This document shows positions 1 to 64,000 of a stretch of 64,000 nt of DNA, piece after piece (the stretch's first letter is position 1; each line of letters starts with the position of its first letter). The DNA is from an uncultured delta proteobacterium (GTDB lineage Bacteria > Desulfobacterota > Binatia > UBA9968). The notes beneath the pieces are model-generated. The model worked only from the letters and a program-made list of their open reading frames with translations. It was not told where the DNA came from and ran no database searches. A program made the position numbers and the translations under genes. The stretch spans positions 160,001 to 224,000 of the forward strand of contig CAVSHR010000002.1 of the NCBI GenBank assembly GCA_963727625.1, written 5' to 3'.

Positions 1-156
1 TTAACGCCGGGATTCCGCGTCAACATATATTGGCGACGCCGTGAATACAACTGACTTATTAACGGCTACCCAAAGAGATTTTCAAAGCGCCAGTATCATG
101 CCGCAGTGCGCTGTGCTAAGAGATCGAAGCACAAAAGAACAAACGACATCCTGATC

Positions 157-1017
157 ATGAGCAGCGAGCTTTGGGCGATCATTTCGGCGGCGGCGTGGGC
201 GGTGGATTCGATCCTCGTGCGCAAGGGCACGGCGTTTTCCAACCCTTCGACGGCGGCGTTCATCAGCTTCGTCGTCAACGTCACGATTCTGGTTCCCTAC
301 GTTTTCTATCACTACCCCCTGGAAAAGATTTTTCAGCCGGCAAACTTGTTCTTCATCGTGACCGGTATCATCCAGCCGGCGATCGTGCGCGTGATGTTCT
401 ACATCGGCATCGTTCGTCTCGGTGTCTCGCGTGCTGGACCGATCCGCGGCACCTCGCCTTTTTTTTCCGTGGCGATCGCTTTTTTTCTTTTTCATGACCG
501 GCCGGGTTTGATCGTTTATCTGGGCGGAATCTTGACTGTGGCCGGCACCTGGCTGGTTTCTTACAAACGGGCGGGGGAGGCGAAATGGCGCCCGCTCGAT
601 CTCTTATTTCCGTTGGGCGCGGCGATGCTCGCGTCGGTGTCGCAGAATATCCGCAAAATGGGGCTCAACAGCACCAATGAGCCGATCATTGCGGCGGCGA
701 TCTCGACGGCAACGTCGCTGCTCTGCCTGCTTGGCTCGCTGGTATTTTCCAAAAAAAGCCGAGCGCTGCAGCTCAACCGGCAATGCCTGCCCTATTACGG
801 CGGCGCGGCGGTGTGCGCGCTGGTCGGTCAATTGTCCACCTTCGTGGCGCTCAACGGCGGTCAAATCTCCGTCGTCGCGCCACTTAACAGTACTTCGCCA
901 TTGTTCGTCATCGCTCTCACCGCGCTGTTTCTGCGCGGCGAGGAGAAGGTCAATACCGCTGTGGTGATCGGAGTGATCCTGCTCGTCGGGGGAATCGCGG
1001 CGATCACGGGGCGGTAG
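157..1017 (+). CDS. EamA/DMT family transporter
   Basis: About 10 hydrophobic segments in two repeats; G.SRA.PI..TSP and VVAPLNSTSPLF EamA-type motifs; ATG 157 preferred over the ORF-track start at 106. Confidence 0.85.
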   Translation: MSSELWAIISAAAWAVDSILVRKGTAFSNPSTAAFISFVVNVTILVPYVFYHYPLEKIFQPANLFFIVTGIIQPAIVRVMFYIGIVRLGVSRAGPIRGTSPFFSVAIAFFLFHDRPGLIVYLGGILTVAGTWLVSYKRAGEAKWRPLDLLFPLGAAMLASVSQNIRKMGLNSTNEPIIAAAISTATSLLCLLGSLVFSKKSRALQLNRQCLPYYGGAAVCALVGQLSTFVALNGGQISVVAPLNSTSPLFVIALTALFLRGEEKVNTAVVIGVILLVGGIAAITGR

Positions 1018-1029
1018 GGTTCCTAGGAC

Positions 1030-1126
1030 GTTCAAAAGGTTCAAGCCGTTCAAATAGTTCAAATCGTTTGAACGGAGATCGCGAAGCGATTGGTTGAACG
1101 GAGCGCAGCGGTTGAACGTTTTGAAC
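1030..1126. repeat. 9-bp-period GTTCAA repeats followed by inverted TTGAAC copies
   Basis: GTTCAA at 1030, 1039, 1048, 1057; TTGAAC at 1068, 1094, 1112, 1121; lies between convergent genes. Confidence 0.85.
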
Positions 1127-1143
1127 TCGGGATCAGATATCGA

Positions 1144-1572
1144 TCAGGCCGCCGGCTTGAACTTCGGCAGCGTGATGCCGTCGCCGCTGTCCTCGAAAAC
1201 GACTTCCACCGGCATGTCGATGCGGACTTTATCGATGGGGCAGCCGATCACATTGCTGCAAAAGCGCGGCCCGTCGTCGAGGTCGACCCAGGCCGTTACA
1301 TAGGGAATGTCCGGCGCGAAGCCGCGCAGCGCGGTGCCGACCACTTCTCGGATGATGGTGAAGCAAAAGATTTTGCCCTTGCCGCTCACCGGCACCCAGT
1401 CGAGTTTTTCGCTGGCGCAATCGCCGCACACCGGGCGCGGCGGGAACACCCAGGTGCTGCAGTTGCCGCACTTTTGCATCATCAGCTTGCCGGCCTTGGC
1501 GCCGTCCCAGAAGGGCTGATTGACGGGGGTGATTTCAGGGAGAGGTTTTTTGATTGATTTTTCTTCTGCCAT
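1144..1572 (-). CDS. DUF35 Zn-ribbon/OB-fold protein (thiolase partner)
   Basis: PFWDG, CxxC...PPRPVCxxC, SGKGKI, PYV...VDLDDGPR; downstream of a thiolase-family gene. Confidence 0.9.
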   Translation of the reverse strand: MAEEKSIKKPLPEITPVNQPFWDGAKAGKLMMQKCGNCSTWVFPPRPVCGDCASEKLDWVPVSGKGKIFCFTIIREVVGTALRGFAPDIPYVTAWVDLDDGPRFCSNVIGCPIDKVRIDMPVEVVFEDSGDGITLPKFKPAA

Positions 1573-1620
1573 ATTTTCTCGCCTTTCAGATGTTCAAGAG
1601 AATGAGTGTATAAGACTTTA

Positions 1621-1690
1621 TCTCGCCAAGACGCCAAGACGCTAAGTTCGAAGTCATTATACCTTGGCGCCTTTGCGTCTTTGCGTGAGA
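1621..1690. repeat. 8-bp-period inverted repeat element (CGCCAAGA x3 / CTTTGCGT-like x3)
   Basis: tctcgccaagacgccaagacgctaag ... cttggcgcctttgcgtctttgcgtgaga; arms complementary. Confidence 0.8.
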
Positions 1691-1710
1691 TATGCCGAAA
1701 TTCCCTGCCG

Positions 1711-2904
1711 CTAAGCTTCGCTTCCCAAGATCGCCGCGGCGGTGCAGCCGAAGTTCTTGCCGTAGTTGACCGCGCCGACGCCGGTGGAAATGCCGAATTT
1801 GATGTTCGGCACCTGCCGTTCGCCGCATTCACCGCGAATCTGGCGCACGGTTTCGATGACATGCAGCATGCCGCCGGTGGTCGATGGTTGGCCGCAGTTG
1901 ATCATGCCGCCGCTGGTCTGGATCGGCAGGTCGCCTTTGAATGTGAAATCGGTCTTCTCGAAAAATGCCTTGTCATTTCTCCCGCAGAAGCCGAGATCCT
2001 CGATCTGGATCATCACGACGGGGATATAGTCGTCGTAAAGATTCAAGCAGCGGATATCCTTATGCGCGACGCTGGACATTTCAAAGGCGCGCTTGCCGGC
2101 TTGGGTTATTCCCGTGATCAGCGGGTTGGCGCGATAGCGCGGACCAAAGCTCGCGTTGTTACATTCGCCCCATCCGAGCAGATAGACCGGCGGCTTGCGC
2201 ATTGATTTGGCGCGCTCGGCCGACGTCATGATATAGGCTTTGCCGCCGTTGGCGGGCATGACGCAATCGAACAGGCGAATCGGATCGGAGATCATGCGCG
2301 ACTTTTTGTAGTCTTCGATGGTGATCGGCTTGCGAAGATACGCATTGGGATTGAGCGAGGCGTGATACCGGCCGGTGACGGCGATCTTGCCGAAGTGCTC
2401 GTCGGTCATGCCTGACTCGTGCATGTAGCGGCTCATCACGAAAGAAATCTTGCAATTGGGTCCCATGACGCCGAAAGGCATTTCATAGTCGCGGGTGTCG
2501 GCGTGGGCGCCGCGGTGACCGCCGCGTTCGCTGAATGGCGCGGCTGCGGCGATGACCAGCACGAGGTCGCAAAGTCCCGCAGTAATCGCGGCGGCCGCGT
2601 GGCCGAGCAGCGACACCGAGCTGGCGCCGCCATTGCCGCCGGCGAGTGAAACTCCCGGCGTGATGCCGAGAATCGCCGCCACTTCCTCGGGCCAGAAGGG
2701 TTGTGAATGATTGGTCGTATAAATCGCCGCGAGTCCCTGGCCGTCGAAGTCCTTCTTGCTCAAACCCGCGTCTGCCATCGCCAGCCGCGCCGCCCAGGCG
2801 AGATATTCCGCCGTCGATTTTCGCGCCTCGCCCGGCTTGCTGCCGAGCCGATCGGTCGGCGTCTCACCGATGCCGACGACCGCAGTTTTTCCTCGTATGC
2901 TCAT
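1711..2904 (-). CDS. Thiolase-family (SCP-x/Ltp2-like) protein
   Basis: MSIRGKTAVVGIGET start, HASLNPNAYLR, SRMISDPIRLFDC, LYDDY, TSGG; start set at ATG 2904. Confidence 0.88.
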   Translation of the reverse strand: MSIRGKTAVVGIGETPTDRLGSKPGEARKSTAEYLAWAARLAMADAGLSKKDFDGQGLAAIYTTNHSQPFWPEEVAAILGITPGVSLAGGNGGASSVSLLGHAAAAITAGLCDLVLVIAAAAPFSERGGHRGAHADTRDYEMPFGVMGPNCKISFVMSRYMHESGMTDEHFGKIAVTGRYHASLNPNAYLRKPITIEDYKKSRMISDPIRLFDCVMPANGGKAYIMTSAERAKSMRKPPVYLLGWGECNNASFGPRYRANPLITGITQAGKRAFEMSSVAHKDIRCLNLYDDYIPVVMIQIEDLGFCGRNDKAFFEKTDFTFKGDLPIQTSGGMINCGQPSTTGGMLHVIETVRQIRGECGERQVPNIKFGISTGVGAVNYGKNFGCTAAAILGSEA

Positions 2905-2934
2905 ATTTGAGATCCTCTCTCTACAACGATGCGT

Positions 2935-3081
2935 AAATTCGAATTTCGAATATCGAAATCCGAAAAATAAAACAAAATGCCAAATTCTAAAAACGAAGTC
3001 CGCCGATTTCGTTTGGAACTTGAGGATTGTGTTTCTGCTCAATTGATATTGTTTCGAGCTTCGGATTTCGAGTTTCGAATT
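2935..3081. repeat. Heptamer-period inverted repeat element (TTCGAAT-like)
   Basis: aaattcgaatttcgaatatcgaaatccgaaa ... tttcgagcttcggatttcgagtttcgaatt. Confidence 0.75.
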
Positions 3082-3237
3082 GTCCTCCATCGAGAGATAT
3101 TTCAGCCCAGCCGGACTGTCAAGCGATCGATGCACGATACATTCCGATTGACAGCGCGTAGGCCGAGGTGGGATAACCGCGGCACACAACAGACCGGCTG
3201 ACGCTGTTTAGGCTGGCAACATAGACTGATTATCCAA

Positions 3238-3274
3238 GGGCCCTAACGGTCTCATTCCGTTGGGCCCTTTTTTT
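3238..3274 (+). terminator. Intrinsic terminator
   Basis: gggccctaacgg-tctcatt-ccgttgggccc followed by T7. Confidence 0.8.
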
Positions 3275-3668
3275 GTCGATGTCGATGATCATCGCGCCGA
3301 GCAAAAAGGGATGAATCAATATGGAGACATCCTGTATCAATTCCACTCCCTGCCACTTGTGCGACCTCATTTGTCGGATCTCGTGAGTCACGGAATGCTC
3401 AGCATATTCACCGCTATTGTCAGGAGAAGAACAGACCTGGCTGATGGCACTGTTCGTGCTTCCTTGGTTATGGATGCCCTATTCTGAATTGACCTCAAAT
3501 CGTCTGTTGGTCGTTCGGCAAGAAGTTGATTGAAGAACAGGCGGCCGAGTGTACGCGGGTGGGTGATCTCAACCAGCAAAGCAGAATCCCCGAGACAATC
3601 CACGGCATACAAATTGGCAAGAGCGTACGAAGTCAATCGAAGAGGCGCGAGAGGGGAAGCAGTCCAGA

Positions 3669-4667
3669 ATGAATTCAATTGCTAGATTAGTATTTTTCGG
3701 GCTACCGACAATTGCCTTCCTGACTGTTCTTTCTACCGCCGAGGCGCAGCAGCCGAACAAAGTCCCGCGGATAGGGTATCTATCTTCGTTCGATCCAGCT
3801 AGTAACTTCGCTCGTCCCGAGGCCATTCGGCTGGCTCTGCGCGAGCTTGACTACATAGTAGGACAGAACATCGTCTTTGAGTACCGATACGCGGAGGGAA
3901 AGCTCGATCGTTACCCTGAGCTTGCGGCCGAGCTGGTGCGTCTCAAGGTCGATATCATCGTGGTAGCAGGAGGGGCCAGGACGGTCCGGGCGGCCAAGAA
4001 TGCGACCAAGACGATTCCCATCGTTATGGTGGGCCAAGGCGTCGATCCTGTCGAGGCCGGCCTAGTTGACAGCCTTGCCCGTCCGGGCGGCAACGTCACC
4101 GGCCTTACAAACCTTGGCCCAGAACTAGGCGGTAAGCGGCTGGAGCTGCTCAAAGAAGCCGTTCCTAAACTTGCCCGTGTCGCGGTTCTCTATGCTCCGG
4201 CCAGTCGTAGCAGTGCACGCACTATGAGGGCTCTGCCAATCGCGGCGCGTGCGCTGAAGTTGACTCTTCAACCTTGGGAGATACGAGCTGCGGACGGTTT
4301 CGAGAAGGTATTCGCTACGCTAAACAAGCAGCGCCCGGAGGGACTCTACGTACTCGGGGCCTCGCTAATAAATGCTAACATAAAACGGACCGTCGGCTTT
4401 GCGTTAAAGAGTCGGCTACCGTCGATGTACCACGCCAGAGAAGGTGTAGTTGCCGGCGGGCTCATGTACTACGGGGCGGACTTCGCGGACAACTACCAAC
4501 GCGTCGCATATTATGTGGACAAGATCCTCAGGGGAGCCAAGCCCGCCGATTTGCCGGTCGAGCAACCGACAAAATTCGAGCTGATCATCAATCTGAAAAC
4601 CGCCCAACAGATCGGTCTGACGATCCCGCCCAACCTGCTGGCGAGAGCGGACAAGGTGATCAAATGA
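3669..4667 (+). CDS. ABC transporter substrate-binding protein (ABC_sub_bind family), copy 1
   Basis: Signal peptide, AQQP..RIG, SLARPGGNVTG, DLPVEQPTKFELIINLKTA..IGLTIP. Confidence 0.92.
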   Translation: MNSIARLVFFGLPTIAFLTVLSTAEAQQPNKVPRIGYLSSFDPASNFARPEAIRLALRELDYIVGQNIVFEYRYAEGKLDRYPELAAELVRLKVDIIVVAGGARTVRAAKNATKTIPIVMVGQGVDPVEAGLVDSLARPGGNVTGLTNLGPELGGKRLELLKEAVPKLARVAVLYAPASRSSARTMRALPIAARALKLTLQPWEIRAADGFEKVFATLNKQRPEGLYVLGASLINANIKRTVGFALKSRLPSMYHAREGVVAGGLMYYGADFADNYQRVAYYVDKILRGAKPADLPVEQPTKFELIINLKTAQQIGLTIPPNLLARADKVIK

Positions 4668-5788
4668 AACAGTTTTGGATTTTCAATTGCCGATTTTGGA
4701 TTAGGGAAAAATACATGAAAAAACTATTGCGGATTCGATTGTGCTGTTCTCAATCCGACAATCCAAAACCTGTGGTGAGCAGGGTCGAACCATCGGCAAT
4801 CCAAAATCGAAAATGGGTGGGGATCTTCGCTATCGCCCTCACATTCGCCTTGGGTGGGGCGGTGGCCCCGGCGCAGCAGCCGGCGAAAATTCACCGGATA
4901 GGAATTCTGAGCCCGTCCTCCGGGTCCGTCTTCCCGGCCCGGGTCGAAGCATTTCGCCAACGGCTGCGCCATCTTGGCTATGTCGAAGGAAAGAACATCG
5001 CCTTCGAGTACCGATATGCGGAAGGGAAACGCGGACGGCTGCCTGGCCTTGTCGCCGAACTGGTCCGTCTTAAAGTTGATGTTATCGTCACCGTGGGGAC
5101 GCCGGGAGCCGAAGCTGCCAAGAAGGCGAGCGGGACAATTCCGATCGTATTCGCCGGTGCTTCCGATCCAGTAGGAACTGGGATTGTCTCCAGCCTGGCA
5201 CGACCAGGCGCGAATATCACCGGACTTAGCCTCATGGTACCGGATCTAGATGGCAAACGATTGGAACTGCTCAAGGAAGCCTTTCCCAAGGTTGCCCGGG
5301 TGGCCTTCCTCTGGCAACCGGGTGGCGCGGGGGGAAACCTGCGTCTCACAGATATGGAGGCCGCGGCCAAGGCGTTGGAACTCAAACTTCTATCGCTGGA
5401 GGTGCGAAGTCTTGACGATTTTGAGGGCGCATTCGCACGAGCGAAAGGGGAAGGCGCCCAGGCGCTCATTACGACCACAGGTGATCTTATCAATACTCAA
5501 CAACGTCAAGTCTTGGACTTCGCGGCAAAGAACCGGCTGCCGGCGATGTACCACTACAGTGAGTTTGTTGAGACCGGTGGCTTGATGAGCTACGGGCCAG
5601 ACAATAAGGACATATGGCGGCGCGCCGCTGACTTTGTCGATAAGATCCTCAAGGGCACCAAACCGGGTGACTTGCCAGTGCAGCAGGCGACAAAGTTCGA
5701 GCTGGTAATCAATCTCAAGACTGCGAAACAGATCGATCTGACGATCCCGCAGAGTCTGTTGGCGCGGGCGGATAGGGTGATCAAATGA
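4664..5788 (+). CDS. ABC_sub_bind protein, copy 2 (true start may be 4715 or later)
   Basis: Same motifs as copy 1; the N-terminal extension runs through heptamer repeats. Confidence 0.9.
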   Translation: MKQFWIFNCRFWIREKYMKKLLRIRLCCSQSDNPKPVVSRVEPSAIQNRKWVGIFAIALTFALGGAVAPAQQPAKIHRIGILSPSSGSVFPARVEAFRQRLRHLGYVEGKNIAFEYRYAEGKRGRLPGLVAELVRLKVDVIVTVGTPGAEAAKKASGTIPIVFAGASDPVGTGIVSSLARPGANITGLSLMVPDLDGKRLELLKEAFPKVARVAFLWQPGGAGGNLRLTDMEAAAKALELKLLSLEVRSLDDFEGAFARAKGEGAQALITTTGDLINTQQRQVLDFAAKNRLPAMYHYSEFVETGGLMSYGPDNKDIWRRAADFVDKILKGTKPGDLPVQQATKFELVINLKTAKQIDLTIPQSLLARADRVIK

Positions 5789-5829
5789 ATCTTCGATTAT
5801 CGACCGGTAAAGTTAATGAGGTACAAAGC

Positions 5830-6805
5830 ATGACCACAAAAATTCTTGTCTTCCTGTTTGCTTCTGCAATTCTGCTGTCCCATGAACCAAGCCAAGCCCA
5901 ACAGCCGAAGCAAATCCAGCGCGTCGGTTTGTTCCATGTGGGCTTGGACCACGTTCCGCCGTCGTTTCCTGCTCTCCGCGCAGCGCTCAAAGAACTAGGC
6001 TACGAGGAGGGGAAAAATATCCATCTGGATTGGCGCAACTTGCCGGATGACGAAGCGGCCCTTGCCACCGCTAGAGAATTTGCCCGCCAACCCGTCGATC
6101 TGATCGTCGCCTTTGAGGACCAAACGATTCGCGCCGCCAAGGCGGCCACTACTGAGGTTCCAGTCTTGTTTCTCCACGCGAATGCTCCTGTGAAGGATGG
6201 CTTTGTGAAAAGTTTTGCCCACCCTGGCGGTAATATGACCGGCTTCGCTGCCTGGCCCGTGTCTAATGGCAAGCAGGTCGAGCTGTTCAAAGAGTTGATT
6301 CCCGATCTCGGGAGTCTGCTCTTGCTGGTCCATCCCGATGATCCTGTCGGGCGACGCTGGCTGCAGGAAGTGCGGCAAGCCGGTAAAGCGCTGAAACTTC
6401 GTTTGATCGAGCGCAAAGCAACCAATCAAGAGGAAATCGAACGGGCCATCGGTTCGGTAAGGCGAGAAGAAGTGGGTGGAATCCTGGTGCTGTCTCTGAT
6501 CCTCCGCAACAGTTACAGTTCACTTATCACCCGTCTCGCCGCAGACAAGCATCTCCCCTTGGGGATGCACCGTAAAGAATGGGTCGAAGCAGGGCGCGCT
6601 TTTTTCTTATTCGGCGGACCTTGCGTCCGTGGGCCGAGCCGCCGCTCCTTATGTGGATAAAATTCTCAAAGGCACCAAGCCGGCGGACCTTCCGGTCGAA
6701 CAGGTGTCGAGGTTTGAGCTGGTGATCAATCTGCAGTCAGCCCGGAAACTTGGTTTGACGATTCCACAGTCGATTCTGTTTCGGGCAAGCAGGGTGATCA
6801 AATGA
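5830..6805 (+). CDS. ABC_sub_bind protein, copy 3 (divergent; frameshift near 6595)
   Basis: SFAHPGGNMTG; C-terminus YVDKILKGTKPADLPVEQ...RVIK continues in another frame to TGA 6805. Confidence 0.8.
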
Positions 6806-7037
6806 AGAAAGGCAACGGCAATTAGAACAACGCAGTCAATCCTCGGCTCGCTCTTTGGGCGATCCTCTTTGCGCTTTGTTTTGCGGCAGAAACGCAGCCT
6901 AAGACAGCCCCACGACGGCTATCCCGGTAGAGCAGCCGACCAAATTCGACTTCATCGTCAATCTGAAAGCCGCCAAGCAGATCGGCCTGACGATCCCGCC
7001 GGGTGTGCTGGTGCGGGCGGACAGAGTAATCCGCTAG
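6802..7037 (+). pseudogene. Internally deleted ABC_sub_bind remnant
   Basis: Signal-peptide-like LWAILFALCFAAETQP directly abutting PVEQPTKFDFIVNLKAAKQIGLTIPPGVLVRADRVIR*. Confidence 0.8.
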
Positions 7038-7060
7038 GCGTGAATGGTGAGGCGTGAGCC

Positions 7061-8090
7061 ATGAGAGGAGATTCAATGCGCGTAGTCCATAGTCTGTGGT
7101 CAGTGGTCAGCAAAATTGTCGTTTGCATTGCTCCTGGCACCGTGCTTTTTGCGCTTTGCTTTTCTGCCGCCGCGCAGCAGCCGGCGAAAATCCCACGGAT
7201 AGGATTTCTAGGTGCCACTACCGCTTCAGTCGAATCTACTCGCATCGAGGCTTTCCGGCAGGGCATGCGCGAGCTTGGATACGTGGAGGGGAAAAGCATT
7301 GTCATTGAGTGGCGGTGGGCCGAGGGAAAATTCGATCGGCTGCCCGAGCTTGCGGCCGAACTCGTGCGTCTCAAGGTGGAGGTCATCGTCACAGGGGGCT
7401 CGACATCAAGCGGCGCTGCGAAGAAAGTAACAACCACGGTTCCCATTGTGATGGCGCAAGATAACGATCCTGTGGGCAGTGGGTTTGTCGCTAGCCTTGG
7501 GCGTCCGGGCGGGAACATGACAGGATTGGCAACCCTTGCTCCGGAGATAAGCGGAAAACAACTGGAGCTTCTCAAAGGAGATCGTTCCCAAGCTCTCCCG
7601 CGTGGCCGTCCTCGGGACTTCGACCGCCCCGGGCAACGCAGAAGCGTTAAAAGAGACGGAACTTTCCGCAAGGGCGTTCAAGATACAGCTTCAATACCTA
7701 GACATACGAGTTCCCAAAGATATTGAGACTGCATTCCGAGAGGCAAAGAAGGGACGTGCTGACGCAGTCCTCGTGCTCGGAGCCCCGGCCCTCATTTCTC
7801 AGCGAAAACAGATTGCAGACCTCGCGGCAACGAGCCGGCTCCCGGCGATCTATCCGTGGCCGGAATTTGTCAAAGACCTCGGGCCTATGAGTTATGGCGT
7901 GAGAGTTACCGACTTGTACCGACGCGCCGCCACTTATGTCGACAAGATCCTCAGAGGCGCTAAGCCTGCCGACCTTCCCGTCGAGCAGCCCAAGAAGTTC
8001 GAATTAGTGATCAATCTGAAGACGGCGAAGCAGATCGGATTAACAATACCACCCAACGTATTGGCTAGAGCAGATAAAGTCATCCGATGA
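7061..8090 (+). CDS. ABC_sub_bind protein, copy 4 (frameshift near 7575)
   Basis: ORFs 7061..7726 and 7602..8090 join into a full-length paralog; extra base in ctcaaaggag. Confidence 0.85.
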
Positions 8091-8133
8091 CCGAACAATC
8101 TAAAATCCAAAATCGGAAATCTAAAATCGAAAG

Positions 8134-8178
8134 GTTCCGCCGAATGTGCTGGCGAGAGCGGATCGGGTGATTCGATAG
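8134..8178 (+). pseudogene. Orphan 3' tail of an ABC_sub_bind gene
   Basis: Translates VPPNVLARADRVIR*; preceded by AATCYAA-type heptamers at 8097-8130. Confidence 0.8.
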
Positions 8179-8219
8179 GCGTGAGCCTTGAGGCGGAAGG
8201 CGTGAGGAGGAAGTCCGGA

Positions 8220-9209
8220 ATGAATTCGATTACTGGAAATATACTTTTCTGGTCGCTCACCATGATCTTTCTGCCAACTATTTCCGCCAAAGCGCAGCAG
8301 CCCGTGAACGTTCCACGGGTCGGATACCTAAGTAGTGACTCCCCTTCCACTATCGCTGTCCGTATCGAAGCATTCCGGCAGGGTCTGCGCGAGCTTGGAT
8401 AGGTGGAGGGGAAAAACATTGTTATTGAGTGGCGATTTGCCGAGGGTAAAGCTGATCGGCTACGTGGCCTTGCGGCTGAACTGGTCCGTCTCAAGGTAGA
8501 CGTCATCGTTACGAGTGGACCGGCAGCAACCCGTGCCGCCAAGCAAGCAACTGTTACAATTTCCATTGTCACGGCGCAGGATAACGATCCTGTTGGGAAC
8601 GGGCTCATCGCCAGCCTTGCGCGACCTGGTGGAAACATTACTGGATTGTCCACCCTTGCCCCGGAAATAAGCGGGAAAAGGCTGGAACTATTGAAGGAGA
8701 TCGTTCCAGGGATCTCCCGGGTGGCCGTTCTCGGCAGTTCGACCACCCCGGGCAACCCACATGCGTTAAGAGAGACGGAACTTGCCGCACGAGTGTTGGG
8801 GCTGCAGATTCAATACCTAGAAGTACGCGGTGCCAAGGATCTTGAGCCTGCATTTCGAGCTGCAGCCAAAGACCGTGCTGACGCCGTCCTCTTGCTGCAA
8901 AGCCCAGTCTTCGTTAATGAGCGAAGACAACTTGCAAACCTCGCGGTAAAGAGCCGGCTGCCGGCGATATACGACAGGCGAGAATTTGTAGACGATGGTG
9001 GCCTTATGTGCTACGGGACAAATTTCGTCGACTTGTCCCGCCGCGCCGCCACCTACGTCGATAAAATTCTAAGAGGCGCCAAGCCCGCCGATCTCCCAAT
9101 CGAACAACCGACCAAGTTCGAGTTTGTGATCAATCTCAGGGCGGCGAAGCAGATCGGTTTGACGATTCCGCCGAATGTGCTGGCGCGGGCGGATCGGGTG
9201 ATCAAATGA
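8220..9209 (+). pseudogene. ABC_sub_bind protein, copy 5, with in-frame TAG at 8400-8402
   Basis: LRELG*VEGKN where paralogs have LGYVEGK; the rest is intact. Confidence 0.8.
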
Positions 9210-9210
9210 C

Positions 9211-9286
9211 AGTACTGAGTAACGAGTGCTGAGGACTGAGGTCAGGTGGAGAAAAACTCAGAACTCGTAGCTCAGCGCTCAGCACT
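9211..9286. repeat. Heptamer inverted repeat (AGTRCTG / CTCAGCA type)
   Basis: agtactgagtaacgagtgctgaggactgag ... ctcagaactcgtagctcagcgctcagcact. Confidence 0.8.
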
Positions 9287-9301
9287 TTGGGGGGAGGGGC
9301 G

Positions 9302-10282
9302 ATGAGAAAAAAGTTTCTATGGTTTTCACTAATCGCTGTGCTTGGCGGGGTGGCAATTGCCCAGGCGCAGCAGCCAACGAGAGTCTCCCGGATAGGATTA
9401 TTAGCTGCTGTTAGCCCGGCCGCTTTGTCGGGCCGCGCCGAGGCGTTGCGCCAGGGTCTACGCGCTTTTGGGTATGTGGAAGGGAAAAACATTGTCATTG
9501 AATCTCGATATGCAGAGGAAAAACTCGAACGTCTCCCGGCGCTCGCAACCGAGCTGAGACGTCTCAATGTAAACATCATCGTGACGGCTGGTGCGCCAGC
9601 GACTCGTGCTGCCAACGAAGCAGGTAATCGAATCCCCATCGTCATGGCGCAGGATAACGATCCTGTTGGAAACGGGTTTGTCGAAAGCCTCGCACGACCC
9701 GGCGGCAATATCACGGGATTGTCCACACTTTCCTCCGAGCTGAGCGGAAAACGACTGGAGCTTCTCAAGGAGGTTGTTTCTAAGGTTTCCCGTGTGGCCG
9801 TGCTTGGCAATTCGGCAGTTCCGGGCAACGCGCTGGTATTAAAAGAGATAGAAATTGCAGCAGAGTCGTTCGGGGTCCAGATTCAATCCCTAGAAATAAA
9901 AGCGCCGGCAGATATTGAAACCGCATTCCGAGACGCGCGTAAGGGGCGGGCTGGCGCAGTCCTAGTACTGAACAACCCCGTCGTGTCCGCTCAGAGGAGG
10001 CGAGCTGCTGACCTTGCGGTAAAGAACCGCCTCCCGGCGATATACGAAAGATTAGAATATGTAAAAGATGGGGGGCTTATGAGTTACGGAGTAAGCAGTA
10101 CCGACTTGTTCCGTCGTGCCGCCACTTACGTGGACAAGATTCTCAAAGGCGCAAAGCCCGCGGACTTACCGGTCGAGCAGCCAACGAAATTCGAGTTCGT
10201 CATCAACCTAAAAGCCGCCAAACAGATCGGCCTGACGATTCCGCCCAACGTTCTGGCGCGGGCGGATCGGGTGATTCGGTGA
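9302..10282 (+). CDS. ABC_sub_bind protein, copy 6
   Basis: Full motif set; GGAGG upstream of ATG 9302. Confidence 0.92.
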   Translation: MRKKFLWFSLIAVLGGVAIAQAQQPTRVSRIGLLAAVSPAALSGRAEALRQGLRAFGYVEGKNIVIESRYAEEKLERLPALATELRRLNVNIIVTAGAPATRAANEAGNRIPIVMAQDNDPVGNGFVESLARPGGNITGLSTLSSELSGKRLELLKEVVSKVSRVAVLGNSAVPGNALVLKEIEIAAESFGVQIQSLEIKAPADIETAFRDARKGRAGAVLVLNNPVVSAQRRRAADLAVKNRLPAIYERLEYVKDGGLMSYGVSSTDLFRRAATYVDKILKGAKPADLPVEQPTKFEFVINLKAAKQIGLTIPPNVLARADRVIR

Positions 10283-10287
10283 CGGGA

Positions 10288-10632
10288 TTAACGCCCAAAA
10301 ACAATATCGATACCTGAGAGGATCAAATCGAGTTGGCGTTTGGACAGCTTGCCGACCTCTTCGGTGAGCAATGCACGGTCTAGGGTAATCAGCTGCGAGG
10401 TGTTTACGACTGAATCCTTTGGCAAACCTGTCGCTCTGGCAGACAGCAATACATTGCCCGGCGCTTCGGCCCAACGAAGATTGCTGGTTAGAGGTACGCA
10501 AACAACGGTTCTAATAAGGCTGCGATTAAGAGCGTCCCCTTGGACGACTAACACCGGCCGCCGAAAGCCGGGACCCGAACCGGTCGGTTCAGGTAGGTTC
10601 GCCCAATACACATGGCCTTGGGCGATTACCAT
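10288..10632 (-). CDS. PemK/MazF family toxin
   Basis: G.VYWANL.EP.GS.PG..RPVLVVQ.D..N, VPLTSN, GLPKDSV. Confidence 0.9.
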   Translation of the reverse strand: MVIAQGHVYWANLPEPTGSGPGFRRPVLVVQGDALNRSLIRTVVCVPLTSNLRWAEAPGNVLLSARATGLPKDSVVNTSQLITLDRALLTEEVGKLSKRQLDLILSGIDIVFGR

Positions 10633-10862
10633 TCGACATCTTCAAGTGTGCGTACCGCGGCGGCGGAAATGGCTGGGTCGGGGTAGTCAACCATCGCCTC
10701 GCAGACCCTATTCATCGCCTCAGTCACGGCATCTGGATCGTGACGAGCGACGTATTCGGTCACGGCTTCTGCATAAATCTGGCTTCGGGATTTTTTCAGT
10801 CGACGGGATAACCGCTCGGCATCTCGGAAAATCTTATCGGGGATGGAGATCGCAGTTTTCAT
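10626..10862 (-). CDS. Ribbon-helix-helix antitoxin (MazE6/ChpI-like)
   Basis: MKTAISIPD...SRSQIYAEAV; overlaps the toxin start; TATACT 6 nt before the ATG suggests a leaderless mRNA. Confidence 0.85.
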   Translation of the reverse strand: MKTAISIPDKIFRDAERLSRRLKKSRSQIYAEAVTEYVARHDPDAVTEAMNRVCEAMVDYPDPAISAAAVRTLEDVEW

Positions 10863-10920
10863 ACCCGCAGTATAACCAGCGGGACGACTGCGTGCAAATT
10901 CGCGTGCCTCCTCGTGAGTT

Positions 10921-11034
10921 CCGGTGCAGGGGGTCGATAAGGTCGATCTTGTCATCAATCTACAGGCGGCGAAGCAGATCGGCCTGACGATTCCCCCGAA
11001 TGTGTTGTCAAGGGCAGACAAGGTGATTAGGTGA
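10921..11034 (+). pseudogene. Orphan 3' end of an ABC_sub_bind gene
   Basis: PVQGVDKVDLVINLQAAKQIGLTIPPNVLSRADKVIR*. Confidence 0.85.
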
Positions 11035-11095
11035 GGGGTAAGTGAGTTAGGCGTTAGGCAAAAATTCAGGCGAGGCTAAAACAGGAGGGAACATC

Positions 11096-12091
11096 ATGCA
11101 TTCAAAATCTATTTCTTGGTTACTGGCAATTATCTTGCTGATGACTGCCGCCCTCGCCGAAGCTCAGCTCACCAAGTTGACCATCGGCAACAATACGCTT
11201 AGCACCAACGGTCTGCCTGCATGGATGGCCAAAGAAGCCGGGATTTTTAACAGAAATGGCCTCGACGTGCAGATCGTCTATTTCAGGGGCGGAACGATTA
11301 CGACCATGGCTTTGATCGCCCGCGAGACGCCGATCAGTCAAGTTTCCGGACCGCCGATCGTGAGCGCCGCTCTCAAGGGAGCCGACGCGGTCATGGTTGC
11401 CGCCGGCAACGTGGTTTCGGAGTACTGGCTCATGAGCAAGCCCGAGCTCAAGACCGCCGCGCAACTGAAGGGCGGCTCGGTCGCCATCGCGACGTTCGGC
11501 GGCTTGTCCGATTCCATCTCTCGGATCGCGTTACAAAAGCTCGGATTGAACGCTACGAAGGATGTCACACTCGTGCAGATCGGCACGATTCCGGAGCGCC
11601 TGAGCGCACTGGAGTCGGGCAAGGTTCAGGCCGCCATGCTCAACGCGCCCGACAACTTCCGGGCGCAGAAAAGAGGGCTGCATAAACTGATGGACGTGCG
11701 GCTCACCTATCAGGGCATAGGCGTGGGCACGACCCGGACCGTCATCAGAGAAAATCCCGACCTTGTCCGGCGCTATGTGAAATCTCAGATCGAGGCAGTC
11801 CACCGGCTCAAAACGGACCGGGAGGCGGGTATCAAAGTGCTGGCAAAATATCTCAACATTCAGGATCGAGAGGTTCTGGAAAAAGCCTATGATGACGCGA
11901 TCACCGACGAGAAACTTCCGCCGAAACAGTATCCGACCCTGGAGGGGATCAAGAAGATTCTCGAACCATTGGCGGAGACGGATCCAAAGGCGAAAGCAGC
12001 AAAGCCTGAGGACTTTGTCGATACGCGCTTCATCAAGGAGCTCGATGACAGCGGTTTCATCGACGAGCTCTACAAGGGCAGGAAGCGTTGA
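11096..12091 (+). CDS. NMT1/THI5/SsuA-like substrate-binding protein
   Basis: Signal peptide, WMAKEAGIF..NGLDV, FVDTRFIKELDDSGFI; AGGAGG RBS. Confidence 0.88.
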   Translation: MHSKSISWLLAIILLMTAALAEAQLTKLTIGNNTLSTNGLPAWMAKEAGIFNRNGLDVQIVYFRGGTITTMALIARETPISQVSGPPIVSAALKGADAVMVAAGNVVSEYWLMSKPELKTAAQLKGGSVAIATFGGLSDSISRIALQKLGLNATKDVTLVQIGTIPERLSALESGKVQAAMLNAPDNFRAQKRGLHKLMDVRLTYQGIGVGTTRTVIRENPDLVRRYVKSQIEAVHRLKTDREAGIKVLAKYLNIQDREVLEKAYDDAITDEKLPPKQYPTLEGIKKILEPLAETDPKAKAAKPEDFVDTRFIKELDDSGFIDELYKGRKR

Positions 12092-12138
12092 CGCGCTGCG
12101 GATTTTGAGACTCGCGATTTTGGATTGAGAGAAAATCC

Positions 12139-12426
12139 ATGAATAAAAACTTTTGGTTTCGAGCCCTGAATTCTTTGTTCGATAATCCAAAATCCAAAAT
12201 CCAGAAGCGGCCTCGCGGACTAAAATGGGTCAGGCTTTCGATGTTCGCTCGCGTCCTCGTGTTGGCTGGGGCTGTGGCACAGTCGCAACAGCCGAAGAAA
12301 ATTCCACGGACAGGGTATCCGTTGATTGATCCAACGAATGAATCTGCACTTGCCGAGGGCATTCGGCGGGCTTTCAACGAGCTTGGCTACGTTGGCGCGT
12401 CGCATCTGAATCTTGATCATCTCTAA
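12139..12426 (+). pseudogene. 5' fragment of an ABC_sub_bind gene
   Basis: AVAQSQQPKKIPRTGY...GIRRAFNELGYV then lost; preceded by AATCCAA heptamers. Confidence 0.7.
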
Positions 12427-12589
12427 GTGCCAAGCTTGCGGAGGTAGATTTCATCGTTGACGCCATGATCCACCTGAAGTAGAAGTCAGCTCAACCGCCT
12501 GGGGGAGCCTGTTACCGCGGTGTAAGGCGAACCTGTCATACGTAAACCCTCTCCCCCCGATCCGCATATCCGTTTCAGTCTCTTGTTTT

Positions 12590-15500
12590 ATGGCAAGCAC
12601 GACCAAAAAGGGCTCAAAGAACACCAAGACAAAGCCGCGCCGTGCCGTGGTGAAAACGTCGGCGGTTACACAAACGCGGCTGATTGCCGAGCTTCGCCAG
12701 CAACTCGCCCAGTCTTTGCAGCGAGAGAACGCGACTGCCAGGGAATTGCAAGACCGTAAGCGCGAACTTAACGACGTTTTAGCGCAGCAAAGTGCGACGA
12801 GTGAAATCTTAGGCGTGATCGCCAGCTCACCGAGGGATATCCAACCCGTAATGGATGCGATTGCCGAAAGCGCCGTGCGGCTGTGCGAGGCCAACGATGC
12901 GCTGATTTTCCGGGTAGAAGGCGATTCCTTGATACGCTTCGCTAATTTTGGCTCGCGCTCCCAGCAGAGCTTGGCGGCGGTCCGCTGGGAGGGATCAACC
13001 AGAGCTCAATACCCGGTCGAGCAGTGATCGGTCGAGAGATAATTCACATTCATGACCTGGCAGCGGTCCCAGAGGCCGAATTACGAGCGGTGTTTGCCAG
13101 ACGCGTTGGTGTGCGAACGGCGCTTGCAACGCCGCTGTTGCGAGACGGTGTCCCGATTGGGGTGATACTGATTCGCCGTACTGAAGTTCGACCCTTCAGT
13201 GAAAAGCAAATAGCGCTTCTCAAAACCTTCGCTGACCAAGCCGTTATTGCCATCGAGAACGTGCGCTTGTTCAAGGAACTCGGCGAGCGCAACGCGGAGT
13301 TGCGCGAGGCGCTGGAGCATCAGACGGCGACGGCCGAGGTGCTCGGCATCATCAGCCGCTCGCCGACGGACGTGCAGCCGGTGCTCGATGCCATTGTCGA
13401 GAGCGCGGCAAAAGTTTGCGGCATTGATGACGTGGTGCTGCGGCTCCACGAAGCCAACGCCATGGTGGTGCGGGCGCATTTTGGTTCGGTACCGGTAGCG
13501 GCTGGTCGCGAAGCGATCAGCATTGATGAACTACAGAATCAGTGGGTGCGCGAGCATGGGACACTCCACATCCCGGATATCCGTGCGCAGAGGATAGATT
13601 TCCCAACGATGGGTTCCATCTCGCGTACCTTTTTAATCGTTCCTCTCCGTCAGCAGGACCAACTCATAGGATTACTGGGTGCGCGCCGCACCGAGGTGCG
13701 CCCCTTCACCCCGGCGCAGATCAAGCTGATGGAAACCTTTGCCGACCAGGCGGTCATCGCCATCGAAAACGTACGGCTATTTCAAGAACTCACCGAGGCG
13801 TTGGAGCAGCAGACGGCGACGAGCGAAATTCTAGGCGTGATCGCCAGTTCGCCGACGGATATCCAACCGGTCCTCGATGCAGTCGCAGCGAGCGCGGCCC
13901 GGTTATGCGATGCCAAAGACGCTGTAATCTTTCGCCTCGATGACAACCATCTTCACCGCGTAGCAATTTGTGGAGAGATTCCGATGAGAGAGACGCCGCT
14001 GGCGCTCACCAGGGGCTCTGTGACTGGTCGCGCCGTGGTCGACCGCCGGGCGGTTCATATCCACGACGCCGATGCCGAATCCGAAACCGATTACCCAGAT
14101 ATCGATAGGACGGGAAATCGAGGCGGAAGTCGTTCCAGGACGAGACTGGCCGTACCACTGCTGCGCGAGGGTGTTGCCCTTGGGGCGATCATCGTTCGAC
14201 GTATGGAGGTTCGTCCATTCACAGAAAAGCAGATCAAACTGCTTGAAACCTTCGCCGACCAAGCTGTAATCGCCATAGAGAACGTCCGGCTGTTCAAAGA
14301 ATTGCAGGAGCGCAACGCGGAATTGCGCGAGGCGCTGGAGCATCAGACGGCAACTTCCGAGGTGCTCGGCATCATCAGCCGCTCGCCGACGGACGTGCAG
14401 CCGGTGCTCGACGCCATCGTCGAGAGCGCCGCGCGGGTTTGTGGGATCGATGACGTGGTGCTGCGGCTCCAAGACGGCAACGCTATGGTTTCACGGGCTC
14501 ATTTCGGTCCTTTAACCGTCAACCGCGTCGAGATCAGCATCAATGAGCCACAGTTTGGTTGGATGCGGGAGCATGGCACGCTTCACATTCCTGACGCCAG
14601 CGACCAGTCCGATTCACGGATGGTGGTTACCGGCGGCTGGCGGACTTTCCTGGTCGTTCCCCTTCGTCAGCAAACGGAACTGATTGGAGGATTGTTCGCA
14701 CGTCGTACCGAAGTTCGTCCCTTCACCCCGGCGCAGATCAAGCTGCTTGAAACATTCGCCGACCAAGCGGTCATCGCCATCGAGAACGTTCGGCTGTTCA
14801 ACGAGCTAAAGGAATCGTTAGAGCAGCAGACGGCGACGAGTGAAATCCTGGGCGTCATCGCCAGCTCGCCGACGGATATTCAGCCGGTGCTGGATGCCGT
14901 GGCGGAAAGCGCTGCGAAATTATGTAATGCTCCGAGCGCTTTCATTCAGCGCGTCGACGGTAACGTTATGCGACGAGTGGCGGCTTATCCCTATCCAGCA
15001 CCTCTTATAGGAGAAGAAACAGTTATAGATCGTACCAGGATTTCGGGCCGGGCTATTATTGACAGACAAACAATCCACGTCCAAGACATGGCCGCAGATA
15101 CGCAAAGCGAATTTCCCGGCGGCAGAAACATCCAACCAGTGACCGGTACACGCTCTGCTCTGGCAACGCCGCTGCTGCGAGAGGGAGTAGCCATCGGAGT
15201 TATTTTCGTGCGCCGAACAGAGGTCCGTCCCTTCACTGAAAAGCAGATCAAACTGCTGGAAACCTTCGCCGCCCAAGCCGTCATCGCGATCGAGAACGTG
15301 CGGCTATTCCAAGAGCTGAAAGAATCATTAGAACAGCAGACAGCGACGAGTGAGATCTTGGGTGTTATCGCAAGCTCTCCGACCGACATTCAACCTGTGT
15401 TGAATGTAGTCACCCAGAACGCAGCGCGCCTATGTGACTCGAGCGACGCGCAGCTTCGGCTGATTGACGGAAACCTCCTTCGTCTATTGGCCTCATATGG

Positions 15501-17577
15501 TCCGCTTCCAGTACCTGAGATAATACCCATTAGCCGCCAAACAGTGTCCGGCCGAGCTGTCACGGATCGACAAATGATCCATGTTCATGACCTGGAGCCG
15601 GAGCGCGAGACTGAGTATCCGGAAGGAGCAAGGGATGGGTCTCGAACAATCCTTGGCATGCCGTTAATGCGCGAGGGTGTTCCCATTGGAGCTGTTCTCA
15701 TTCGCCGACTTGAGGTCCGTCCTTTTACTGACAAGCAAATCGCACTCCTCACGACTTTCGCAGACCAAGCTGTCATCGCTATAGAGAACGTGCGGCTGTT
15801 TCAGGAGCTCACCGAAGCGCTGGAACAACAAACGGCGACGAGTGAAATCTTGGGCGTGATTGCCAGTTCGCCGACGAATATCCAGCCGGTGCTGGACACT
15901 GTGGCAGCCAACGCCGCGCGACTATGTGAGGCCGTTGACGCACAGATTCGCCTGGTAGAGGGTGACGGAACGCGGTTGGTGGCTTCCTTCGGAACCCTTC
16001 CAGCACCAGAGTTTCGGTCTTTGAAACCCACAAGTGTTTCTGGTCGGGCAGTTCTTAACAGAGAGAGTGTCCATGTTCACGATCTCCGTGAAGCCATGAG
16101 AACGGAATTTCCCGAAAGCGTCGTGGGTGCTCGCGTGGGAGCGGTGACGATGCTAAGTACACCGATGCTCCGGGAGGGAATTCCGATCGGTGTCATCAAT
16201 GTAAGACGAACCGAGCTTCGTCCCTACTCGGACAAACAAATCAAACTGCTCGAAACCTTTGCCGATCAGGCCGTGATCGCCATCGAGAACGTGCGGCTGT
16301 TCAACGAATTAAATGAGCGCACCAACGAATTGACTCGCTCGGTCGGCGAGCTCAAAGCCCTCGGCGAAGTCAGTCAAGCGGTCAGCTCGACTCTCGATCT
16401 CGAAACTGTCCTCACCCGCATCGTCTCCCACGCCGTTCAACTGAGCGGCACCGATGGTGGCGCGATTTACGAGTACGATGAACCTTCGGAAGAGTTTCAC
16501 CTGCGCGCCACCGATCACATGGAAGAGGAACTCATCACTGCCCTGCGCAATAATCCACCTCGCCTGGGCGACGGCATAGTCGGCCGGGCGGCGGCCAGCC
16601 GTGAACCGGTCGTGGTTCCCAATATCCTAGAAGAGCGCGCCTACGCCCCACGCATGCGCCAGATGCTGGAGCGCTTCGGTTTTCGTGCCAGCCTGGCAGT
16701 CCCCCTATTACGCGAAGACCGCATCATCGGCGGCTTGGTGGTACGGCGAAAAGCGATGGGTGAGTTTCGTCCCGAAGTCATCGAGCTATTGAAAACCTTC
16801 GCCAACCAGTCGGTGTTAGCGATCCAAAACGCCCGGCTGTTTCGCGAGATCGAGGAAAAGAGCCAGCAGATCGAAGCCGCCAACCGGCACAAGTCGGAGT
16901 TCTTGGCCAACATGTCCCATGAGCTTAGAACCCCGCTCAATGCCATTATCGGCTTCTCGGAGGTCTTGCAGGAAAAACTCTTCGGCGAGCTCAATGAAAA
17001 GCAAGCCGAATATACCGACGACATCCTCAGCTCCGGCCGCCATCTACTCTCACTCATCAATGAGATTCTCGATCTCTCCAAGGTCGAAGCCGGGCGCATG
17101 GAACTGGAGCTGGCGACCTTCGATCTCCCGATCGCCATCGACAACGCCCGCACCTTTGTGCGCGAGCGCGCCGCCACGCACGGCATCACGCTCGACGTCA
17201 CAATAGACGACCGCCTCGGTGACATCATTGGCGACGAGCGTAAGATCAAGCAGATCCTTCTCAACCTGCTATCCAACGCGGTCAAGTTCACCCCGGAGGC
17301 AGGCCGGATCGAGATCGCAGCAAGGCAGAGCGACGGCTCGGTGGAAATATCCGTCAGTGACACCGGCATCGGCATCGCGGCAGAGGACCAACCAAAAGTC
17401 TTCGAAGAGTTTCGCCAGGTGGGCTCCGACTATGCGCACAAGGTCGAGGGAACGGGACTGGGGTTGACGCTGGCCAAAAAATTCGTCGAGCTGCATGGGG
17501 GAAGGATCTGGGTGGAGAGCGAGGTGGTGAAAGGCTCGACGTTTGTTTTTACACTACCGATTGCGGCTGTCGCATAG
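12590..17577 (+). CDS. Cytoplasmic histidine kinase with 8 tandem GAF domains, HisKA and HATPase (frameshift near 12960)
   Basis: Seven ATxE(I/V)LG.I..SP.(D/N).QPV repeats plus a terminal GAF; ANMSHELRTPLNAI H-box, N box NLLSNAVKFT, DTGIG, GTGLGL. Confidence 0.9.
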
Positions 17578-17755
17578 GGTCAGGGATACAAAGGCTCACG
17601 TTCCAAGCGGCTTAATAAGAAGGTGGGATAAGGCGAGCAAAGACTTGTTTTCAGTTAGGAATGGGTAGTTCGAAACATACACAGGCAATGATCGAAGCGC
17701 ATCCGAAGCAGGACAAAACGCTGAGAATCAGAGCAGCGATGTGCAGGAGGAACCC

Positions 17756-18721
17756 ATGCGAAAAACATTCGGAATCGTCGTCGGTGTTTTGCTGGTAGCG
17801 CTTAACTTTAACGCCCAAGCCGCGCAAAAGGAATTCCAGAAGCTCACCGTCGGCTACACGCCGATCGCCGGCGCGTCGCTGCCGCTGTTCATTGCGGTCG
17901 AAGAAAGAATTTTTCAAAAGTACGGCTACGAAGTCTTTCCGGTGTTCATGGGCGGCTCGCCGCTGATCAACTCGGCGATCCTCGCGGGCGAATTTCCCAT
18001 CGGTTACACCGGCGGCGGCGCGGTCATCGCCAGCCATTTGAGCGGCAGCGACTTGATCGCCATCGCTTCGCCTTTACCGGTGTTGACCATCGACGGCTGG
18101 TCCAAGCCGGAGATCAAATCAATCGGCGATCTGCGCGGCAAAAGAGTCGGCGTCACCCGCTTCGGCGCATCGAGTTATTTCTCGGCGCTGTCGATGTTGG
18201 AAGCGGGCGGAGTGAAGCCCAGTGAGGTGACGTTTATCCAAAATGGCGGCGTGGGCGAGTCTTTCGCGGCACTTACCGGCGGCCGCGTCGATGTCTGCAT
18301 GATCGGGTACCCGTTCGGTCTCAACGCCAAGAACGCCGGATTCAATTTACTCTTCCGGCCCGCGCAGACCGAATATGGGCTTTTTCCTACGGCCGTGATC
18401 GCGGCAAGGGAGTCCTGGCTCAAGGAACCGAAAAATCATAAGACCGCAGTAAATTTCTTGCGCGCGCTGCAGGAAGGGCAGTCGCTCGCCCGCGACAACG
18501 CCGCGGTAACCCGGCGCGCGCTCAGAAAGTTCACGCGCGTTAGCGATGAAGCGCTATTGCAGGGCAGCTTCGAATATTATCGCGAGGCCTTTGCGCCGAC
18601 GCTGAGAGTGGTCGACAAGGCCATGGTCAACGCGCTCAAGTTCGTCGACCATCCCAAGGCCAAGACGGCCGACGTGAAGCAATCCTACGACAACCGCTAC
18701 ATCGACGAGGCGATGAAATAA
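17756..18721 (+). CDS. NMT1/SsuA-like substrate-binding protein
   Basis: Signal peptide, DLRGKRVGVTRFG; AGGAGG RBS. Confidence 0.85.
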   Translation: MRKTFGIVVGVLLVALNFNAQAAQKEFQKLTVGYTPIAGASLPLFIAVEERIFQKYGYEVFPVFMGGSPLINSAILAGEFPIGYTGGGAVIASHLSGSDLIAIASPLPVLTIDGWSKPEIKSIGDLRGKRVGVTRFGASSYFSALSMLEAGGVKPSEVTFIQNGGVGESFAALTGGRVDVCMIGYPFGLNAKNAGFNLLFRPAQTEYGLFPTAVIAARESWLKEPKNHKTAVNFLRALQEGQSLARDNAAVTRRALRKFTRVSDEALLQGSFEYYREAFAPTLRVVDKAMVNALKFVDHPKAKTADVKQSYDNRYIDEAMK

Positions 18722-18950
18722 TTTTCGTCTTTACTTCGGTGGCCCGGCGCGGCGCCATATCGCTTCCCCGGCTCGTCGGCGCGCCGATTCAATGGCGGTT
18801 CTAAATCGAATCCATCGGCGATTGAAAGTCGCGGCAGACTTCTTCAGCCATTCTCTTGACCGAAGTTCGGCGGATCTTTAGTATCTTTCAGCACCACAAT
18901 TTCACGACGGGTAGGTGCCGGAGAATTCTACTTTCAAACAGGAGATGTCT

Positions 18951-19934
18951 ATGGCGATGCGATGTTCAAGGGTGCTGGCTTTGTTGGCGCTACTCTGTTG
19001 GATGCCCGGTGGCGCGCAGGCGGCTGACAAACTGGTCGCTGACTACGGCGGCCATGCCGGATTTCAGAGCGCCATATGGGTGGCTAAAGATCTGAAGATC
19101 TTCGACAAGAATAGGCTCGACGTCGAAGTAGTCATGATCACCGGCAGCGCCCGCTCGGTGGCGGCGCTGATCGGCGGCAGCACCCAGTTCGCCACGGGTT
19201 CGGCGACCGGACCGCTCGCGGCGGCGATAAAAGGCTCGGACATCAGAATACTCGCCGCTTCCTACAACAAGTTTCCTTACGCGTTCGTGGTCAAGCCCGA
19301 CATCCGCACGCCGAGGGATCTGCGCGGCAAAAAAGTCAATATTCTCAATTACGGCGGTTCCAATGACCTGGCGCTGCAATTGGCGCTAAAAGAATGGGGC
19401 ATGAAACTTTCCGACCTACAAGTCATCGTCGGCGGCGATGCGCCGACCCGCTTGGGTTCGCTTATGGCGGGCCGCACCGACGCGACGATTCTTTCGCCAC
19501 CACACCTGACCATCGCGGTCAAAGCCGGCTACCGAGTGTTGGCCGATATGGGCGACATGAGCGCCAATTTCGCCCAGTCGACGTTGAACGTGAAGGGAAG
19601 TTTTCTCAAGGAAAATCGGGACGTCGTGAAGCGGTTTCTGCGCTCCTACAGCGAGGCGATTCACGTCATCAAGACGCAGCGCGATAAGTCCATGAAGATT
19701 TTTGCCAAGCGCATGCGCATCGATGATCCGGAAACAGTCAGAAGCACCTACGACTATTTTGCGCCGCGGTTTTCCTTTCCGCCGTGGGTGGACATGGCCG
19801 GCGTGCGCGACACTTTGAATTTTTATGCCGAGCAAAACCCGGATTTCAAGAACCACCGCGCCGAGGAATTCGTCGATCAGTCGCTCATGGATGAGTTGCA
19901 AAAGGAAGGGTTCTTCAAGAAGCTAGGATCTTAG
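18951..19934 (+). CDS. NMT1/SsuA-like substrate-binding protein
   Basis: Signal peptide, WVAKDLKIF.KN.LDV, EFVDQSLMDELQKEGFF. Confidence 0.85.
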   Translation: MAMRCSRVLALLALLCWMPGGAQAADKLVADYGGHAGFQSAIWVAKDLKIFDKNRLDVEVVMITGSARSVAALIGGSTQFATGSATGPLAAAIKGSDIRILAASYNKFPYAFVVKPDIRTPRDLRGKKVNILNYGGSNDLALQLALKEWGMKLSDLQVIVGGDAPTRLGSLMAGRTDATILSPPHLTIAVKAGYRVLADMGDMSANFAQSTLNVKGSFLKENRDVVKRFLRSYSEAIHVIKTQRDKSMKIFAKRMRIDDPETVRSTYDYFAPRFSFPPWVDMAGVRDTLNFYAEQNPDFKNHRAEEFVDQSLMDELQKEGFFKKLGS

Positions 19935-20065
19935 CCCCTGTTCGTGGCTGGCGTTTGAAAAGCGGCGCGAAGTCCCAACACGCTCACGAACACGAGCGCG
20001 GTGGCCCTAGCGGAACTTCAACAAAAATCCCAAGCGTCGGACCATCTTCGCGCTCTTTTATCTGC

Positions 20066-22345
20066 TTATTTAGTCACAGCCGGTTTCAGTTTATCCACGT
20101 CGATACGGGTATCCCATAGCACGGCGTCGCCGCCTAGCGACGGACTGAACATATCGACCTGCAGCTGGGTGGCGCAACCCGGGCAAGCGTAAATATGATA
20201 CTCGCCGATATAGGGCTCGCCGGAGGGCAATGGCGGCATGAGCTCGCTCAGATGCATGACCCGATGGAGCGCGTGGTACTTGTAGTTCTTGTCGGCATCG
20301 CAGAAGAGATGGCCGCAACGGGCGCATCGGATGCTTTTGCGTTTGCCGTCGGTGGCGAGCTCGAGCGCGGCGTGAAACTTGAGCAGTTGACGCCAACCGT
20401 TTTCCGGTTGGGCGGAAACGCCTTCGGTGTCGGCGGATAGCGCTTTGCCGCGCTGCTTGCGATCGTCGCGGATTTCCTGGCGGCGTCTTTCCGTCGCCGT
20501 TTGATCAATGGCTTTGCTGTCGCCGGTCAAAACAACTCCATAAATTTTTTCGGCGATCTCGCGGCTGACCCAACCGCGGCCAAAATCTTTCCGCACCGCC
20601 TGCGGGTCGCGATCGATGGGATCACCGAAGCCGCCGCCGCCGGCAACGTAGTCGACCAACAGGCTGCCTTCAGGCAGCGGAATGCGCTCTGGCACGCCTG
20701 CCGGTAAAAAAGAGTTGCCCCACTCGCCCGCGCGCATCGCCGCGGCGGTCGGCTGCGCGCCGGCTTTGACTTTGTCGAGCATATCCAAGCCCGCTTCTAT
20801 CATTACGCGTGTAGCGCCGACACCGGTGGGAAAACCGCCGGCAAGACCGAAGCCGCCTTGAGCGACGCCGCCGTAGGGCTTGTAGTCGACGCTGCAGTCC
20901 TGGGATCCATAGATGAGATAAACCCGATGGCTGCCCAGTCCGCCGCGGTACTGGCCGAAACCGCTGCCGTCGGGATTATTCGAGCGGGTGAAATAAAGAA
21001 ACGGATACTGCATCTCGATACGCTCGACGTCGGTAATCCCGGCGGAGGGAATATTCATGTGACCGCCGGTGTCGACGCCGTCGCGTCGCGGCGTGGCGCC
21101 CATGCCGGCGCCGTGAATATCGTAGAGTCCCTGGGCCACGGCGATGCCCTCCCGGGTATGGCCGCCGTAGAAATAGCCGGGGCCGCCGACAAATTCCAGA
21201 TTTCCCGTGGTCGACGCGTTGACGTCGTCGTAGCGACCGGAGGCGTAGATCATTTTCGCCACGGCTTCGCAGACCGTCGAGACCAGCACGTTGCCGATGC
21301 GCGGTCCGGCGCCGCAGGCGGCGGGATACTTGCAATTAAGAAGGCTCCCCTCGGGAACGTTAATTTTTACCGGGCGCATCTTGCCGTCGCTCCAGGGCAC
21401 GTCCCAAAAAAGCGTATTCGTTAGCGCCAGCGCAAGATGCGCGACCGTGCTCGGCAAGGTCGAATTATGATCGGTGTCGGTCTGCGGGCTGGTTCCGGTG
21501 AAATCGAATGCCAGCTCGTCGCGCTTCTTCGTCATCGTGCAGTAGAGCTGCTGTGCCACCGACTTTCGGGTTTTTCGGTCCAGGGTGGTAACGTACTGGC
21601 GCGTCACCCAGGTCCCGTCCGGCATGGAGCGAAGTTTCGCGCGCGACTTGGCCTCGCTGTCTTCGATCATTTTCTCGCCCGCTTGCTGGACGAATTTGAG
21701 GCCGAATTTTTCCACCAAGCCGAGATAGCGCTTGGCGCAGATGTTGTTGCCGGCGATCATCGCCTTCACATCGAGGCCGACGTACTGCGGATCGCGGCAC
21801 ATGCCGGTCAAGGTTTGAAACACGTCTTCGCGAAACTCGTCCTTCTCGACGATTTTCAAGCCCGGAACGCAGATCCCTTCGTGGAAAATTTCTTGCGCCG
21901 CGCCGCGCAACAGGCCGCCGGTGTCCGCGGTGTGCGTGCTGGTGGCGGTCCAGGCGATCGATTCGCCGCGATAAAAGATCGGCTTGACGATCATCATGTC
22001 GTAGGTGTGCGAGCCGGCGACGTAAGGATCGTTGAAGAAAAACTGATCGCCGTCGAAAAAGCCTGGCGACGTTTCAAACCGCCGCATCAGGTTGCGGATC
22101 GCGTCCGAGGTTGCCGCGGCAAAACGGAGATGGCCGGAGCAGGCGAGCACCATGGTGCCCTGCTCGTCGTAAAAGGAGCTCATGCACTCGCCTCCCTGGG
22201 AGACGATCGGCGAGGCCGTGACGCGCTGCAGCGTCATGCGGCCTTCTTCGCCGATGGCCCATAGACGGTGCAGAAACATTTCGTAGCGGATCGGATCGAT
22301 GGCGGAATTTCGCTTCCTCATGGGCCTGTCCTCCACTCCCATCAT
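20066..22345 (-). CDS. Hydantoinase B/oxoprolinase (acetone carboxylase alpha-like) with C-terminal AcxC-like Zn domain
   Basis: NDPYVAGSHTYD, HTADTGG, EIFHEG, GGGGFGDP.DRDP..V; C-terminal CxxC...CPGC. Confidence 0.88.
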   Translation of the reverse strand: MMGVEDRPMRKRNSAIDPIRYEMFLHRLWAIGEEGRMTLQRVTASPIVSQGGECMSSFYDEQGTMVLACSGHLRFAAATSDAIRNLMRRFETSPGFFDGDQFFFNDPYVAGSHTYDMMIVKPIFYRGESIAWTATSTHTADTGGLLRGAAQEIFHEGICVPGLKIVEKDEFREDVFQTLTGMCRDPQYVGLDVKAMIAGNNICAKRYLGLVEKFGLKFVQQAGEKMIEDSEAKSRAKLRSMPDGTWVTRQYVTTLDRKTRKSVAQQLYCTMTKKRDELAFDFTGTSPQTDTDHNSTLPSTVAHLALALTNTLFWDVPWSDGKMRPVKINVPEGSLLNCKYPAACGAGPRIGNVLVSTVCEAVAKMIYASGRYDDVNASTTGNLEFVGGPGYFYGGHTREGIAVAQGLYDIHGAGMGATPRRDGVDTGGHMNIPSAGITDVERIEMQYPFLYFTRSNNPDGSGFGQYRGGLGSHRVYLIYGSQDCSVDYKPYGGVAQGGFGLAGGFPTGVGATRVMIEAGLDMLDKVKAGAQPTAAAMRAGEWGNSFLPAGVPERIPLPEGSLLVDYVAGGGGFGDPIDRDPQAVRKDFGRGWVSREIAEKIYGVVLTGDSKAIDQTATERRRQEIRDDRKQRGKALSADTEGVSAQPENGWRQLLKFHAALELATDGKRKSIRCARCGHLFCDADKNYKYHALHRVMHLSELMPPLPSGEPYIGEYHIYACPGCATQLQVDMFSPSLGGDAVLWDTRIDVDKLKPAVTK

Positions 22346-24456
22346 AACGGCACGGCCATGACCAAATTCAAATACGGGTCGACCGTCACTTTATGCTCCG
22401 GCGGCACCAGCGCGGTGGTGAACGGCAGCTCGATGATCGCCGGCCCGCGGACCACCGCGCCGACCGACAGTCGATTGTAATCATAGACCGCGGTGTCAAT
22501 GAATTTGCGCTCGGGCCGGGTGAAAAATACCCGCCGTTTGCCTTTGAGCGCGCCGCGCGCGCTGCCGCCGCTCTTGCGCCTGGCGGTCAATTTTGGTTTG
22601 GCGACTTTACCGACCGCATCGACGCGGATCTCGCTGATCTCGATGCCCGCTTTGGCGTAGCCGGCGCCGACGCCGTAAAGCTCCTGGTATTTTTTCTCGA
22701 AGGCCGATTGCATCTCGGCGAGCCGTTTAGCCTGGAGCCGATCCCAACCGACTGCCATTTCGACGCCGGCGCTCTGCCGGCGGTAACGCATGGTAAAGAA
22801 GCGACGAAATTCGATCTGCCTGGCTTTGAAGCCCTCGTCGGACAGGGCGCCGGTCATTTCCTCCTCGACGGTTTTGAGCCGTTGGTTGATCACTCCGGGA
22901 TCGGCGGGCAGCACGTACTGGCAGCTCATCACGCGGGTGCGAATGACGTCGGCCGCAGCCGCGCCAAAAGCGGAGAAGACCGGTGAAGTGGCGAAAATGT
23001 AAATCTGCCGGATGCCCAACTCGGCCGCGAAGCCCGAGGCATGCACCGGCCCGGCGCCGCCGAAGGCGTAGATGACGAATTCTTCCGGCAAATAACCGGT
23101 GCGCACCACCTGACGGCGGATCAAGTCCGACATCTTGGCGTTGACAATGTCGTGCACGCCGGCCGCGGCTTCGTGGGTTTTGAGCTTGAGCGGCCTGGCG
23201 ATGGTGTCGTCGATGGCGCGCAACGCTTTGTTCTTATTCAAACTCTTGCGTCCGCCGAGAAAGAAGTTCGGATCGATGATTCCGAGAGCCAAGTCGCAGT
23301 CGGTCACGGTCACTTGCTCGCCGCCGCCGTCGTAGCAAACCGGGCCGGGGCTGGCGCCGGCGCTGCGCGGCCCGACCAGCAATCGGCCGGTCTCGGCTTC
23401 CACTTGCGCGATGGTGCCGCCGCCGGCACCGATGGATTCGATGTCGATGATCGGCTGGAGCATGCGAAATCGCTCGACGATCGGTTCCTGGGCGTAGCGC
23501 CAATAACCATCGGTGATCAGGCCGACGTCGAAGCTGGTGCCGCCCATGTCGGTGGTGATGACGTTCTTATGTTTCAATAAGCCGGCCACGTGAGCCGATG
23601 CGATCATGCCGCCGGCCGGGCCGGATTGCAGATTGGCGATGGCGCTGACATGTTCGCGGTGCGCCACGCCGCCATTGCCTTGCATGATCAAGAGCGGGCC
23701 TTTGAGCCCGCCGCTTTGCAGTTTGCTCTCGAGCCCTTTCAAATAGCGCTCCACCGTCGGACCCAGGTAGCTGTTCAGAATCGCCGTGTTGGCCCGAGCG
23801 TATTCGCCGGCCACCTGCGACAGGGAGCTGGCGAAGGACCAGAAGATTTTTCGGTGCGGGTCGGCTTCGGCAGTAAGCGCGCGAATCTCTTCTTCATGGC
23901 GCGGGTTGGCCCAGGCGTGCATCAAGCTGACGGCGATGGCCTCGACTTTGTCCTCTTCCATCAACCGCCGAATCGCTTGCATGACATCGTCCCAATTGAG
24001 CGGCACGATCTCATTGCCCTGATAATCCATGCGCTCGCGGACGCCGATGACCCGTTCGCGGGGAACGAAAGGCTCCGGCTTGGTAATCCAGGTGACATGT
24101 TTGAGCTCGTCTCCGGAAAGGCCATCGACGCGGCCGATGGCGCGCATGATCTCTGTGGTATCTTCGAAGCCTTTCGTGGTGATCAGGCCGACCTTGCAGC
24201 CGTTGTGCGTGATCAAGGCGTTGGTTGCCACCGTGCTGCCGTGTTTGAACAGGGTGGTATCACCGAGCAATTCGCCGGTGTCGACGCCGACCGCGCGCGC
24301 GGCCTGCGCCACCGCATCCATCACGCCGCGGGAGAAATCGTCGGGTGTGGTCGAGGCCTTAGCCGTCCAGACTTTACCGTGATCGCTAAGGACGACAACG
24401 TCGGTAAAAGTGCCGCCGGTGTCGACGCCGATGATGTAGTGCGCTTTCGGTGCCAT
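22342..24456 (-). CDS. Hydantoinase A/oxoprolinase (ATP-binding subunit)
   Basis: GVDTGGTFTD, HGSTVATNA, SGPAGG, DMGGTSFD, SAGASPGPVCY, FGGAGPVH. Confidence 0.93.
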   Translation of the reverse strand: MAPKAHYIIGVDTGGTFTDVVVLSDHGKVWTAKASTTPDDFSRGVMDAVAQAARAVGVDTGELLGDTTLFKHGSTVATNALITHNGCKVGLITTKGFEDTTEIMRAIGRVDGLSGDELKHVTWITKPEPFVPRERVIGVRERMDYQGNEIVPLNWDDVMQAIRRLMEEDKVEAIAVSLMHAWANPRHEEEIRALTAEADPHRKIFWSFASSLSQVAGEYARANTAILNSYLGPTVERYLKGLESKLQSGGLKGPLLIMQGNGGVAHREHVSAIANLQSGPAGGMIASAHVAGLLKHKNVITTDMGGTSFDVGLITDGYWRYAQEPIVERFRMLQPIIDIESIGAGGGTIAQVEAETGRLLVGPRSAGASPGPVCYDGGGEQVTVTDCDLALGIIDPNFFLGGRKSLNKNKALRAIDDTIARPLKLKTHEAAAGVHDIVNAKMSDLIRRQVVRTGYLPEEFVIYAFGGAGPVHASGFAAELGIRQIYIFATSPVFSAFGAAAADVIRTRVMSCQYVLPADPGVINQRLKTVEEEMTGALSDEGFKARQIEFRRFFTMRYRRQSAGVEMAVGWDRLQAKRLAEMQSAFEKKYQELYGVGAGYAKAGIEISEIRVDAVGKVAKPKLTARRKSGGSARGALKGKRRVFFTRPERKFIDTAVYDYNRLSVGAVVRGPAIIELPFTTALVPPEHKVTVDPYLNLVMAVPL

Positions 24457-24660
24457 GAAATCCCCATTCTCTGGATGGTCTGCAGGCAGGAATATGAGAG
24501 CCGAGTTTGGATGTCAAGACGATGTTTCTCGGACGGCGCGATACGAGCGGCGTGAAGCGGCAGATGGGTCAGTCACAATTACTTTAGTGAATAAAAATAT
24601 AGCATCCCGCGGCTCGAATGCCTTAGGCTCAGGATGGCCGAATCAAGCGGCGAATTTGAA

Positions 24661-24695
24661 GGCCAAGGGCCACGATAAGATCGTGGCCCTTGGCC
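24661..24695 (-). terminator. Perfect 16-bp hairpin downstream of the LLM gene
   Basis: ggccaagggccacgat-aag-atcgtggcccttggcc; U-tract weak. Confidence 0.55.
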
Positions 24696-24727
24696 GGTCT
24701 GAATGTTTAGTTTCGGGTAAGAAAAAT

Positions 24728-25861
24728 TTACCGCAATCTCGGCATAATCTCGTTTTTGAAGAGATCGAGCGAGTTTACGACTTTTTCGTGGGCCAGGTTG
24801 CCGATGTGGAACATGCCCATGAAATGATCGGCGCCGACTTGATTCATCTGAGATTGAATTTGCTTGGCGACGTTGTCGGGATTTCCGGCGATCAAGTAGC
24901 CGCTGTTGATCAAGCCGTCGTAATCCATCTTGGAGAAATCGCGGCGCTCGCGGTTGCCCTCGCGGAAATAGCTGAAGGAGCGCTCCGACGTAAGTGCTGC
25001 GGTCAGTTGGCGGTCGGCAGCGCTTTTATTGATCGCTTCGTTGAAGCCGCGGTTAAACACGGTGAAAAAATAGGCCATCGCCGCGGCCACGTTGTCGCGG
25101 GCCTTCTGGTCCGAGTCGTCGACGTAGATATGGCGGCAAAGAATGAACTGCTCCGGCTTCGCCTCCCAACCATCCTCCCGGGCTTTGGAGCGGTAGTAGT
25201 TGAAAGTGTCTTCGATCTGTCCGGTGGTCTGGTAGACCTGGGCGCATGGCAAATGCCGCTTGACGCACCATTCAATCGATTCGGCGCTGCGCGCGGCGAT
25301 CCAGATCGGCGGATGGGGTTGTTGCAGCGGGCGCGGCCAGATGGCGCAATCCTTGAGCTTGAAAAATTCTCCCTCGAAGCTCCACACCGGCTCGGTCCAG
25401 GCGGTCATGATCAGGTCGAAGGCTTCCTGGAATCGGCCGCGCGACTCCGAGGGGTTGACGCCGTACCAAATATATTCCGGCGGGATGCCGCGCACGAAGC
25501 CGGCGATGAGCCGGCCGTTGCTCAAACAATCGATCATCGCGTACTCTTCGGCGACCCGCACCGGGTGATTGCGCAGCGGTAAGATGTTGCCGAGCACGCC
25601 GATCTTGATCTTCTTGGTTTTCTGGCTCAGCGCGGAAGCGATTAAATTGGGCGAAGGCATGGTGCCGTAGGCGCTGTAGTGGTGTTCGTTGAAGACCACG
25701 CCGTCGAAGCCGAGCTCTTCGCAGTAGGCCATTTCTTCCAGGTGCTCCGCGTAGTTAGCCGCGCCCTTTTGCGGGTCGAAGAAGCTGCTCGGCACCGGCG
25801 TGCGCGGCGCGTCTTTCGGCACATGGGGATAGGCGAGAAGATCAAAATTATACAACTTCAC
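24728..25861 (-). CDS. LLM-class flavin-dependent oxidoreductase
   Basis: EELGFDGVVFNEHH, HPVRVAEEYAMID.LS.GRL, PRPLQQPHPPIW. Confidence 0.92.
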   Translation of the reverse strand: MKLYNFDLLAYPHVPKDAPRTPVPSSFFDPQKGAANYAEHLEEMAYCEELGFDGVVFNEHHYSAYGTMPSPNLIASALSQKTKKIKIGVLGNILPLRNHPVRVAEEYAMIDCLSNGRLIAGFVRGIPPEYIWYGVNPSESRGRFQEAFDLIMTAWTEPVWSFEGEFFKLKDCAIWPRPLQQPHPPIWIAARSAESIEWCVKRHLPCAQVYQTTGQIEDTFNYYRSKAREDGWEAKPEQFILCRHIYVDDSDQKARDNVAAAMAYFFTVFNRGFNEAINKSAADRQLTAALTSERSFSYFREGNRERRDFSKMDYDGLINSGYLIAGNPDNVAKQIQSQMNQVGADHFMGMFHIGNLAHEKVVNSLDLFKNEIMPRLR

Positions 25862-26196
25862 GGAATGTTGGCTCCTTAGTGCGACCTTCGCGGGATGCTA
25901 ACATTCGCCTACAGTTGGGTCAAACCACCTTTGAAAATTGCCTCGTTCCAATCGTTCCAAAGGTTCAAGCCGTTCAAATCGTATTCGAACAATTTCCGAT
26001 ATTGAGCCCGGCACCCAGCCCGGCGATGATAACGACCGGCACGAACATCGCCGCCATCTGAAAACGCTGCGCCGCCGCCGGGCGGAACTGTCAGGCAACG
26101 CGCGGCGCTTCGCGCTTTACCGATGACAGATTCCAAAGGGTGGGAGGAAATCGGACATCTGTAATTTGGAATTTGCAATTCGGCGTGTTGTGCCGA

Positions 26197-26994
26197 CTAC
26201 TCCCAGCGTTTCATCTGGGTAAAATCGTAATTGACCGAGCTGTTGGCCTCGAAGCGCCAGGTGGCGCGGTCTTTTTTCCACTCGCCGGCGAAGACCGATT
26301 GGAGGAACGATGTAATCTGATTCCACGCGGCATCGCTCTGCGGCGCGCGATAACGTCCGGCCATGGTGTCATTCAAAAAACCGTGGGGCGCATCAGGATA
26401 GACGCGGATGCCGAAGCTTTTCTTGGCGGCAGCCAGGACGGTCAGCATGCGCACGATGTTATCAATGGGGATGAGATTATCGAGCTCGCCGAAGACCGCC
26501 GTGAGCGGACATTGCATTTTCTGCAGCAGTGTTTCGATAGACTCTGGGCGCATGGGATGGGACTTCCAATCGGCGTCGTAAACCGCGCCGTAGAACACCA
26601 CGGCGGCCGAAAGGTAATCGCGTTCGGCGGCCACCAGAATCGGTTGGCGCCCGGTTTGGCACACTCCTGACATGGCGACCTTGGTCATGTCGGCCTGTAG
26701 CACCGTGCGTAAATAAGCCATAACCGCGTCGGTGTCCGCCAAAACAAGCTCGTCCTCGAGCTCGCAGCGGTCATTGCCGTCGGCCAGCGCTTTGCGGTCG
26801 CCGGTGAAGCGGGAAAAGTAGTCGGGAACGATAGTCACGTAGCCGGCTTTGACGTACTTCTCGCCCAAATCCAGAGTGTGCTGCACGATACCGTAGCGCT
26901 CGTGCATTTGAACGATCACCGGGCGTTTGCCGATCCCTTCCGGGATGCCGAGGTGCGCGTTAATCCGATTGTCGATCTTGAGTGGCGTGAGCAT
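26197..26994 (-). CDS. Dienelactone hydrolase family protein
   Basis: HERYG, GVCQTG nucleophile, VFYG, FGELD, YPDAPHGF. Confidence 0.88.
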   Translation of the reverse strand: MLTPLKIDNRINAHLGIPEGIGKRPVIVQMHERYGIVQHTLDLGEKYVKAGYVTIVPDYFSRFTGDRKALADGNDRCELEDELVLADTDAVMAYLRTVLQADMTKVAMSGVCQTGRQPILVAAERDYLSAAVVFYGAVYDADWKSHPMRPESIETLLQKMQCPLTAVFGELDNLIPIDNIVRMLTVLAAAKKSFGIRVYPDAPHGFLNDTMAGRYRAPQSDAAWNQITSFLQSVFAGEWKKDRATWRFEANSSVNYDFTQMKRWE

Positions 26995-27040
26995 GATCCG
27001 GATTTCCTTCTTAAGCCTAGAAACCAGTTAGAAACTGTTT

Positions 27041-27817
27041 TTATTTCTCCGGCTCGTATTGCAAGTTATCGCGAATCAGATTCGAGATGCCGCGGGCGAT
27101 GGGCCGGCGAATCTCTTCGCCGACGTGAGCCAAGCCGCCCAGGGCGCGTCCGAGGATGGCGAAGCTTTTGGACATTTGCCAGTGGATGCCCATGTCGAGC
27201 GAGATCGCCGCGATGGCGCCGGTGACGTTCACCGGAAGGTGCTTGCCGACTTTTTGATCGGCGATCTTGCCGATCTTTCTCAAGAGCTCGCAGTAGCGGC
27301 CGTAGACTTTGGTTTCCTGAGCGACTTCGAACAGCCGCTCGGCGCGGGGGTCGCCGCCGGTGTGAATGCCGTGGCCGATGCCGGGGATCAGCTGCTTGTT
27401 GGCCAGCCGTTTCTCCACGGTCTTGAGCGCGACGGCGTCGAGGTCGGTTTCTTTGGAATCCTTGGGCAGGGCGTCATCGAGCATTTTCGCGCAGTGTTCC
27501 GAGGAACCGAGATGGACACTGCCGGCGCCGAGAATCGCGGCGGCCACCGCGCCTTGAATCGCTTCCGGCGCGGAGTGAAACGTCATTCGCGCTGCGGCAG
27601 CGCCGGTGGTCATGCCGTGATCGACCAGGACGATCAGCATGGTGTCGATCATGCGGCCCTGTTCCGGCGTCGGCATGCGCCCTTCGAGCATCAGATAGAC
27701 CATCTGAGCAAAAGTGATTTTGCCGAGCAGATCTTTGTTCAAGTCGTAATTGCGCACGAAGATGCGATCGAGCTCGGCTCTGCCCATCGAGGAAACAAGT
27801 TTCGGTGTGTCAGCCAT
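27041..27817 (-). CDS. Citryl-CoA lyase (citrate synthase-like)
   Basis: LVDHG, HLG, IPGIGH.IH..GDPR, LPVNVTGA. Confidence 0.85.
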   Translation of the reverse strand: MADTPKLVSSMGRAELDRIFVRNYDLNKDLLGKITFAQMVYLMLEGRMPTPEQGRMIDTMLIVLVDHGMTTGAAAARMTFHSAPEAIQGAVAAAILGAGSVHLGSSEHCAKMLDDALPKDSKETDLDAVALKTVEKRLANKQLIPGIGHGIHTGGDPRAERLFEVAQETKVYGRYCELLRKIGKIADQKVGKHLPVNVTGAIAAISLDMGIHWQMSKSFAILGRALGGLAHVGEEIRRPIARGISNLIRDNLQYEPEK

Positions 27818-27939
27818 AATTTTCTCCTTCAAATATATTTTGAATTAAATCGGAGCTCCGACCCTACAAGCGAGAAAGGCAATAGGCAACAGGCAATAGT
27901 CGTGAGCGAAGCTTCGGAAACCGGAACCTTAATTTCAAA

Positions 27940-29040
27940 TTAGCCCAACCGCAGTAGCCGCGCGGCGTTTTCGCCCATGATTTTCCTTTTCGTTGCAGCG
28001 TTCAAATCTTCGCGATTGAGAATCATATCGGTAACACCGGGAAAGGTCGCGTCCCAGTGCGGATAGTCGGAGGCGAAGACCACCCGGTCTGCGGCGATGG
28101 AATCGATCACTTGACCCAAGCGAGTCTCATCGGCTTCGAACGAGGTGAAACATTGGCGGCGAAAATAGTCGCTCGGTTTCATTTTCAGCCATGGCACTTG
28201 GAAGGGTAAAATTTCATAGTGTTCGTCCATGCGCCAGAGCCAGTAGGGCAACCATCCGGCGCCGGATTCGAGAAAGACCACTTGAAGCTCGGGATGACGT
28301 TCCAGAGTTCCCTTGCAGATCATGCCGAGGCTCGCGAGCATCTGCTCCAGCGGATGGGAAATCGTGTGGGTGAAAAACCACTGGCCGGCGAAACGGTCGG
28401 CGCCGGCGGTGGGCAGAAATGCGCCCGAGCCTTCGTGAATCAAAAGCGGCACGCCTAGATCGACGACGGTTTTGTAGAGCGGATCGTAATAGGGATCGTC
28501 GATGTTGCGCCCCTTGACCGGATTGGGCCGGACGAAGACGCCCTTGAAGCCGAGTTCGTTGACCGCGCGCTTGGCTTCGTCGGCGGCGAGCTTGACGTCC
28601 TGCACTGGTATGGCGGCGACGCCCATCAATCGTTTGCGATCCTCGGCGCAGTAATCGTAGAGCCAGTTGTTGTAGGCGCGGCAGAGCGCCGCGGCGTAGG
28701 CTTCTTCTTCAACCGATGCCAGATAGAGTCCCGCCGAGGGGAACAGCAGGCCGCGTTCGATGCGGTCTCGGTCCATGGCCTCGATGCGCTGTTTCGGGTT
28801 GGTGGCGAGATGGCGTTGCTCGTTCACCGGCGAGCCGTCGTCTTTGACGCGAAACGGCGACTCATCCGGCCTCCGGTGGTGGCGCTCGCCTTCGAGGCGA
28901 AACAAAAGCTGGCCGTTGGCGACTTTTTCGATCTTCGGCGCGCGGGCGCGAAACGGCGCTTCCAAATATTTCTCGAACAGATCGTCGGCCTCGCGCACAT
29001 GGCCGTCGATATCGATAATACGGGTTCCGTTGTCAGGCAT
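27940..29040 (-). CDS. Amidohydrolase 2 family protein
   Basis: IDIDGHV, RAYNNWL, IHEG, FLESGAGW, FASDYPHWD. Confidence 0.92.
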   Translation of the reverse strand: MPDNGTRIIDIDGHVREADDLFEKYLEAPFRARAPKIEKVANGQLLFRLEGERHHRRPDESPFRVKDDGSPVNEQRHLATNPKQRIEAMDRDRIERGLLFPSAGLYLASVEEEAYAAALCRAYNNWLYDYCAEDRKRLMGVAAIPVQDVKLAADEAKRAVNELGFKGVFVRPNPVKGRNIDDPYYDPLYKTVVDLGVPLLIHEGSGAFLPTAGADRFAGQWFFTHTISHPLEQMLASLGMICKGTLERHPELQVVFLESGAGWLPYWLWRMDEHYEILPFQVPWLKMKPSDYFRRQCFTSFEADETRLGQVIDSIAADRVVFASDYPHWDATFPGVTDMILNREDLNAATKRKIMGENAARLLRLG

Positions 29041-29340
29041 GACTATCTCCGTTCGCCCAGCACTTCTGTGTTGCTCTGTATCCAGCCTGGGCAAATAATT
29101 CAAGCGATTGCGTCGCGTGCAATCGAAAGATGACTTCGGTTGCAACCGGGAAGTTTTTCACGCTACAGTCGGCGCGATGAAATTTTATGATTCGCTACGA
29201 AATCGCTTGCTCCGTGTTCGATAGGTCGCCATTTAGCTGCGAAACCGCCAAACGGATTGAAACCCCCGAGGGGTTGAAGACCGGGCCATTGCGGCGTATC
29301 GGATAGATAGAAGCAATATCCAGAAAGAGGGAGGCCCGTC

Positions 29341-30588
29341 ATGATTCAATATGCACCGAAATTGACTTACGGTCCTGAGGTTGCCGATTGGCAGGAGCGG
29401 CTCAACCCGGAGCGCATGCGCCGATTGCGATTCGAGCGCGCTCAGATGATCATGCGCAAGCATGGCATTGCGGCGATCCTCGAGGCCAATCATCAAAACA
29501 TCCGCTATCTCACGGCGCTCAAGGGCTTTGCCTATCCCATGGTCCGCTACGTGCTTTTCTTCGCCGAGCATGATCCGGTGATGTACGAGCACAACGGCTA
29601 CTATCACCAGATGCCCGACCAGTGCCCATGGATCAAAGAGTGGCGTCCGGCGCGCTCTTGGCTCACCGGCGCGCCGGGGCCGGAAGCCTGCGCCCTGGAA
29701 GCCAAGGCGTTTGCCGGCGAGATCAAAGCGGAGCTCGAAAAGCGCGGCTTACTCGGCGAGAAGCTCGGTCTCGGCAGCTTCGACGGTTATGCGCGCGAGG
29801 CGCTGGTCAACGCCGGCGTGAAAAACATCGTCGATACCCGCCAGCTCATGCTCGAAGCGCGCATGGTCAAGAACCAGGACGAGATCGCCTGCTTGAAGAC
29901 CTGCGCCGCCATGGTCGACGGCGTGTGGTTTCGCATGTGGGAAAATTTAAAACCGGGAATGAGAGACACCGACTTGATGACCTTGGGCTCCACGGCCGGC
30001 TATGAGATCGGTCTGGAATCGGCGGTGCCGGGCGGCTGGCGCACCGGTCCGATGACCTTCGACCGCGGGCCGCATGCCACCAGCCGGATCATTCAGTTCG
30101 GCGATTTGATGTACGGTTCGTATTGCGGCGCGACCTATATGGGTTACGGCAGTTGCACCTATCGGACTTTTATCGTCGGCCGCCAACCAACGCCGAAGGA
30201 AAAAGATTGGTACAAAGTGATGCGCGAGCGGATCGACGCGATCATCGGCGAGATCAAGCCGGGAAAGACCACCGCCGACGCGGCCAAGCATTTTCCGCCG
30301 GCGAGCAAATGGGGTTACAAGAGCGAAGTCGAAGTGCTCGCAAGCGAGATCGGCCACGGCATCGGCCTGGGTACGAGCACAGGCTATGACGTGCCGATCA
30401 TCAACCGGCTCTGGTCGCTGGATCATCCGCAGGTGTTCGAAGAGGGGATGACCCTGGCCGTCGAATGCCGCGAAGGCGAACATCGGGTGGGCGGTGTGCG
30501 CCTGGAGAACATGATGGTGGTGACCAAGAACGGCGCCGAGATCATGGACTATTTCCCGCGCGAAGAGATCCTGATCGCGCCGCGGTGA
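29341..30588 (+). CDS. M24 (Xaa-Pro peptidase-like) family protein
   Basis: NIRYLT, ARMVK..DEI, GHGIG, GMTLAVE, GVRLEN; GGAGG RBS. Confidence 0.88.
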   Translation: MIQYAPKLTYGPEVADWQERLNPERMRRLRFERAQMIMRKHGIAAILEANHQNIRYLTALKGFAYPMVRYVLFFAEHDPVMYEHNGYYHQMPDQCPWIKEWRPARSWLTGAPGPEACALEAKAFAGEIKAELEKRGLLGEKLGLGSFDGYAREALVNAGVKNIVDTRQLMLEARMVKNQDEIACLKTCAAMVDGVWFRMWENLKPGMRDTDLMTLGSTAGYEIGLESAVPGGWRTGPMTFDRGPHATSRIIQFGDLMYGSYCGATYMGYGSCTYRTFIVGRQPTPKEKDWYKVMRERIDAIIGEIKPGKTTADAAKHFPPASKWGYKSEVEVLASEIGHGIGLGTSTGYDVPIINRLWSLDHPQVFEEGMTLAVECREGEHRVGGVRLENMMVVTKNGAEIMDYFPREEILIAPR

Positions 30589-30713
30589 CCCGCCGCAACT
30601 GCGGCGCGATTCTTAGCGATTAGAATTGAGCCGCGCTGTGATCCGAATTGCTAACCGGGCGGCGCGCCGCGGTGTCGCAATCACGGAAAAGCTACCAACG
30701 CCCGTCTCAAACG

Positions 30714-30827
30714 TCAGACCGTTATCGCTTGCTGGTCGTTTCCTACACCGAGAGGCCGCCGAGAACGCGAATTATTAGCGCTCGGCTGGCAGCTCGAAAA
30801 GAACGAAAACAATATGAAGAAAAGTAA
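30714..30827 (+). pseudogene. 3' half of a BrnT-family toxin
   Basis: SDRYRLLVVSYTERPPRTRIISARLAARKERKQYEEK*, overlapping the antitoxin start. Confidence 0.8.
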
Positions 30828-31065
30828 AAAGAAACCCCGGCCATCGGACTTTGACGAAGACACGATGCGACCTGAATACGATTTCTCAAAGGCGGTCCGT
30901 GGTGTGACGGCGGCACGGTACGCGGAAGGTACCAACGTCGTACTTCTCGACCCAGATGTTGCAGAAATCTTTCCTGATACTCGTGCAGTTAACGAAGCAT
31001 TGCGTACGATGGCACGCGTGACGCGCACAACTTTGCGACAGCGCGTTCGCAAACGCACTGCATAA
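30814..31065 (+). CDS. BrnA-like antitoxin
   Basis: MRPEYDFS...RG...VLLDPDVAEIFPD..AVNEALR. Confidence 0.8.
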   Translation: MKKSKKKPRPSDFDEDTMRPEYDFSKAVRGVTAARYAEGTNVVLLDPDVAEIFPDTRAVNEALRTMARVTRTTLRQRVRKRTA

Positions 31066-31119
31066 CCATTGAGTTGAGAAAGCTGCAGCGGAGCGCGCCT
31101 CTCACCCAAAACGTTCGGC
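31060..31119 (+). mobile_element. attC-like site
   Basis: GCATAAC containing the antitoxin stop ... GTTCGGC, 60 bp, inner tgaga/tctca pairing. Confidence 0.6.
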
Positions 31120-31897
31120 GGACTAGTAGCACGCCAGATCCGAGGAGTAAGAAATTGAAAGTTTGGCTGACGTAGCGGCTATGACGGTTGTTCATGTTCA
31201 GGCGAGCGACGCGGTTCAGTCAGTTAATGGCGGGCCTATCTCGAATCCGTTCGTCGGCACCTGGCTGATCACTGAAACGTCCGTGCATGCGGGGCGCCGC
31301 CGAACAACTGGCGCGGGTCCGCGTCGGTGGGCGGTGTGCGCCTGGAAAACATGATGGTGGTGACCAAAAACGGCGCCGAGATCATGGATTATTTTCCGCG
31401 CGAAGAAATTTTGATCGCGCCGCGGTGACCCGCCGCAACTGCGGCGCGATTCTTAACGATTAGAATTGAGCCGCGCTGTGATCCGAATTGCTAACCGGGT
31501 GGCGCGCCGCGGTGCCGCCCGGCCGCCGCGTGCATTCCCTTCGACGAATTCCACCTGCACGATTCCGGCGCAAACCGCATCGATATTTTCCGTCAAAGTT
31601 TTGATGCCGGGTAAAGATACCATCGATAATCGGTTGTACCGCAAGGCGACCACGATGATTGACGATCAAGTGATCTGCGTTGCGAACGCAATCGACCAAC
31701 TGATGACCTTTCAGCTCACTCCTGCGGGAATATTGTGGCCGAAATAGGCCGCCGTTCGTTAGTCCAGATAACCCGCCGCCCTGGCGGCTTTTGCCGGGAA
31801 ACGAAACATTGACACATTGGGGTAGCTGGCTGATATTGCAACCGATTTGGATTTTATTGGCGGAACCATTGCCGGGTTAGGCGGTAATCTGACCGTG

Positions 31898-32814
31898 ATG
31901 AACGCACTTTTTAGCCTGGGACTCTCCTTGCTCGCTTCCGTCGCGTTCGCGCAGGACCTCCGGACTCTCGATCACCAGGGTATAAGCCGCAGTTTTCTCA
32001 TCCACAACAGCCAAGCAGCAAAGAGCGGGCCCAAGCCGACCGTCATCGCGTTGCATGGATTCCGCGATCCGGGACAGGCTATGACCGCAGAGGGGCAGCT
32101 CGACCGCATCGCCTGGCGGAAGCTTGATGAGGTTGCCTCACAGGAGGACTTCATCACCATATACCCCGGAGCCATCAACGGCCGATGGAATTACACCGGC
32201 ACCTCAGCGCCTGTTCGTGCAGGTGCCGGCATCGCGGACGACATCGGCTTTATCTCTAAGGTGATCGATCAATTGCGCTTGGAGAAGATTTCCGACGGTA
32301 GGCGGATCTACCTCTTCGGCTTCTCCCGCGGCGCTTTCATGACCTTCGAAATGTTATGCCGTGCGGCAGACTATTTCGCGGCCGCAGCAACCATGGCCGG
32401 GAGCATGTTGGAAGCGCAGCGTGACGCCTGTAGGCCCGTCCGAGCAGTGCCGCTCGCTGTCTTCGCTGGCACGGACGACCTCAATGTGCCCTACGACGGC
32501 TGGGTCTGCCAAACGGGCGTTTGCTGTCCGTTCCGGAGACGCTCGAATTCTGGCGGCAACAGCACGATTGCAAGGAACAAAGCGCTAGGCTTTTGCCGGA
32601 GCAAAAGCCTTCGGGAAGCCGGGTTCGACTCGTAACATGGACAGGGTGTCGGCAGAAGGATAGCTTCAGGTTCTATCGCATCGAAGGAGGCGGGCACCAA
32701 GCTCCAAGTCTGGATTTCAGCCCGCCCGAATGGATTCAAAAGTACGGCCGCCGCAATCACGACATCGAAACCGGAATCGAGGTGTGGAGATTCGTAAGCC
32801 GGTTCGCGAGATGA
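31898..32814 (+). CDS. LpqC/PHB-depolymerase-like secreted esterase (frameshift near 32505)
   Basis: VIALHG, DDIGFI, GFSRGA, GTDD..VPY.G, IEGGGH, WRF. Confidence 0.82.
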
Positions 32815-32895
32815 TCGCAGCGACCCTCAACCGTGTGGCATCATTTGCTGGATCTGCTCTTAGGATGGGAAAAAAGGGGATATCCTGAAGCCATC

Positions 32896-32954
32896 GGTTA
32901 ACCAATAGCTTCAACCGACGCGGAATACGCGCGGCTGATTTTGGATCGTTACCG
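32896..32954 (+). mobile_element. attC site (59-base element type)
   Basis: GGTTAAC-caatagc-ttcaaccgacgcg-gaata-cgcgcggctga-ttttggatc-GTTACCG; 59 bp with R and L boxes. Confidence 0.75.
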
Positions 32955-33085
32955 TGAAGTTGAATTCTCCTACGACTCAATGATTCCCCGACAGCTATCT
33001 GGATGAAAGCTTCCTCCACTGATGATTCGCGCTTCGGGTGCATAGCCCGCAATCCCACATCGCATCGTTGGTTTGAAATAAACCA

Positions 33086-33166
33086 GACCAACAACCGAGG
33101 CAGCCTCGTGAATCGGGTAAACGTGATCGCTATTGTGGGGCGGCTCTCCGACTTGGAGCGTTGAAG
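33086..33166 (+). mobile_element. Degenerate attC-like site
   Basis: GACCAAC aaccg..gcagcc ... gcggct..ggagc GTTGAAG, followed by an ATG. Confidence 0.35.
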
Positions 33167-33232
33167 CACATATGAAACGAGAGAAATTATAAGCGAGCGG
33201 ACAAAGTAGGGGCGCTGATCGCTGTGCCTTTT

Positions 33233-33793
33233 CTACTGAAAGGTGATCATATCCGTGCGGCTCAAGGTTGAGGCTTTCGCCTTCAGCGGTTCGTTCGTGG
33301 CGTTGGCGCTATTCTGATTCAATATTTGGAATTGGCCGATCGCCACCTCGTAGTCCGTTGCGGCCATGCTGGCATCTGTGGGCACGACGACGGTGTATCC
33401 CCGCAGCGTCGCTCCGACCGAGGTATAGACCACCGAGCCGCTGACCTTCCAGCCAGTAAGAATCACCGTCGTGATTCCCTTGGCCTTCAGCATATTGTCG
33501 AGATCCGTGTTGTAGAATCTGTCCTGACCGTACGACTTAACGATAGGGTCGCCCGGAGCGGGAGCCACCTCCAGCATCCAATTCGAGCTCTCCGGCTCCC
33601 GGGTAGAATACAGGACGAACATGCCGGCTTTTCTTGCGCGCGTCAGCAGTGAGGCGAGGGCCGGGACCATTATTCCAGTACAATTTGGCTGGCTTTTGCA
33701 AATACGGTCGATCATGTCGAACACCAACAAAGCCGTTGTCGTGGGTTTGAGGGCGACTGCGACCGGGTCGGAAAGGGCCGGTATTTGCGTCAT
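33233..33793 (-). CDS. Isochorismatase/cysteine hydrolase family protein
   Basis: TALLVFDM, DRFYNTDLD.ML..KGITTVILTG, RGYTVVVP.DA. Confidence 0.85.
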   Translation of the reverse strand: MTQIPALSDPVAVALKPTTTALLVFDMIDRICKSQPNCTGIMVPALASLLTRARKAGMFVLYSTREPESSNWMLEVAPAPGDPIVKSYGQDRFYNTDLDNMLKAKGITTVILTGWKVSGSVVYTSVGATLRGYTVVVPTDASMAATDYEVAIGQFQILNQNSANATNEPLKAKASTLSRTDMITFQ

Positions 33794-33994
33794 GTTCGAT
33801 TCTCCGGATGCGGGTTTCGTGAAAATACAATCACCACAGCGCCCACAATTCCGCGCCTATAGGAAATTTGCAACACCCTTTATCTCTTACGAGACGAATA
33901 TCGCCGAAGGGGGAAGGTGTCAATTACATCGTTTAGTGGAAACCGCATTGCATGCCGCGCTGATCCATGGAAGATTAGCGGCGGTATCTGATTC

Positions 33995-35188
33995 ATGCCG
34001 GTTAAAATTCTCGAAAATCTAACGGTGGTCGAATGCGCGACTTTTGTCACCGGGCCATACGCCGCGGCGCTGCTCGGTGATCTTGGCGCGCGGTTGATCA
34101 AGATCGAGTCACCGCCCGAGGGCGATCCGTACCGTTACTTCGCGCCGGACCGGTTTTTCAGTTTCAATTTTGCTCATCTCAATCGCAACAAAGAAAGCCT
34201 GGTGCTCGATCTCAAGACCACCGAGGGCAAAGAGATTTGCCTCAAGCTGCTCAAAACCGCGGACGTATTCATCGAAAACTTCCGCCCCGGAACGGCGGAT
34301 CGCCTCGGCATCGGTTACGATCACTTGCGCGGCGACAACCCGAAGCTTGTCTATTGCTCGATCTCGGCGTTCGGCCAGAGCGGGCCCTACGCAGAGAAAC
34401 CGGGCTTCGATACCTTGGGACAGGCGATGAGCGGTTTGCTAAGCTTGCTGAGCGATGCCGATGACCCGAAGGTGATGGGCATGGCGGTGTCCGATTACGT
34501 GACCGGACTTTCCGCGGCTTACGGCATTCTCGGTGCGCTGCTCGCCCGCGCAAATAGCGGCCAAGGCTGCCGTGTGGAAACATCGCTGCTGCAATCGACG
34601 ATTTCTTTTATCGGCGAAACCGCCGCGGGGTATCTGCGCACGGGTAACGTGCCCAACCGCATGGCGCGGGTGATAAACGCCCATGCCTTTGCTTTCGTCT
34701 GCAAAGACGGCCGGCCATTGGCGATTCATTGCTCGGTGCCGGAAAAATTCTGGCTCGCGCTGCTCAAAGCCGCCGAGCGCATGGATATCGCGGCCGATGA
34801 CCGCTTCAAAAGCCGCGACGAGCGGCGGCAGAATTTCGAGGCGCTCGAACGGGAGCTGGCACAGACATTCAAGAAAAAATCGCGCGATGAATGGTTGAAA
34901 ATTCTCGAAGCGAACGACGTGCCGGCGGTGCCGCTTTATAATGTCGCCGAGGTCCTCGACGATCCGCAGGTCAAGCATCTGGGCCTCATCGAGGAACTCG
35001 ATCATCCCCAAGCCGGCGCGCTAAAGTTCGTCGGCGGTCCGGTACATTTTGACAATCTCGCCCGGACGGCCTCGGCACCGCCACCACTGGTGGGCGAACA
35101 GAGCGGGAAAATTCTCGGTGAGCTGGGCTATTCAAACGAAGCGATTCGTGATCTCGCCGCGCGCGGCATTACCCGAACCCTGCCGTAA
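33995..35188 (+). CDS. CaiB/BaiF class III CoA-transferase
   Basis: LGDLGA..IKIE.P..GD, NRNKESL.LDLK, ENFRPG, catalytic Asp in VSDYVTG. Confidence 0.93.
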   Translation: MPVKILENLTVVECATFVTGPYAAALLGDLGARLIKIESPPEGDPYRYFAPDRFFSFNFAHLNRNKESLVLDLKTTEGKEICLKLLKTADVFIENFRPGTADRLGIGYDHLRGDNPKLVYCSISAFGQSGPYAEKPGFDTLGQAMSGLLSLLSDADDPKVMGMAVSDYVTGLSAAYGILGALLARANSGQGCRVETSLLQSTISFIGETAAGYLRTGNVPNRMARVINAHAFAFVCKDGRPLAIHCSVPEKFWLALLKAAERMDIAADDRFKSRDERRQNFEALERELAQTFKKKSRDEWLKILEANDVPAVPLYNVAEVLDDPQVKHLGLIEELDHPQAGALKFVGGPVHFDNLARTASAPPPLVGEQSGKILGELGYSNEAIRDLAARGITRTLP

Positions 35189-35268
35189 ACAACCATCACT
35201 CACGCCAATGCCGGGCAGCTAGGCGGCGGCTCGAATATGAAAAAATTATCTGCAGCGCCGATCATCCC

Positions 35269-35538
35269 TTGACGCCGACGCTCGTCGACGGCGCCGGCGC
35301 AAGCTCGCACTTGTGGGCGGCGATTACGGTGAGCGTGGCGGCGCTCGGCGCCAGCGCGATTTTGGATGTGGCCAGCCGCAGCAAGTTTTCCAACGTCATG
35401 GAATTCTCCAGCGTCTTGAAACCCATCGAGGCGGACTTGGTGCCGACGATTTCCATCGATCAATTCATCAACAACACGCAAAAGCTCAAACCCGAGCTCG
35501 ACGCGCTGGCGCAAAAAGCCAGACCCGTGCAGCCGTGA
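35269..35538 (+). pseudogene. Possible gene remnant (SBP-like C-terminus)
   Basis: Coding-like tail DQFINNTQKLKPELDALAQK with no convincing start. Confidence 0.3.
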
Positions 35539-35663
35539 ATCGATCGTCGAGTTGTTACAACGGATCGCGGTTTGACTTAGAATTGACCACTGGCTAGTGT
35601 ACCGAAGATTTTTCGTTTAAGGTTTAATGGTTCAAGCGTTCAAAAGTCGGAAGGGCATCAAAC

Positions 35664-36665
35664 ATGATTTACGACGTTGAAATCAATTCGGCGGCGCACT
35701 ATCCGGCGGCCGAAGTGCCGGGATTGGTCGTCTTGGCAGAGCAGGTCGGCTTCGGCGCGTTCTGGAAAGGCGAGTCCAACAGCACCGATCCGATGGTCAT
35801 GCTCTCGGCGGTGGCGAGCCGGACCAATACCATCAAGCTAGGCACGGCGATCTACCATATTTACGGCCGCAGCCCGGTGACGCTCGGCATTCAATCCGCG
35901 ACGCTGCAGGATCTTTCCGGCGGGCGGTTCCTGCTCGGCCTCGGCGTGGCCAACAAGGCGATCGCCGGCTGGCATGGCGGCGTATTCGACCGGCCCTTGA
36001 AAAGAGCGCGCGAGTATATCGACATCGTGCGCAAAGTCGCCGCCGGCGAGCGGGTCGAGTACGGGGGCGAAATTTATCAGACCGGCAAGCGCTTTCAGCT
36101 TTCTTGGAAGCCGAGCCATCCGAATTTGCCGGTTTATCTCGCCGGTCTCGGGCCGCAGATGACCAAGCTGGTCGGCAAAATTTCCGACGGCGTGTTCATC
36201 AATATGGCGACGCCGGCCAAGGTCAAAGAAATCGCCGCGCGGGTGCGCGAGGGCGCCATCGAGGCCGGGCGCGACCCGAGCAAGATCGAGATCATCGCCA
36301 AGTCACGCGTGTCGCTCAACCCGGACAAAAACTTGGCGCGATCCAAGCTGCGCCAGGTGCTGACCTTTTATAATATCGCCGATCACTACAGCGACATGCT
36401 GCGCGGCATGGGCTTCGAAAAGGAAGTGGGCGCGATCCACGAGGCGTTTCAAAAAGGCGGCTTCAAGGCAGCGATGGGCGCGTTGACCGATGAATATATG
36501 GATAAGCTCCCCGTCGTCCCTGCCAGTGATATCAAAGAGATCAAAGAAAAAATGAAAGCCTTCGAGGAGGCGGGCGCCACGCGTATGGTGATTCCCTACG
36601 TGCCGGTGACCGAGCCGGTGGTGGAAGACGCGCGGCGATTTTTGGAGGCGTGGGGCAATGCATAG
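35664..36665 (+). CDS. LLM-class (Mer/F420-type-like) oxidoreductase
   Basis: T.TIKLGTAI, ATLQDLSGGRFLLGLG, PVYLAGLGPQM..L.G.I.DG. Confidence 0.9.
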   Translation: MIYDVEINSAAHYPAAEVPGLVVLAEQVGFGAFWKGESNSTDPMVMLSAVASRTNTIKLGTAIYHIYGRSPVTLGIQSATLQDLSGGRFLLGLGVANKAIAGWHGGVFDRPLKRAREYIDIVRKVAAGERVEYGGEIYQTGKRFQLSWKPSHPNLPVYLAGLGPQMTKLVGKISDGVFINMATPAKVKEIAARVREGAIEAGRDPSKIEIIAKSRVSLNPDKNLARSKLRQVLTFYNIADHYSDMLRGMGFEKEVGAIHEAFQKGGFKAAMGALTDEYMDKLPVVPASDIKEIKEKMKAFEEAGATRMVIPYVPVTEPVVEDARRFLEAWGNA

Positions 36666-36698
36666 GCAACACGCGCGAGTTTTAAATTCTAAGATTGC

Positions 36699-36731
36699 AA
36701 AGAAGGGGCGCGGTACACCGTGCCCCTCTTT
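36699..36731. terminator. Hairpin between convergent genes
   Basis: aaagaaggggcgcgg-taca-ccgtgcccctcttt. Confidence 0.6.
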
Positions 36732-36762
36732 ATTGGGCCGCAAGCGCCTCAGCGCCCGCCTA

Positions 36763-37152
36763 CTATACCAGCTGTGCTCTTTGTTCAAGCAAAATTCTTT
36801 TCAAAATCGACCTGTGGCAGCGGCTCTCGTCTTCGCAATAGCAGCCCACCGAAAAATTCGTTTGCTGTGACAGGGCGGCTAGCAATGCGATGATCCGCCT
36901 AGTGTCCGGCTTAGCCATCTCGCGCCGATAGCGCCGCTCGAAGACGGCCCAGCGCTTCGGCGTCAAAGGTTCCGAAAACACCCAGGAAACCAGCTCCGCG
37001 CTCGGAGCAAGTTCCGGCAGCCACAGGTCGTAAAAATCGCGCCGCGCATAATCCGCCTTACGCACGCCGCGCGGCGGCCGGCGTACCGTGCCGATGCGCA
37101 GACCTTCGTCTTTGTGACGCTTCGTTCCCAGCTTTACGATACGAATCGCCAT
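36763..37152 (-). CDS. DUF488 (YeaO-like) protein
   Basis: EGLRIGTVRRPPRGV.K, W.PELAPS.EL, CHRSIL. Confidence 0.88.
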   Translation of the reverse strand: MAIRIVKLGTKRHKDEGLRIGTVRRPPRGVRKADYARRDFYDLWLPELAPSAELVSWVFSEPLTPKRWAVFERRYRREMAKPDTRRIIALLAALSQQTNFSVGCYCEDESRCHRSILKRILLEQRAQLV

Positions 37153-37226
37153 TGTGTTGAACTTTTCCACCCGAGTTCCGACACGCAACCGGCTGCTTGA
37201 CGATTTGGGTCCGGACCGGACGGTGA

Positions 37227-38390
37227 CTAATGCCAAAGCTGCTTGGTCGCCAGGCGGGCGCCCTCCGCCATCGCCTTGAATTTTGCCCACACGATCCTCG
37301 GGTGGACTTCCGGGTTGTACGTCGCCTGGGACGAAAATCCGCAGTCGCTGCCGGCGATCACGCTTTCCCGCCCGACAAGTTTGGCGTAGCGAGTGATTCG
37401 CTCGGCGATGAGCTCCGGATGCTCGACGATATTGCTCGCGTGGGTGATGACTCCCGGAATCAGCATTTTGCCTTCCGGTAGCTTCGCCGTCTCCCAGACG
37501 TGGTACTCGTGCTCGTGGCGCGCGTTGGCGGCCTCGAAAGCATAAGCGCCGGCGTTGACTTTCAAGATAAGATCCACGATGTCTTTCAGCGGCGCATCGT
37601 GTACTCGCGGGCCTTCGTTGATGCCGTAGCAGGTGTGAAAGCGGATTTTCTCAGGTGGAATGCCGCGAATGGCGTGATTCAGCGCCTCGATTGATTGTTC
37701 CGCCAGCTTGCGCCGTTCGGCCGGAGTCAGCGACGGATCCTGGCTGTGGACTTCCGTGAGCCAGGGATCGTCGATCTGTAATACAAAGCCCGCATCGACG
37801 ATCGCCTGATATTCATTCCGGAGCGCATCGCCGACCGCGTGCAGATACTCCTCGTCGCTGCGGTAATACTCGTTGCTGCCGACGCCGCTCGGCGCCACGG
37901 CGGGCATGAAAGCATCTTCGACCTGCAGGCCGACGAGCGCGGCTTTGAGATTTTCAATGTCTTGGCGGATCGCGTCGTGGCCGCGATAAGCGATCGGGCC
38001 GGTGCACACCATCGGCGTGCGCGGTATGATACTTCCGCCCATCATGCGCCGCTTAAAATAATTTTCGTAGTATTCCGGAAACGTCTCCACCTCCGCGGCC
38101 CACTGCTTCCAACCGCCCGGCGGCGGCGTCTTCGCTTCGAACCCGCTCAGCCGCTCGCGCACATAGGCAAAGAATCCCGGCTTCCCCTGCTCGCCGTCGG
38201 TGACGACGTCGATGCCGCTTCCGATCTGTTCACGAACCGCGTCCGCGACCGCGGCTCGGACGCTGTCGCCGTAGGCGATCGGGTCGTAAGACTCCTTGTT
38301 CAATCTGGCTTTCATCAAATCAAGCAGGGCCTTGGGCCGCGCCAGACTGCCGCAATGAGTGGTGAGAACGCGATCGGTACTATGCTTCAT
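37227..38390 (-). CDS. Cobalamin-independent methionine synthase II (single-barrel MetE-like) family
   Basis: TTHCGSL.RP, DGE..K, LQIDDP, HTCYG, EAANARHEHE, SDCGF Zn ligands. Confidence 0.9.
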   Translation of the reverse strand: MKHSTDRVLTTHCGSLARPKALLDLMKARLNKESYDPIAYGDSVRAAVADAVREQIGSGIDVVTDGEQGKPGFFAYVRERLSGFEAKTPPPGGWKQWAAEVETFPEYYENYFKRRMMGGSIIPRTPMVCTGPIAYRGHDAIRQDIENLKAALVGLQVEDAFMPAVAPSGVGSNEYYRSDEEYLHAVGDALRNEYQAIVDAGFVLQIDDPWLTEVHSQDPSLTPAERRKLAEQSIEALNHAIRGIPPEKIRFHTCYGINEGPRVHDAPLKDIVDLILKVNAGAYAFEAANARHEHEYHVWETAKLPEGKMLIPGVITHASNIVEHPELIAERITRYAKLVGRESVIAGSDCGFSSQATYNPEVHPRIVWAKFKAMAEGARLATKQLWH

Positions 38391-38443
38391 AGTTGCATTT
38401 CCTCTGCGGAAACGGAGCCGCCGGTCTCAATCCGATCCTGATG

Positions 38444-38857
38444 TCAGAGCGAGCTGCCGTCGGGGTAGATCATGAACTCCAGAAGATTGGAGTCCGGGTC
38501 GCGCAAGTAGACGCTCGTGGCTTTGGCGCGGCCGTTGTCACGCCCGCCCACGCGCTCCACCGGGCCTTCGATGATTTTGGCGCCGGCCTGATCGAGCATG
38601 GCGCGCAGCGACTCGGCCGAGCCTTCCCAAACGAAGCAGAAATCGCCGCAGCCGGGCACTGCCGTCGGCCCGCGCAGCGTGAAATTTCCGCTCTGCCATC
38701 TCTCGGGAGCGTGAAAATTGATCTTCTGATCGCCGAAGTGGACCGAATAAAAATGCTCCCGTTCCTTAACGCCGAATCCCAGCGCGCGATAAAAGGCCAG
38801 CATCGCGGTCGTGTTCTGAATAGGTATCGCAACGTGGTCAAAGCTTCGGATTGGCAT
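38444..38857 (-). CDS. VOC/glyoxalase family protein
   Basis: FDHVAI, FY..LG, EGPV.R.GG, SVYLRDPDSNLLE. Confidence 0.9.
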   Translation of the reverse strand: MPIRSFDHVAIPIQNTTAMLAFYRALGFGVKEREHFYSVHFGDQKINFHAPERWQSGNFTLRGPTAVPGCGDFCFVWEGSAESLRAMLDQAGAKIIEGPVERVGGRDNGRAKATSVYLRDPDSNLLEFMIYPDGSSL

Positions 38858-38928
38858 TGTGATAGGCTCCTGCCTTGGAAGTACGCTTGCTATTCCCCAT
38901 CCGGTAAAACCCACTATAAGCGTAGGCT

Positions 38929-38989
38929 AGCTAACGATTGGCGATTGAGCGGCCCCGCTTTCAACAACCCGCTCCACCCGATATTAGGC
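38929..38989 (-). mobile_element. attC-like site
   Basis: Minus strand GCCTAAT..tggagcgg ... ccgctcaa..GTTAGCT, 61 bp, 19 bp after the stop of 39009..39524. Confidence 0.6.
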
Positions 38990-39008
38990 CTTTTGTTCTC
39001 GCGAGAGA

Positions 39009-39524
39009 CTATGATTCATACTCAGCAGCACCAAACAGATGATGTTTCATTAAGCCGCTATAGTTGTCCCATGCAATCTTTCGCACCTTTTCGCGGATAC
39101 GTTTACAAACTTTGAGTTCGTCGTCTGTCCAGTCTGGTCGCTCAAGGTATACGCGGCGTTCTATATTGGAACTAATGGGCTCGATGATTTCGTAGTAATA
39201 GAGTCGTGCGATCGGTAGCTGCTCTTGCCGAGCTTGATCAAGAACAACGAATGTCAAACCACCGGGTCGTATCGTCGGTACAATTTCCGCATGCGGTAGC
39301 CGGACTGGTGTTGCCTGTGGAATTCGGCTCCTCAACATTGCATTTAACGCATCCAGATCGACCCTAAGGTCTGGATCCAACTCGACTGCTGGAATTTGCA
39401 CCACTTGTTCTCGGAGTTCGTGCTCACCACTATAATGATAGCCGTACCGAACTTCCAAGCCGCCCGGCTCAAAGCACTGGATGCCATAGTCCAAATGGAT
39501 GTTCAATTGATGTTTCAAGGCCAT
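39009..39524 (-). CDS. Hypothetical protein (putative cassette gene)
   Basis: 171-aa ORF, more AT-rich than the flanks, no recognised motif. Confidence 0.6.
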   Translation of the reverse strand: MALKHQLNIHLDYGIQCFEPGGLEVRYGYHYSGEHELREQVVQIPAVELDPDLRVDLDALNAMLRSRIPQATPVRLPHAEIVPTIRPGGLTFVVLDQARQEQLPIARLYYYEIIEPISSNIERRVYLERPDWTDDELKVCKRIREKVRKIAWDNYSGLMKHHLFGAAEYES

Positions 39525-39722
39525 TTAATTTCCGTCGGACTGTATACGCTACTCGTCGTAAGATCGGTGTCAGGCATTTATATAATTTCCGGGGACATAG
39601 TACCAATTTTACATCGTGCCCAAGCTTTCCAGGCTTCTAACAAAGTCCGTGGTTTTCGTGCCCATCCTCGTTTTCCGGTTTTTTCAAACCCTCTGCAGGC
39701 GGCGCTCAATAGTCGCGTGATA

Positions 39723-39941
39723 TTACGCTCTGCTTCCAGGCCCGCGGGAAGTCGGTTTGTTTTCTTTTGTAATCCTGATGAGAAAGCGCAGTGCTTCATT
39801 CACCGCGTCCGCCGTTGGGAACGCTTCTGCAACGTCAGACTCTAGACGGACCACCGAGCCTCCGAAACTCTTTCGACCAGGGCCAAACCGGCGGACCGGC
39901 AAACTCTTGAGGTCGTATTCTGGCCGCAACTTATCTGCCAT
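39723..39941 (-). CDS. Orphan BrnA-like antitoxin
   Basis: LRPEYDL...VRLESDVAEAFP.ADAVNEALRFLI; paralog of 30814..31065. Confidence 0.75.
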   Translation of the reverse strand: MADKLRPEYDLKSLPVRRFGPGRKSFGGSVVRLESDVAEAFPTADAVNEALRFLIRITKENKPTSRGPGSRA

Positions 39942-39997
39942 AACTACTCTACCCTATAGAAGTAATCGGGAGCGTAAAAATCCACGTAGAGTTATCC
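39938..39997 (-). mobile_element. Weak attC-like site
   Basis: Minus strand GGATAAC-tctac ... gtagagta-GTTATGG, 60 bp, 4 bp after the toxin stop. Confidence 0.4.
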
Positions 39998-40001
39998 GAC
40001 T

Positions 40002-40340
40002 TTACCGCACAAGATAGTCGCTTAACGTTTTGAGAAGCTTTTTATGCCTCGCAGCAGTAATGAAGCCGATGGATCCGGCAATTCTGCTACTGGGCAATAC
40101 GGCCAGAAATCCGAGCCTCACCAATGATTCTGATTTCAAACCGGTTGACGTGAAATCCGGGTCGGAAGGTGAAATGACTTCGTCGAAGTCTTTGACCTGC
40201 TGATGCAGTTGCGTGCTTACGCCACAGACAAGAAAATCCTTGTAGGGTGGCATCTCGCGTAGGATTACTGCGGGTCGGGTCTTGAGGGTCCCGTCAGCTT
40301 GAGGAACCGGAGTGAGAATTACGTCGCCTTCCTTCATCAT
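40002..40340 (-). CDS. PemK/MazF-like toxin
   Basis: GDVIL.P.PQ.DG..K.RPAVIL, VCGVST, TGLK.ES.VR. Confidence 0.85.
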   Translation of the reverse strand: MMKEGDVILTPVPQADGTLKTRPAVILREMPPYKDFLVCGVSTQLHQQVKDFDEVISPSDPDFTSTGLKSESLVRLGFLAVLPSSRIAGSIGFITAARHKKLLKTLSDYLVR

Positions 40341-40563
40341 ATTCAGGATTCGCCTCCCTGATGGAATCTAACGAATACTCCTCCTCGTTAGGGGCGTAAG
40401 CATTTTCGAGACCCGATCCAGATAGACGCGACCATGAGTCATGATCGGCGTCATGATTCCCTAACACGGTAACAATAAGTTTGGTATTTGGTTCCAGCTC
40501 GACGGGCTCGTCCAAAAGTATGCGTTCGCCGTCAAAATGAGCGGGAATTGAAACGTTACTCAT
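40294..40563 (-). CDS. Putative cognate antitoxin
   Basis: IPAHFDG..I.LDEP..L.PNTKL.VT; upstream of and overlapping the toxin; GGAGG RBS. Confidence 0.7.
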   Translation of the reverse strand: MSNVSIPAHFDGERILLDEPVELEPNTKLIVTVLGNHDADHDSWSRLSGSGLENAYAPNEEEYSLDSIREANPEYDEGRRRNSHSGSSS

Positions 40564-40690
40564 GATTTAACCTCCGGCGTTCTCCTAGCATTTATTCCGT
40601 GCTGATTCTCCGATGCATGAAGCCCATACTTTCTCATTGACCCAAGGTAACACGTTTTTCGAAACGAGGGTATTGTCAACAGCATTGTGG

Positions 40691-40796
40691 GCTCAACGCA
40701 ATGGGTCAAATAGCCGTCGTGGCACTTCCCAACCGTTGATAAATTTCCGTCGCTAAAATCTCGCATCGCGGTCTGCTCGAACCGCGCTTGATGGCG
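40691..40796 (-). mobile_element. Degenerate attC-like site
   Basis: Minus strand CGCCATC-aagcgcgg-ttcgagcagaccg ... cggctatttgaccc-attgc-GTTGAGC, 106 bp, 9 bp after a TGA at 40806. Confidence 0.5.
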
Positions 40797-40945
40797 CTCG
40801 AGCGATCAGGCGTATTTCTTAACTGCATTCTCGATGGCGCCGCCGGCCTTGGCTAGATTGTCCGGTATCATGACCGGATGGAACGCTGGCATTGAACGCG
40901 AGGAACGACGGCTCGGCGATGGCTGTGGATTTGCGAGGCACACCT

Positions 40946-41476
40946 CTATCCTTCGTTGAAGAAAGGATCTCGCAAGGCGGGATTTCTGAGCTTCGCCGCC
41001 GCACCGGCTCCGGTGACCGGGAGGCCGGTCGGGTCGAGGAGGCCAATTTGCACCAACACGTTCGCCTGGTCCCAGATGATGTGCTCGTAGGAAACCTTGT
41101 CGCCCTCTATTCCGACGATCACGACAAAGACCACTTCGACACGCTTGCCGGTAGGCTTGATGCCTGGGAGCATCCAATCGATCTTGGTGGTGTGGGTAAA
41201 GGAAATGATGAGCTCATCGACAAGCCGCTCGTTGCTGTAGGTCCGCGAGATCGACTCGAACTTTACGTCGGGCGGAAAAAACTGGCCGATCAACCGTTTC
41301 GCGTAAAACGTTCGGACGCCCTCCGGGCCCTGACCTCCCACCATCGTCGGCACGTTCACGAGATGCGGATTGGGTGCCATCGTCGCCAACGTCTTGTCGA
41401 GGTTGCCGGAGAGTTCCGCGTCCATATGAGCTTGGAAGATGGCATCGAGCTTCTGCTGCAGATTGGGATCGGCCAC
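40946..41476 (-). CDS. SnoaL-like/ester cyclase (NTF2-fold) protein
   Basis: H..AE...D.TLATM, VPTM.GG.G...VR.FY, FTHT..IDWMLPG..PTGK, EHI.WDQA; AGGAGG RBS. Confidence 0.88.
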   Translation of the reverse strand: MADPNLQQKLDAIFQAHMDAELSGNLDKTLATMAPNPHLVNVPTMVGGQGPEGVRTFYAKRLIGQFFPPDVKFESISRTYSNERLVDELIISFTHTTKIDWMLPGIKPTGKRVEVVFVVIVGIEGDKVSYEHIIWDQANVLVQIGLLDPTGLPVTGAGAAAKLRNPALRDPFFNEG

Positions 41477-41722
41477 GGCTGGTCCTCCTTTTTGGGTAGT
41501 GTTGCATGAGAGCAGGCTGCCTGCCGCTACGGCGGCAAGGCCAAATATAACCGTTCGTCTAGTGACGTCGTCGATTATTAGCTTCTATGTTACCCGATCA
41601 CCGCATCCGGGTATAGGAAGAAACTCATGCCGAGAGTGCCGCGGTTGACGACCGCGTTTGCGTCGGACGATTTCGACCGGGACTTCTCGTGACCCTCAAC
41701 GGCCAGGACCTTGGAATTGTAT

Positions 41723-41780
41723 GCCCATCGTTCCGGTTCAGAGGCGGCGAAACGCCATCCGCTGCAACCGGTTGTTAGCG
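41723..41780 (-). mobile_element. attC site downstream of the FNT gene
   Basis: Minus strand CGCTAAC-aaccggttgcagcgga-tggcgtttcgccg-cctctgaaccggaac-GATGGGC; 58 bp with an extra G in L''; R' mutated GTT to GAT. Confidence 0.75.
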
Positions 41781-41808
41781 GGTGACTCGGCCGAACCTAA
41801 GTCGTGCT

Positions 41809-42633
41809 TCAGGAGGGCCGATCTTTTCTCATGCGCTCCCCGCGCAAGTAGGCGACCCAATACACGCCGGTGACCAGCAGGGTGCCGCCCACGATGTTGC
41901 CCGCGCTCACCGCTACGATGTTCCTAACGATCCCGATGATAGACACCGCGCCTTGCCCGTCCAGCACGAACCCATAAGGCAGAAAAAACCAGTTGGCGAT
42001 CGAGTGCTCGAAGCCGATGGCCACGAAGGCGGTAATGGGGAAGAGGATTGCCAGAATCTTGTCGCTTACGCTGCGCGCGCCGATCGCGAGCCAAACTGCC
42101 AGGCAGACGAGTGCGTTGCAGAGGATTCCGCGCGTGAAGGCCTCGGCGAGGGAAAGATCGGCCTTGACAAGAGCGATGTGGACCGCCGTCTTACCTACGG
42201 CACCGCCACCCAGACTGGCGACGTCGCTCCACACGACAAGCAGCACCGTTCCCAGGCAACCGAGCACATTGCCAACGTAGGCGAGGAGCCAGTTCCGCAT
42301 GACCTCGCGCGTGCTGATCAGGCCGCTGGCCCAAGCCATTGCGATGAGGTTGTTTCCGGTGAATAGCTCGGCGCCGGCTACGACTACAAGAATCAGTCCG
42401 AGGCAGAAACTCAGACCACCAAGCAATCGCGTCACACCAAAGCCGAGACCGGTCTCTGTAACCACCACCGTGAAAAAGAGGGCGCCGAGCGAAATGAAGG
42501 CACCGGCCAGTACTGCCAGAACGAGCAGCGTGAGGGCATCAGCCTGCGCCTTCGCAACGCCGAGGCGCGCGACCCTTTGAGCAATCTCCCGCGGCGGGTA
42601 CGCGTCACTTAGGTACGGCTCTTTATCTATCAA
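41809..42633 (-). CDS. Formate/nitrite transporter (FNT) family channel
   Basis: LAGAFI, GAELFTGN, GILCNALVCLAVW, FEHSIAN, GNIVGG. Confidence 0.93.
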   Translation of the reverse strand: MIDKEPYLSDAYPPREIAQRVARLGVAKAQADALTLLVLAVLAGAFISLGALFFTVVVTETGLGFGVTRLLGGLSFCLGLILVVVAGAELFTGNNLIAMAWASGLISTREVMRNWLLAYVGNVLGCLGTVLLVVWSDVASLGGGAVGKTAVHIALVKADLSLAEAFTRGILCNALVCLAVWLAIGARSVSDKILAILFPITAFVAIGFEHSIANWFFLPYGFVLDGQGAVSIIGIVRNIVAVSAGNIVGGTLLVTGVYWVAYLRGERMRKDRPS

Positions 42634-42870
42634 GATTGGGCCATCTAACTAAATTGTTTTGATCCGTATAGTCCGATTCAACTTCAATATATTACCGGTT
42701 ATGGCGATATCACCTTGAACGCTTTCACAATCGTAACGAGGGCTTGTAAAGCATTCTTCTTTGGTACGATTCCACAAACGCTGAGAGCTGTTTCTGTATA
42801 TTCTGGCTTGGCAATGAGGATGATAAGTTACGGTGGTCGGTGACCGCGAGAACCTTCATTCTCGTCAATC

Positions 42871-43833
42871 TCACGCAAATGTCGGATTGATAAAGAGTTC
42901 TTGCATCGTCATCTTCCTGCCGATCAGCCCTTGCTCGTGAGAGTACTGCATCAGGGTCTCGACGTTCTTTCGGTTGGCGTCGCCGAGCCCGTAAATCCAT
43001 GGATCGCCGGCGAAGATTTCCTCCTGCTCTTCGAGAAATGAGCGGAACCACGCCAAAGGAACGATTCTCGGGTTTTCCATGCGTTTGTAGGAAATCTTTT
43101 TCGACTCCTCGAAGGCTCGCATCAAACTGGCCGGCACCCAGGGGTGCTTGTCGACGATCTCTTGCTTGATCGCCGTGGTGTGCATGATCGGGAAAATGCC
43201 GGTGCGTTTGAAGTAGGCGATTTCCAGGTCGCGGTAATTGGGAAATAAGCGGCGCACGCGCGGGTCCTTGTTTGTGACGGGCTGGATGACCTCCGGATCG
43301 ATGACGGCGTCAAGTTCCCCGGCGAGCAGCATGTCGACGATGTTCTTGCCCGTGGGAGTTTTTTGAATGCTCAGGCCCGGTGGGGCTTGCCAAGGGATTT
43401 TTTCCTCGAATTCATTGAACCAGTGGATCCGGTTGTGGGGCAGGTCGAACTCATGCTCCAGAATACCGCGAAGCCATAGATTAGAGGTGGCGTGATAACT
43501 GCCGACGCCGACTTTTTTGCCGATGAGGTCAGTGGGTTTGTCGATTCCCTTGGTGGCGTTCACGAAGGCAAAGCCGTGGCGAAAGCGGCGATGGAGAAAC
43601 ACCGGGATGGCAATGAACGGCAGGCCGTTGTCTTTGGCGACCATGTAATTAGACATCGATAGCTCGGCGACGTCGAATTGACGGCTGCGGAGCATGCGCG
43701 CATGGCGCACCTCGGCGGTCATGTCCGTCAAGATCGTCAGCTCGATGCCGTCGGGTTTGACGGTCCCTTCTTTCAACGCGCGAATGCTTTCATAGTCACC
43801 GGCGGCGAGGGTCAATTGTAAATCGGTCTTCAT
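42871..43833 (-). CDS. 4,5-dihydroxyphthalate decarboxylase-like (SBP-fold) protein
   Basis: LTLA.GDY, FDVAELSMS.Y, IPVFLHRRFRH, TGIFPIMH, DPW.YG, YSHEQGL. Confidence 0.8.
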   Translation of the reverse strand: MKTDLQLTLAAGDYESIRALKEGTVKPDGIELTILTDMTAEVRHARMLRSRQFDVAELSMSNYMVAKDNGLPFIAIPVFLHRRFRHGFAFVNATKGIDKPTDLIGKKVGVGSYHATSNLWLRGILEHEFDLPHNRIHWFNEFEEKIPWQAPPGLSIQKTPTGKNIVDMLLAGELDAVIDPEVIQPVTNKDPRVRRLFPNYRDLEIAYFKRTGIFPIMHTTAIKQEIVDKHPWVPASLMRAFEESKKISYKRMENPRIVPLAWFRSFLEEQEEIFAGDPWIYGLGDANRKNVETLMQYSHEQGLIGRKMTMQELFINPTFA

Positions 43834-43922
43834 GCGGCGGTGTCTAACATGCTTTTTTGTCCATACCAATGGTCCGATTGGGGATCGATTGCGCGTTATC
43901 TTTGCCGCCCGCTCGCGATGCG

Positions 43923-45170
43923 TTAAACCTCCTCCATGACCCGCAGCAGATTACCGCCCCACAGTTTTTCGATCTGTTCTTCCGTATAACCGCGCCGGAC
44001 GAGCTCAAGCGTGACGTTGAAGGTTTCGCCGGCGTCGTTCCAGCCTTCGATTCCGCCGCCGCCGTCGAAGTCGGAAGCGATGCCGACGTGGTCGATTCCG
44101 ATCAGCCTTACGGCATGATCGATATGGTCGACAAAATCTCCGAGGTTCGCGGGCGGATCGCCCGGATGCTGCTCGTCGATTTCGGCGCGCCTGGTGTCGT
44201 ACTTCCGGCGTTTGTCTATCGGCAGGGCTTTCAGCGCGGCTTGGAATCGGCCTCGAAGGCCTAGGCGGTTGCCATCGGGGAGATCAAATTCATTGCGTGC
44301 CGCCGCGAGCGCTCCTGCCCGTTCGGGAGAATCCGGTTTCGCGATCTTGAGGAAACCGTCGTAGGCGACGATTTGTATCACGCCGCCGGTACGTTTCAAC
44401 GCTAAAAGTTGCTCGTCGTCAAGATTGCGGCTCACGTCGCAGAGGGCGCGCGCCGCCGAGTGCGACGCGATGATCGGCGCCTTGGAGAGCTCCGCTGTTT
44501 GCATCATTGACTCTTTGGACGCGTGCGAGACATCCACCATGATGCCGAGCCGGTTCATTTCGGCGATCACCTGTTCGCCGAGGGGGGAAAGGCCATTCCA
44601 CTTCCAGCCGTCGCGCTCGCCGGTATGGGAATCGCCGAGCTGGTTGTGGCCGTTGTGCGTCAGCGAAAGATAACGCGCGCCGCGGTCGTAGAACTCTTTG
44701 ACTTTGGCGATATCTTCGCCGAGCGAGTAGCCGTTCTCAACGCCCATGAGTGCGGCTTTCTTGTCTTGCGCATGAATCCGGCGCACGTCGTCGGGGTTTA
44801 GCGCCAACTCGATCCGGTCTGGGGCGATCTCATGAGTGAAGCGATGTATCGCCTCGAATTTTTCGATGGCCAATTTGTAGGCGCGTTCAAAGCCCGTGGG
44901 TTTAAGCGCGTCCGGATTCTGTTTTTCTCGGGTCTGGCCGACGTAAACGACAAAGAACAGCGCGTCCAGCCCGCCGTCGATCATGTTGGGCAGATTGAAT
45001 TGGGTCTCAATACGTTCCGTGTAATTGCGCTCTCCGATTAAGTCGGCTGGCGCGAAATCAATGTGCGAGTCAAGAACGATAATGCGGCCATGAATGTCAC
45101 GGGCCCGCTCGGTCAGTCTGTCTGGCTCCGATGTCGCGCTGTTTCGCTCAGGTGAGTTGTTTTCATTCAT
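43923..45170 (-). CDS. Membrane dipeptidase (M19) family
   Basis: LDSHID, GVENG, LTHNGHN, MVDVSH, IASHS, SDFDGGG, WGGNLLRV. Confidence 0.92.
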   Translation of the reverse strand: MNENNSPERNSATSEPDRLTERARDIHGRIIVLDSHIDFAPADLIGERNYTERIETQFNLPNMIDGGLDALFFVVYVGQTREKQNPDALKPTGFERAYKLAIEKFEAIHRFTHEIAPDRIELALNPDDVRRIHAQDKKAALMGVENGYSLGEDIAKVKEFYDRGARYLSLTHNGHNQLGDSHTGERDGWKWNGLSPLGEQVIAEMNRLGIMVDVSHASKESMMQTAELSKAPIIASHSAARALCDVSRNLDDEQLLALKRTGGVIQIVAYDGFLKIAKPDSPERAGALAAARNEFDLPDGNRLGLRGRFQAALKALPIDKRRKYDTRRAEIDEQHPGDPPANLGDFVDHIDHAVRLIGIDHVGIASDFDGGGGIEGWNDAGETFNVTLELVRRGYTEEQIEKLWGGNLLRVMEEV

Positions 45171-45280
45171 GGGCCACGTCCGCCGGATCTTATCATAGTA
45201 ACGATTTACTTTCTCGGTAGCGCATTTTCCGGTACTGTGTATAAACTTCATATTGGCAACTTCGGAGCGCGCATCTAAAT

Positions 45281-46510
45281 ATGGATCGTAAATGGTGGCT
45301 GGTCATCGCCGGGTGTGTGACTCACGCCGTCAACACCGGTTTCAGCTACTTCGGCATGAGCGCGTTTTTCCCGTCCTTCGAACGGGAATTTGGCTGGAGC
45401 CGAGCGGCGATCTCAGGCGCCTTCTCACTGGCGCGCGCCAAGTCAGGCATCTTGGGACCGCTCGAAGGTTATCTCACCGACCGTGTCGGCGCGCACCGGA
45501 TGCTGTTTATCGGCCTGATCATCTGCTCGTTGGGATTTTTCTCGCTCAGTTTGGTCGACTCGTTGCCGATGCTCTATGCCGTGATCATTTTCGGCATCGT
45601 GATGGGCTCCAGCCTTGGCTACAATATGCCGATCAGCGTGCTGATCGCGAAAGTCTTTCACGAGCGGCGCAGCCTCGCCTTCGGAATTTTTCGCATGGGA
45701 CCGGGCATCTCCGGGCCGCTCGTGCCGCTGGTCGGTTGGATAATTGCCGGGTGGGGGTGGCGCCGCGCCGCGGTGGTTTCTGCGGTGACAATTTTTGCAG
45801 TCGGGCTGCCCATCGCAATTTTTATTAATGCCATCTATCGGCGAGAGGAGCTGGACCGGGTCCGGGCCGACGTTGCCCATGCGACGGCAGCGTCGGCCCG
45901 CCGGCATTCGGAAGACCTGCAGTTCACCCTCGGCGAAGCGCTGCGCCATCGCGTGTTCTGGTACTTTTCCTCGGCGATGGCGTTGCGCCATATGGTCACC
46001 GAAGGAGTGTCAGTTCACTTTGTGATTTTGCTTGTCGACCGCGGCTGGAGCACCGAGGCGGCCAGCAGCCTGCTCGGGCTCTCGGCGTTGATCGGCGCGC
46101 CGGCCCGCATCGGCATGGGGTGGCTGGGCGACCTGTTGGACAAGAGGAGAATAATGATCGGGTTGCTCGTTGCGCTCAGTTTTTCAGTTTTTTTGATGGG
46201 CCAGACCGCCGAGGCCCTGATCTTTACGCCCTGCATGATCATTTACTCCCTCGCGTATGGAGGTCTGGCGTCTTTGCAGGAGCCGATTCGCGCCGATTAC
46301 TTCGGCACCAAGGCGTTTGCGACGATTCAAGGCATGAGCCGGTCGGTGCAGACGGTCGGCACCTTCATCGGGCCGCTCCTCGCCGGTATCCTCTACGATT
46401 TGACGAAGAGTTACGCCATCGCCTTCGGCATTTTTTCCGTCATGAGTCTGGGTGCCGCCGCGATCATGTTTCTGGCAAAGCGACCGAAGGCCCGTACCAC
46501 TTTTCGGTGA
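45281..46510 (+). CDS. MFS transporter
   Basis: About 12 TM segments; GYLTDRVG and GWLGDLLDKR motif A. Confidence 0.9.
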   Translation: MDRKWWLVIAGCVTHAVNTGFSYFGMSAFFPSFEREFGWSRAAISGAFSLARAKSGILGPLEGYLTDRVGAHRMLFIGLIICSLGFFSLSLVDSLPMLYAVIIFGIVMGSSLGYNMPISVLIAKVFHERRSLAFGIFRMGPGISGPLVPLVGWIIAGWGWRRAAVVSAVTIFAVGLPIAIFINAIYRREELDRVRADVAHATAASARRHSEDLQFTLGEALRHRVFWYFSSAMALRHMVTEGVSVHFVILLVDRGWSTEAASSLLGLSALIGAPARIGMGWLGDLLDKRRIMIGLLVALSFSVFLMGQTAEALIFTPCMIIYSLAYGGLASLQEPIRADYFGTKAFATIQGMSRSVQTVGTFIGPLLAGILYDLTKSYAIAFGIFSVMSLGAAAIMFLAKRPKARTTFR

Positions 46511-47012
46511 TCCGTTTGCGAAGAGCGCTTCGAGCGCTTGGGCGTTGCTTGTTTCTGTGTTCACGAGGATGGTAAAAATTTGCCCACCTTGACTGTCAAT
46601 AGGCGCTGGGCTTGCCAATCAGCGCTGTGCTTACGGGGTCCAGCAGCGAAGGAACGCCTGGCGGTTCTTCTCAAAGCTCCTTGCCTGCGCGTCACAGTGA
46701 AACGCGATCGCGTTTGAATTTGATCGCATCCTTTGCAGTGTCAATGCAAAGCTCTTGACCGAACTTATAGAAGGTGGACGATAACCCTGTACGCGATGCT
46801 AATCAGAACCATCCCGCTCCATCGAGCTCTACAAACACGTCGGCGCATGGTTGGCGAGGCTCGATGGGTGGGCGAAGGAGATATGCAGTAGGGGACTTGA
46901 ATTTTCCACCCGAGTCGCGGCATTATCGCCGCTTCGGCGCCCGTGGGTTGTCTAACACCAAGGGATTGGCTTTAGGCTGTGAAGCAACAGGATCAAAAAG
47001 GAGGATAAAGCA

Positions 47013-48056
47013 ATGATTCGTGAATTGAAAAAACGGCTGGTCTTCGCAAGTCTTGCCGGATTGCTCATGGCGCCGGTGCAACTGGCCGGCGCCGCCGCGG
47101 CCAAACTAAATTGCGGGCCGGTTACGAATAAGAGCGACGTGCTGCCGCGCAGTATCGCCATCGGCACGAACCCGGCCGGTACCGGCGCGCACGCGTTGGG
47201 GTCGGGTTTGGCGGCGGTGGCGAGCAAGGCGACTTCGGTGACCGGCAAGGTGCAGCCCTACAACGGTCCAAACGCCTGGATGACTCTGATGGAGAACGGC
47301 GAATTGGAATTCGGCATTATCAATATTTTGGACTCGAAGATGGCGGCGACGGGCACCGGCAATTACAAGAAGGCGTATCCGAGCCTACGCATCGCGATGG
47401 GGGGCGTTTTCCCGTTTGCCGTCGGGCTGGTGGTTAGGGATAAGTCGAACATCAAGCAAGTATCCGATCTCAAGGGCAAGCGCATGGCGTGGGATTTCGG
47501 CGGCCATGCCATCAATCAGACCTGGCAAAGTGCCATGATGGAAATGGGCGGCGTGAAGGGCAGTGACGTCACCCAGGTGCGATTCTCCAATTTGAACCAG
47601 GCCGTCCGGGCGGTGGCCGAAGGCAAGGTTGATTCGTCCATCGTTGCGCTCGGCATCGGTCTGGTCGAAGAAGTAAACGCCATGGAGCCGATTCGCTTCA
47701 TCAATTTGCCGAACACCGAAGCGGCCAACAAAATTCTCAGCCCGTACGGGGCCATGATCGTAAAAGCTCCGAAGGTGACCGGCGTCAAAGGTGAGACCTA
47801 TGTCATTGGCTACCCATTGCAGCTCGCCACCTCGAGCAAAGTCAGCGAGAAAACCGTTTACACAATGGTGAAGGCATGGTGGGAGAACCTGCCGGAACTG
47901 GAGACGCTTCATCCGCTTTTTAAACGGTGGAAGAAAGAGCACCAGGCGCTGACCAATTTCACCGTGCCCTACCATCCCGGTGCCATCAAGTTTTATAAAG
48001 AAGTCGGCGTGTGGACCGCCAAACACGACGCCCGCATGAAAGAAATCTGCCGGTAG
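47013..48056 (+). CDS. TAXI-family TRAP substrate-binding protein
   Basis: IGT.P.G, DLKGKR, PYHPGAIKFYKEVG. Confidence 0.9.
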   Translation: MIRELKKRLVFASLAGLLMAPVQLAGAAAAKLNCGPVTNKSDVLPRSIAIGTNPAGTGAHALGSGLAAVASKATSVTGKVQPYNGPNAWMTLMENGELEFGIINILDSKMAATGTGNYKKAYPSLRIAMGGVFPFAVGLVVRDKSNIKQVSDLKGKRMAWDFGGHAINQTWQSAMMEMGGVKGSDVTQVRFSNLNQAVRAVAEGKVDSSIVALGIGLVEEVNAMEPIRFINLPNTEAANKILSPYGAMIVKAPKVTGVKGETYVIGYPLQLATSSKVSEKTVYTMVKAWWENLPELETLHPLFKRWKKEHQALTNFTVPYHPGAIKFYKEVGVWTAKHDARMKEICR

Positions 48057-48125
48057 CGCGTGAACCGAAAATCGCGCGGAGCCGGGGCGATAGTCCCGGC
48101 TCCCCAGTCCTGAGAGGTTGGGGCC

Positions 48126-50087
48126 TTGGAAATCGATGAAAGCGTACGGTCGCGAGAGCTAACCGGGCTCCTGTTGTGGGCGGCCAACGGCGCTCTCGTA
48201 GCGCTGCCGCTCTTGGGCATCTTCTTTCTCCTCGACCTACCCCAAAGAATCAATTGGCTCGTGTTTAACGAGCAATACATGGGGCTGTTTCTTGCTCTTT
48301 CGCTGTTTGCCACTTTTGTATTGGTGCCGGCTCGCGGCTGGAAAGACCGCGACTTCGTCCCATGGTATGACCAGATTGCGGCTCTAGCGGGGCTCGGTGT
48401 CGGCCTTTATATCTTTTTTCAGTACCCCAAAATTGCCGACACGCTCGGCGAGATCACCACCCAGAGCACGGTTCTCGGCAGCTTGACCGTGCTGTTGCTC
48501 GCGGAGGGTTCCCGCAGACTGATCGGCTGGCCCCTCGTCATTATTGCGATTGCCTTCGTCCTGTACGCTCTGTTCGCCTACATCTTTCCCGGCGATTTCT
48601 ACGGTCGCGGCTGGTCGGTCCCGCGACTCGCTACCTACCTTTATCTCGATGCCAATGGGATCTTCGGCTTACCCCTGCAGGTCGGTTCCGGCATCGTCCT
48701 GGTTTTTATTTTTTTCGGCGAGGCATTGCACGCCGTCGGCGGCGCCGCATTTCTCAGCGATTTCGCGCTTGTCGCCATGGGGCGGTTTCGCGGCGGGCAG
48801 GCCAAGATCGCGATTCTTGCCTCGAGCCTGTTCGGCAACATCAGCGGCAGCGCTGTCGCCAACGTCATGATGGACGGCCCGTTCACGATTCCGATGATGA
48901 AAAAAGCCGGTTATCCGCCGCCGGTCGCCTCGGCCATCGAAGCGGTCGCGTCGACCGGCGGTCAGATCATGCCGCCGGTGATGGGCGCTGCGGCATTTCT
49001 CATTGCGGAGTATCTGGGGATCCCTTACGCGGAGGTGGCGCTCGCCGCCTTGGTGCCGGCGCTGCTCTACTACGTGGCGCTTTTTATCCAGGTGGACCTT
49101 CTGGCGGGGCGCAATGGCATCCATGGTTTGCCCAGGGTGGAGCTGCCGCGGCTTTTGCCGATCATGAAGCGCTCGGCGGGATTCTTGGTACCGCTGGCGG
49201 TTCTGATTGTCTTCATGTTCTTCCTGAACCATCGCCCAGAAGAATCGGGTTTGCTTGCAGCCTTGTCCGCCCTGATCGTCGGATTGTTTACGCCGGGAGT
49301 GAAGGTGGGACCGCGTCAAATTTTGACCATGCTGCTTTCCACGGGGCGCAGCTTGCTCGAAATCGCCGCCATTACTGGGCTGGCGGGCGTCGTCATCGGC
49401 GTGTTGCAACTCTCCGGACTTGGATTCACGCTAACCTATACCTTGCTCAGTTTGGGTCAAAGCAATGCGGTTTTGCTGCTGATCTTGACGGCCTTCGTGA
49501 GCATCGTTCTCGGCATGGGCATGCCGACCACTGCTGTTTACGTTCTATTAGCGGTGCTGGTGGCGCCGGGCTTGGCGAAGTTGGGTATCCTACCCATCGC
49601 GGCTCACATGTTCATCTTCTACTTCGGCATGCTGAGCATGATCACTCCGCCGGTCTGTATCGCCAGTTACGCCGCGGCAACCATCGGTAAAACCGATCCC
49701 ATTCGCACCGGTTGGGAGGCCATGCGGCTATGTGCCATTGCTTACATCATTCCGTTTCTTTTTGTATTCTCGCCAGCCTTGTTGCTCTACGGACGCTGGT
49801 ACGTCGTGGTGCTTTCGGTGGCCACCGCCGTTATCGGGTCGATCTTGCTCGGGATTGGTTTGACGGGGTATCTATTCCGGCGCATCGGCGCCTTCAGGCG
49901 GGCACTTTTTATGATCGCGGCGATCGCTTTGCTGATCCCGGTAATGGGCAAAGGGCATTATGTCGAGCTTACCTGGGGCCTCAACAGCCTTGGATTGATT
50001 CTGGCGATCGGCCTGGTGACAGTCGAGTGGCTGGCGCGCTCGGCACGGGCCAGGGAGCCGGCTGCGGTGGTTTCGGTCCGACGTTAA
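48126..50087 (+). CDS. TRAP transporter fused permease (4TM/12TM)
   Basis: SGSAVANV, IEAVASTGGQIMPPVMGAAAF, LGMGMPTT, ITPPV. Confidence 0.93.
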   Translation: MEIDESVRSRELTGLLLWAANGALVALPLLGIFFLLDLPQRINWLVFNEQYMGLFLALSLFATFVLVPARGWKDRDFVPWYDQIAALAGLGVGLYIFFQYPKIADTLGEITTQSTVLGSLTVLLLAEGSRRLIGWPLVIIAIAFVLYALFAYIFPGDFYGRGWSVPRLATYLYLDANGIFGLPLQVGSGIVLVFIFFGEALHAVGGAAFLSDFALVAMGRFRGGQAKIAILASSLFGNISGSAVANVMMDGPFTIPMMKKAGYPPPVASAIEAVASTGGQIMPPVMGAAAFLIAEYLGIPYAEVALAALVPALLYYVALFIQVDLLAGRNGIHGLPRVELPRLLPIMKRSAGFLVPLAVLIVFMFFLNHRPEESGLLAALSALIVGLFTPGVKVGPRQILTMLLSTGRSLLEIAAITGLAGVVIGVLQLSGLGFTLTYTLLSLGQSNAVLLLILTAFVSIVLGMGMPTTAVYVLLAVLVAPGLAKLGILPIAAHMFIFYFGMLSMITPPVCIASYAAATIGKTDPIRTGWEAMRLCAIAYIIPFLFVFSPALLLYGRWYVVVLSVATAVIGSILLGIGLTGYLFRRIGAFRRALFMIAAIALLIPVMGKGHYVELTWGLNSLGLILAIGLVTVEWLARSARAREPAAVVSVRR

Positions 50088-50332
50088 GCCAACCTGAACA
50101 GCGTCCGATATCGGGCTTGTAGATCTTTTCTCGCTCTTGCTAAAAGCGAGCAAAAGTTTCGCTGGAGCGCACAAAATTTGGCGACCTGGCAGCGCTGCTA
50201 ATAGTAAAATCACTCGAATTCAACAATTTAACCGCGGCAGGAGGTCAACTGGAGGCTGGCGCGCCTTTTGCTTCCCTTGGTTGAAATCGACAGTCAATTG
50301 GAGCTCGATTCACGGCGGAGTTAGGAGGAAGC

Positions 50333-50497
50333 ATGAATTCGGATCTTGTCGCCTACAGTTTGCTCGCCAGCATTTTTATAGTGACCACGCTGCGAATGTT
50401 TATCGAGAAGCCCAGCCGCTTGGTTCAGCGGCCGGTGCGCGTAGTTGAGTGGCTACGGAGGGGTGGAAAGGGAAAGTCTCCGTCAGTCGATTCGTAG
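50333..50497 (+). CDS. Small single-TM protein (54 aa)
   Basis: AGGAGG at 50323-50328; MNSDLVAYSLLASIFIVTTLRMF followed by a basic tail; below the ORF-track cut-off. Confidence 0.45.
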   Translation: MNSDLVAYSLLASIFIVTTLRMFIEKPSRLVQRPVRVVEWLRRGGKGKSPSVDS

Positions 50498-51355
50498 CCT
50501 GCCATCGACGCAGGTTACCGCGTACCCGCCAAAGTTTATCGTGTCGTTATCGATACTGACCGCGACCTCGCCGTCGCGGCCGACTTCCATCCCTTGTCGC
50601 GCTCGATAGTTTGCGCCAATCTCCCGAATTAGGCCCGTGTGCTTGAGAAAGGCGGCGACACTCGCGTTGCCGCTGCCGCAGACCGGATCTTCGGCGACGC
50701 CGAGCAGCGGCGCGAACGAGCGCAAATGCAGCTGTGTGCGTCCGTCGCGGGCTCGGCCAAATACCGTAACGCCGGCACTGTGGGTCTCTTCGCTCAGCTT
50801 GCGCACTTCGTCCAAGTTCGGTTGAGCGCCTGCAACCCTCTCAGCCGCGCCGAGATCGCCGACCAGCCAGACCACTCCGACATCGACGCGGAGAAAGTGA
50901 ATTTTTTCATCGCTCGCCATGCCCAGCGCCGCGCTCAGCCGTGGAGCTTGCGCCTCCACGGCGCTGATTTGCGGTTGCGGCGCGCGCACGAAGATTTGTT
51001 CGCCGTCGGCGGTCTTGGCGACTTTCAGTTCGATGTTGCCGGCGAGACATTCCTGGCGCAGTCGGCCAGAGCGCGGCGCGGCAAAGCCGCTTTCGATCAC
51101 CGCGTGAGCGCTGCCGATGGTCGGGTGGCCGGCAAAAGGCAATTCTTGTTTTGGCGTGAAGATTCTCAGGCGGTAATCGGCATCGACGGATGACGGCGGC
51201 AGCACGAAAGTCGTCTCGGATAAATTCGTCCAGGCGGCGATGCGCTGCATTTGTTCGCCGGTGAGTCTTTGCGCATCGAGGACGACCGCCACCGGGTTGC
51301 CCGAGAACGGCCGTTGGGAAAAAACGTCGACCTGCTTAAAAGGAAGCGTGTTCAC
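50483..51355 (-). CDS. PhzF family isomerase/epimerase
   Basis: VDVF....GNP.AV, NLSETTF, RIFTP..ELPFAGHPTIG, EDPVCGS. Confidence 0.93.
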   Translation of the reverse strand: MNTLPFKQVDVFSQRPFSGNPVAVVLDAQRLTGEQMQRIAAWTNLSETTFVLPPSSVDADYRLRIFTPKQELPFAGHPTIGSAHAVIESGFAAPRSGRLRQECLAGNIELKVAKTADGEQIFVRAPQPQISAVEAQAPRLSAALGMASDEKIHFLRVDVGVVWLVGDLGAAERVAGAQPNLDEVRKLSEETHSAGVTVFGRARDGRTQLHLRSFAPLLGVAEDPVCGSGNASVAAFLKHTGLIREIGANYRARQGMEVGRDGEVAVSIDNDTINFGGYAVTCVDGRLRID

Positions 51356-51367
51356 TGCGCACTGTTT

Positions 51368-52369
51368 TTAAATCTTTTTTTCCAGCCGTTTGAAGAAGCC
51401 TTCTTTCTCCAGTTCCTTGAGAAAGCGCATGTCGATGAAATCTTCAGGCTTTTTGGACTTGGCCGCCGGTACGCGCAGCGCCACTTCGTCGATGGCGTTG
51501 CGCATGCCGTCGAGATTCGGCTTGGCGCTGTAGTCGGTCACCTGGATAAAGCTTTGAAAAGTCGCTTCGAGGATCTCCGGGTCGCTGGTCTTCAGATATT
51601 TCGTGATGATTCTTTTGGTTTCGTCTTTGTGCGTGGCCACGTAGTGAAGGCCGTCGATAAAACCCTTGAGAAAATTCTTCACCACCAGCGGGTTTTCCCG
51701 GATGATGCGCTCGCTGGTTTCGATGACGAGCTGTGGATAGGGGATGCCCAGCTCGGCGAGGTTGACTAAAATGGAAAGCCCCTGCTTTTTCGCGGTCAGA
51801 TCCAGCGGCGGCGACACCAGTGTAGCATCCAGCGCGCCGACCAATAATGCCTGCAACCGGCTTGGCTGGGTGCCGCCCTGAAGGATCACGATGTCCTTGG
51901 TCGGATCGAGACCGAATCGTTTGCACACCAGACGTATAGCAGTGTCGGTGCCCGAGCCGAAGCGGCTGATGCCGACCTTCTTGCCTTTGAGTTGGTCCCA
52001 CCGGTTAATTCCCTTGGCCGCCACCAGGCTGTACGGTAGCGTGTTAACCGCGGCGGCGACGATGATCGAGTCGGCGCCTTGGGCGCGGGAGGCAATCGTC
52101 GTCGGACCGGAATTTATCACGAACTGAATATCCCCCGACCGAGCAGCCTGAGCCAGGATCGAACCCGACTCGAACAGCACGACACGCGCATCCAGGCCAT
52201 GTTTCTTCCACATCCCGGCATCCTGCGCGACCCAGGCGTAGACCAGGTTAACGGCCGGTCCCGCAACGCCGACGGTGACAGGCATTTGCGCGCATGCCGC
52301 GAGCGGGTAAGAAAGAACTAGCGCCAGCAGGGTTACGACGGAAAAAGATAGTCTCGGATGTAGGTTCAC
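51368..52369 (-). CDS. NMT1/SsuA-like substrate-binding protein
   Basis: Signal peptide, LKGKKVGISRFGS, PEDFIDMRFLKELEKEGFF. Confidence 0.88.
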   Translation of the reverse strand: MNLHPRLSFSVVTLLALVLSYPLAACAQMPVTVGVAGPAVNLVYAWVAQDAGMWKKHGLDARVVLFESGSILAQAARSGDIQFVINSGPTTIASRAQGADSIIVAAAVNTLPYSLVAAKGINRWDQLKGKKVGISRFGSGTDTAIRLVCKRFGLDPTKDIVILQGGTQPSRLQALLVGALDATLVSPPLDLTAKKQGLSILVNLAELGIPYPQLVIETSERIIRENPLVVKNFLKGFIDGLHYVATHKDETKRIITKYLKTSDPEILEATFQSFIQVTDYSAKPNLDGMRNAIDEVALRVPAAKSKKPEDFIDMRFLKELEKEGFFKRLEKKI

Positions 52370-52528
52370 GCTGTCTCCATTATCGGTAAATTTAACCGGC
52401 AGTCGAAGCCAACAGCGGCTATTTATACGTTGAAAAATACAAGTTCGTTCAAACGTAGAATAGCCACTATTCTATCGTAGAAGGACAACGGCATAAAGAC
52501 GCGCTCCGGTTCAGTTCTTTCAGCGCCG

Positions 52529-52730
52529 TTACGCCAGCGGCGGGTTGGCGCGCAGCGTCCAAACGCTGGCATGGTTCGAAAGGCCGATCTTACGACAGTA
52601 TTTAATGATTTTTGGCGCCGACAGCGGCACCAGCATGGAGCGTTGTCCCATCTTTTGGCGGGTTTTGTGAGTCAACTCGGTGCCGATGCCATGGCATTGA
52701 TGCGACGCGCGCACGATAAGCCGCCCACCG
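52529..52730 (-). pseudogene. Decayed 3' part of a GNAT acetyltransferase
   Basis: LIVRASHQCHGIGTEL (QxxGxG motif A) ... LSAP..IKY..KIG; no 5' half. Confidence 0.6.
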
Positions 52731-52763
52731 GTTAGAGAGACCGGCGACCATCCTCGGTCAGCG

Positions 52764-53381
52764 CTACTGCGCGATGATGGCTTCGCCGTTGTTGACCGTC
52801 ACTTCGCGAATTTTGGCGGGCAGGTTGAACGGTTCGTCCAGGTTGAAACCATTCGGGCGTTCGGGTGTCCGCGAGAAAAAACTCACGAGCTCCTGCAAGA
52901 CCGGTTTTGGCAACGGCACGCCGAGGATATCCGCGGCGTAAAGTTGAAACCGGCCTTGACCCTCCCGAGTGCTGAGCGTTCCGCTCGCCCTGACCGGCAC
53001 CTGGCCGGAGATATAACTCAACGGATCAAAAAATCCGCCCGAGGCGCGGTGCTGCTTGAATTCATCGATATCGACGAACACGCGGCCGCTGAGTCTGCCG
53101 TCGCCGAGCGGAGTTATTTCCGGATTGGCCAAACCACGCGGAATTTTGTCGCGCAAGTTGAAATTCAGATAGGAGTTGATTTCCAGCTCCGACATCGGCG
53201 TTCGCTTCGGCCTGACCGGAACAGCTGCCCCGTTCTTGGCAATCGCCTCGATTTTTCGCGCCATCGCATCGCCTTGCGCTCTGGAGAGTTGCGCCGCTGC
53301 CGCGACCGAAAGAGCCAAGCTGACGATCGCGAGGGCGAGAAGAATAGCGTTGCGCCGCTTGCGAGTCTTCATCCTGCTCAT
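52764..53381 (-). CDS. Secreted hypothetical protein
   Basis: Basic N-terminus plus hydrophobic signal; SELEINSYL; coding-like composition. Confidence 0.75.
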   Translation of the reverse strand: MSRMKTRKRRNAILLALAIVSLALSVAAAAQLSRAQGDAMARKIEAIAKNGAAVPVRPKRTPMSELEINSYLNFNLRDKIPRGLANPEITPLGDGRLSGRVFVDIDEFKQHRASGGFFDPLSYISGQVPVRASGTLSTREGQGRFQLYAADILGVPLPKPVLQELVSFFSRTPERPNGFNLDEPFNLPAKIREVTVNNGEAIIAQ

Positions 53382-53538
53382 ACGATAGGGTCTGGCGCGC
53401 AGCGCCGCAATGGACGCGCATCAATTTAGTGAATCTCGCGGTTTTAGCGTCGCTTCGGCGGCAAAATCGGTGTCTTGCAAAACCTGCCTTGTCATAGTTA
53501 ATTGACAATAATTCCCAAGCTATTGTCAGGAGCAAATC

Positions 53539-55212
53539 ATGGCTGAAAATCTAAAGCCCCGCAGCGGGGTGATCACCAATGGACCGGACCGGGCGCCGAC
53601 AAGAGCGATGCTCAAAGCGGTGGGCTTTTCGGACGAGGACTTGCGCCGTCCGATTGTCGGTGTGGCAAATACCTGGATCGAGATCGGACCATGCAATTAC
53701 CACCTGCGCCGGCTGGCGGCGAAAGTGAAGGAAGGTATCCGCGCCGCCGGCGGCACACCGATGGAGTTCAACACGGTTTCGATCTCCGACGGCATCAGCA
53801 TGGGCGCGGAGGGTATGAAGTGCTCGCTGATCAGCCGCGAGGTGATCGCCGATTCCGTCGAGTTGGTCGCGCGCGGCAATCATTTCGACGCGCTGGTTTG
53901 CTTGTCCGGCTGCGACAAGACCAATCCCGGCGTGGTGATGGCGCTGGCGCGGCTCGATATTCCGGGTCTCGCGCTCTACGGCGGTTCTATCGCTCCCGGC
54001 CATTTGGGCGATAAAGACCTCACGATTCAAGACGTGTTCGAGGCGGTGGGCGCCTATGCCAGCAAGCGCATCGACGCCGAGCAATTTTTGGCCGTGGAAA
54101 ACGCCGCCTGCCCGGGCGCGGGGGCGTGCGGCGGGCAGTTCACCGCCAACACTATGTCGACCGTGCTGGAGTTCCTTGGCATCTCGCCCATGGGCAGCAA
54201 CGGCATTCCCGCCACCGTGGCGGAAAAAGATGAAGCGGCGTTCAACGCCGGCAAGCTGGTCATGGAATTGCTCAAACGCGATTTGAGGCCGTCGCAAATT
54301 CTTACCCGCAAGTCGATCGAGAACGCCATCGCATCCGTCGCCGCCACCGGCGGTTCGACCAATGCGGTGCTGCATTTGCTCGCGATCGCGCGCGAAGCAG
54401 GCGTGGAACTCAACATCGACGATTTTGACCGGATCAGCGAGCGCACGCCGCTGATCGCCGATCTCAAGCCGGGCGGACGATTCGTCGCCAATGATCTTTA
54501 CAAAGCCGGCGGTATTCAACTGGTCGCCAAACGTTTGGTCGACGCCGGACTGATTCACGGCGATGCGATGACGGTTACGGGCAAGACCATCGCCGAAGCC
54601 GCGCAGATGACCAAAGAAACGGCGGGGCAGGAAGTGGTGCGGCCGATAACCGAGCCGCTCAAAGCCACCGGCGGTCTGGTGATCCTCAAAGGCAACTTGG
54701 CTCCGGAAGGCTGCGTGATCAAAGTCGCCGGTCACGAGCGCATGACTCACAAAGGGCCGGCGCGGGTGTTCGATCGCGAAGAAGATGCCTTCGCCGCGGT
54801 GCAGGCTGGCAAGATCAAAGACAACGACGTGGTTGTGATCCGCTACGAGGGACCCAAGGGCGGGCCGGGCATGCGCGAAATGCTCGGCGTCACCGCCGCC
54901 TTGGTGGGCGCCGGACTCGGCGACTCGGTTGCGCTGCTCACCGACGGCCGCTTCTCCGGTGCAACCCATGGATTGATGGCCGGTCATGTCGCCCCCGAAG
55001 CCGCGCACGGCGGACCGATCGCGGCGGTGCGCGACGGTGATACCATCGTTTTCGATGTCAAAGCGCGCCGCTTGGACTTGGAGATCCCGGAGCAGGAACT
55101 AAAAACGCGGCTGAGCCAGTGGAAAGCGCCGGAGCCACGCTACAAAACCGGAGTCATGGCGAAATACGCCAAGTTGGTGTCGTCGGCGTCCGAGGGTGCG
55201 GTGACGCGATGA
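53539..55212 (+). CDS. ilvD: Dihydroxy-acid dehydratase
   Basis: [54 protein letters not shown]. Confidence 0.97.
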
Positions 55213-55265
55213 TTCGGCGAAAGTAATTCGTTCCAACGTTCGAGGGTTCAAGAGTTCAATTCGGA

Positions 55266-55294
55266 AAAGGGAGGCGACGGGCCTCCCTTTTTTT
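55266..55294 (+). terminator. Intrinsic terminator after ilvD
   Basis: aaagggaggc-gacgg-gcctcccttttttt. Confidence 0.8.
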
Positions 55295-55387
55295 ATCGCT
55301 CAATTGACAGTTCCCTGCTGATTTCGATAGTGTTCGGCGGAGCTGAAGCCGAATTAACCATTCGCAATCCAACGAGGAGAATTTTCC

Positions 55388-56467
55388 ATGAGCCTCGACT
55401 ACGTGAGCAATCAAGAGATCATTCAGGCGGCGCGGCGAAATCTGCCGCAGGACGTGTGGGATTATCTGACCGGCGGCGCGGAATCGGAAACGACCATGCG
55501 GCGCAATCGTCTTGGCTTCGACAGCCTCGGCTTGCGGCCGCGTGTGCTGGTGGATGTTTCAAAGGTGGATACCTCGACGACGTTTCTGGGCCAGAAGTTG
55601 CGCATTCCGGTGATGATGGCGCCCATCGGCTCATTGCAAACGATCACGCCCGAAGGCGGCGTTGCCGTGGCAAAAGCGGCGGCGGAGTTCGGCACCATGA
55701 ACTTTCGTCAGCTCCGTCACTCAGCCGACTCTGGAGGAAATCGCCGCGGCACCAACCATCCGAAAATATTTCAGCTCTACATCCGCGGCGGCTTAGACTG
55801 GTGCGCTGAAATCATCGACCGGGTAAAAAAGGCCGGCTACCTGGCGCTCTGCCTCACCGTCGACACGGCGCACTACAGCCGGCGTGAGCGACCGTTGCTC
55901 AATCGCTGGCAGCCGCCGAGTCGGCACCGGGAGGCCGGGCGCATCTATCAAGCGATGCTCACCTGGGAGATGGCTGTGGCAATGAAAAAAATCGCCGGCA
56001 TGCCGCTGATCATCAAAGGCATCGCCACAGCGGAGGACGCGAAGATCGCCGTGGAGTCCGGCGTCGACGTTATCTATGTTTCTAACCACGGCGGACGGCA
56101 ACTGGACCATGGACTAGGGACCATCGACACGCTGCCAGAAATTGTTGAGGCCGTTGGCGGCAAGGCTGAGATCGTGCTCGACGGCGGCGTGACCCGCGGC
56201 ACTGATGTCGTTAAAGCTTTAGCCCTCGGCGCCAAGGCGGTGACCATCGGAAAATTGCAGGGATGGGGTCTCGGTGCCGGCGGCAAAGACGGCTTGATGA
56301 AGGTGCTCGAGTTGCTCGAAGAAGAAATCACGGTGGACATGGCCTTACTCGGCGTGACCCGTGTCGATCAGATTACTTCCAACTACGTTTGCAAGGCGCC
56401 GCCGGTTACCTTCGCCCATGAGATGAGCGCCTTCGTGCATATCCCCGGCACCGGCCAACTACGCTGA
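55388..56467 (+). CDS. FMN-dependent alpha-hydroxy-acid oxidase/dehydrogenase
   Basis: YLTGGAE.E.T.RRN, LTVD, KGI, VSNHGGRQLD, DGGVTRGTD; compensating +1/-1 indels at about 55703-55752. Confidence 0.93.
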   Translation: MSLDYVSNQEIIQAARRNLPQDVWDYLTGGAESETTMRRNRLGFDSLGLRPRVLVDVSKVDTSTTFLGQKLRIPVMMAPIGSLQTITPEGGVAVAKAAAEFGTMNFRQLRHSADSGGNRRGTNHPKIFQLYIRGGLDWCAEIIDRVKKAGYLALCLTVDTAHYSRRERPLLNRWQPPSRHREAGRIYQAMLTWEMAVAMKKIAGMPLIIKGIATAEDAKIAVESGVDVIYVSNHGGRQLDHGLGTIDTLPEIVEAVGGKAEIVLDGGVTRGTDVVKALALGAKAVTIGKLQGWGLGAGGKDGLMKVLELLEEEITVDMALLGVTRVDQITSNYVCKAPPVTFAHEMSAFVHIPGTGQLR

Positions 56468-56741
56468 GGCGGAGCGGTATCGTTGACCGGGTTGTGGCAT
56501 AGCCAACGCTATAATGACGCCGCGTGGGTCCCAGCGAAATTGGCGTTTGTATAACAGGGATATAGTGATTCGATTTCTAAAGGTCGCCACACCACCTTGA
56601 TTGCTCCGACCTTGAGTGCCGAATTTTTGCTGAGTTCTCGCGAAGTTCATCGACCGCCTCTTAGCGCAGGGGTAGCTTTTTACTCTTCATCTGCATAACT
56701 TGGGGCCGCGATTGCCTATTGACTTATACGACTTCGGGCGT

Positions 56742-57014
56742 CTAGGCGACGTCGAGTAGAGCGCGTGGATTTTTGCTCGCGATCACGAGCAAAGTTCTTG
56801 CTGCGCCCGACGGGGCTCGGCGACCCTGCTCCCAATCTTGCAGAGTACGAACCGAAACACCGAGTAACTGGGCAAATCGTGCTTGAGAAAGCTCGGTCTT
56901 CTCGCGAATGCTTGCGATGTCGGGAACATTGATGACACGCCCGTGGTCACCGCGCTTGATTTCGCGGAGGCCATCGAGGATCTCTTGTCCGATATTCCGT
57001 TTGGTTTTAGCCAT
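56742..57014 (-). CDS. HigA-2/NadS-like HTH antitoxin
   Basis: IREKTELSQARFA.LLGVSVRTLQDWEQGRRAPSGAA. Confidence 0.9.
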   Translation of the reverse strand: MAKTKRNIGQEILDGLREIKRGDHGRVINVPDIASIREKTELSQARFAQLLGVSVRTLQDWEQGRRAPSGAARTLLVIASKNPRALLDVA

Positions 57015-57320
57015 CTTCGACTTCCTTTCGAATTTGCCGCAACACATGGGCTGGGATGCTCTCGGCAACATTTTTTGGATATATCGTGAGCCTCCAGATT
57101 AACCCTTGTTTCATCTTGACGTAGTAATCACTCGATACCCGCCGCGTTTGCCGCGACCAGCAGCGCGCCAGCGAAGCTTCCGTAAGCCTCCCGAGCCGGG
57201 CACGATATCACCGGATGCAGGTCTGCGAATCAACTCATCTTGCAGGGCGCGATATTCATCATCGCCCAGATATTCTTGAACCAGACGAGTAAACAACCGA
57301 GTCTCAATAAAACTGAACAC
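57007..57320 (-). CDS. RelE/HigB-2 family toxin (1-nt frameshift near 57127)
   Basis: FIETRLF, GDIVPGSGGLRKLRW...GKRGGYRVI; continues YVKMKQGLIWRLTIYPKN...EDG* in another frame. Confidence 0.85.
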
Positions 57321-57326
57321 TTAAAG

Positions 57327-57355
57327 AATATACGGCGCTGCCGTATATTGGTCAA
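57327..57355 (-). promoter_or_regulatory. TA promoter with overlapping palindromic operator
   Basis: TTGACC-17 bp-TATATT; perfect inverted repeat aatatacggc-gct-gccgtatatt; GTG start 6 nt after the -10. Confidence 0.75.
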
Positions 57356-57482
57356 GGGCTCGACAGTCGCCTTGGAGGGAATTGGGAATTGCCCAAGTAT
57401 TGAGTGTTCGTAACGCACTTTATCCACCCGCCGCTCACAGACGGCAAGATTAATAGAGCAGTGTTTAAGAATTGGCCAGTGT

Positions 57483-58456
57483 TTACGGATAAAGTTCCGT
57501 GGGTTGAGTTTGCACTTTTTCCAATTGCAGCGCGAGCCCTTCGATTTGCTCCTGCCAATAGTGCTCGGTGCCGAAGTCGGGAAACGCCATTTGGAAAGCG
57601 CTGTCTTCCCAGCGGCGCGCGATCCACGCGGAAAAGTGAATCATGCGAAGCGCCCGCAGCGGCTCGATGAGCTGCATCGTCGTCATGTCGAAAGTTCGGA
57701 ACTCTTCGTACGCTTCGAGCAGGATCTCCCTTCGCTCTTTGCCGTACGCGTCGTCTCCGCCGGTGAGCATCCAGATGTCTTGAACGGCAGGCGCGTAGAG
57801 CATGTCGTCGAAATCGATGAAGTACGGATCGTCTCGATTCCACAAAATATTTCCGCAGTGGCAATCGCCATGGAGAGAACGTATTCGACGTCCTCGAAAC
57901 GAGGGATCATCGCGTCGCAAATTTGCGTTACGATCGTTTCGAAGCGACTGGCGAGCTGCATCGGAATGAAGTTTCCGTCTATTAAGAACTTTAAAGGGTC
58001 TCGCCCATAAGTTTGAGGATCAAGCCGTAATCGAGGGGCGGCTTTTACCGTTGCCCCGACGTTATGAAGGCGAGCCATGAACCTTCCCAGGCGCGTGAGC
58101 TGTTCCGTAGTCAGTTCCGCCTCGAGTCGCCCCGGACGCTTCGGGAAGATGGTGAACATGACTTCATTGATCTCGAAAATACTCTGTCCCTGGTCGTCGG
58201 CGAGCGGGCAGACCACCGGGATTTCGTGTTCTTCGAGGGATTTGAGAAAGTCGTGCTCGGCCTGAATCGTGGCGCGGCTCCAGCGGCCGGGGCGGTAAAA
58301 TTTGATGACGACGTGCGGGCCTTCTTCCATCTCGATGTCGTAGACGCGGTTTTCCAGCGCATTGAGCGCGTAGATTCGGCCGGTGCAGCGCCCGCCCAAT
58401 GTCTCGGCGGCGTCGAAAATAGCCTCGGGAAGAATCTGCAAGAAGTTGTCTAACAT
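57483..58456 (-). CDS. srkA: Stress response Ser/Thr kinase SrkA/RdoA (frameshift near 57875)
   Basis: LNALENRVY, KFYRPGRWS, HGDCH.GNILW, IDFDD, AVQDIWM, EPLRALR..H.SAWIARRW.D.AF. Confidence 0.85.
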
Positions 58457-58589
58457 AGACTTCATCCTAGACGAGCGCTGATGCCTTGTACACTGCGGCG
58501 GGCGGGGCCTGAGTTTTTCTGCGTATGATGGGCGACTCGGCGGTGCGGATCCCTGCGGATTCAGGTCGCCGTGGAGCCGAGTCTCCAGC

Positions 58590-58828
58590 CTAAGGGCTGC
58601 CAAAGCCTTGGAGTTTTCCGTCGGGTGTTCTAACGACATGCTTTAGCGGCGCCCCCGAAAGATAGCGGCGCGTATTGTCGCGAAATAGCTCGGCCATCCG
58701 GCGCCACAATCCCCGCCCGCCCACATGGGGCGTCATCAGCAGGTTGGGGAGATCCCAGAGCGGGCTCGCCGCAGGCAACGGTTCTTGGGCGAAGGCGTCG
58801 AGCCCGGCCGCATTGATGCGGCCATCGT
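58590..58828 (-). pseudogene. Duplicated 3' end of the D-2-hydroxyacid dehydrogenase gene
   Basis: GLDAFAQEPLPAASPLWDLPNLLMTPHVGG...; matches 62299-62547 with a 9-bp deletion. Confidence 0.9.
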
Positions 58829-58925
58829 CAGGAATCTCGTTACAGGATTATTTTAGCTTCAGGTAGCTGCTAAATTCCTATGGTAGACCCTCATCACGTG
58901 ACCTTCGCCAAGGAAGGCAGCGTGT

Positions 58926-61638
58926 TCACGAAGCGCATGGTGGTGAGCTGACTTTGTTTTTCTCCCGTAATCGCTCGCGCAGCAAGGCTCCCAGCACCTT
59001 GGCGTTTTCACCGCTCAACATATCTCCAGAGTCTTTACCCGGGACTTGATGCAGTTCAGCTCTGCCGTCCCATAAGGTCGCCCAGTCGAAGTTCTCCAAT
59101 TTGATCTTGCGCGGATGTTCGGATACGAAGATTTCCAATGCTCTTAACCGACCTTTGAGCTTCTTCGGTTGGTGATTTCGCCCCGCTCTTCTACTCGCAT
59201 TAAACACCGCCAGTTGGTGCCTTTCTCGATGAAGCGCTCGGCGCCCTTTACTATCTGTAAGCGTTCGAGCTAGAGATCTGGCTTTTTGGGTGAGGAATTT
59301 GACCCGCTCGAAATTATTTAGACCCCGCATCTCATCGAGATACAATTGCATGCGAGTAGAGAGGAAACCGCCCGGCTGCTCCTGATTCGAGTTTTTGGTT
59401 TCGGAGGGCCCGGGGCTCTGGTTTCGCACAAGTCCGATCGGATCCAGCAATCCGAGAAAACCAATCTCTTCACCCGCTTCGAGCAGTTGGTGGGCCATCT
59501 CGAAGGTTACCCGCGCACCAAAGCAAGCACCGATCAGGATGTAAGGGCCGTGCGGTTCACTGTCGGACTTCGGTGGAAAGCGCTCGGCCATGGCCTCCAC
59601 GCTATCGATGGCACGTTCTTGGCCGTCCAATCCAACCGACTGCAACCCGTAAAAGGGCCGGTCTTTGCCGAGCTCCCGGCAAAGGTCGAAGAACCCGACA
59701 ACGTTACCGTAAACTCCGGGCACCGCAAAGATCGGGGGCTGTTCGCCTGCTTGGGTAAACGGCACTAGCGCCGAGATCTTCTCGGGCTCTGCGGCACTGC
59801 GGAAATGAATGGCCAACAATCCTATGGTCGGGGAATCCACGAGCACGCTAAGCGGCAACAAACGGCCGAATTCGTCATCTAGCCGGGTGAACAATTGAGA
59901 GGCTAAGAGGGAATGACCTCCGAGATCGAAAAAGTTGTCGTCGATGCCGACAGGAATTGTTACACATCAAGTGTTTAAAACCAGATATTAACGAGTCGTT
60001 TCTCGATTTCATTGCCGGCCTCAACATATGCCTTTCCTAATTCCGGCCGGCGGCGGTCTGGTTTAGGCAGCGCTCTGCGATCCAGCTTGCCGTTTGTCAA
60101 TGGCAAGGATTCCATAAATACAAACGCGGACGGTATCATATAGTCGGGCAAGCTTTGTCTCGAAAATAGGCATTGATGTCAGTTACGGTAGGCGCCGGAT
60201 CACCACGAAGAACGACGTAGGCAGTTAGGTACTTGTCTCCGCTTGGACGATCAAACGCCAGGACCGCCGACTGTTTAATTTGCGGATGTTCCGATAGGAC
60301 CGCCTCCACTTCGCCAAACTCGACCTTCGCTCCTCTGATCTTGACTTGGTTGTCTTTGCGACCCAGGTGAAGAAAGCAACCATTTGGTATCATCCGGCCA
60401 AGATCTCCGGATAGATACAGCCGCTCATCGGTATTATCTCTGCTGCGTAAGAATTTCTCGCTCGTAAGTCCCGAGTCGTTCCAATATCCAGTAGATAAAT
60501 AGCGGCTGGCGACGGCGAATTCGCCAATGCAGTTCGTGTCAACTTCATTGCACGCGTCATCAACCAGAAGGACCTTCTTATTGGCAACCGGATAGCCAAC
60601 CGGAACAATCGCGGAATCGATCATTGTGTCTTTTGATATCCAGTATTGACAAATATTCCCCATTTCACTAGCCGACAATTGATTGAGAAGGATGCAGTTT
60701 GGAGCAAAATGCGACTTATAAAGATTAACATCCGCTCTAAACAATGGCTCGCCGCCAAGCTTGATTAAACGAAGATGCGGAAATGTCTCATGTTGCCCAA
60801 GTTCTTGAGCAAAGTAACGGAAAATCGATGGAGTAGCGAGGAAATAGGTAATTTTCTCGGCGCGCAAAAACTCGCCCAGACCCTGAACCCCACGCTCCTT
60901 AATGTCGTAGGGAAATATCGCCGCCCCGGCCATCAAACTCTTGAATGTATCACCGGTATTAAAACTCAAGCGCCGTAGAATGATTAAGCGGTCTTCTGGA
61001 CAAAGAGCAGTGCGATTGCTGAGCGACATGTAGCTGAACAGACTTCGGCGATGGTTACGAATTACTCCTTTTGGCCGTCCACTCGAACCCGATGTGTACC
61101 GAATGATCGCCGGATCGTCAGGTGCGCGTTTTAGGCTCAGGTTGTCGATGGAAATGTCGCTACCCAGTGCATCGACGTTGATCATCGAGCGATTTCGATT
61201 TACCAGATGAGCGGCGATTTTAATGTTATCACCGTATGTAAGAACAGCCTCCGCTCTTGAATCATCAGTCATGAACTTCAATCGATCGATCGGAAACGAC
61301 GGGTCCGCTGCGACCATGATTTTTCCCGCCTTCAAAGCTCCGAGACATGCTATGATTGCCTCTGGGCGGTGGTCGGTCAGTACCATCACGGGACTTAGGT
61401 TATCGCCGCAATTTTGGAGGATTGCACGAGCAACGCGATTAGCAGCGCGGTTTAGCTCGTCATAGGTTAACGCGATATTCCTAGCCTTCAGTGACAAGCA
61501 ATTCCCGTAAAGTTGCACGATTTTCTCAAACCTTGCTGGAATTGATGCCTCGACATCCTCTTTGGGAAACTCGACAAACGTTCCGGAGGGGTGAAAACAC
61601 TTGGCTCGTGTAGCTACTTGTTCTGGCGGTAAATTCAC
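58926..61638 (-). CDS. Stand-alone NRPS-like protein, A-PCP-TE (several frameshifts between about 59560 and 60150)
   Basis: [66 protein letters not shown]. Confidence 0.85.
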
Positions 61639-62298
61639 GCTGCGAACCTCACCGACAAAAACATTTATGTTCCGGTTGTGCGACCATGACCTAAATGGGA
61701 TTTTTACACGACTCTCCTGCCGACATGCAAGGCTAGAAACTGCAAGCCGATTGCGCCTTAGAATTAAAGTAGTTTGTGGGAATTCGCGGTTAAAAAACCG
61801 TCTTGAGAACTTGCGAAGGAAGAGTCCGGAGTCATGGAAAACCCCGAAAACTCAGAAATTGTGACACCGCTCCGGGGATCACCCATCAGATTCAAGGCCT
61901 CGGAGCTATTCCCATCGCGAGGGGAGATTTGGCGTCGATCCTGCGAGTTGACTTATGGAGGGTTCCTAGCTGGATTGGTCCAACCGCCGCGAAATTCTTT
62001 TGATGCGTGATTTTCAAAGTGGTGTCATTTAAATCGACCAGCGACTGAGGCTTGATCAAGGCTAGGGTTTTTCCAGCTGTTTCCAGGTTTCGAAGTTAAC
62101 CCGATACCGGCGGCAGAAATGGTTACGATAACTTATTCTCCGACACAAAACCTTGTTCAGCCCAGCCTCGGCCCTGGTAGTCGCTCCCGATCATGTGGCG
62201 CAGCTCGTCACGACTCAATACGATGGCCGCGCCAACGCCGGTAGGGAGCGTTGCGCTCAGCGAATGCTCCGGGAGCCAGTCATCTTTGAGTCGCCAGC

Positions 62299-63301
62299 CT
62301 ATGGATTTCCATAGTCGTTAAGCATCCCATCGGGTGTTCTGACGACGTGATTTGAGGGGCGCGCCCGAAAGATAGCGGCGCGTATTGTCGCGAAATAGCT
62401 CGGCCATCCGGCGCCACAATTCCCGCCCGCCTTGCCCGCCGACATGGGGCGTCATCAGCAGGTTGGGGAGATCCCAGAGCGGGCTCGCCGCCGGCAACGG
62501 TTCCTGGGCGAAGGCGTCGAGCCCGGCACCCATGATGCGCCCCTCGGCGAGAGCGCGCGCCAGCGCCGCTTCGTCGACCACCTTGCCGCGCGAGATATTC
62601 ACGAGGACCGCCGTCTCTTTCATGCTGGCGATCCGTTCAGCGCTCAGAAATCCCCGAGTGCTGTCGTCGAGCGGCATCGCCACCATGACCACATCCGCCG
62701 AGGGGAGAACTTCATCCACCTTTTCCCTGGGTACCACGCGGTCGATCTCGGGCGCGGCGGGGACGGGGGCGCGGGTGACGCAGATCACTTCCATGTCGAA
62801 TGCCTTGGCCTTGCGCGCGATGTCCTGGCCGATGCGGCCCATGCCGAGGATCACCATGCACAGTCCGTCGGGTGCGATCATGAAGTGGCCCATTGCCTCC
62901 CGCGCGTAATTCCGCTTGGCGCGCAGCGGCTCGAACCGGCGAAAGCCGCGCATCACGCCGAGCATCAGCGCGATGGCGTGCCCCGCCAGCACACTCTGAC
63001 TGACGCCGCCGGAGTTGGTGATCCAGACACCGTCGGGCAGCCCCACCCTCAATGCGACATCGATGCCGACGGTGGTGAACTGAATCCATTTGAGGGCTCG
63101 CCCCTGGTCGCGCACCAGCTTGGCGAACTCGGGGGTGAAAGCGGAATTATAGGCTACGAGCACTTCCGCGCCGTCGAGCGCTTCGGCCAGGAACTCCAAG
63201 CTATCGGCCTTGACCGCCTCGACCTCGGGAAATTCCCGCAGGAAAGCGTCATCCACTAAATCGTGGGTGGCGCGCACATACTGGACAATGCGAAGTGTCA
63301 T
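62299..63301 (-). CDS. D-2-hydroxyacid dehydrogenase
   Basis: GMGRIG, NISRG.VVDE, DAFAQEPL, TPHVGG; the true stop is probably 62299 after a 1-nt indel near 62351 (ORF track ends 62318). Confidence 0.9.
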
Positions 63302-63549
63302 AGCGGGCCCTCCCTGGTCTCGGTACGCGGGAACGCCCGGTCACGAATTAGATTTTTATACACACTTTTCTCGAATACAGATCGATGCGCGCCCATAAAT
63401 ATAGCCATACAACCGCTGTGGCAACGAACCTGCTGTCGCGTACCCAGGCTCGATTCGTTTTACCCACTTCAAATCGCTGGTCGAACCTCTTCTCGGCAGG
63501 AACAACACCCTCGCGGGACATGGTATTAATGCGAAACGACCGCTTACGC

Positions 63550-64000
63550 CGTGTTTCGATTGCCGCTGCACGGCGCGGGGAGTCGTGGAGACGTCGCGCC
63601 GGAGGTCAGAAAAAGTCTGCCCTTCACGGCCGCGGCTTGTGCGCGCCGAGCACCATGTCTGTGTCGGAGAGCCCATCAGCGCAGTCGTGGAAGGATTGCG
63701 CTCTAGCAGGATGGTGGTTTTCTTGCGCAGGACTTCGGGTCGGCTCTCGCCGTCTTCGAGTGTTAGGCGGATCTGCCGTCCGAGCACGCCGCCGTGCCGG
63801 TCGATCTCTGACACTGCCAGTCGAGCGCCTCGGGAGGAGGGAACGCCGATTTCCCACTGGAACCCGGTAAGCTCATAAAGCGCGCCCAGAACGATAGGTG
63901 CAGGTTTGATGGGCTGGCCAGCGTGAGCTAATCCCGGCAAGCTCAAGACGATACAGGCCAAGAGATATGGAAGAAACGCCCGCCGTGTCGCGGCCCGCCC
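63550..64000 (-). pseudogene. 5' fragment of a LivJ-type branched-chain amino acid binding protein
   Basis: PIVLGALYELTG...GARLAVSEIDRHGGVLGRQIRL..EDGES; frame breaks near 63670 and similarity is lost; starts at or beyond the window edge. Confidence 0.65.

Follow-up and report, generated by a model that had tools for sequence, protein, structure and literature searches.

Orphan gene ends beyond foreign cargo in a Binatia genome: possible scars of homology-anchored recombination

Described systems with displaced gene ends

In rhs loci, orphans consist of a near-identical core fragment and a dissimilar tip, and come with low-GC cargo (2009, PMC2935791). The C-terminal displacement behind them keeps the gene body, adds a new end together with low-GC cargo, shifts the old end downstream as the orphan and involves no integrase, after which the orphans decay via frameshifts. 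In each of these respects it resembles a 2-hydroxyacid dehydrogenase locus in the window studied here (i.e. the whole stretch of 64,000 nucleotides that was analysed, from an uncultured bacterium of the Binatia). The rhs-type orphan structure, a near-identical fragment with a dissimilar former tip, is present at that locus, as are two features of single-crossover and rhs-type events, namely direct repeats that flank the insert and cargo of foreign composition behind the new tip. There are also differences: rhs genes encode polymorphic toxins, whereas the hosts here are ordinary metabolic enzymes; the cargo (toxin-antitoxin (TA) remnants and an NRPS-like pseudogene) is functionally unconnected to the new tip; each locus has a single orphan instead of a long array; Binatia relatives are affected at 5' ends as often as at 3' ends; and the new dehydrogenase tip is out of frame.

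For the displacement of T6SS effector-immunity genes a route resembling homology-facilitated illegitimate recombination (HFIR) has been proposed (Kirchberger et al. 2017, PMC5361080), in which DNA without homology joins at a conserved upstream anchor and moves the earlier downstream gene along instead of removing it, as is the case here. That model retains whole immunity genes under selection, whereas the piece retained here is a useless gene end. In an E. coli test, single crossovers with circles were behind 56 of 60 duplication clones (109-950 bp; Amarir-Bouhram et al. 2011, PMC3240628). There too the homologous segment is directly duplicated around the insert (86-280 bp here), although the homology in that laboratory plasmid system is identical, while here the partners had diverged and the insert has since decayed. 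HFIR proper predicts deletion of the recipient DNA between anchor and joint, whereas recipient sequence is duplicated here. A similar order of parts (intact gene, foreign element, displaced C-terminal copy) is known from e14 in icd, where the displaced icdC pseudogene differs mainly conservatively; e14 is described as a 15 kb element with its own site-specific recombination system (PMC13626634), in contrast to the inserts of 0.3-3.5 kb found here, which have no recombinase. Finally, short orphan tails directly upstream of the next paralog occur in a known tandem-paralog system, as they do in the substrate-binding-protein (SBP) array of the window and in the related contig L065, but the unit of that system arises by crossing-over at a conserved central region and the SBP array shows relics alone.

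The original prediction had regarded the recurrent gene-end duplications as the strongest candidate for an undescribed process. The rhs and T6SS displacements follow the same logic, and the integrase-free gene-end scars would be a process of known type that reveals no new machinery. Literature searches on Binatia with TA systems and on direct repeats around TA modules brought up no printed description of the pattern in Binatia.

The M24 peptidase and dehydrogenase loci

The gene for an M24-family peptidase (29341..30588, + strand; Pfam PF00557 and PF01321) is resident and intact. Its last 103 nt and the following 90 nt (copy A, 30486..30678, +) recur after a spacing of 647 bp as an orphan end (copy A', 31326..31518, +), in which the stop codon is kept and the frame is open; in the self-blastn and repeat search of the window the two match over 193 bp with 94.8% identity (E 1e-82). 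The cargo in between begins ~35 nt past the end of copy A with a 5'-truncated brnT toxin fragment (30714..30827, +; Pfam PF04365, profile positions 48-77 of 77, E 2e-6), a match that stays under the curated Pfam cut-off because only a fragment is left. Behind it, in the position of an antitoxin, lies a small ORF (30814..31065, +) that has no family in Pfam or NCBIfam and is putatively labelled 'BrnA-like'; a second copy, 51% identical, is found at 39723-39941(-), and relatives are present in the Binatia contigs L022 and L058. At the far end of the cargo, an ORF at 31181-31324 has no Pfam or NCBIfam match and no longer homolog was found for it (which is weak evidence).

The two M24 copies differ at 10 positions, 7 of them coding and all synonymous (0 nonsynonymous), and their end peptides are identical. 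The binomial probability of this 7:0 bias is 7e-4 under a model of a gene plus a dead copy, 4e-5 under neutrality and 0.0056 under a model of GC-to-AT transitions only. Synonymous divergence amounts to 0.30, but only 3 of the 90 noncoding sites differ (Fisher p 5e-4).

The D-2-hydroxyacid dehydrogenase gene (62318..63301, -; Pfam PF02826) is likewise resident, and carries a +1 frameshift ~60 nt ahead of its original stop. Its end (62288..62576, -) is composed of a diverged start, a ~190-nt near-identical block and an atypical 16-codon tip, with the frameshift exactly at the boundary between block and tip; the frameshift could be an assembly error. An orphan end ~3.4 kb away (58579..58857, -) has an open frame with its stop codon in place, a family-typical tip and a 9-nt in-frame deletion. 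Self-blastn and the repeat search align 58579-58827 with 62288-62546 (259 aligned columns, 84.9%, E 7e-79), and the duplicate extends to about 58857/62576, i.e. about 260-280 bp in total at 85%. Directly adjoining the resident end is the 3' fragment of an aldehyde:ferredoxin oxidoreductase-type (AOR) gene (62129..62293, -; Pfam PF01314, positions 330-380 of 385, E 3.6e-5, below the cut-off), for which the PDB gave weak hits at the C-terminal end of 1aor_A and 9mqx_D (E 0.6-0.9). The cargo further includes an NRPS-like adenylation-carrier-thioesterase gene (58926..61638, -; Pfam, and NCBIfam TIGR01733 and NRPS models), which is broken into at least 3 ORFs with GC3 values of 0.50 and 0.61, in a part of the window (59-62 kb) where GC dips.

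Over 71 codons the dehydrogenase ends show a pN/pS of 0.18, with 8 of 22 changes being nonsynonymous (p 2e-4 against neutrality, 0.014 against the mixed model). Identity is strongly uneven along the copies, with a pS of 0.14 in the block versus 0.76 in the tip (Fisher p 3e-4), and such mosaic identity points to recombination. Both copies share the residues 'AELF', which occur in 0 of 120 orthologs. In 117 of 120 comparisons with orthologs the orphan tip is the nearer one (mean identity 80%, versus 64.5% for the resident tip); being family-typical, it is therefore the typical tip that has been displaced, and the atypical one now stands beside the low-GC cargo. Given the mostly synonymous differences and the open frames, the orphans at both loci functioned as gene ends until recently, through most of the time in which they diverged. 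The M24 mosaic is reversed relative to that of the dehydrogenase, its noncoding end being near-identical and its coding part diverged. The conserved 90-nt M24 3' region was also considered as a dispersed repeat, which was rejected, as no further copy exists in the window or in 80 related loci.

In codon composition the cargo is foreign (GC3 0.49-0.61, versus 0.75-0.80 in native genes), and three kinds can be distinguished: mazF with an upstream small ORF (see below), the brnT 3' fragment with its small ORF, and the adenylation-carrier-thioesterase gene. No integrase, transposase or recombinase family was found by Pfam among the 223 ORF translations of the window (76 + 34 + 113), as had been predicted, and the same ORFs contain no integron integrase near the cargo. 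The predicted TA modules or remnants and NRPS-like gene are thus among the cargo, but the attC-bearing cassette fragments are not: a scan for consensus R''/R' hairpins with folding gave 0 attC sites, where each of 10 shuffled sequences gave 0-5 (it was a crude scan with no calibrated attC model, by which weak sites may be missed), and neither Rfam (at the gathering threshold and at E<=5) nor an inverted-repeat search returned anything relevant. With no attC site found, the idea that the same route scattered integron cassettes is not supported. In the window, no tRNA or tmRNA targets were found.

The SBP array and related contigs

The third locus of the original prediction is different in kind. 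An array of PF04392 SBP genes spans 3669-10282 and ends with its last complete gene, SBP6 (9287..10282, +; Pfam), whose stop lies 5 nt from that of a mazF/pemK-type toxin gene (10288..10632, -; Pfam PF02452, E 1e-24). The toxin gene is overlapped by 7 nt by a small ORF upstream of it, in the antitoxin position (10626..10862, -), for which Pfam and NCBIfam gave no family match. Together, the PemK/MazF-fold toxin and its small overlapping partner are predicted to form a type II TA module. Beyond it lies an orphan SBP 3' tail of 38 codons with an open frame (10918..11034, +; Pfam PF04392, positions 257-293 of 293, E 2.4e-5), and the duplicate around mazEF measures ~115 bp (10191-10286 versus 10943-11038, 76%, E 4e-12 in the self-blastn and repeat search). 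This tail is about equally similar to several SBP paralog tails.

The predicted further tails inside the array are there as well, both of them upstream of the next SBP gene: one at 6903..7037 (+), directly ahead of that gene, and one of 14 codons at 8134..8175 (+). The array also contains frameshifted and stopped copies, and where the window has it, the related contig L009 has only SBP tail and head relics. The SBP tails are relics of birth-and-death turnover in a decaying tandem paralog array into which mazEF was inserted, a different cause from that of the M24 and dehydrogenase duplicates. An orphan SBP 5' head at 12115..12426 (+; tblastn), which matches an SBP gene behind an NMT1-type (NMT1_a) gene in L065 (tblastn), means that the remnants in the window are not all 3'.

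With regard to the layout proposed for all three genes (an intact gene, foreign cargo and a diverged copy of its 3' end), the duplicates are real, with measured lengths of ~115, 193 and about 260-280 bp where about 114, 193 and 250 bp had been given. Two elements of it do not stand: the 'intact' dehydrogenase gene is frameshifted, and the SBP orphan is not a copy of its neighbour's own tail. A synonymous bias, for which the original prediction had proposed a test, is present at both the M24 and dehydrogenase loci.

Beyond the 64 kb of this genome, 1.2 Mb of relatives was examined. A direct-repeat survey of 80 related loci (1.22 Mb) yielded 46 direct-repeat pairs, of which 5 are gene-end duplicates around an insert. 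Two of these are at 3' ends: in L017, the tail of a ChsH2-type OB gene is followed by phd and PIN genes and an orphan tail, and in L032 the same gene tail is repeated with a spacer of 290 nt. The other three are at 5' ends, with a hyuA promoter and head, DUF433 and DUF5615 genes and an intact hyuA in L033, a Sir2 head, an MFS gene and an intact Sir2 in L022, and a thiolase head, SBP relics and an intact thiolase in L009. The L022 duplicate is again a mosaic, its first 4 codons being diverged and the following 86 nt 98.8% identical. The original prediction took 3' ends as the rule and itself named equally common 5' duplications as the contrary outcome; with three of the five at 5' ends, the 3' specificity falls. 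In a protein-level orphan screen, spurious GC-rich ORFs produced so many low-identity N-terminal matches that only those of >=60% identity were used (the raw 109:33 count being discarded).

Across the seven cases in the window and the relatives, the duplicates have sharp boundaries, lengths of 86 to about 280 nt and repeat identities of 76-99%, and the cargo measures 0.3-3.5 kb. No motif or core is common to the junctions of these seven, and no junction microhomology is evident, the outer boundaries sharing at most 0-1 nt by eye. A scan of genome contigs with a hydantoinase B query, spanning the mazEF and M24 loci, showed no empty site or donor; the nearest genomes in it have 85-93% protein identity (none closer than 93%), and M24 orthologs in relatives are 73-76% identical and have other neighbours.

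Recombination route and competing origins

It seems, with a probability of roughly 0.5, that both main loci (M24 and dehydrogenase), and the similar cases in related Binatia contigs, are scars of additive recombination that was anchored by homology and later eroded by deletions. The route, the kind of molecule that came in and the sequence of steps are inferred as follows. Foreign DNA would have arrived with a diverged copy of the resident gene's end, and RecA-type recombination within the most similar stretch would have joined it to the chromosome while the resident copy was kept, leaving the gene to finish in one of the two end copies and the other cut off on the far side of the cargo. Deletions and frameshifts could then have eroded the cargo down to a disrupted NRPS-like gene and remnants of TA modules, which are hard to lose. 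The DNA may have entered as a circle, through the single crossover suggested for the displacement of rhs C-termini, or in linear form with one illegitimate end (HFIR-like), between which the data do not discriminate. An integrase-free route anchored by homology, as originally predicted, thus fits the M24 and dehydrogenase loci, though not as strict HFIR, since recipient sequence is duplicated and not deleted.

The near-identical blocks beside diverged ends (in the dehydrogenase and in L022) fit a homologous anchor, but later gene conversion would look alike; in fact, it could yield either the M24 or the dehydrogenase mosaic, which counts against the homology-anchored explanation. A further point against it is that both main cargos start with a 5'-truncated foreign gene (brnT and AOR) right behind the resident end, which a single homologous event does not explain; the donor would already have to be scarred, or a deletion would have to follow. 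The lack of evident junction microhomology, and of an empty site or donor in the contig scan, also speaks against it. If the explanation is true, small accessory genes, and TA modules especially, enter an abundant uncultured soil phylum by plain homologous recombination at ordinary gene ends, and the logic of C-terminal displacement extends beyond polymorphic toxin loci. Orphan gene ends would then be datable scars, allowing gene gains to be counted and dated genome-wide without mobile-element markers. A bolder variant, which is improbable, is that gene-end fragments in Binatia act as portable homology arms, with repeat-flanked cargo popping out as a circle and re-entering the orthologous gene elsewhere by a single crossover. 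This would amount to integrase-free, RecA-only mobility for TA modules and other small cargo at both 5' and 3' ends, and the start shared by the L017 and L032 orphans would be the fixed end of a travelling arm.

That shared start (both orphans begin at the identical nucleotide of the orthologous gene) is less suggestive of random joints than of common ancestry or of site-specific recombination. It is in keeping with an unlikely origin from e14/icd-type elements that integrated site-specifically and then decayed, or from cis-mobilizable remnants: an element with a surrogate gene end would have inserted into the gene, and its integrase would since have been deleted or would act in trans from elsewhere in the genome. 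The layout equals icd - e14 - icdC (PMC13626634), the new tip adjoins the cargo with the typical tip displaced, the truncated genes at the cargo edge fit internal deletions, and one Binatia relative (L049) does contain a tyrosine integrase. However, neither the 223 ORF translations of the window nor the cargo of the five related cases includes an integrase or a fragment of one, the cargo is merely 0.3-3.5 kb, the junctions share no core, and duplicates that carry a promoter and first codons (L033, L022 and L009) are unlike the usual surrogate-end design. Moreover, homologous exchange would still be needed for the 86-190 nt stretches of near identity, which carry lineage-specific residues.

Two functional copies would also account for the synonymous-only divergence, which raises the question of whether the orphans are remnants of an additional full-length gene copy (a segmental duplicate or paralog) that was lost by deletion, with the cargo being unrelated. 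This is clearly true of the SBP array, and in L017 a pair of short upstream segments likewise recurs beside the orphan. For the other loci it is rather improbable: gene bodies and upstream regions leave no trace in the M24 or dehydrogenase cargo, the cargo is foreign in composition, and a diverged tip next to a near-identical block is unexpected for a duplicate made within the genome.

The sharp boundaries and variable lengths of the duplicates (86 to about 280 nt), the genes cut at cargo edges and the range of repeat identities (76 to 99%) could also be explained by a one-step foreign insertion that generated a long target duplication in place (by a staggered break with end joining, or by replicative template switching), followed by drift. 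A dead copy should then gain nonsynonymous changes, whereas the M24 copies have 0 of 7 and the dehydrogenase a pN/pS of 0.18; identity should not be so strongly non-uniform along the copies, nor should the family-typical tip be on the orphan instead of the resident gene, all of which makes this origin very unlikely.

Least likely of all is that strain variants of one locus were joined in one contig of a metagenome-assembled genome. In favour of this, the relatives are all such genomes (so that the window probably is one too), the copies differ as strain alleles would and the window has several frameshifts. Against it, the junctions of cargo with orphan and of gene end with cargo are unique sequences, for which a real genome has to be the source (chimerism would do no more than unite them on one contig), the longest exact stretches between copies are ~40-55 nt as judged by eye, an assembler would not mistake copies of 76-85% identity for each other, the layout recurs in five other assemblies with contig names of differing style, and the frameshifts cluster in cargo and paralogs, with the long native genes intact.

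Whether the orphans are retained as promoters of the downstream genes was considered for the M24 and dehydrogenase loci, and this was rejected, as a consensus scan gave no promoter-like site inside either orphan; the sole good promoter-consensus site in that scan is at 31809-37, beyond the M24 orphan.

Gene-end duplications at the M24 and dehydrogenase loci

The window has a G+C content of 57% and is rich in genes for solute-binding proteins, hydantoinases, luciferase-like oxygenases and enzymes of similar kinds (Pfam). Self-blastn and a direct-repeat search upheld the position and size of the three duplications on which the original prediction was built. Their host genes, assigned by Pfam, are an M24 peptidase gene (30486-30678 versus 31326-31518; 193 bp, 94.8% identity, E 1e-82 in self-blastn), a D-2-hydroxyacid dehydrogenase gene (58579-58827 versus 62288-62546; 84.9% over 259 columns, E 7e-79 in self-blastn, reaching ~280 nt on closer alignment) and the last gene of a PF04392 array of substrate-binding proteins (SBP; 10169-10286 versus 10921-11038; 76%, E 4e-12). 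The observed succession of gene end, cargo and second gene end is real, with the corrections given below.

At the M24 locus, the alignment shows that copy A comprises the gene's final 103 nt and the 90 nt that follow, and 647 nt separate it from the orphan copy, A'. In the cargo between them, a 3' fragment of a brnT toxin gene (positions 48-77 of the 77 in the Pfam profile) begins ~35 nt past the end of A. Its stop codon is covered by an 83-codon ORF that occupies the antitoxin position and matches no family in Pfam or NCBIfam; a second copy of this ORF, 51% identical, lies at 39723-39941 on the minus strand and is not preceded by a toxin gene. The last 260 nt of the cargo contain an ORF running into A', for which family and homolog searches found no relatives. 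A and A' differ at 10 sites, nine of which have G/C in A and A/T in A'. Seven of the ten are in the coding part and all seven are synonymous (p = 7e-4 under a mix of gene and dead copy, and p = 0.0056 even with GC-to-AT transitions alone allowed), which makes it unlikely that A' has been dead since its origin. Moreover, synonymous divergence is 0.30 versus only 3 differing sites among 90 noncoding ones (Fisher p 5e-4), and the repeat is therefore a mosaic.

The second copy of the 83-codon ORF is part of a low-GC stretch (0.50) of co-oriented small genes on the minus strand (38444-40766), which looks like a cassette array and also contains a VOC/glyoxalase-type gene, a 171-codon ORF of no family, and a mazF-type gene (40002-40340) with an overlapping upstream ORF. 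Neither an attC site nor a gene-end duplicate was found in this stretch, and the proposed link to attC-bearing cassettes is not upheld, as no attC site was found.

At the dehydrogenase locus all parts are on the minus strand. The gene end is followed by a 3' fragment of an aldehyde:ferredoxin oxidoreductase (AOR)-type gene (Pfam positions 330-380 of 385, E 3.6e-5, and weak similarity to the C-terminal ends of two AORs of solved structure), a featureless stretch of ~490 nt, an adenylation-carrier-thioesterase gene split over at least three ORFs (ORF layout, NCBIfam; GC3 0.50-0.61 versus 0.75-0.80 in native genes), and the orphan dehydrogenase end. Beyond the orphan lies an SrkA/RdoA-type serine/threonine kinase gene (57483-58465), frameshifted into two halves (model positions 4-192 and 197-325 of 327). 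Further along (56742-57320, minus strand), a 69-codon ORF weakly similar to RelE (E 0.04), apparently truncated, comes before a NadS/MqsA-type HTH antitoxin gene (56742-57071).

In the sense direction the two dehydrogenase copies begin with ~20 diverged nt, followed by ~190 nt at 94-95% identity (pS 0.14, pN 0.008), and finally a 16-codon tip at 74% (pS 0.76, pN 0.18), the contrast at synonymous sites between block and tip having a p of 3e-4. Over its whole length the pair departs from neutrality (pN/pS 0.18), and the orphan frame is open, with its stop codon at the homologous place. The polarity of the changes was set by 120 orthologs (79-87% identity). Both window copies share the motif AELF, found in none of the 120, while three codons of the GGxGG motif, present in all 120, are missing from the orphan. 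In 117 of 120 comparisons the orphan tip is nearer to the orthologs than the resident tip (mean identity 80% versus 64.5%), which means that the family-typical tip is the displaced one. The resident gene now has an atypical tip adjoining low-GC cargo, and a single additional base where block and tip meet, which may be an assembly error, puts this tip out of frame.

Recurrence in related genomes

A genome scan with hydantoinase B (20066-22345) as query yielded 80 loci, mostly labelled Candidatus Binatia or 'Deltaproteobacteria bacterium' MAGs, none of them from an identical genome (top protein identities 93% in L062 and 90% in L065) and with gene order near hydantoinase B shared in part. A screen of these loci (1,215,845 bp) for direct repeats (length 60-450 bp, identity 78% or more, spacing up to 12 kb) gave 46 pairs, which were sorted by gene context: 19 were tandem or internal, 10 intergenic repeat elements, 7 SBP-array, 2 IS3 fragments and 5 gene-end duplicates around an insert, with a further 3 (in L070, a second pair in L017, and a perfect 121-nt repeat in L022) assigned to no class.

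Two of the five gene-end duplicates are at 3' ends, both of the same ChsH2-type OB-fold gene. Between gene and orphan, L017 has genes for a phd antitoxin and a PIN toxin, and L032 has a 290-nt spacer, its orphan being decayed. The other three are at 5' ends: the hyuA promoter plus 17 codons, DUF433 and truncated DUF5615 genes, and intact hyuA (L033); ~30 codons of a Sir2 gene, an MFS gene, and the intact Sir2 gene (L022); and the promoter plus ~25 codons of a thiolase-like gene, SBP relics, and the intact gene (L009). With five cases in 80 loci, at both gene ends, the layout is common in the lineage and not tied to 3' ends, so that the proposed 3'-end specificity falls. Counting the three window cases, the cargo is a toxin-antitoxin (TA) module in four of eight. 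The Sir2 pair of L022 is a mosaic like that of the dehydrogenase, with four diverged codons at the start and 98.8% identity over the 86 nt that come after. The orphans of L017 and L032 share their start point within the gene to the nucleotide, with unrelated cargos, and each is at least as similar to its own genome's gene as to the other orphan; the common start could reflect a preferred site, or common ancestry followed by conversion.

Several of these loci show other features. In L017, two short stretches of the intergenic DNA upstream of the OB-fold gene recur directly before the orphan tail with their order swapped (7381-7431/8998-9050 and 7457-7511/8893-8952), and may be small dispersed repeats taking part in rearrangement. 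The 121-nt repeat of L022 (1565-1685/1786-1906, period 221 nt) lies downstream of the M24 ortholog, in an ORF whose product has a glyoxalase-like domain. L033 has an AAA_21 ATPase gene and a DUF4276 gene (4978-6764), a candidate defence pair, immediately upstream of the duplicated hyuA head. An intergenic repeat of 60-125 nt occurs upstream of hydantoinase A, hydantoinase B and one other gene in several Binatia relatives (L030 1652-1745, 7456-7576, 9848-9972; L053 6377-6461, 9816-9900; L056 2945-3006, 9910-9974), and may be a shared leader or regulatory element.

Origin of the duplicated gene ends

Selection on the orphans until recently and their mosaic identity together exclude an on-the-spot copy that never functioned, and require that two functional versions of the gene end, already diverged, exchanged sequence. 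The simplest account is that foreign DNA, either circular or linear, would arrive with its own copy of the gene end and be added by homologous recombination in the most similar stretch. Later decay by deletion is indicated by the two gene remnants on the edge of the cargo (brnT and AOR, both truncated), by the fragmented NRPS-like gene and by the 9 nt missing from the orphan. TA genes may resist deletion.

The homology-anchored route of the original prediction is thus retained as the best explanation at hand for the M24 and dehydrogenase loci, but not for the third, the SBP locus, where tandem-array turnover applies. According to PMC3240628, homology-facilitated illegitimate recombination proper leads to deletions, and a single crossover with a circle gave, in the laboratory, duplications of 109-950 bp, just such as these. 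The natural outcome is described for rhs genes in PMC2935791, where a near-identical core fragment and the old tip are stranded behind low-GC cargo, and a similar displacement is proposed for T6SS modules in PMC5361080. With these precedents, the claim of an undescribed process is not upheld.

Later gene conversion possibly had a part in the mosaic identity. A recombinase acting in trans is possible as well. No common core is visible at the junctions, and integrase, transposase and recombinase families had no match in three Pfam scans of the window (76, 34 and 113 translations). There are also no tRNA genes in the 64 kb. The lineage does have classical mobile elements, as a complete Binatia-like chromosome (L049, 15775-21039) carries a tyrosine integrase gene with an Arm DNA-binding domain, adjoining IS3-family transposase fragments. 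Assembly chimerism could in principle bring junctions together on one contig, but the unique junction sequences cannot arise from it.

The SBP array and its surroundings

The SBP locus is a different matter from the other two, namely birth-and-death turnover of a tandem array into which a TA module was inserted. The array (3669-10282) consists of six paralogs, at least three of them frameshifted or stopped, with orphan tails directly upstream of paralogs at 6903-7037 and 8134-8175. Past the stop of the last SBP gene come a complete mazF gene (E 1e-24) with an overlapping upstream ORF and then an orphan tail of 38 codons, which is no more similar to its neighbour's tail than to other SBP paralogs. 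There is also a 5' head of an SBP gene (12115-12426), whose counterpart in L065 is the SBP gene after an NMT1-type gene. L065 has an orphan SBP tail of its own, and in L009 only two tails and one head are left in place of the array. This is near the unit-of-evolution picture of Tsuru and Kobayashi (PMC2568036), with an inserted TA module in addition.

Another orphan tail may be present at 46818-46886 (plus strand), judging from 23 residues resembling the C-terminus of the TAXI-type binding protein (52% identity, E 1e-4), ~130 nt before the start of the gene for that same protein. Finally, a histidine kinase of 1517 residues with eight GAF domains is encoded at 13024-17577 (plus strand) by a gene with internal DNA repeats of ~510 nt at 65-90% identity, and the ORF just upstream (12590-13027) also has a GAF-like repeat unit.
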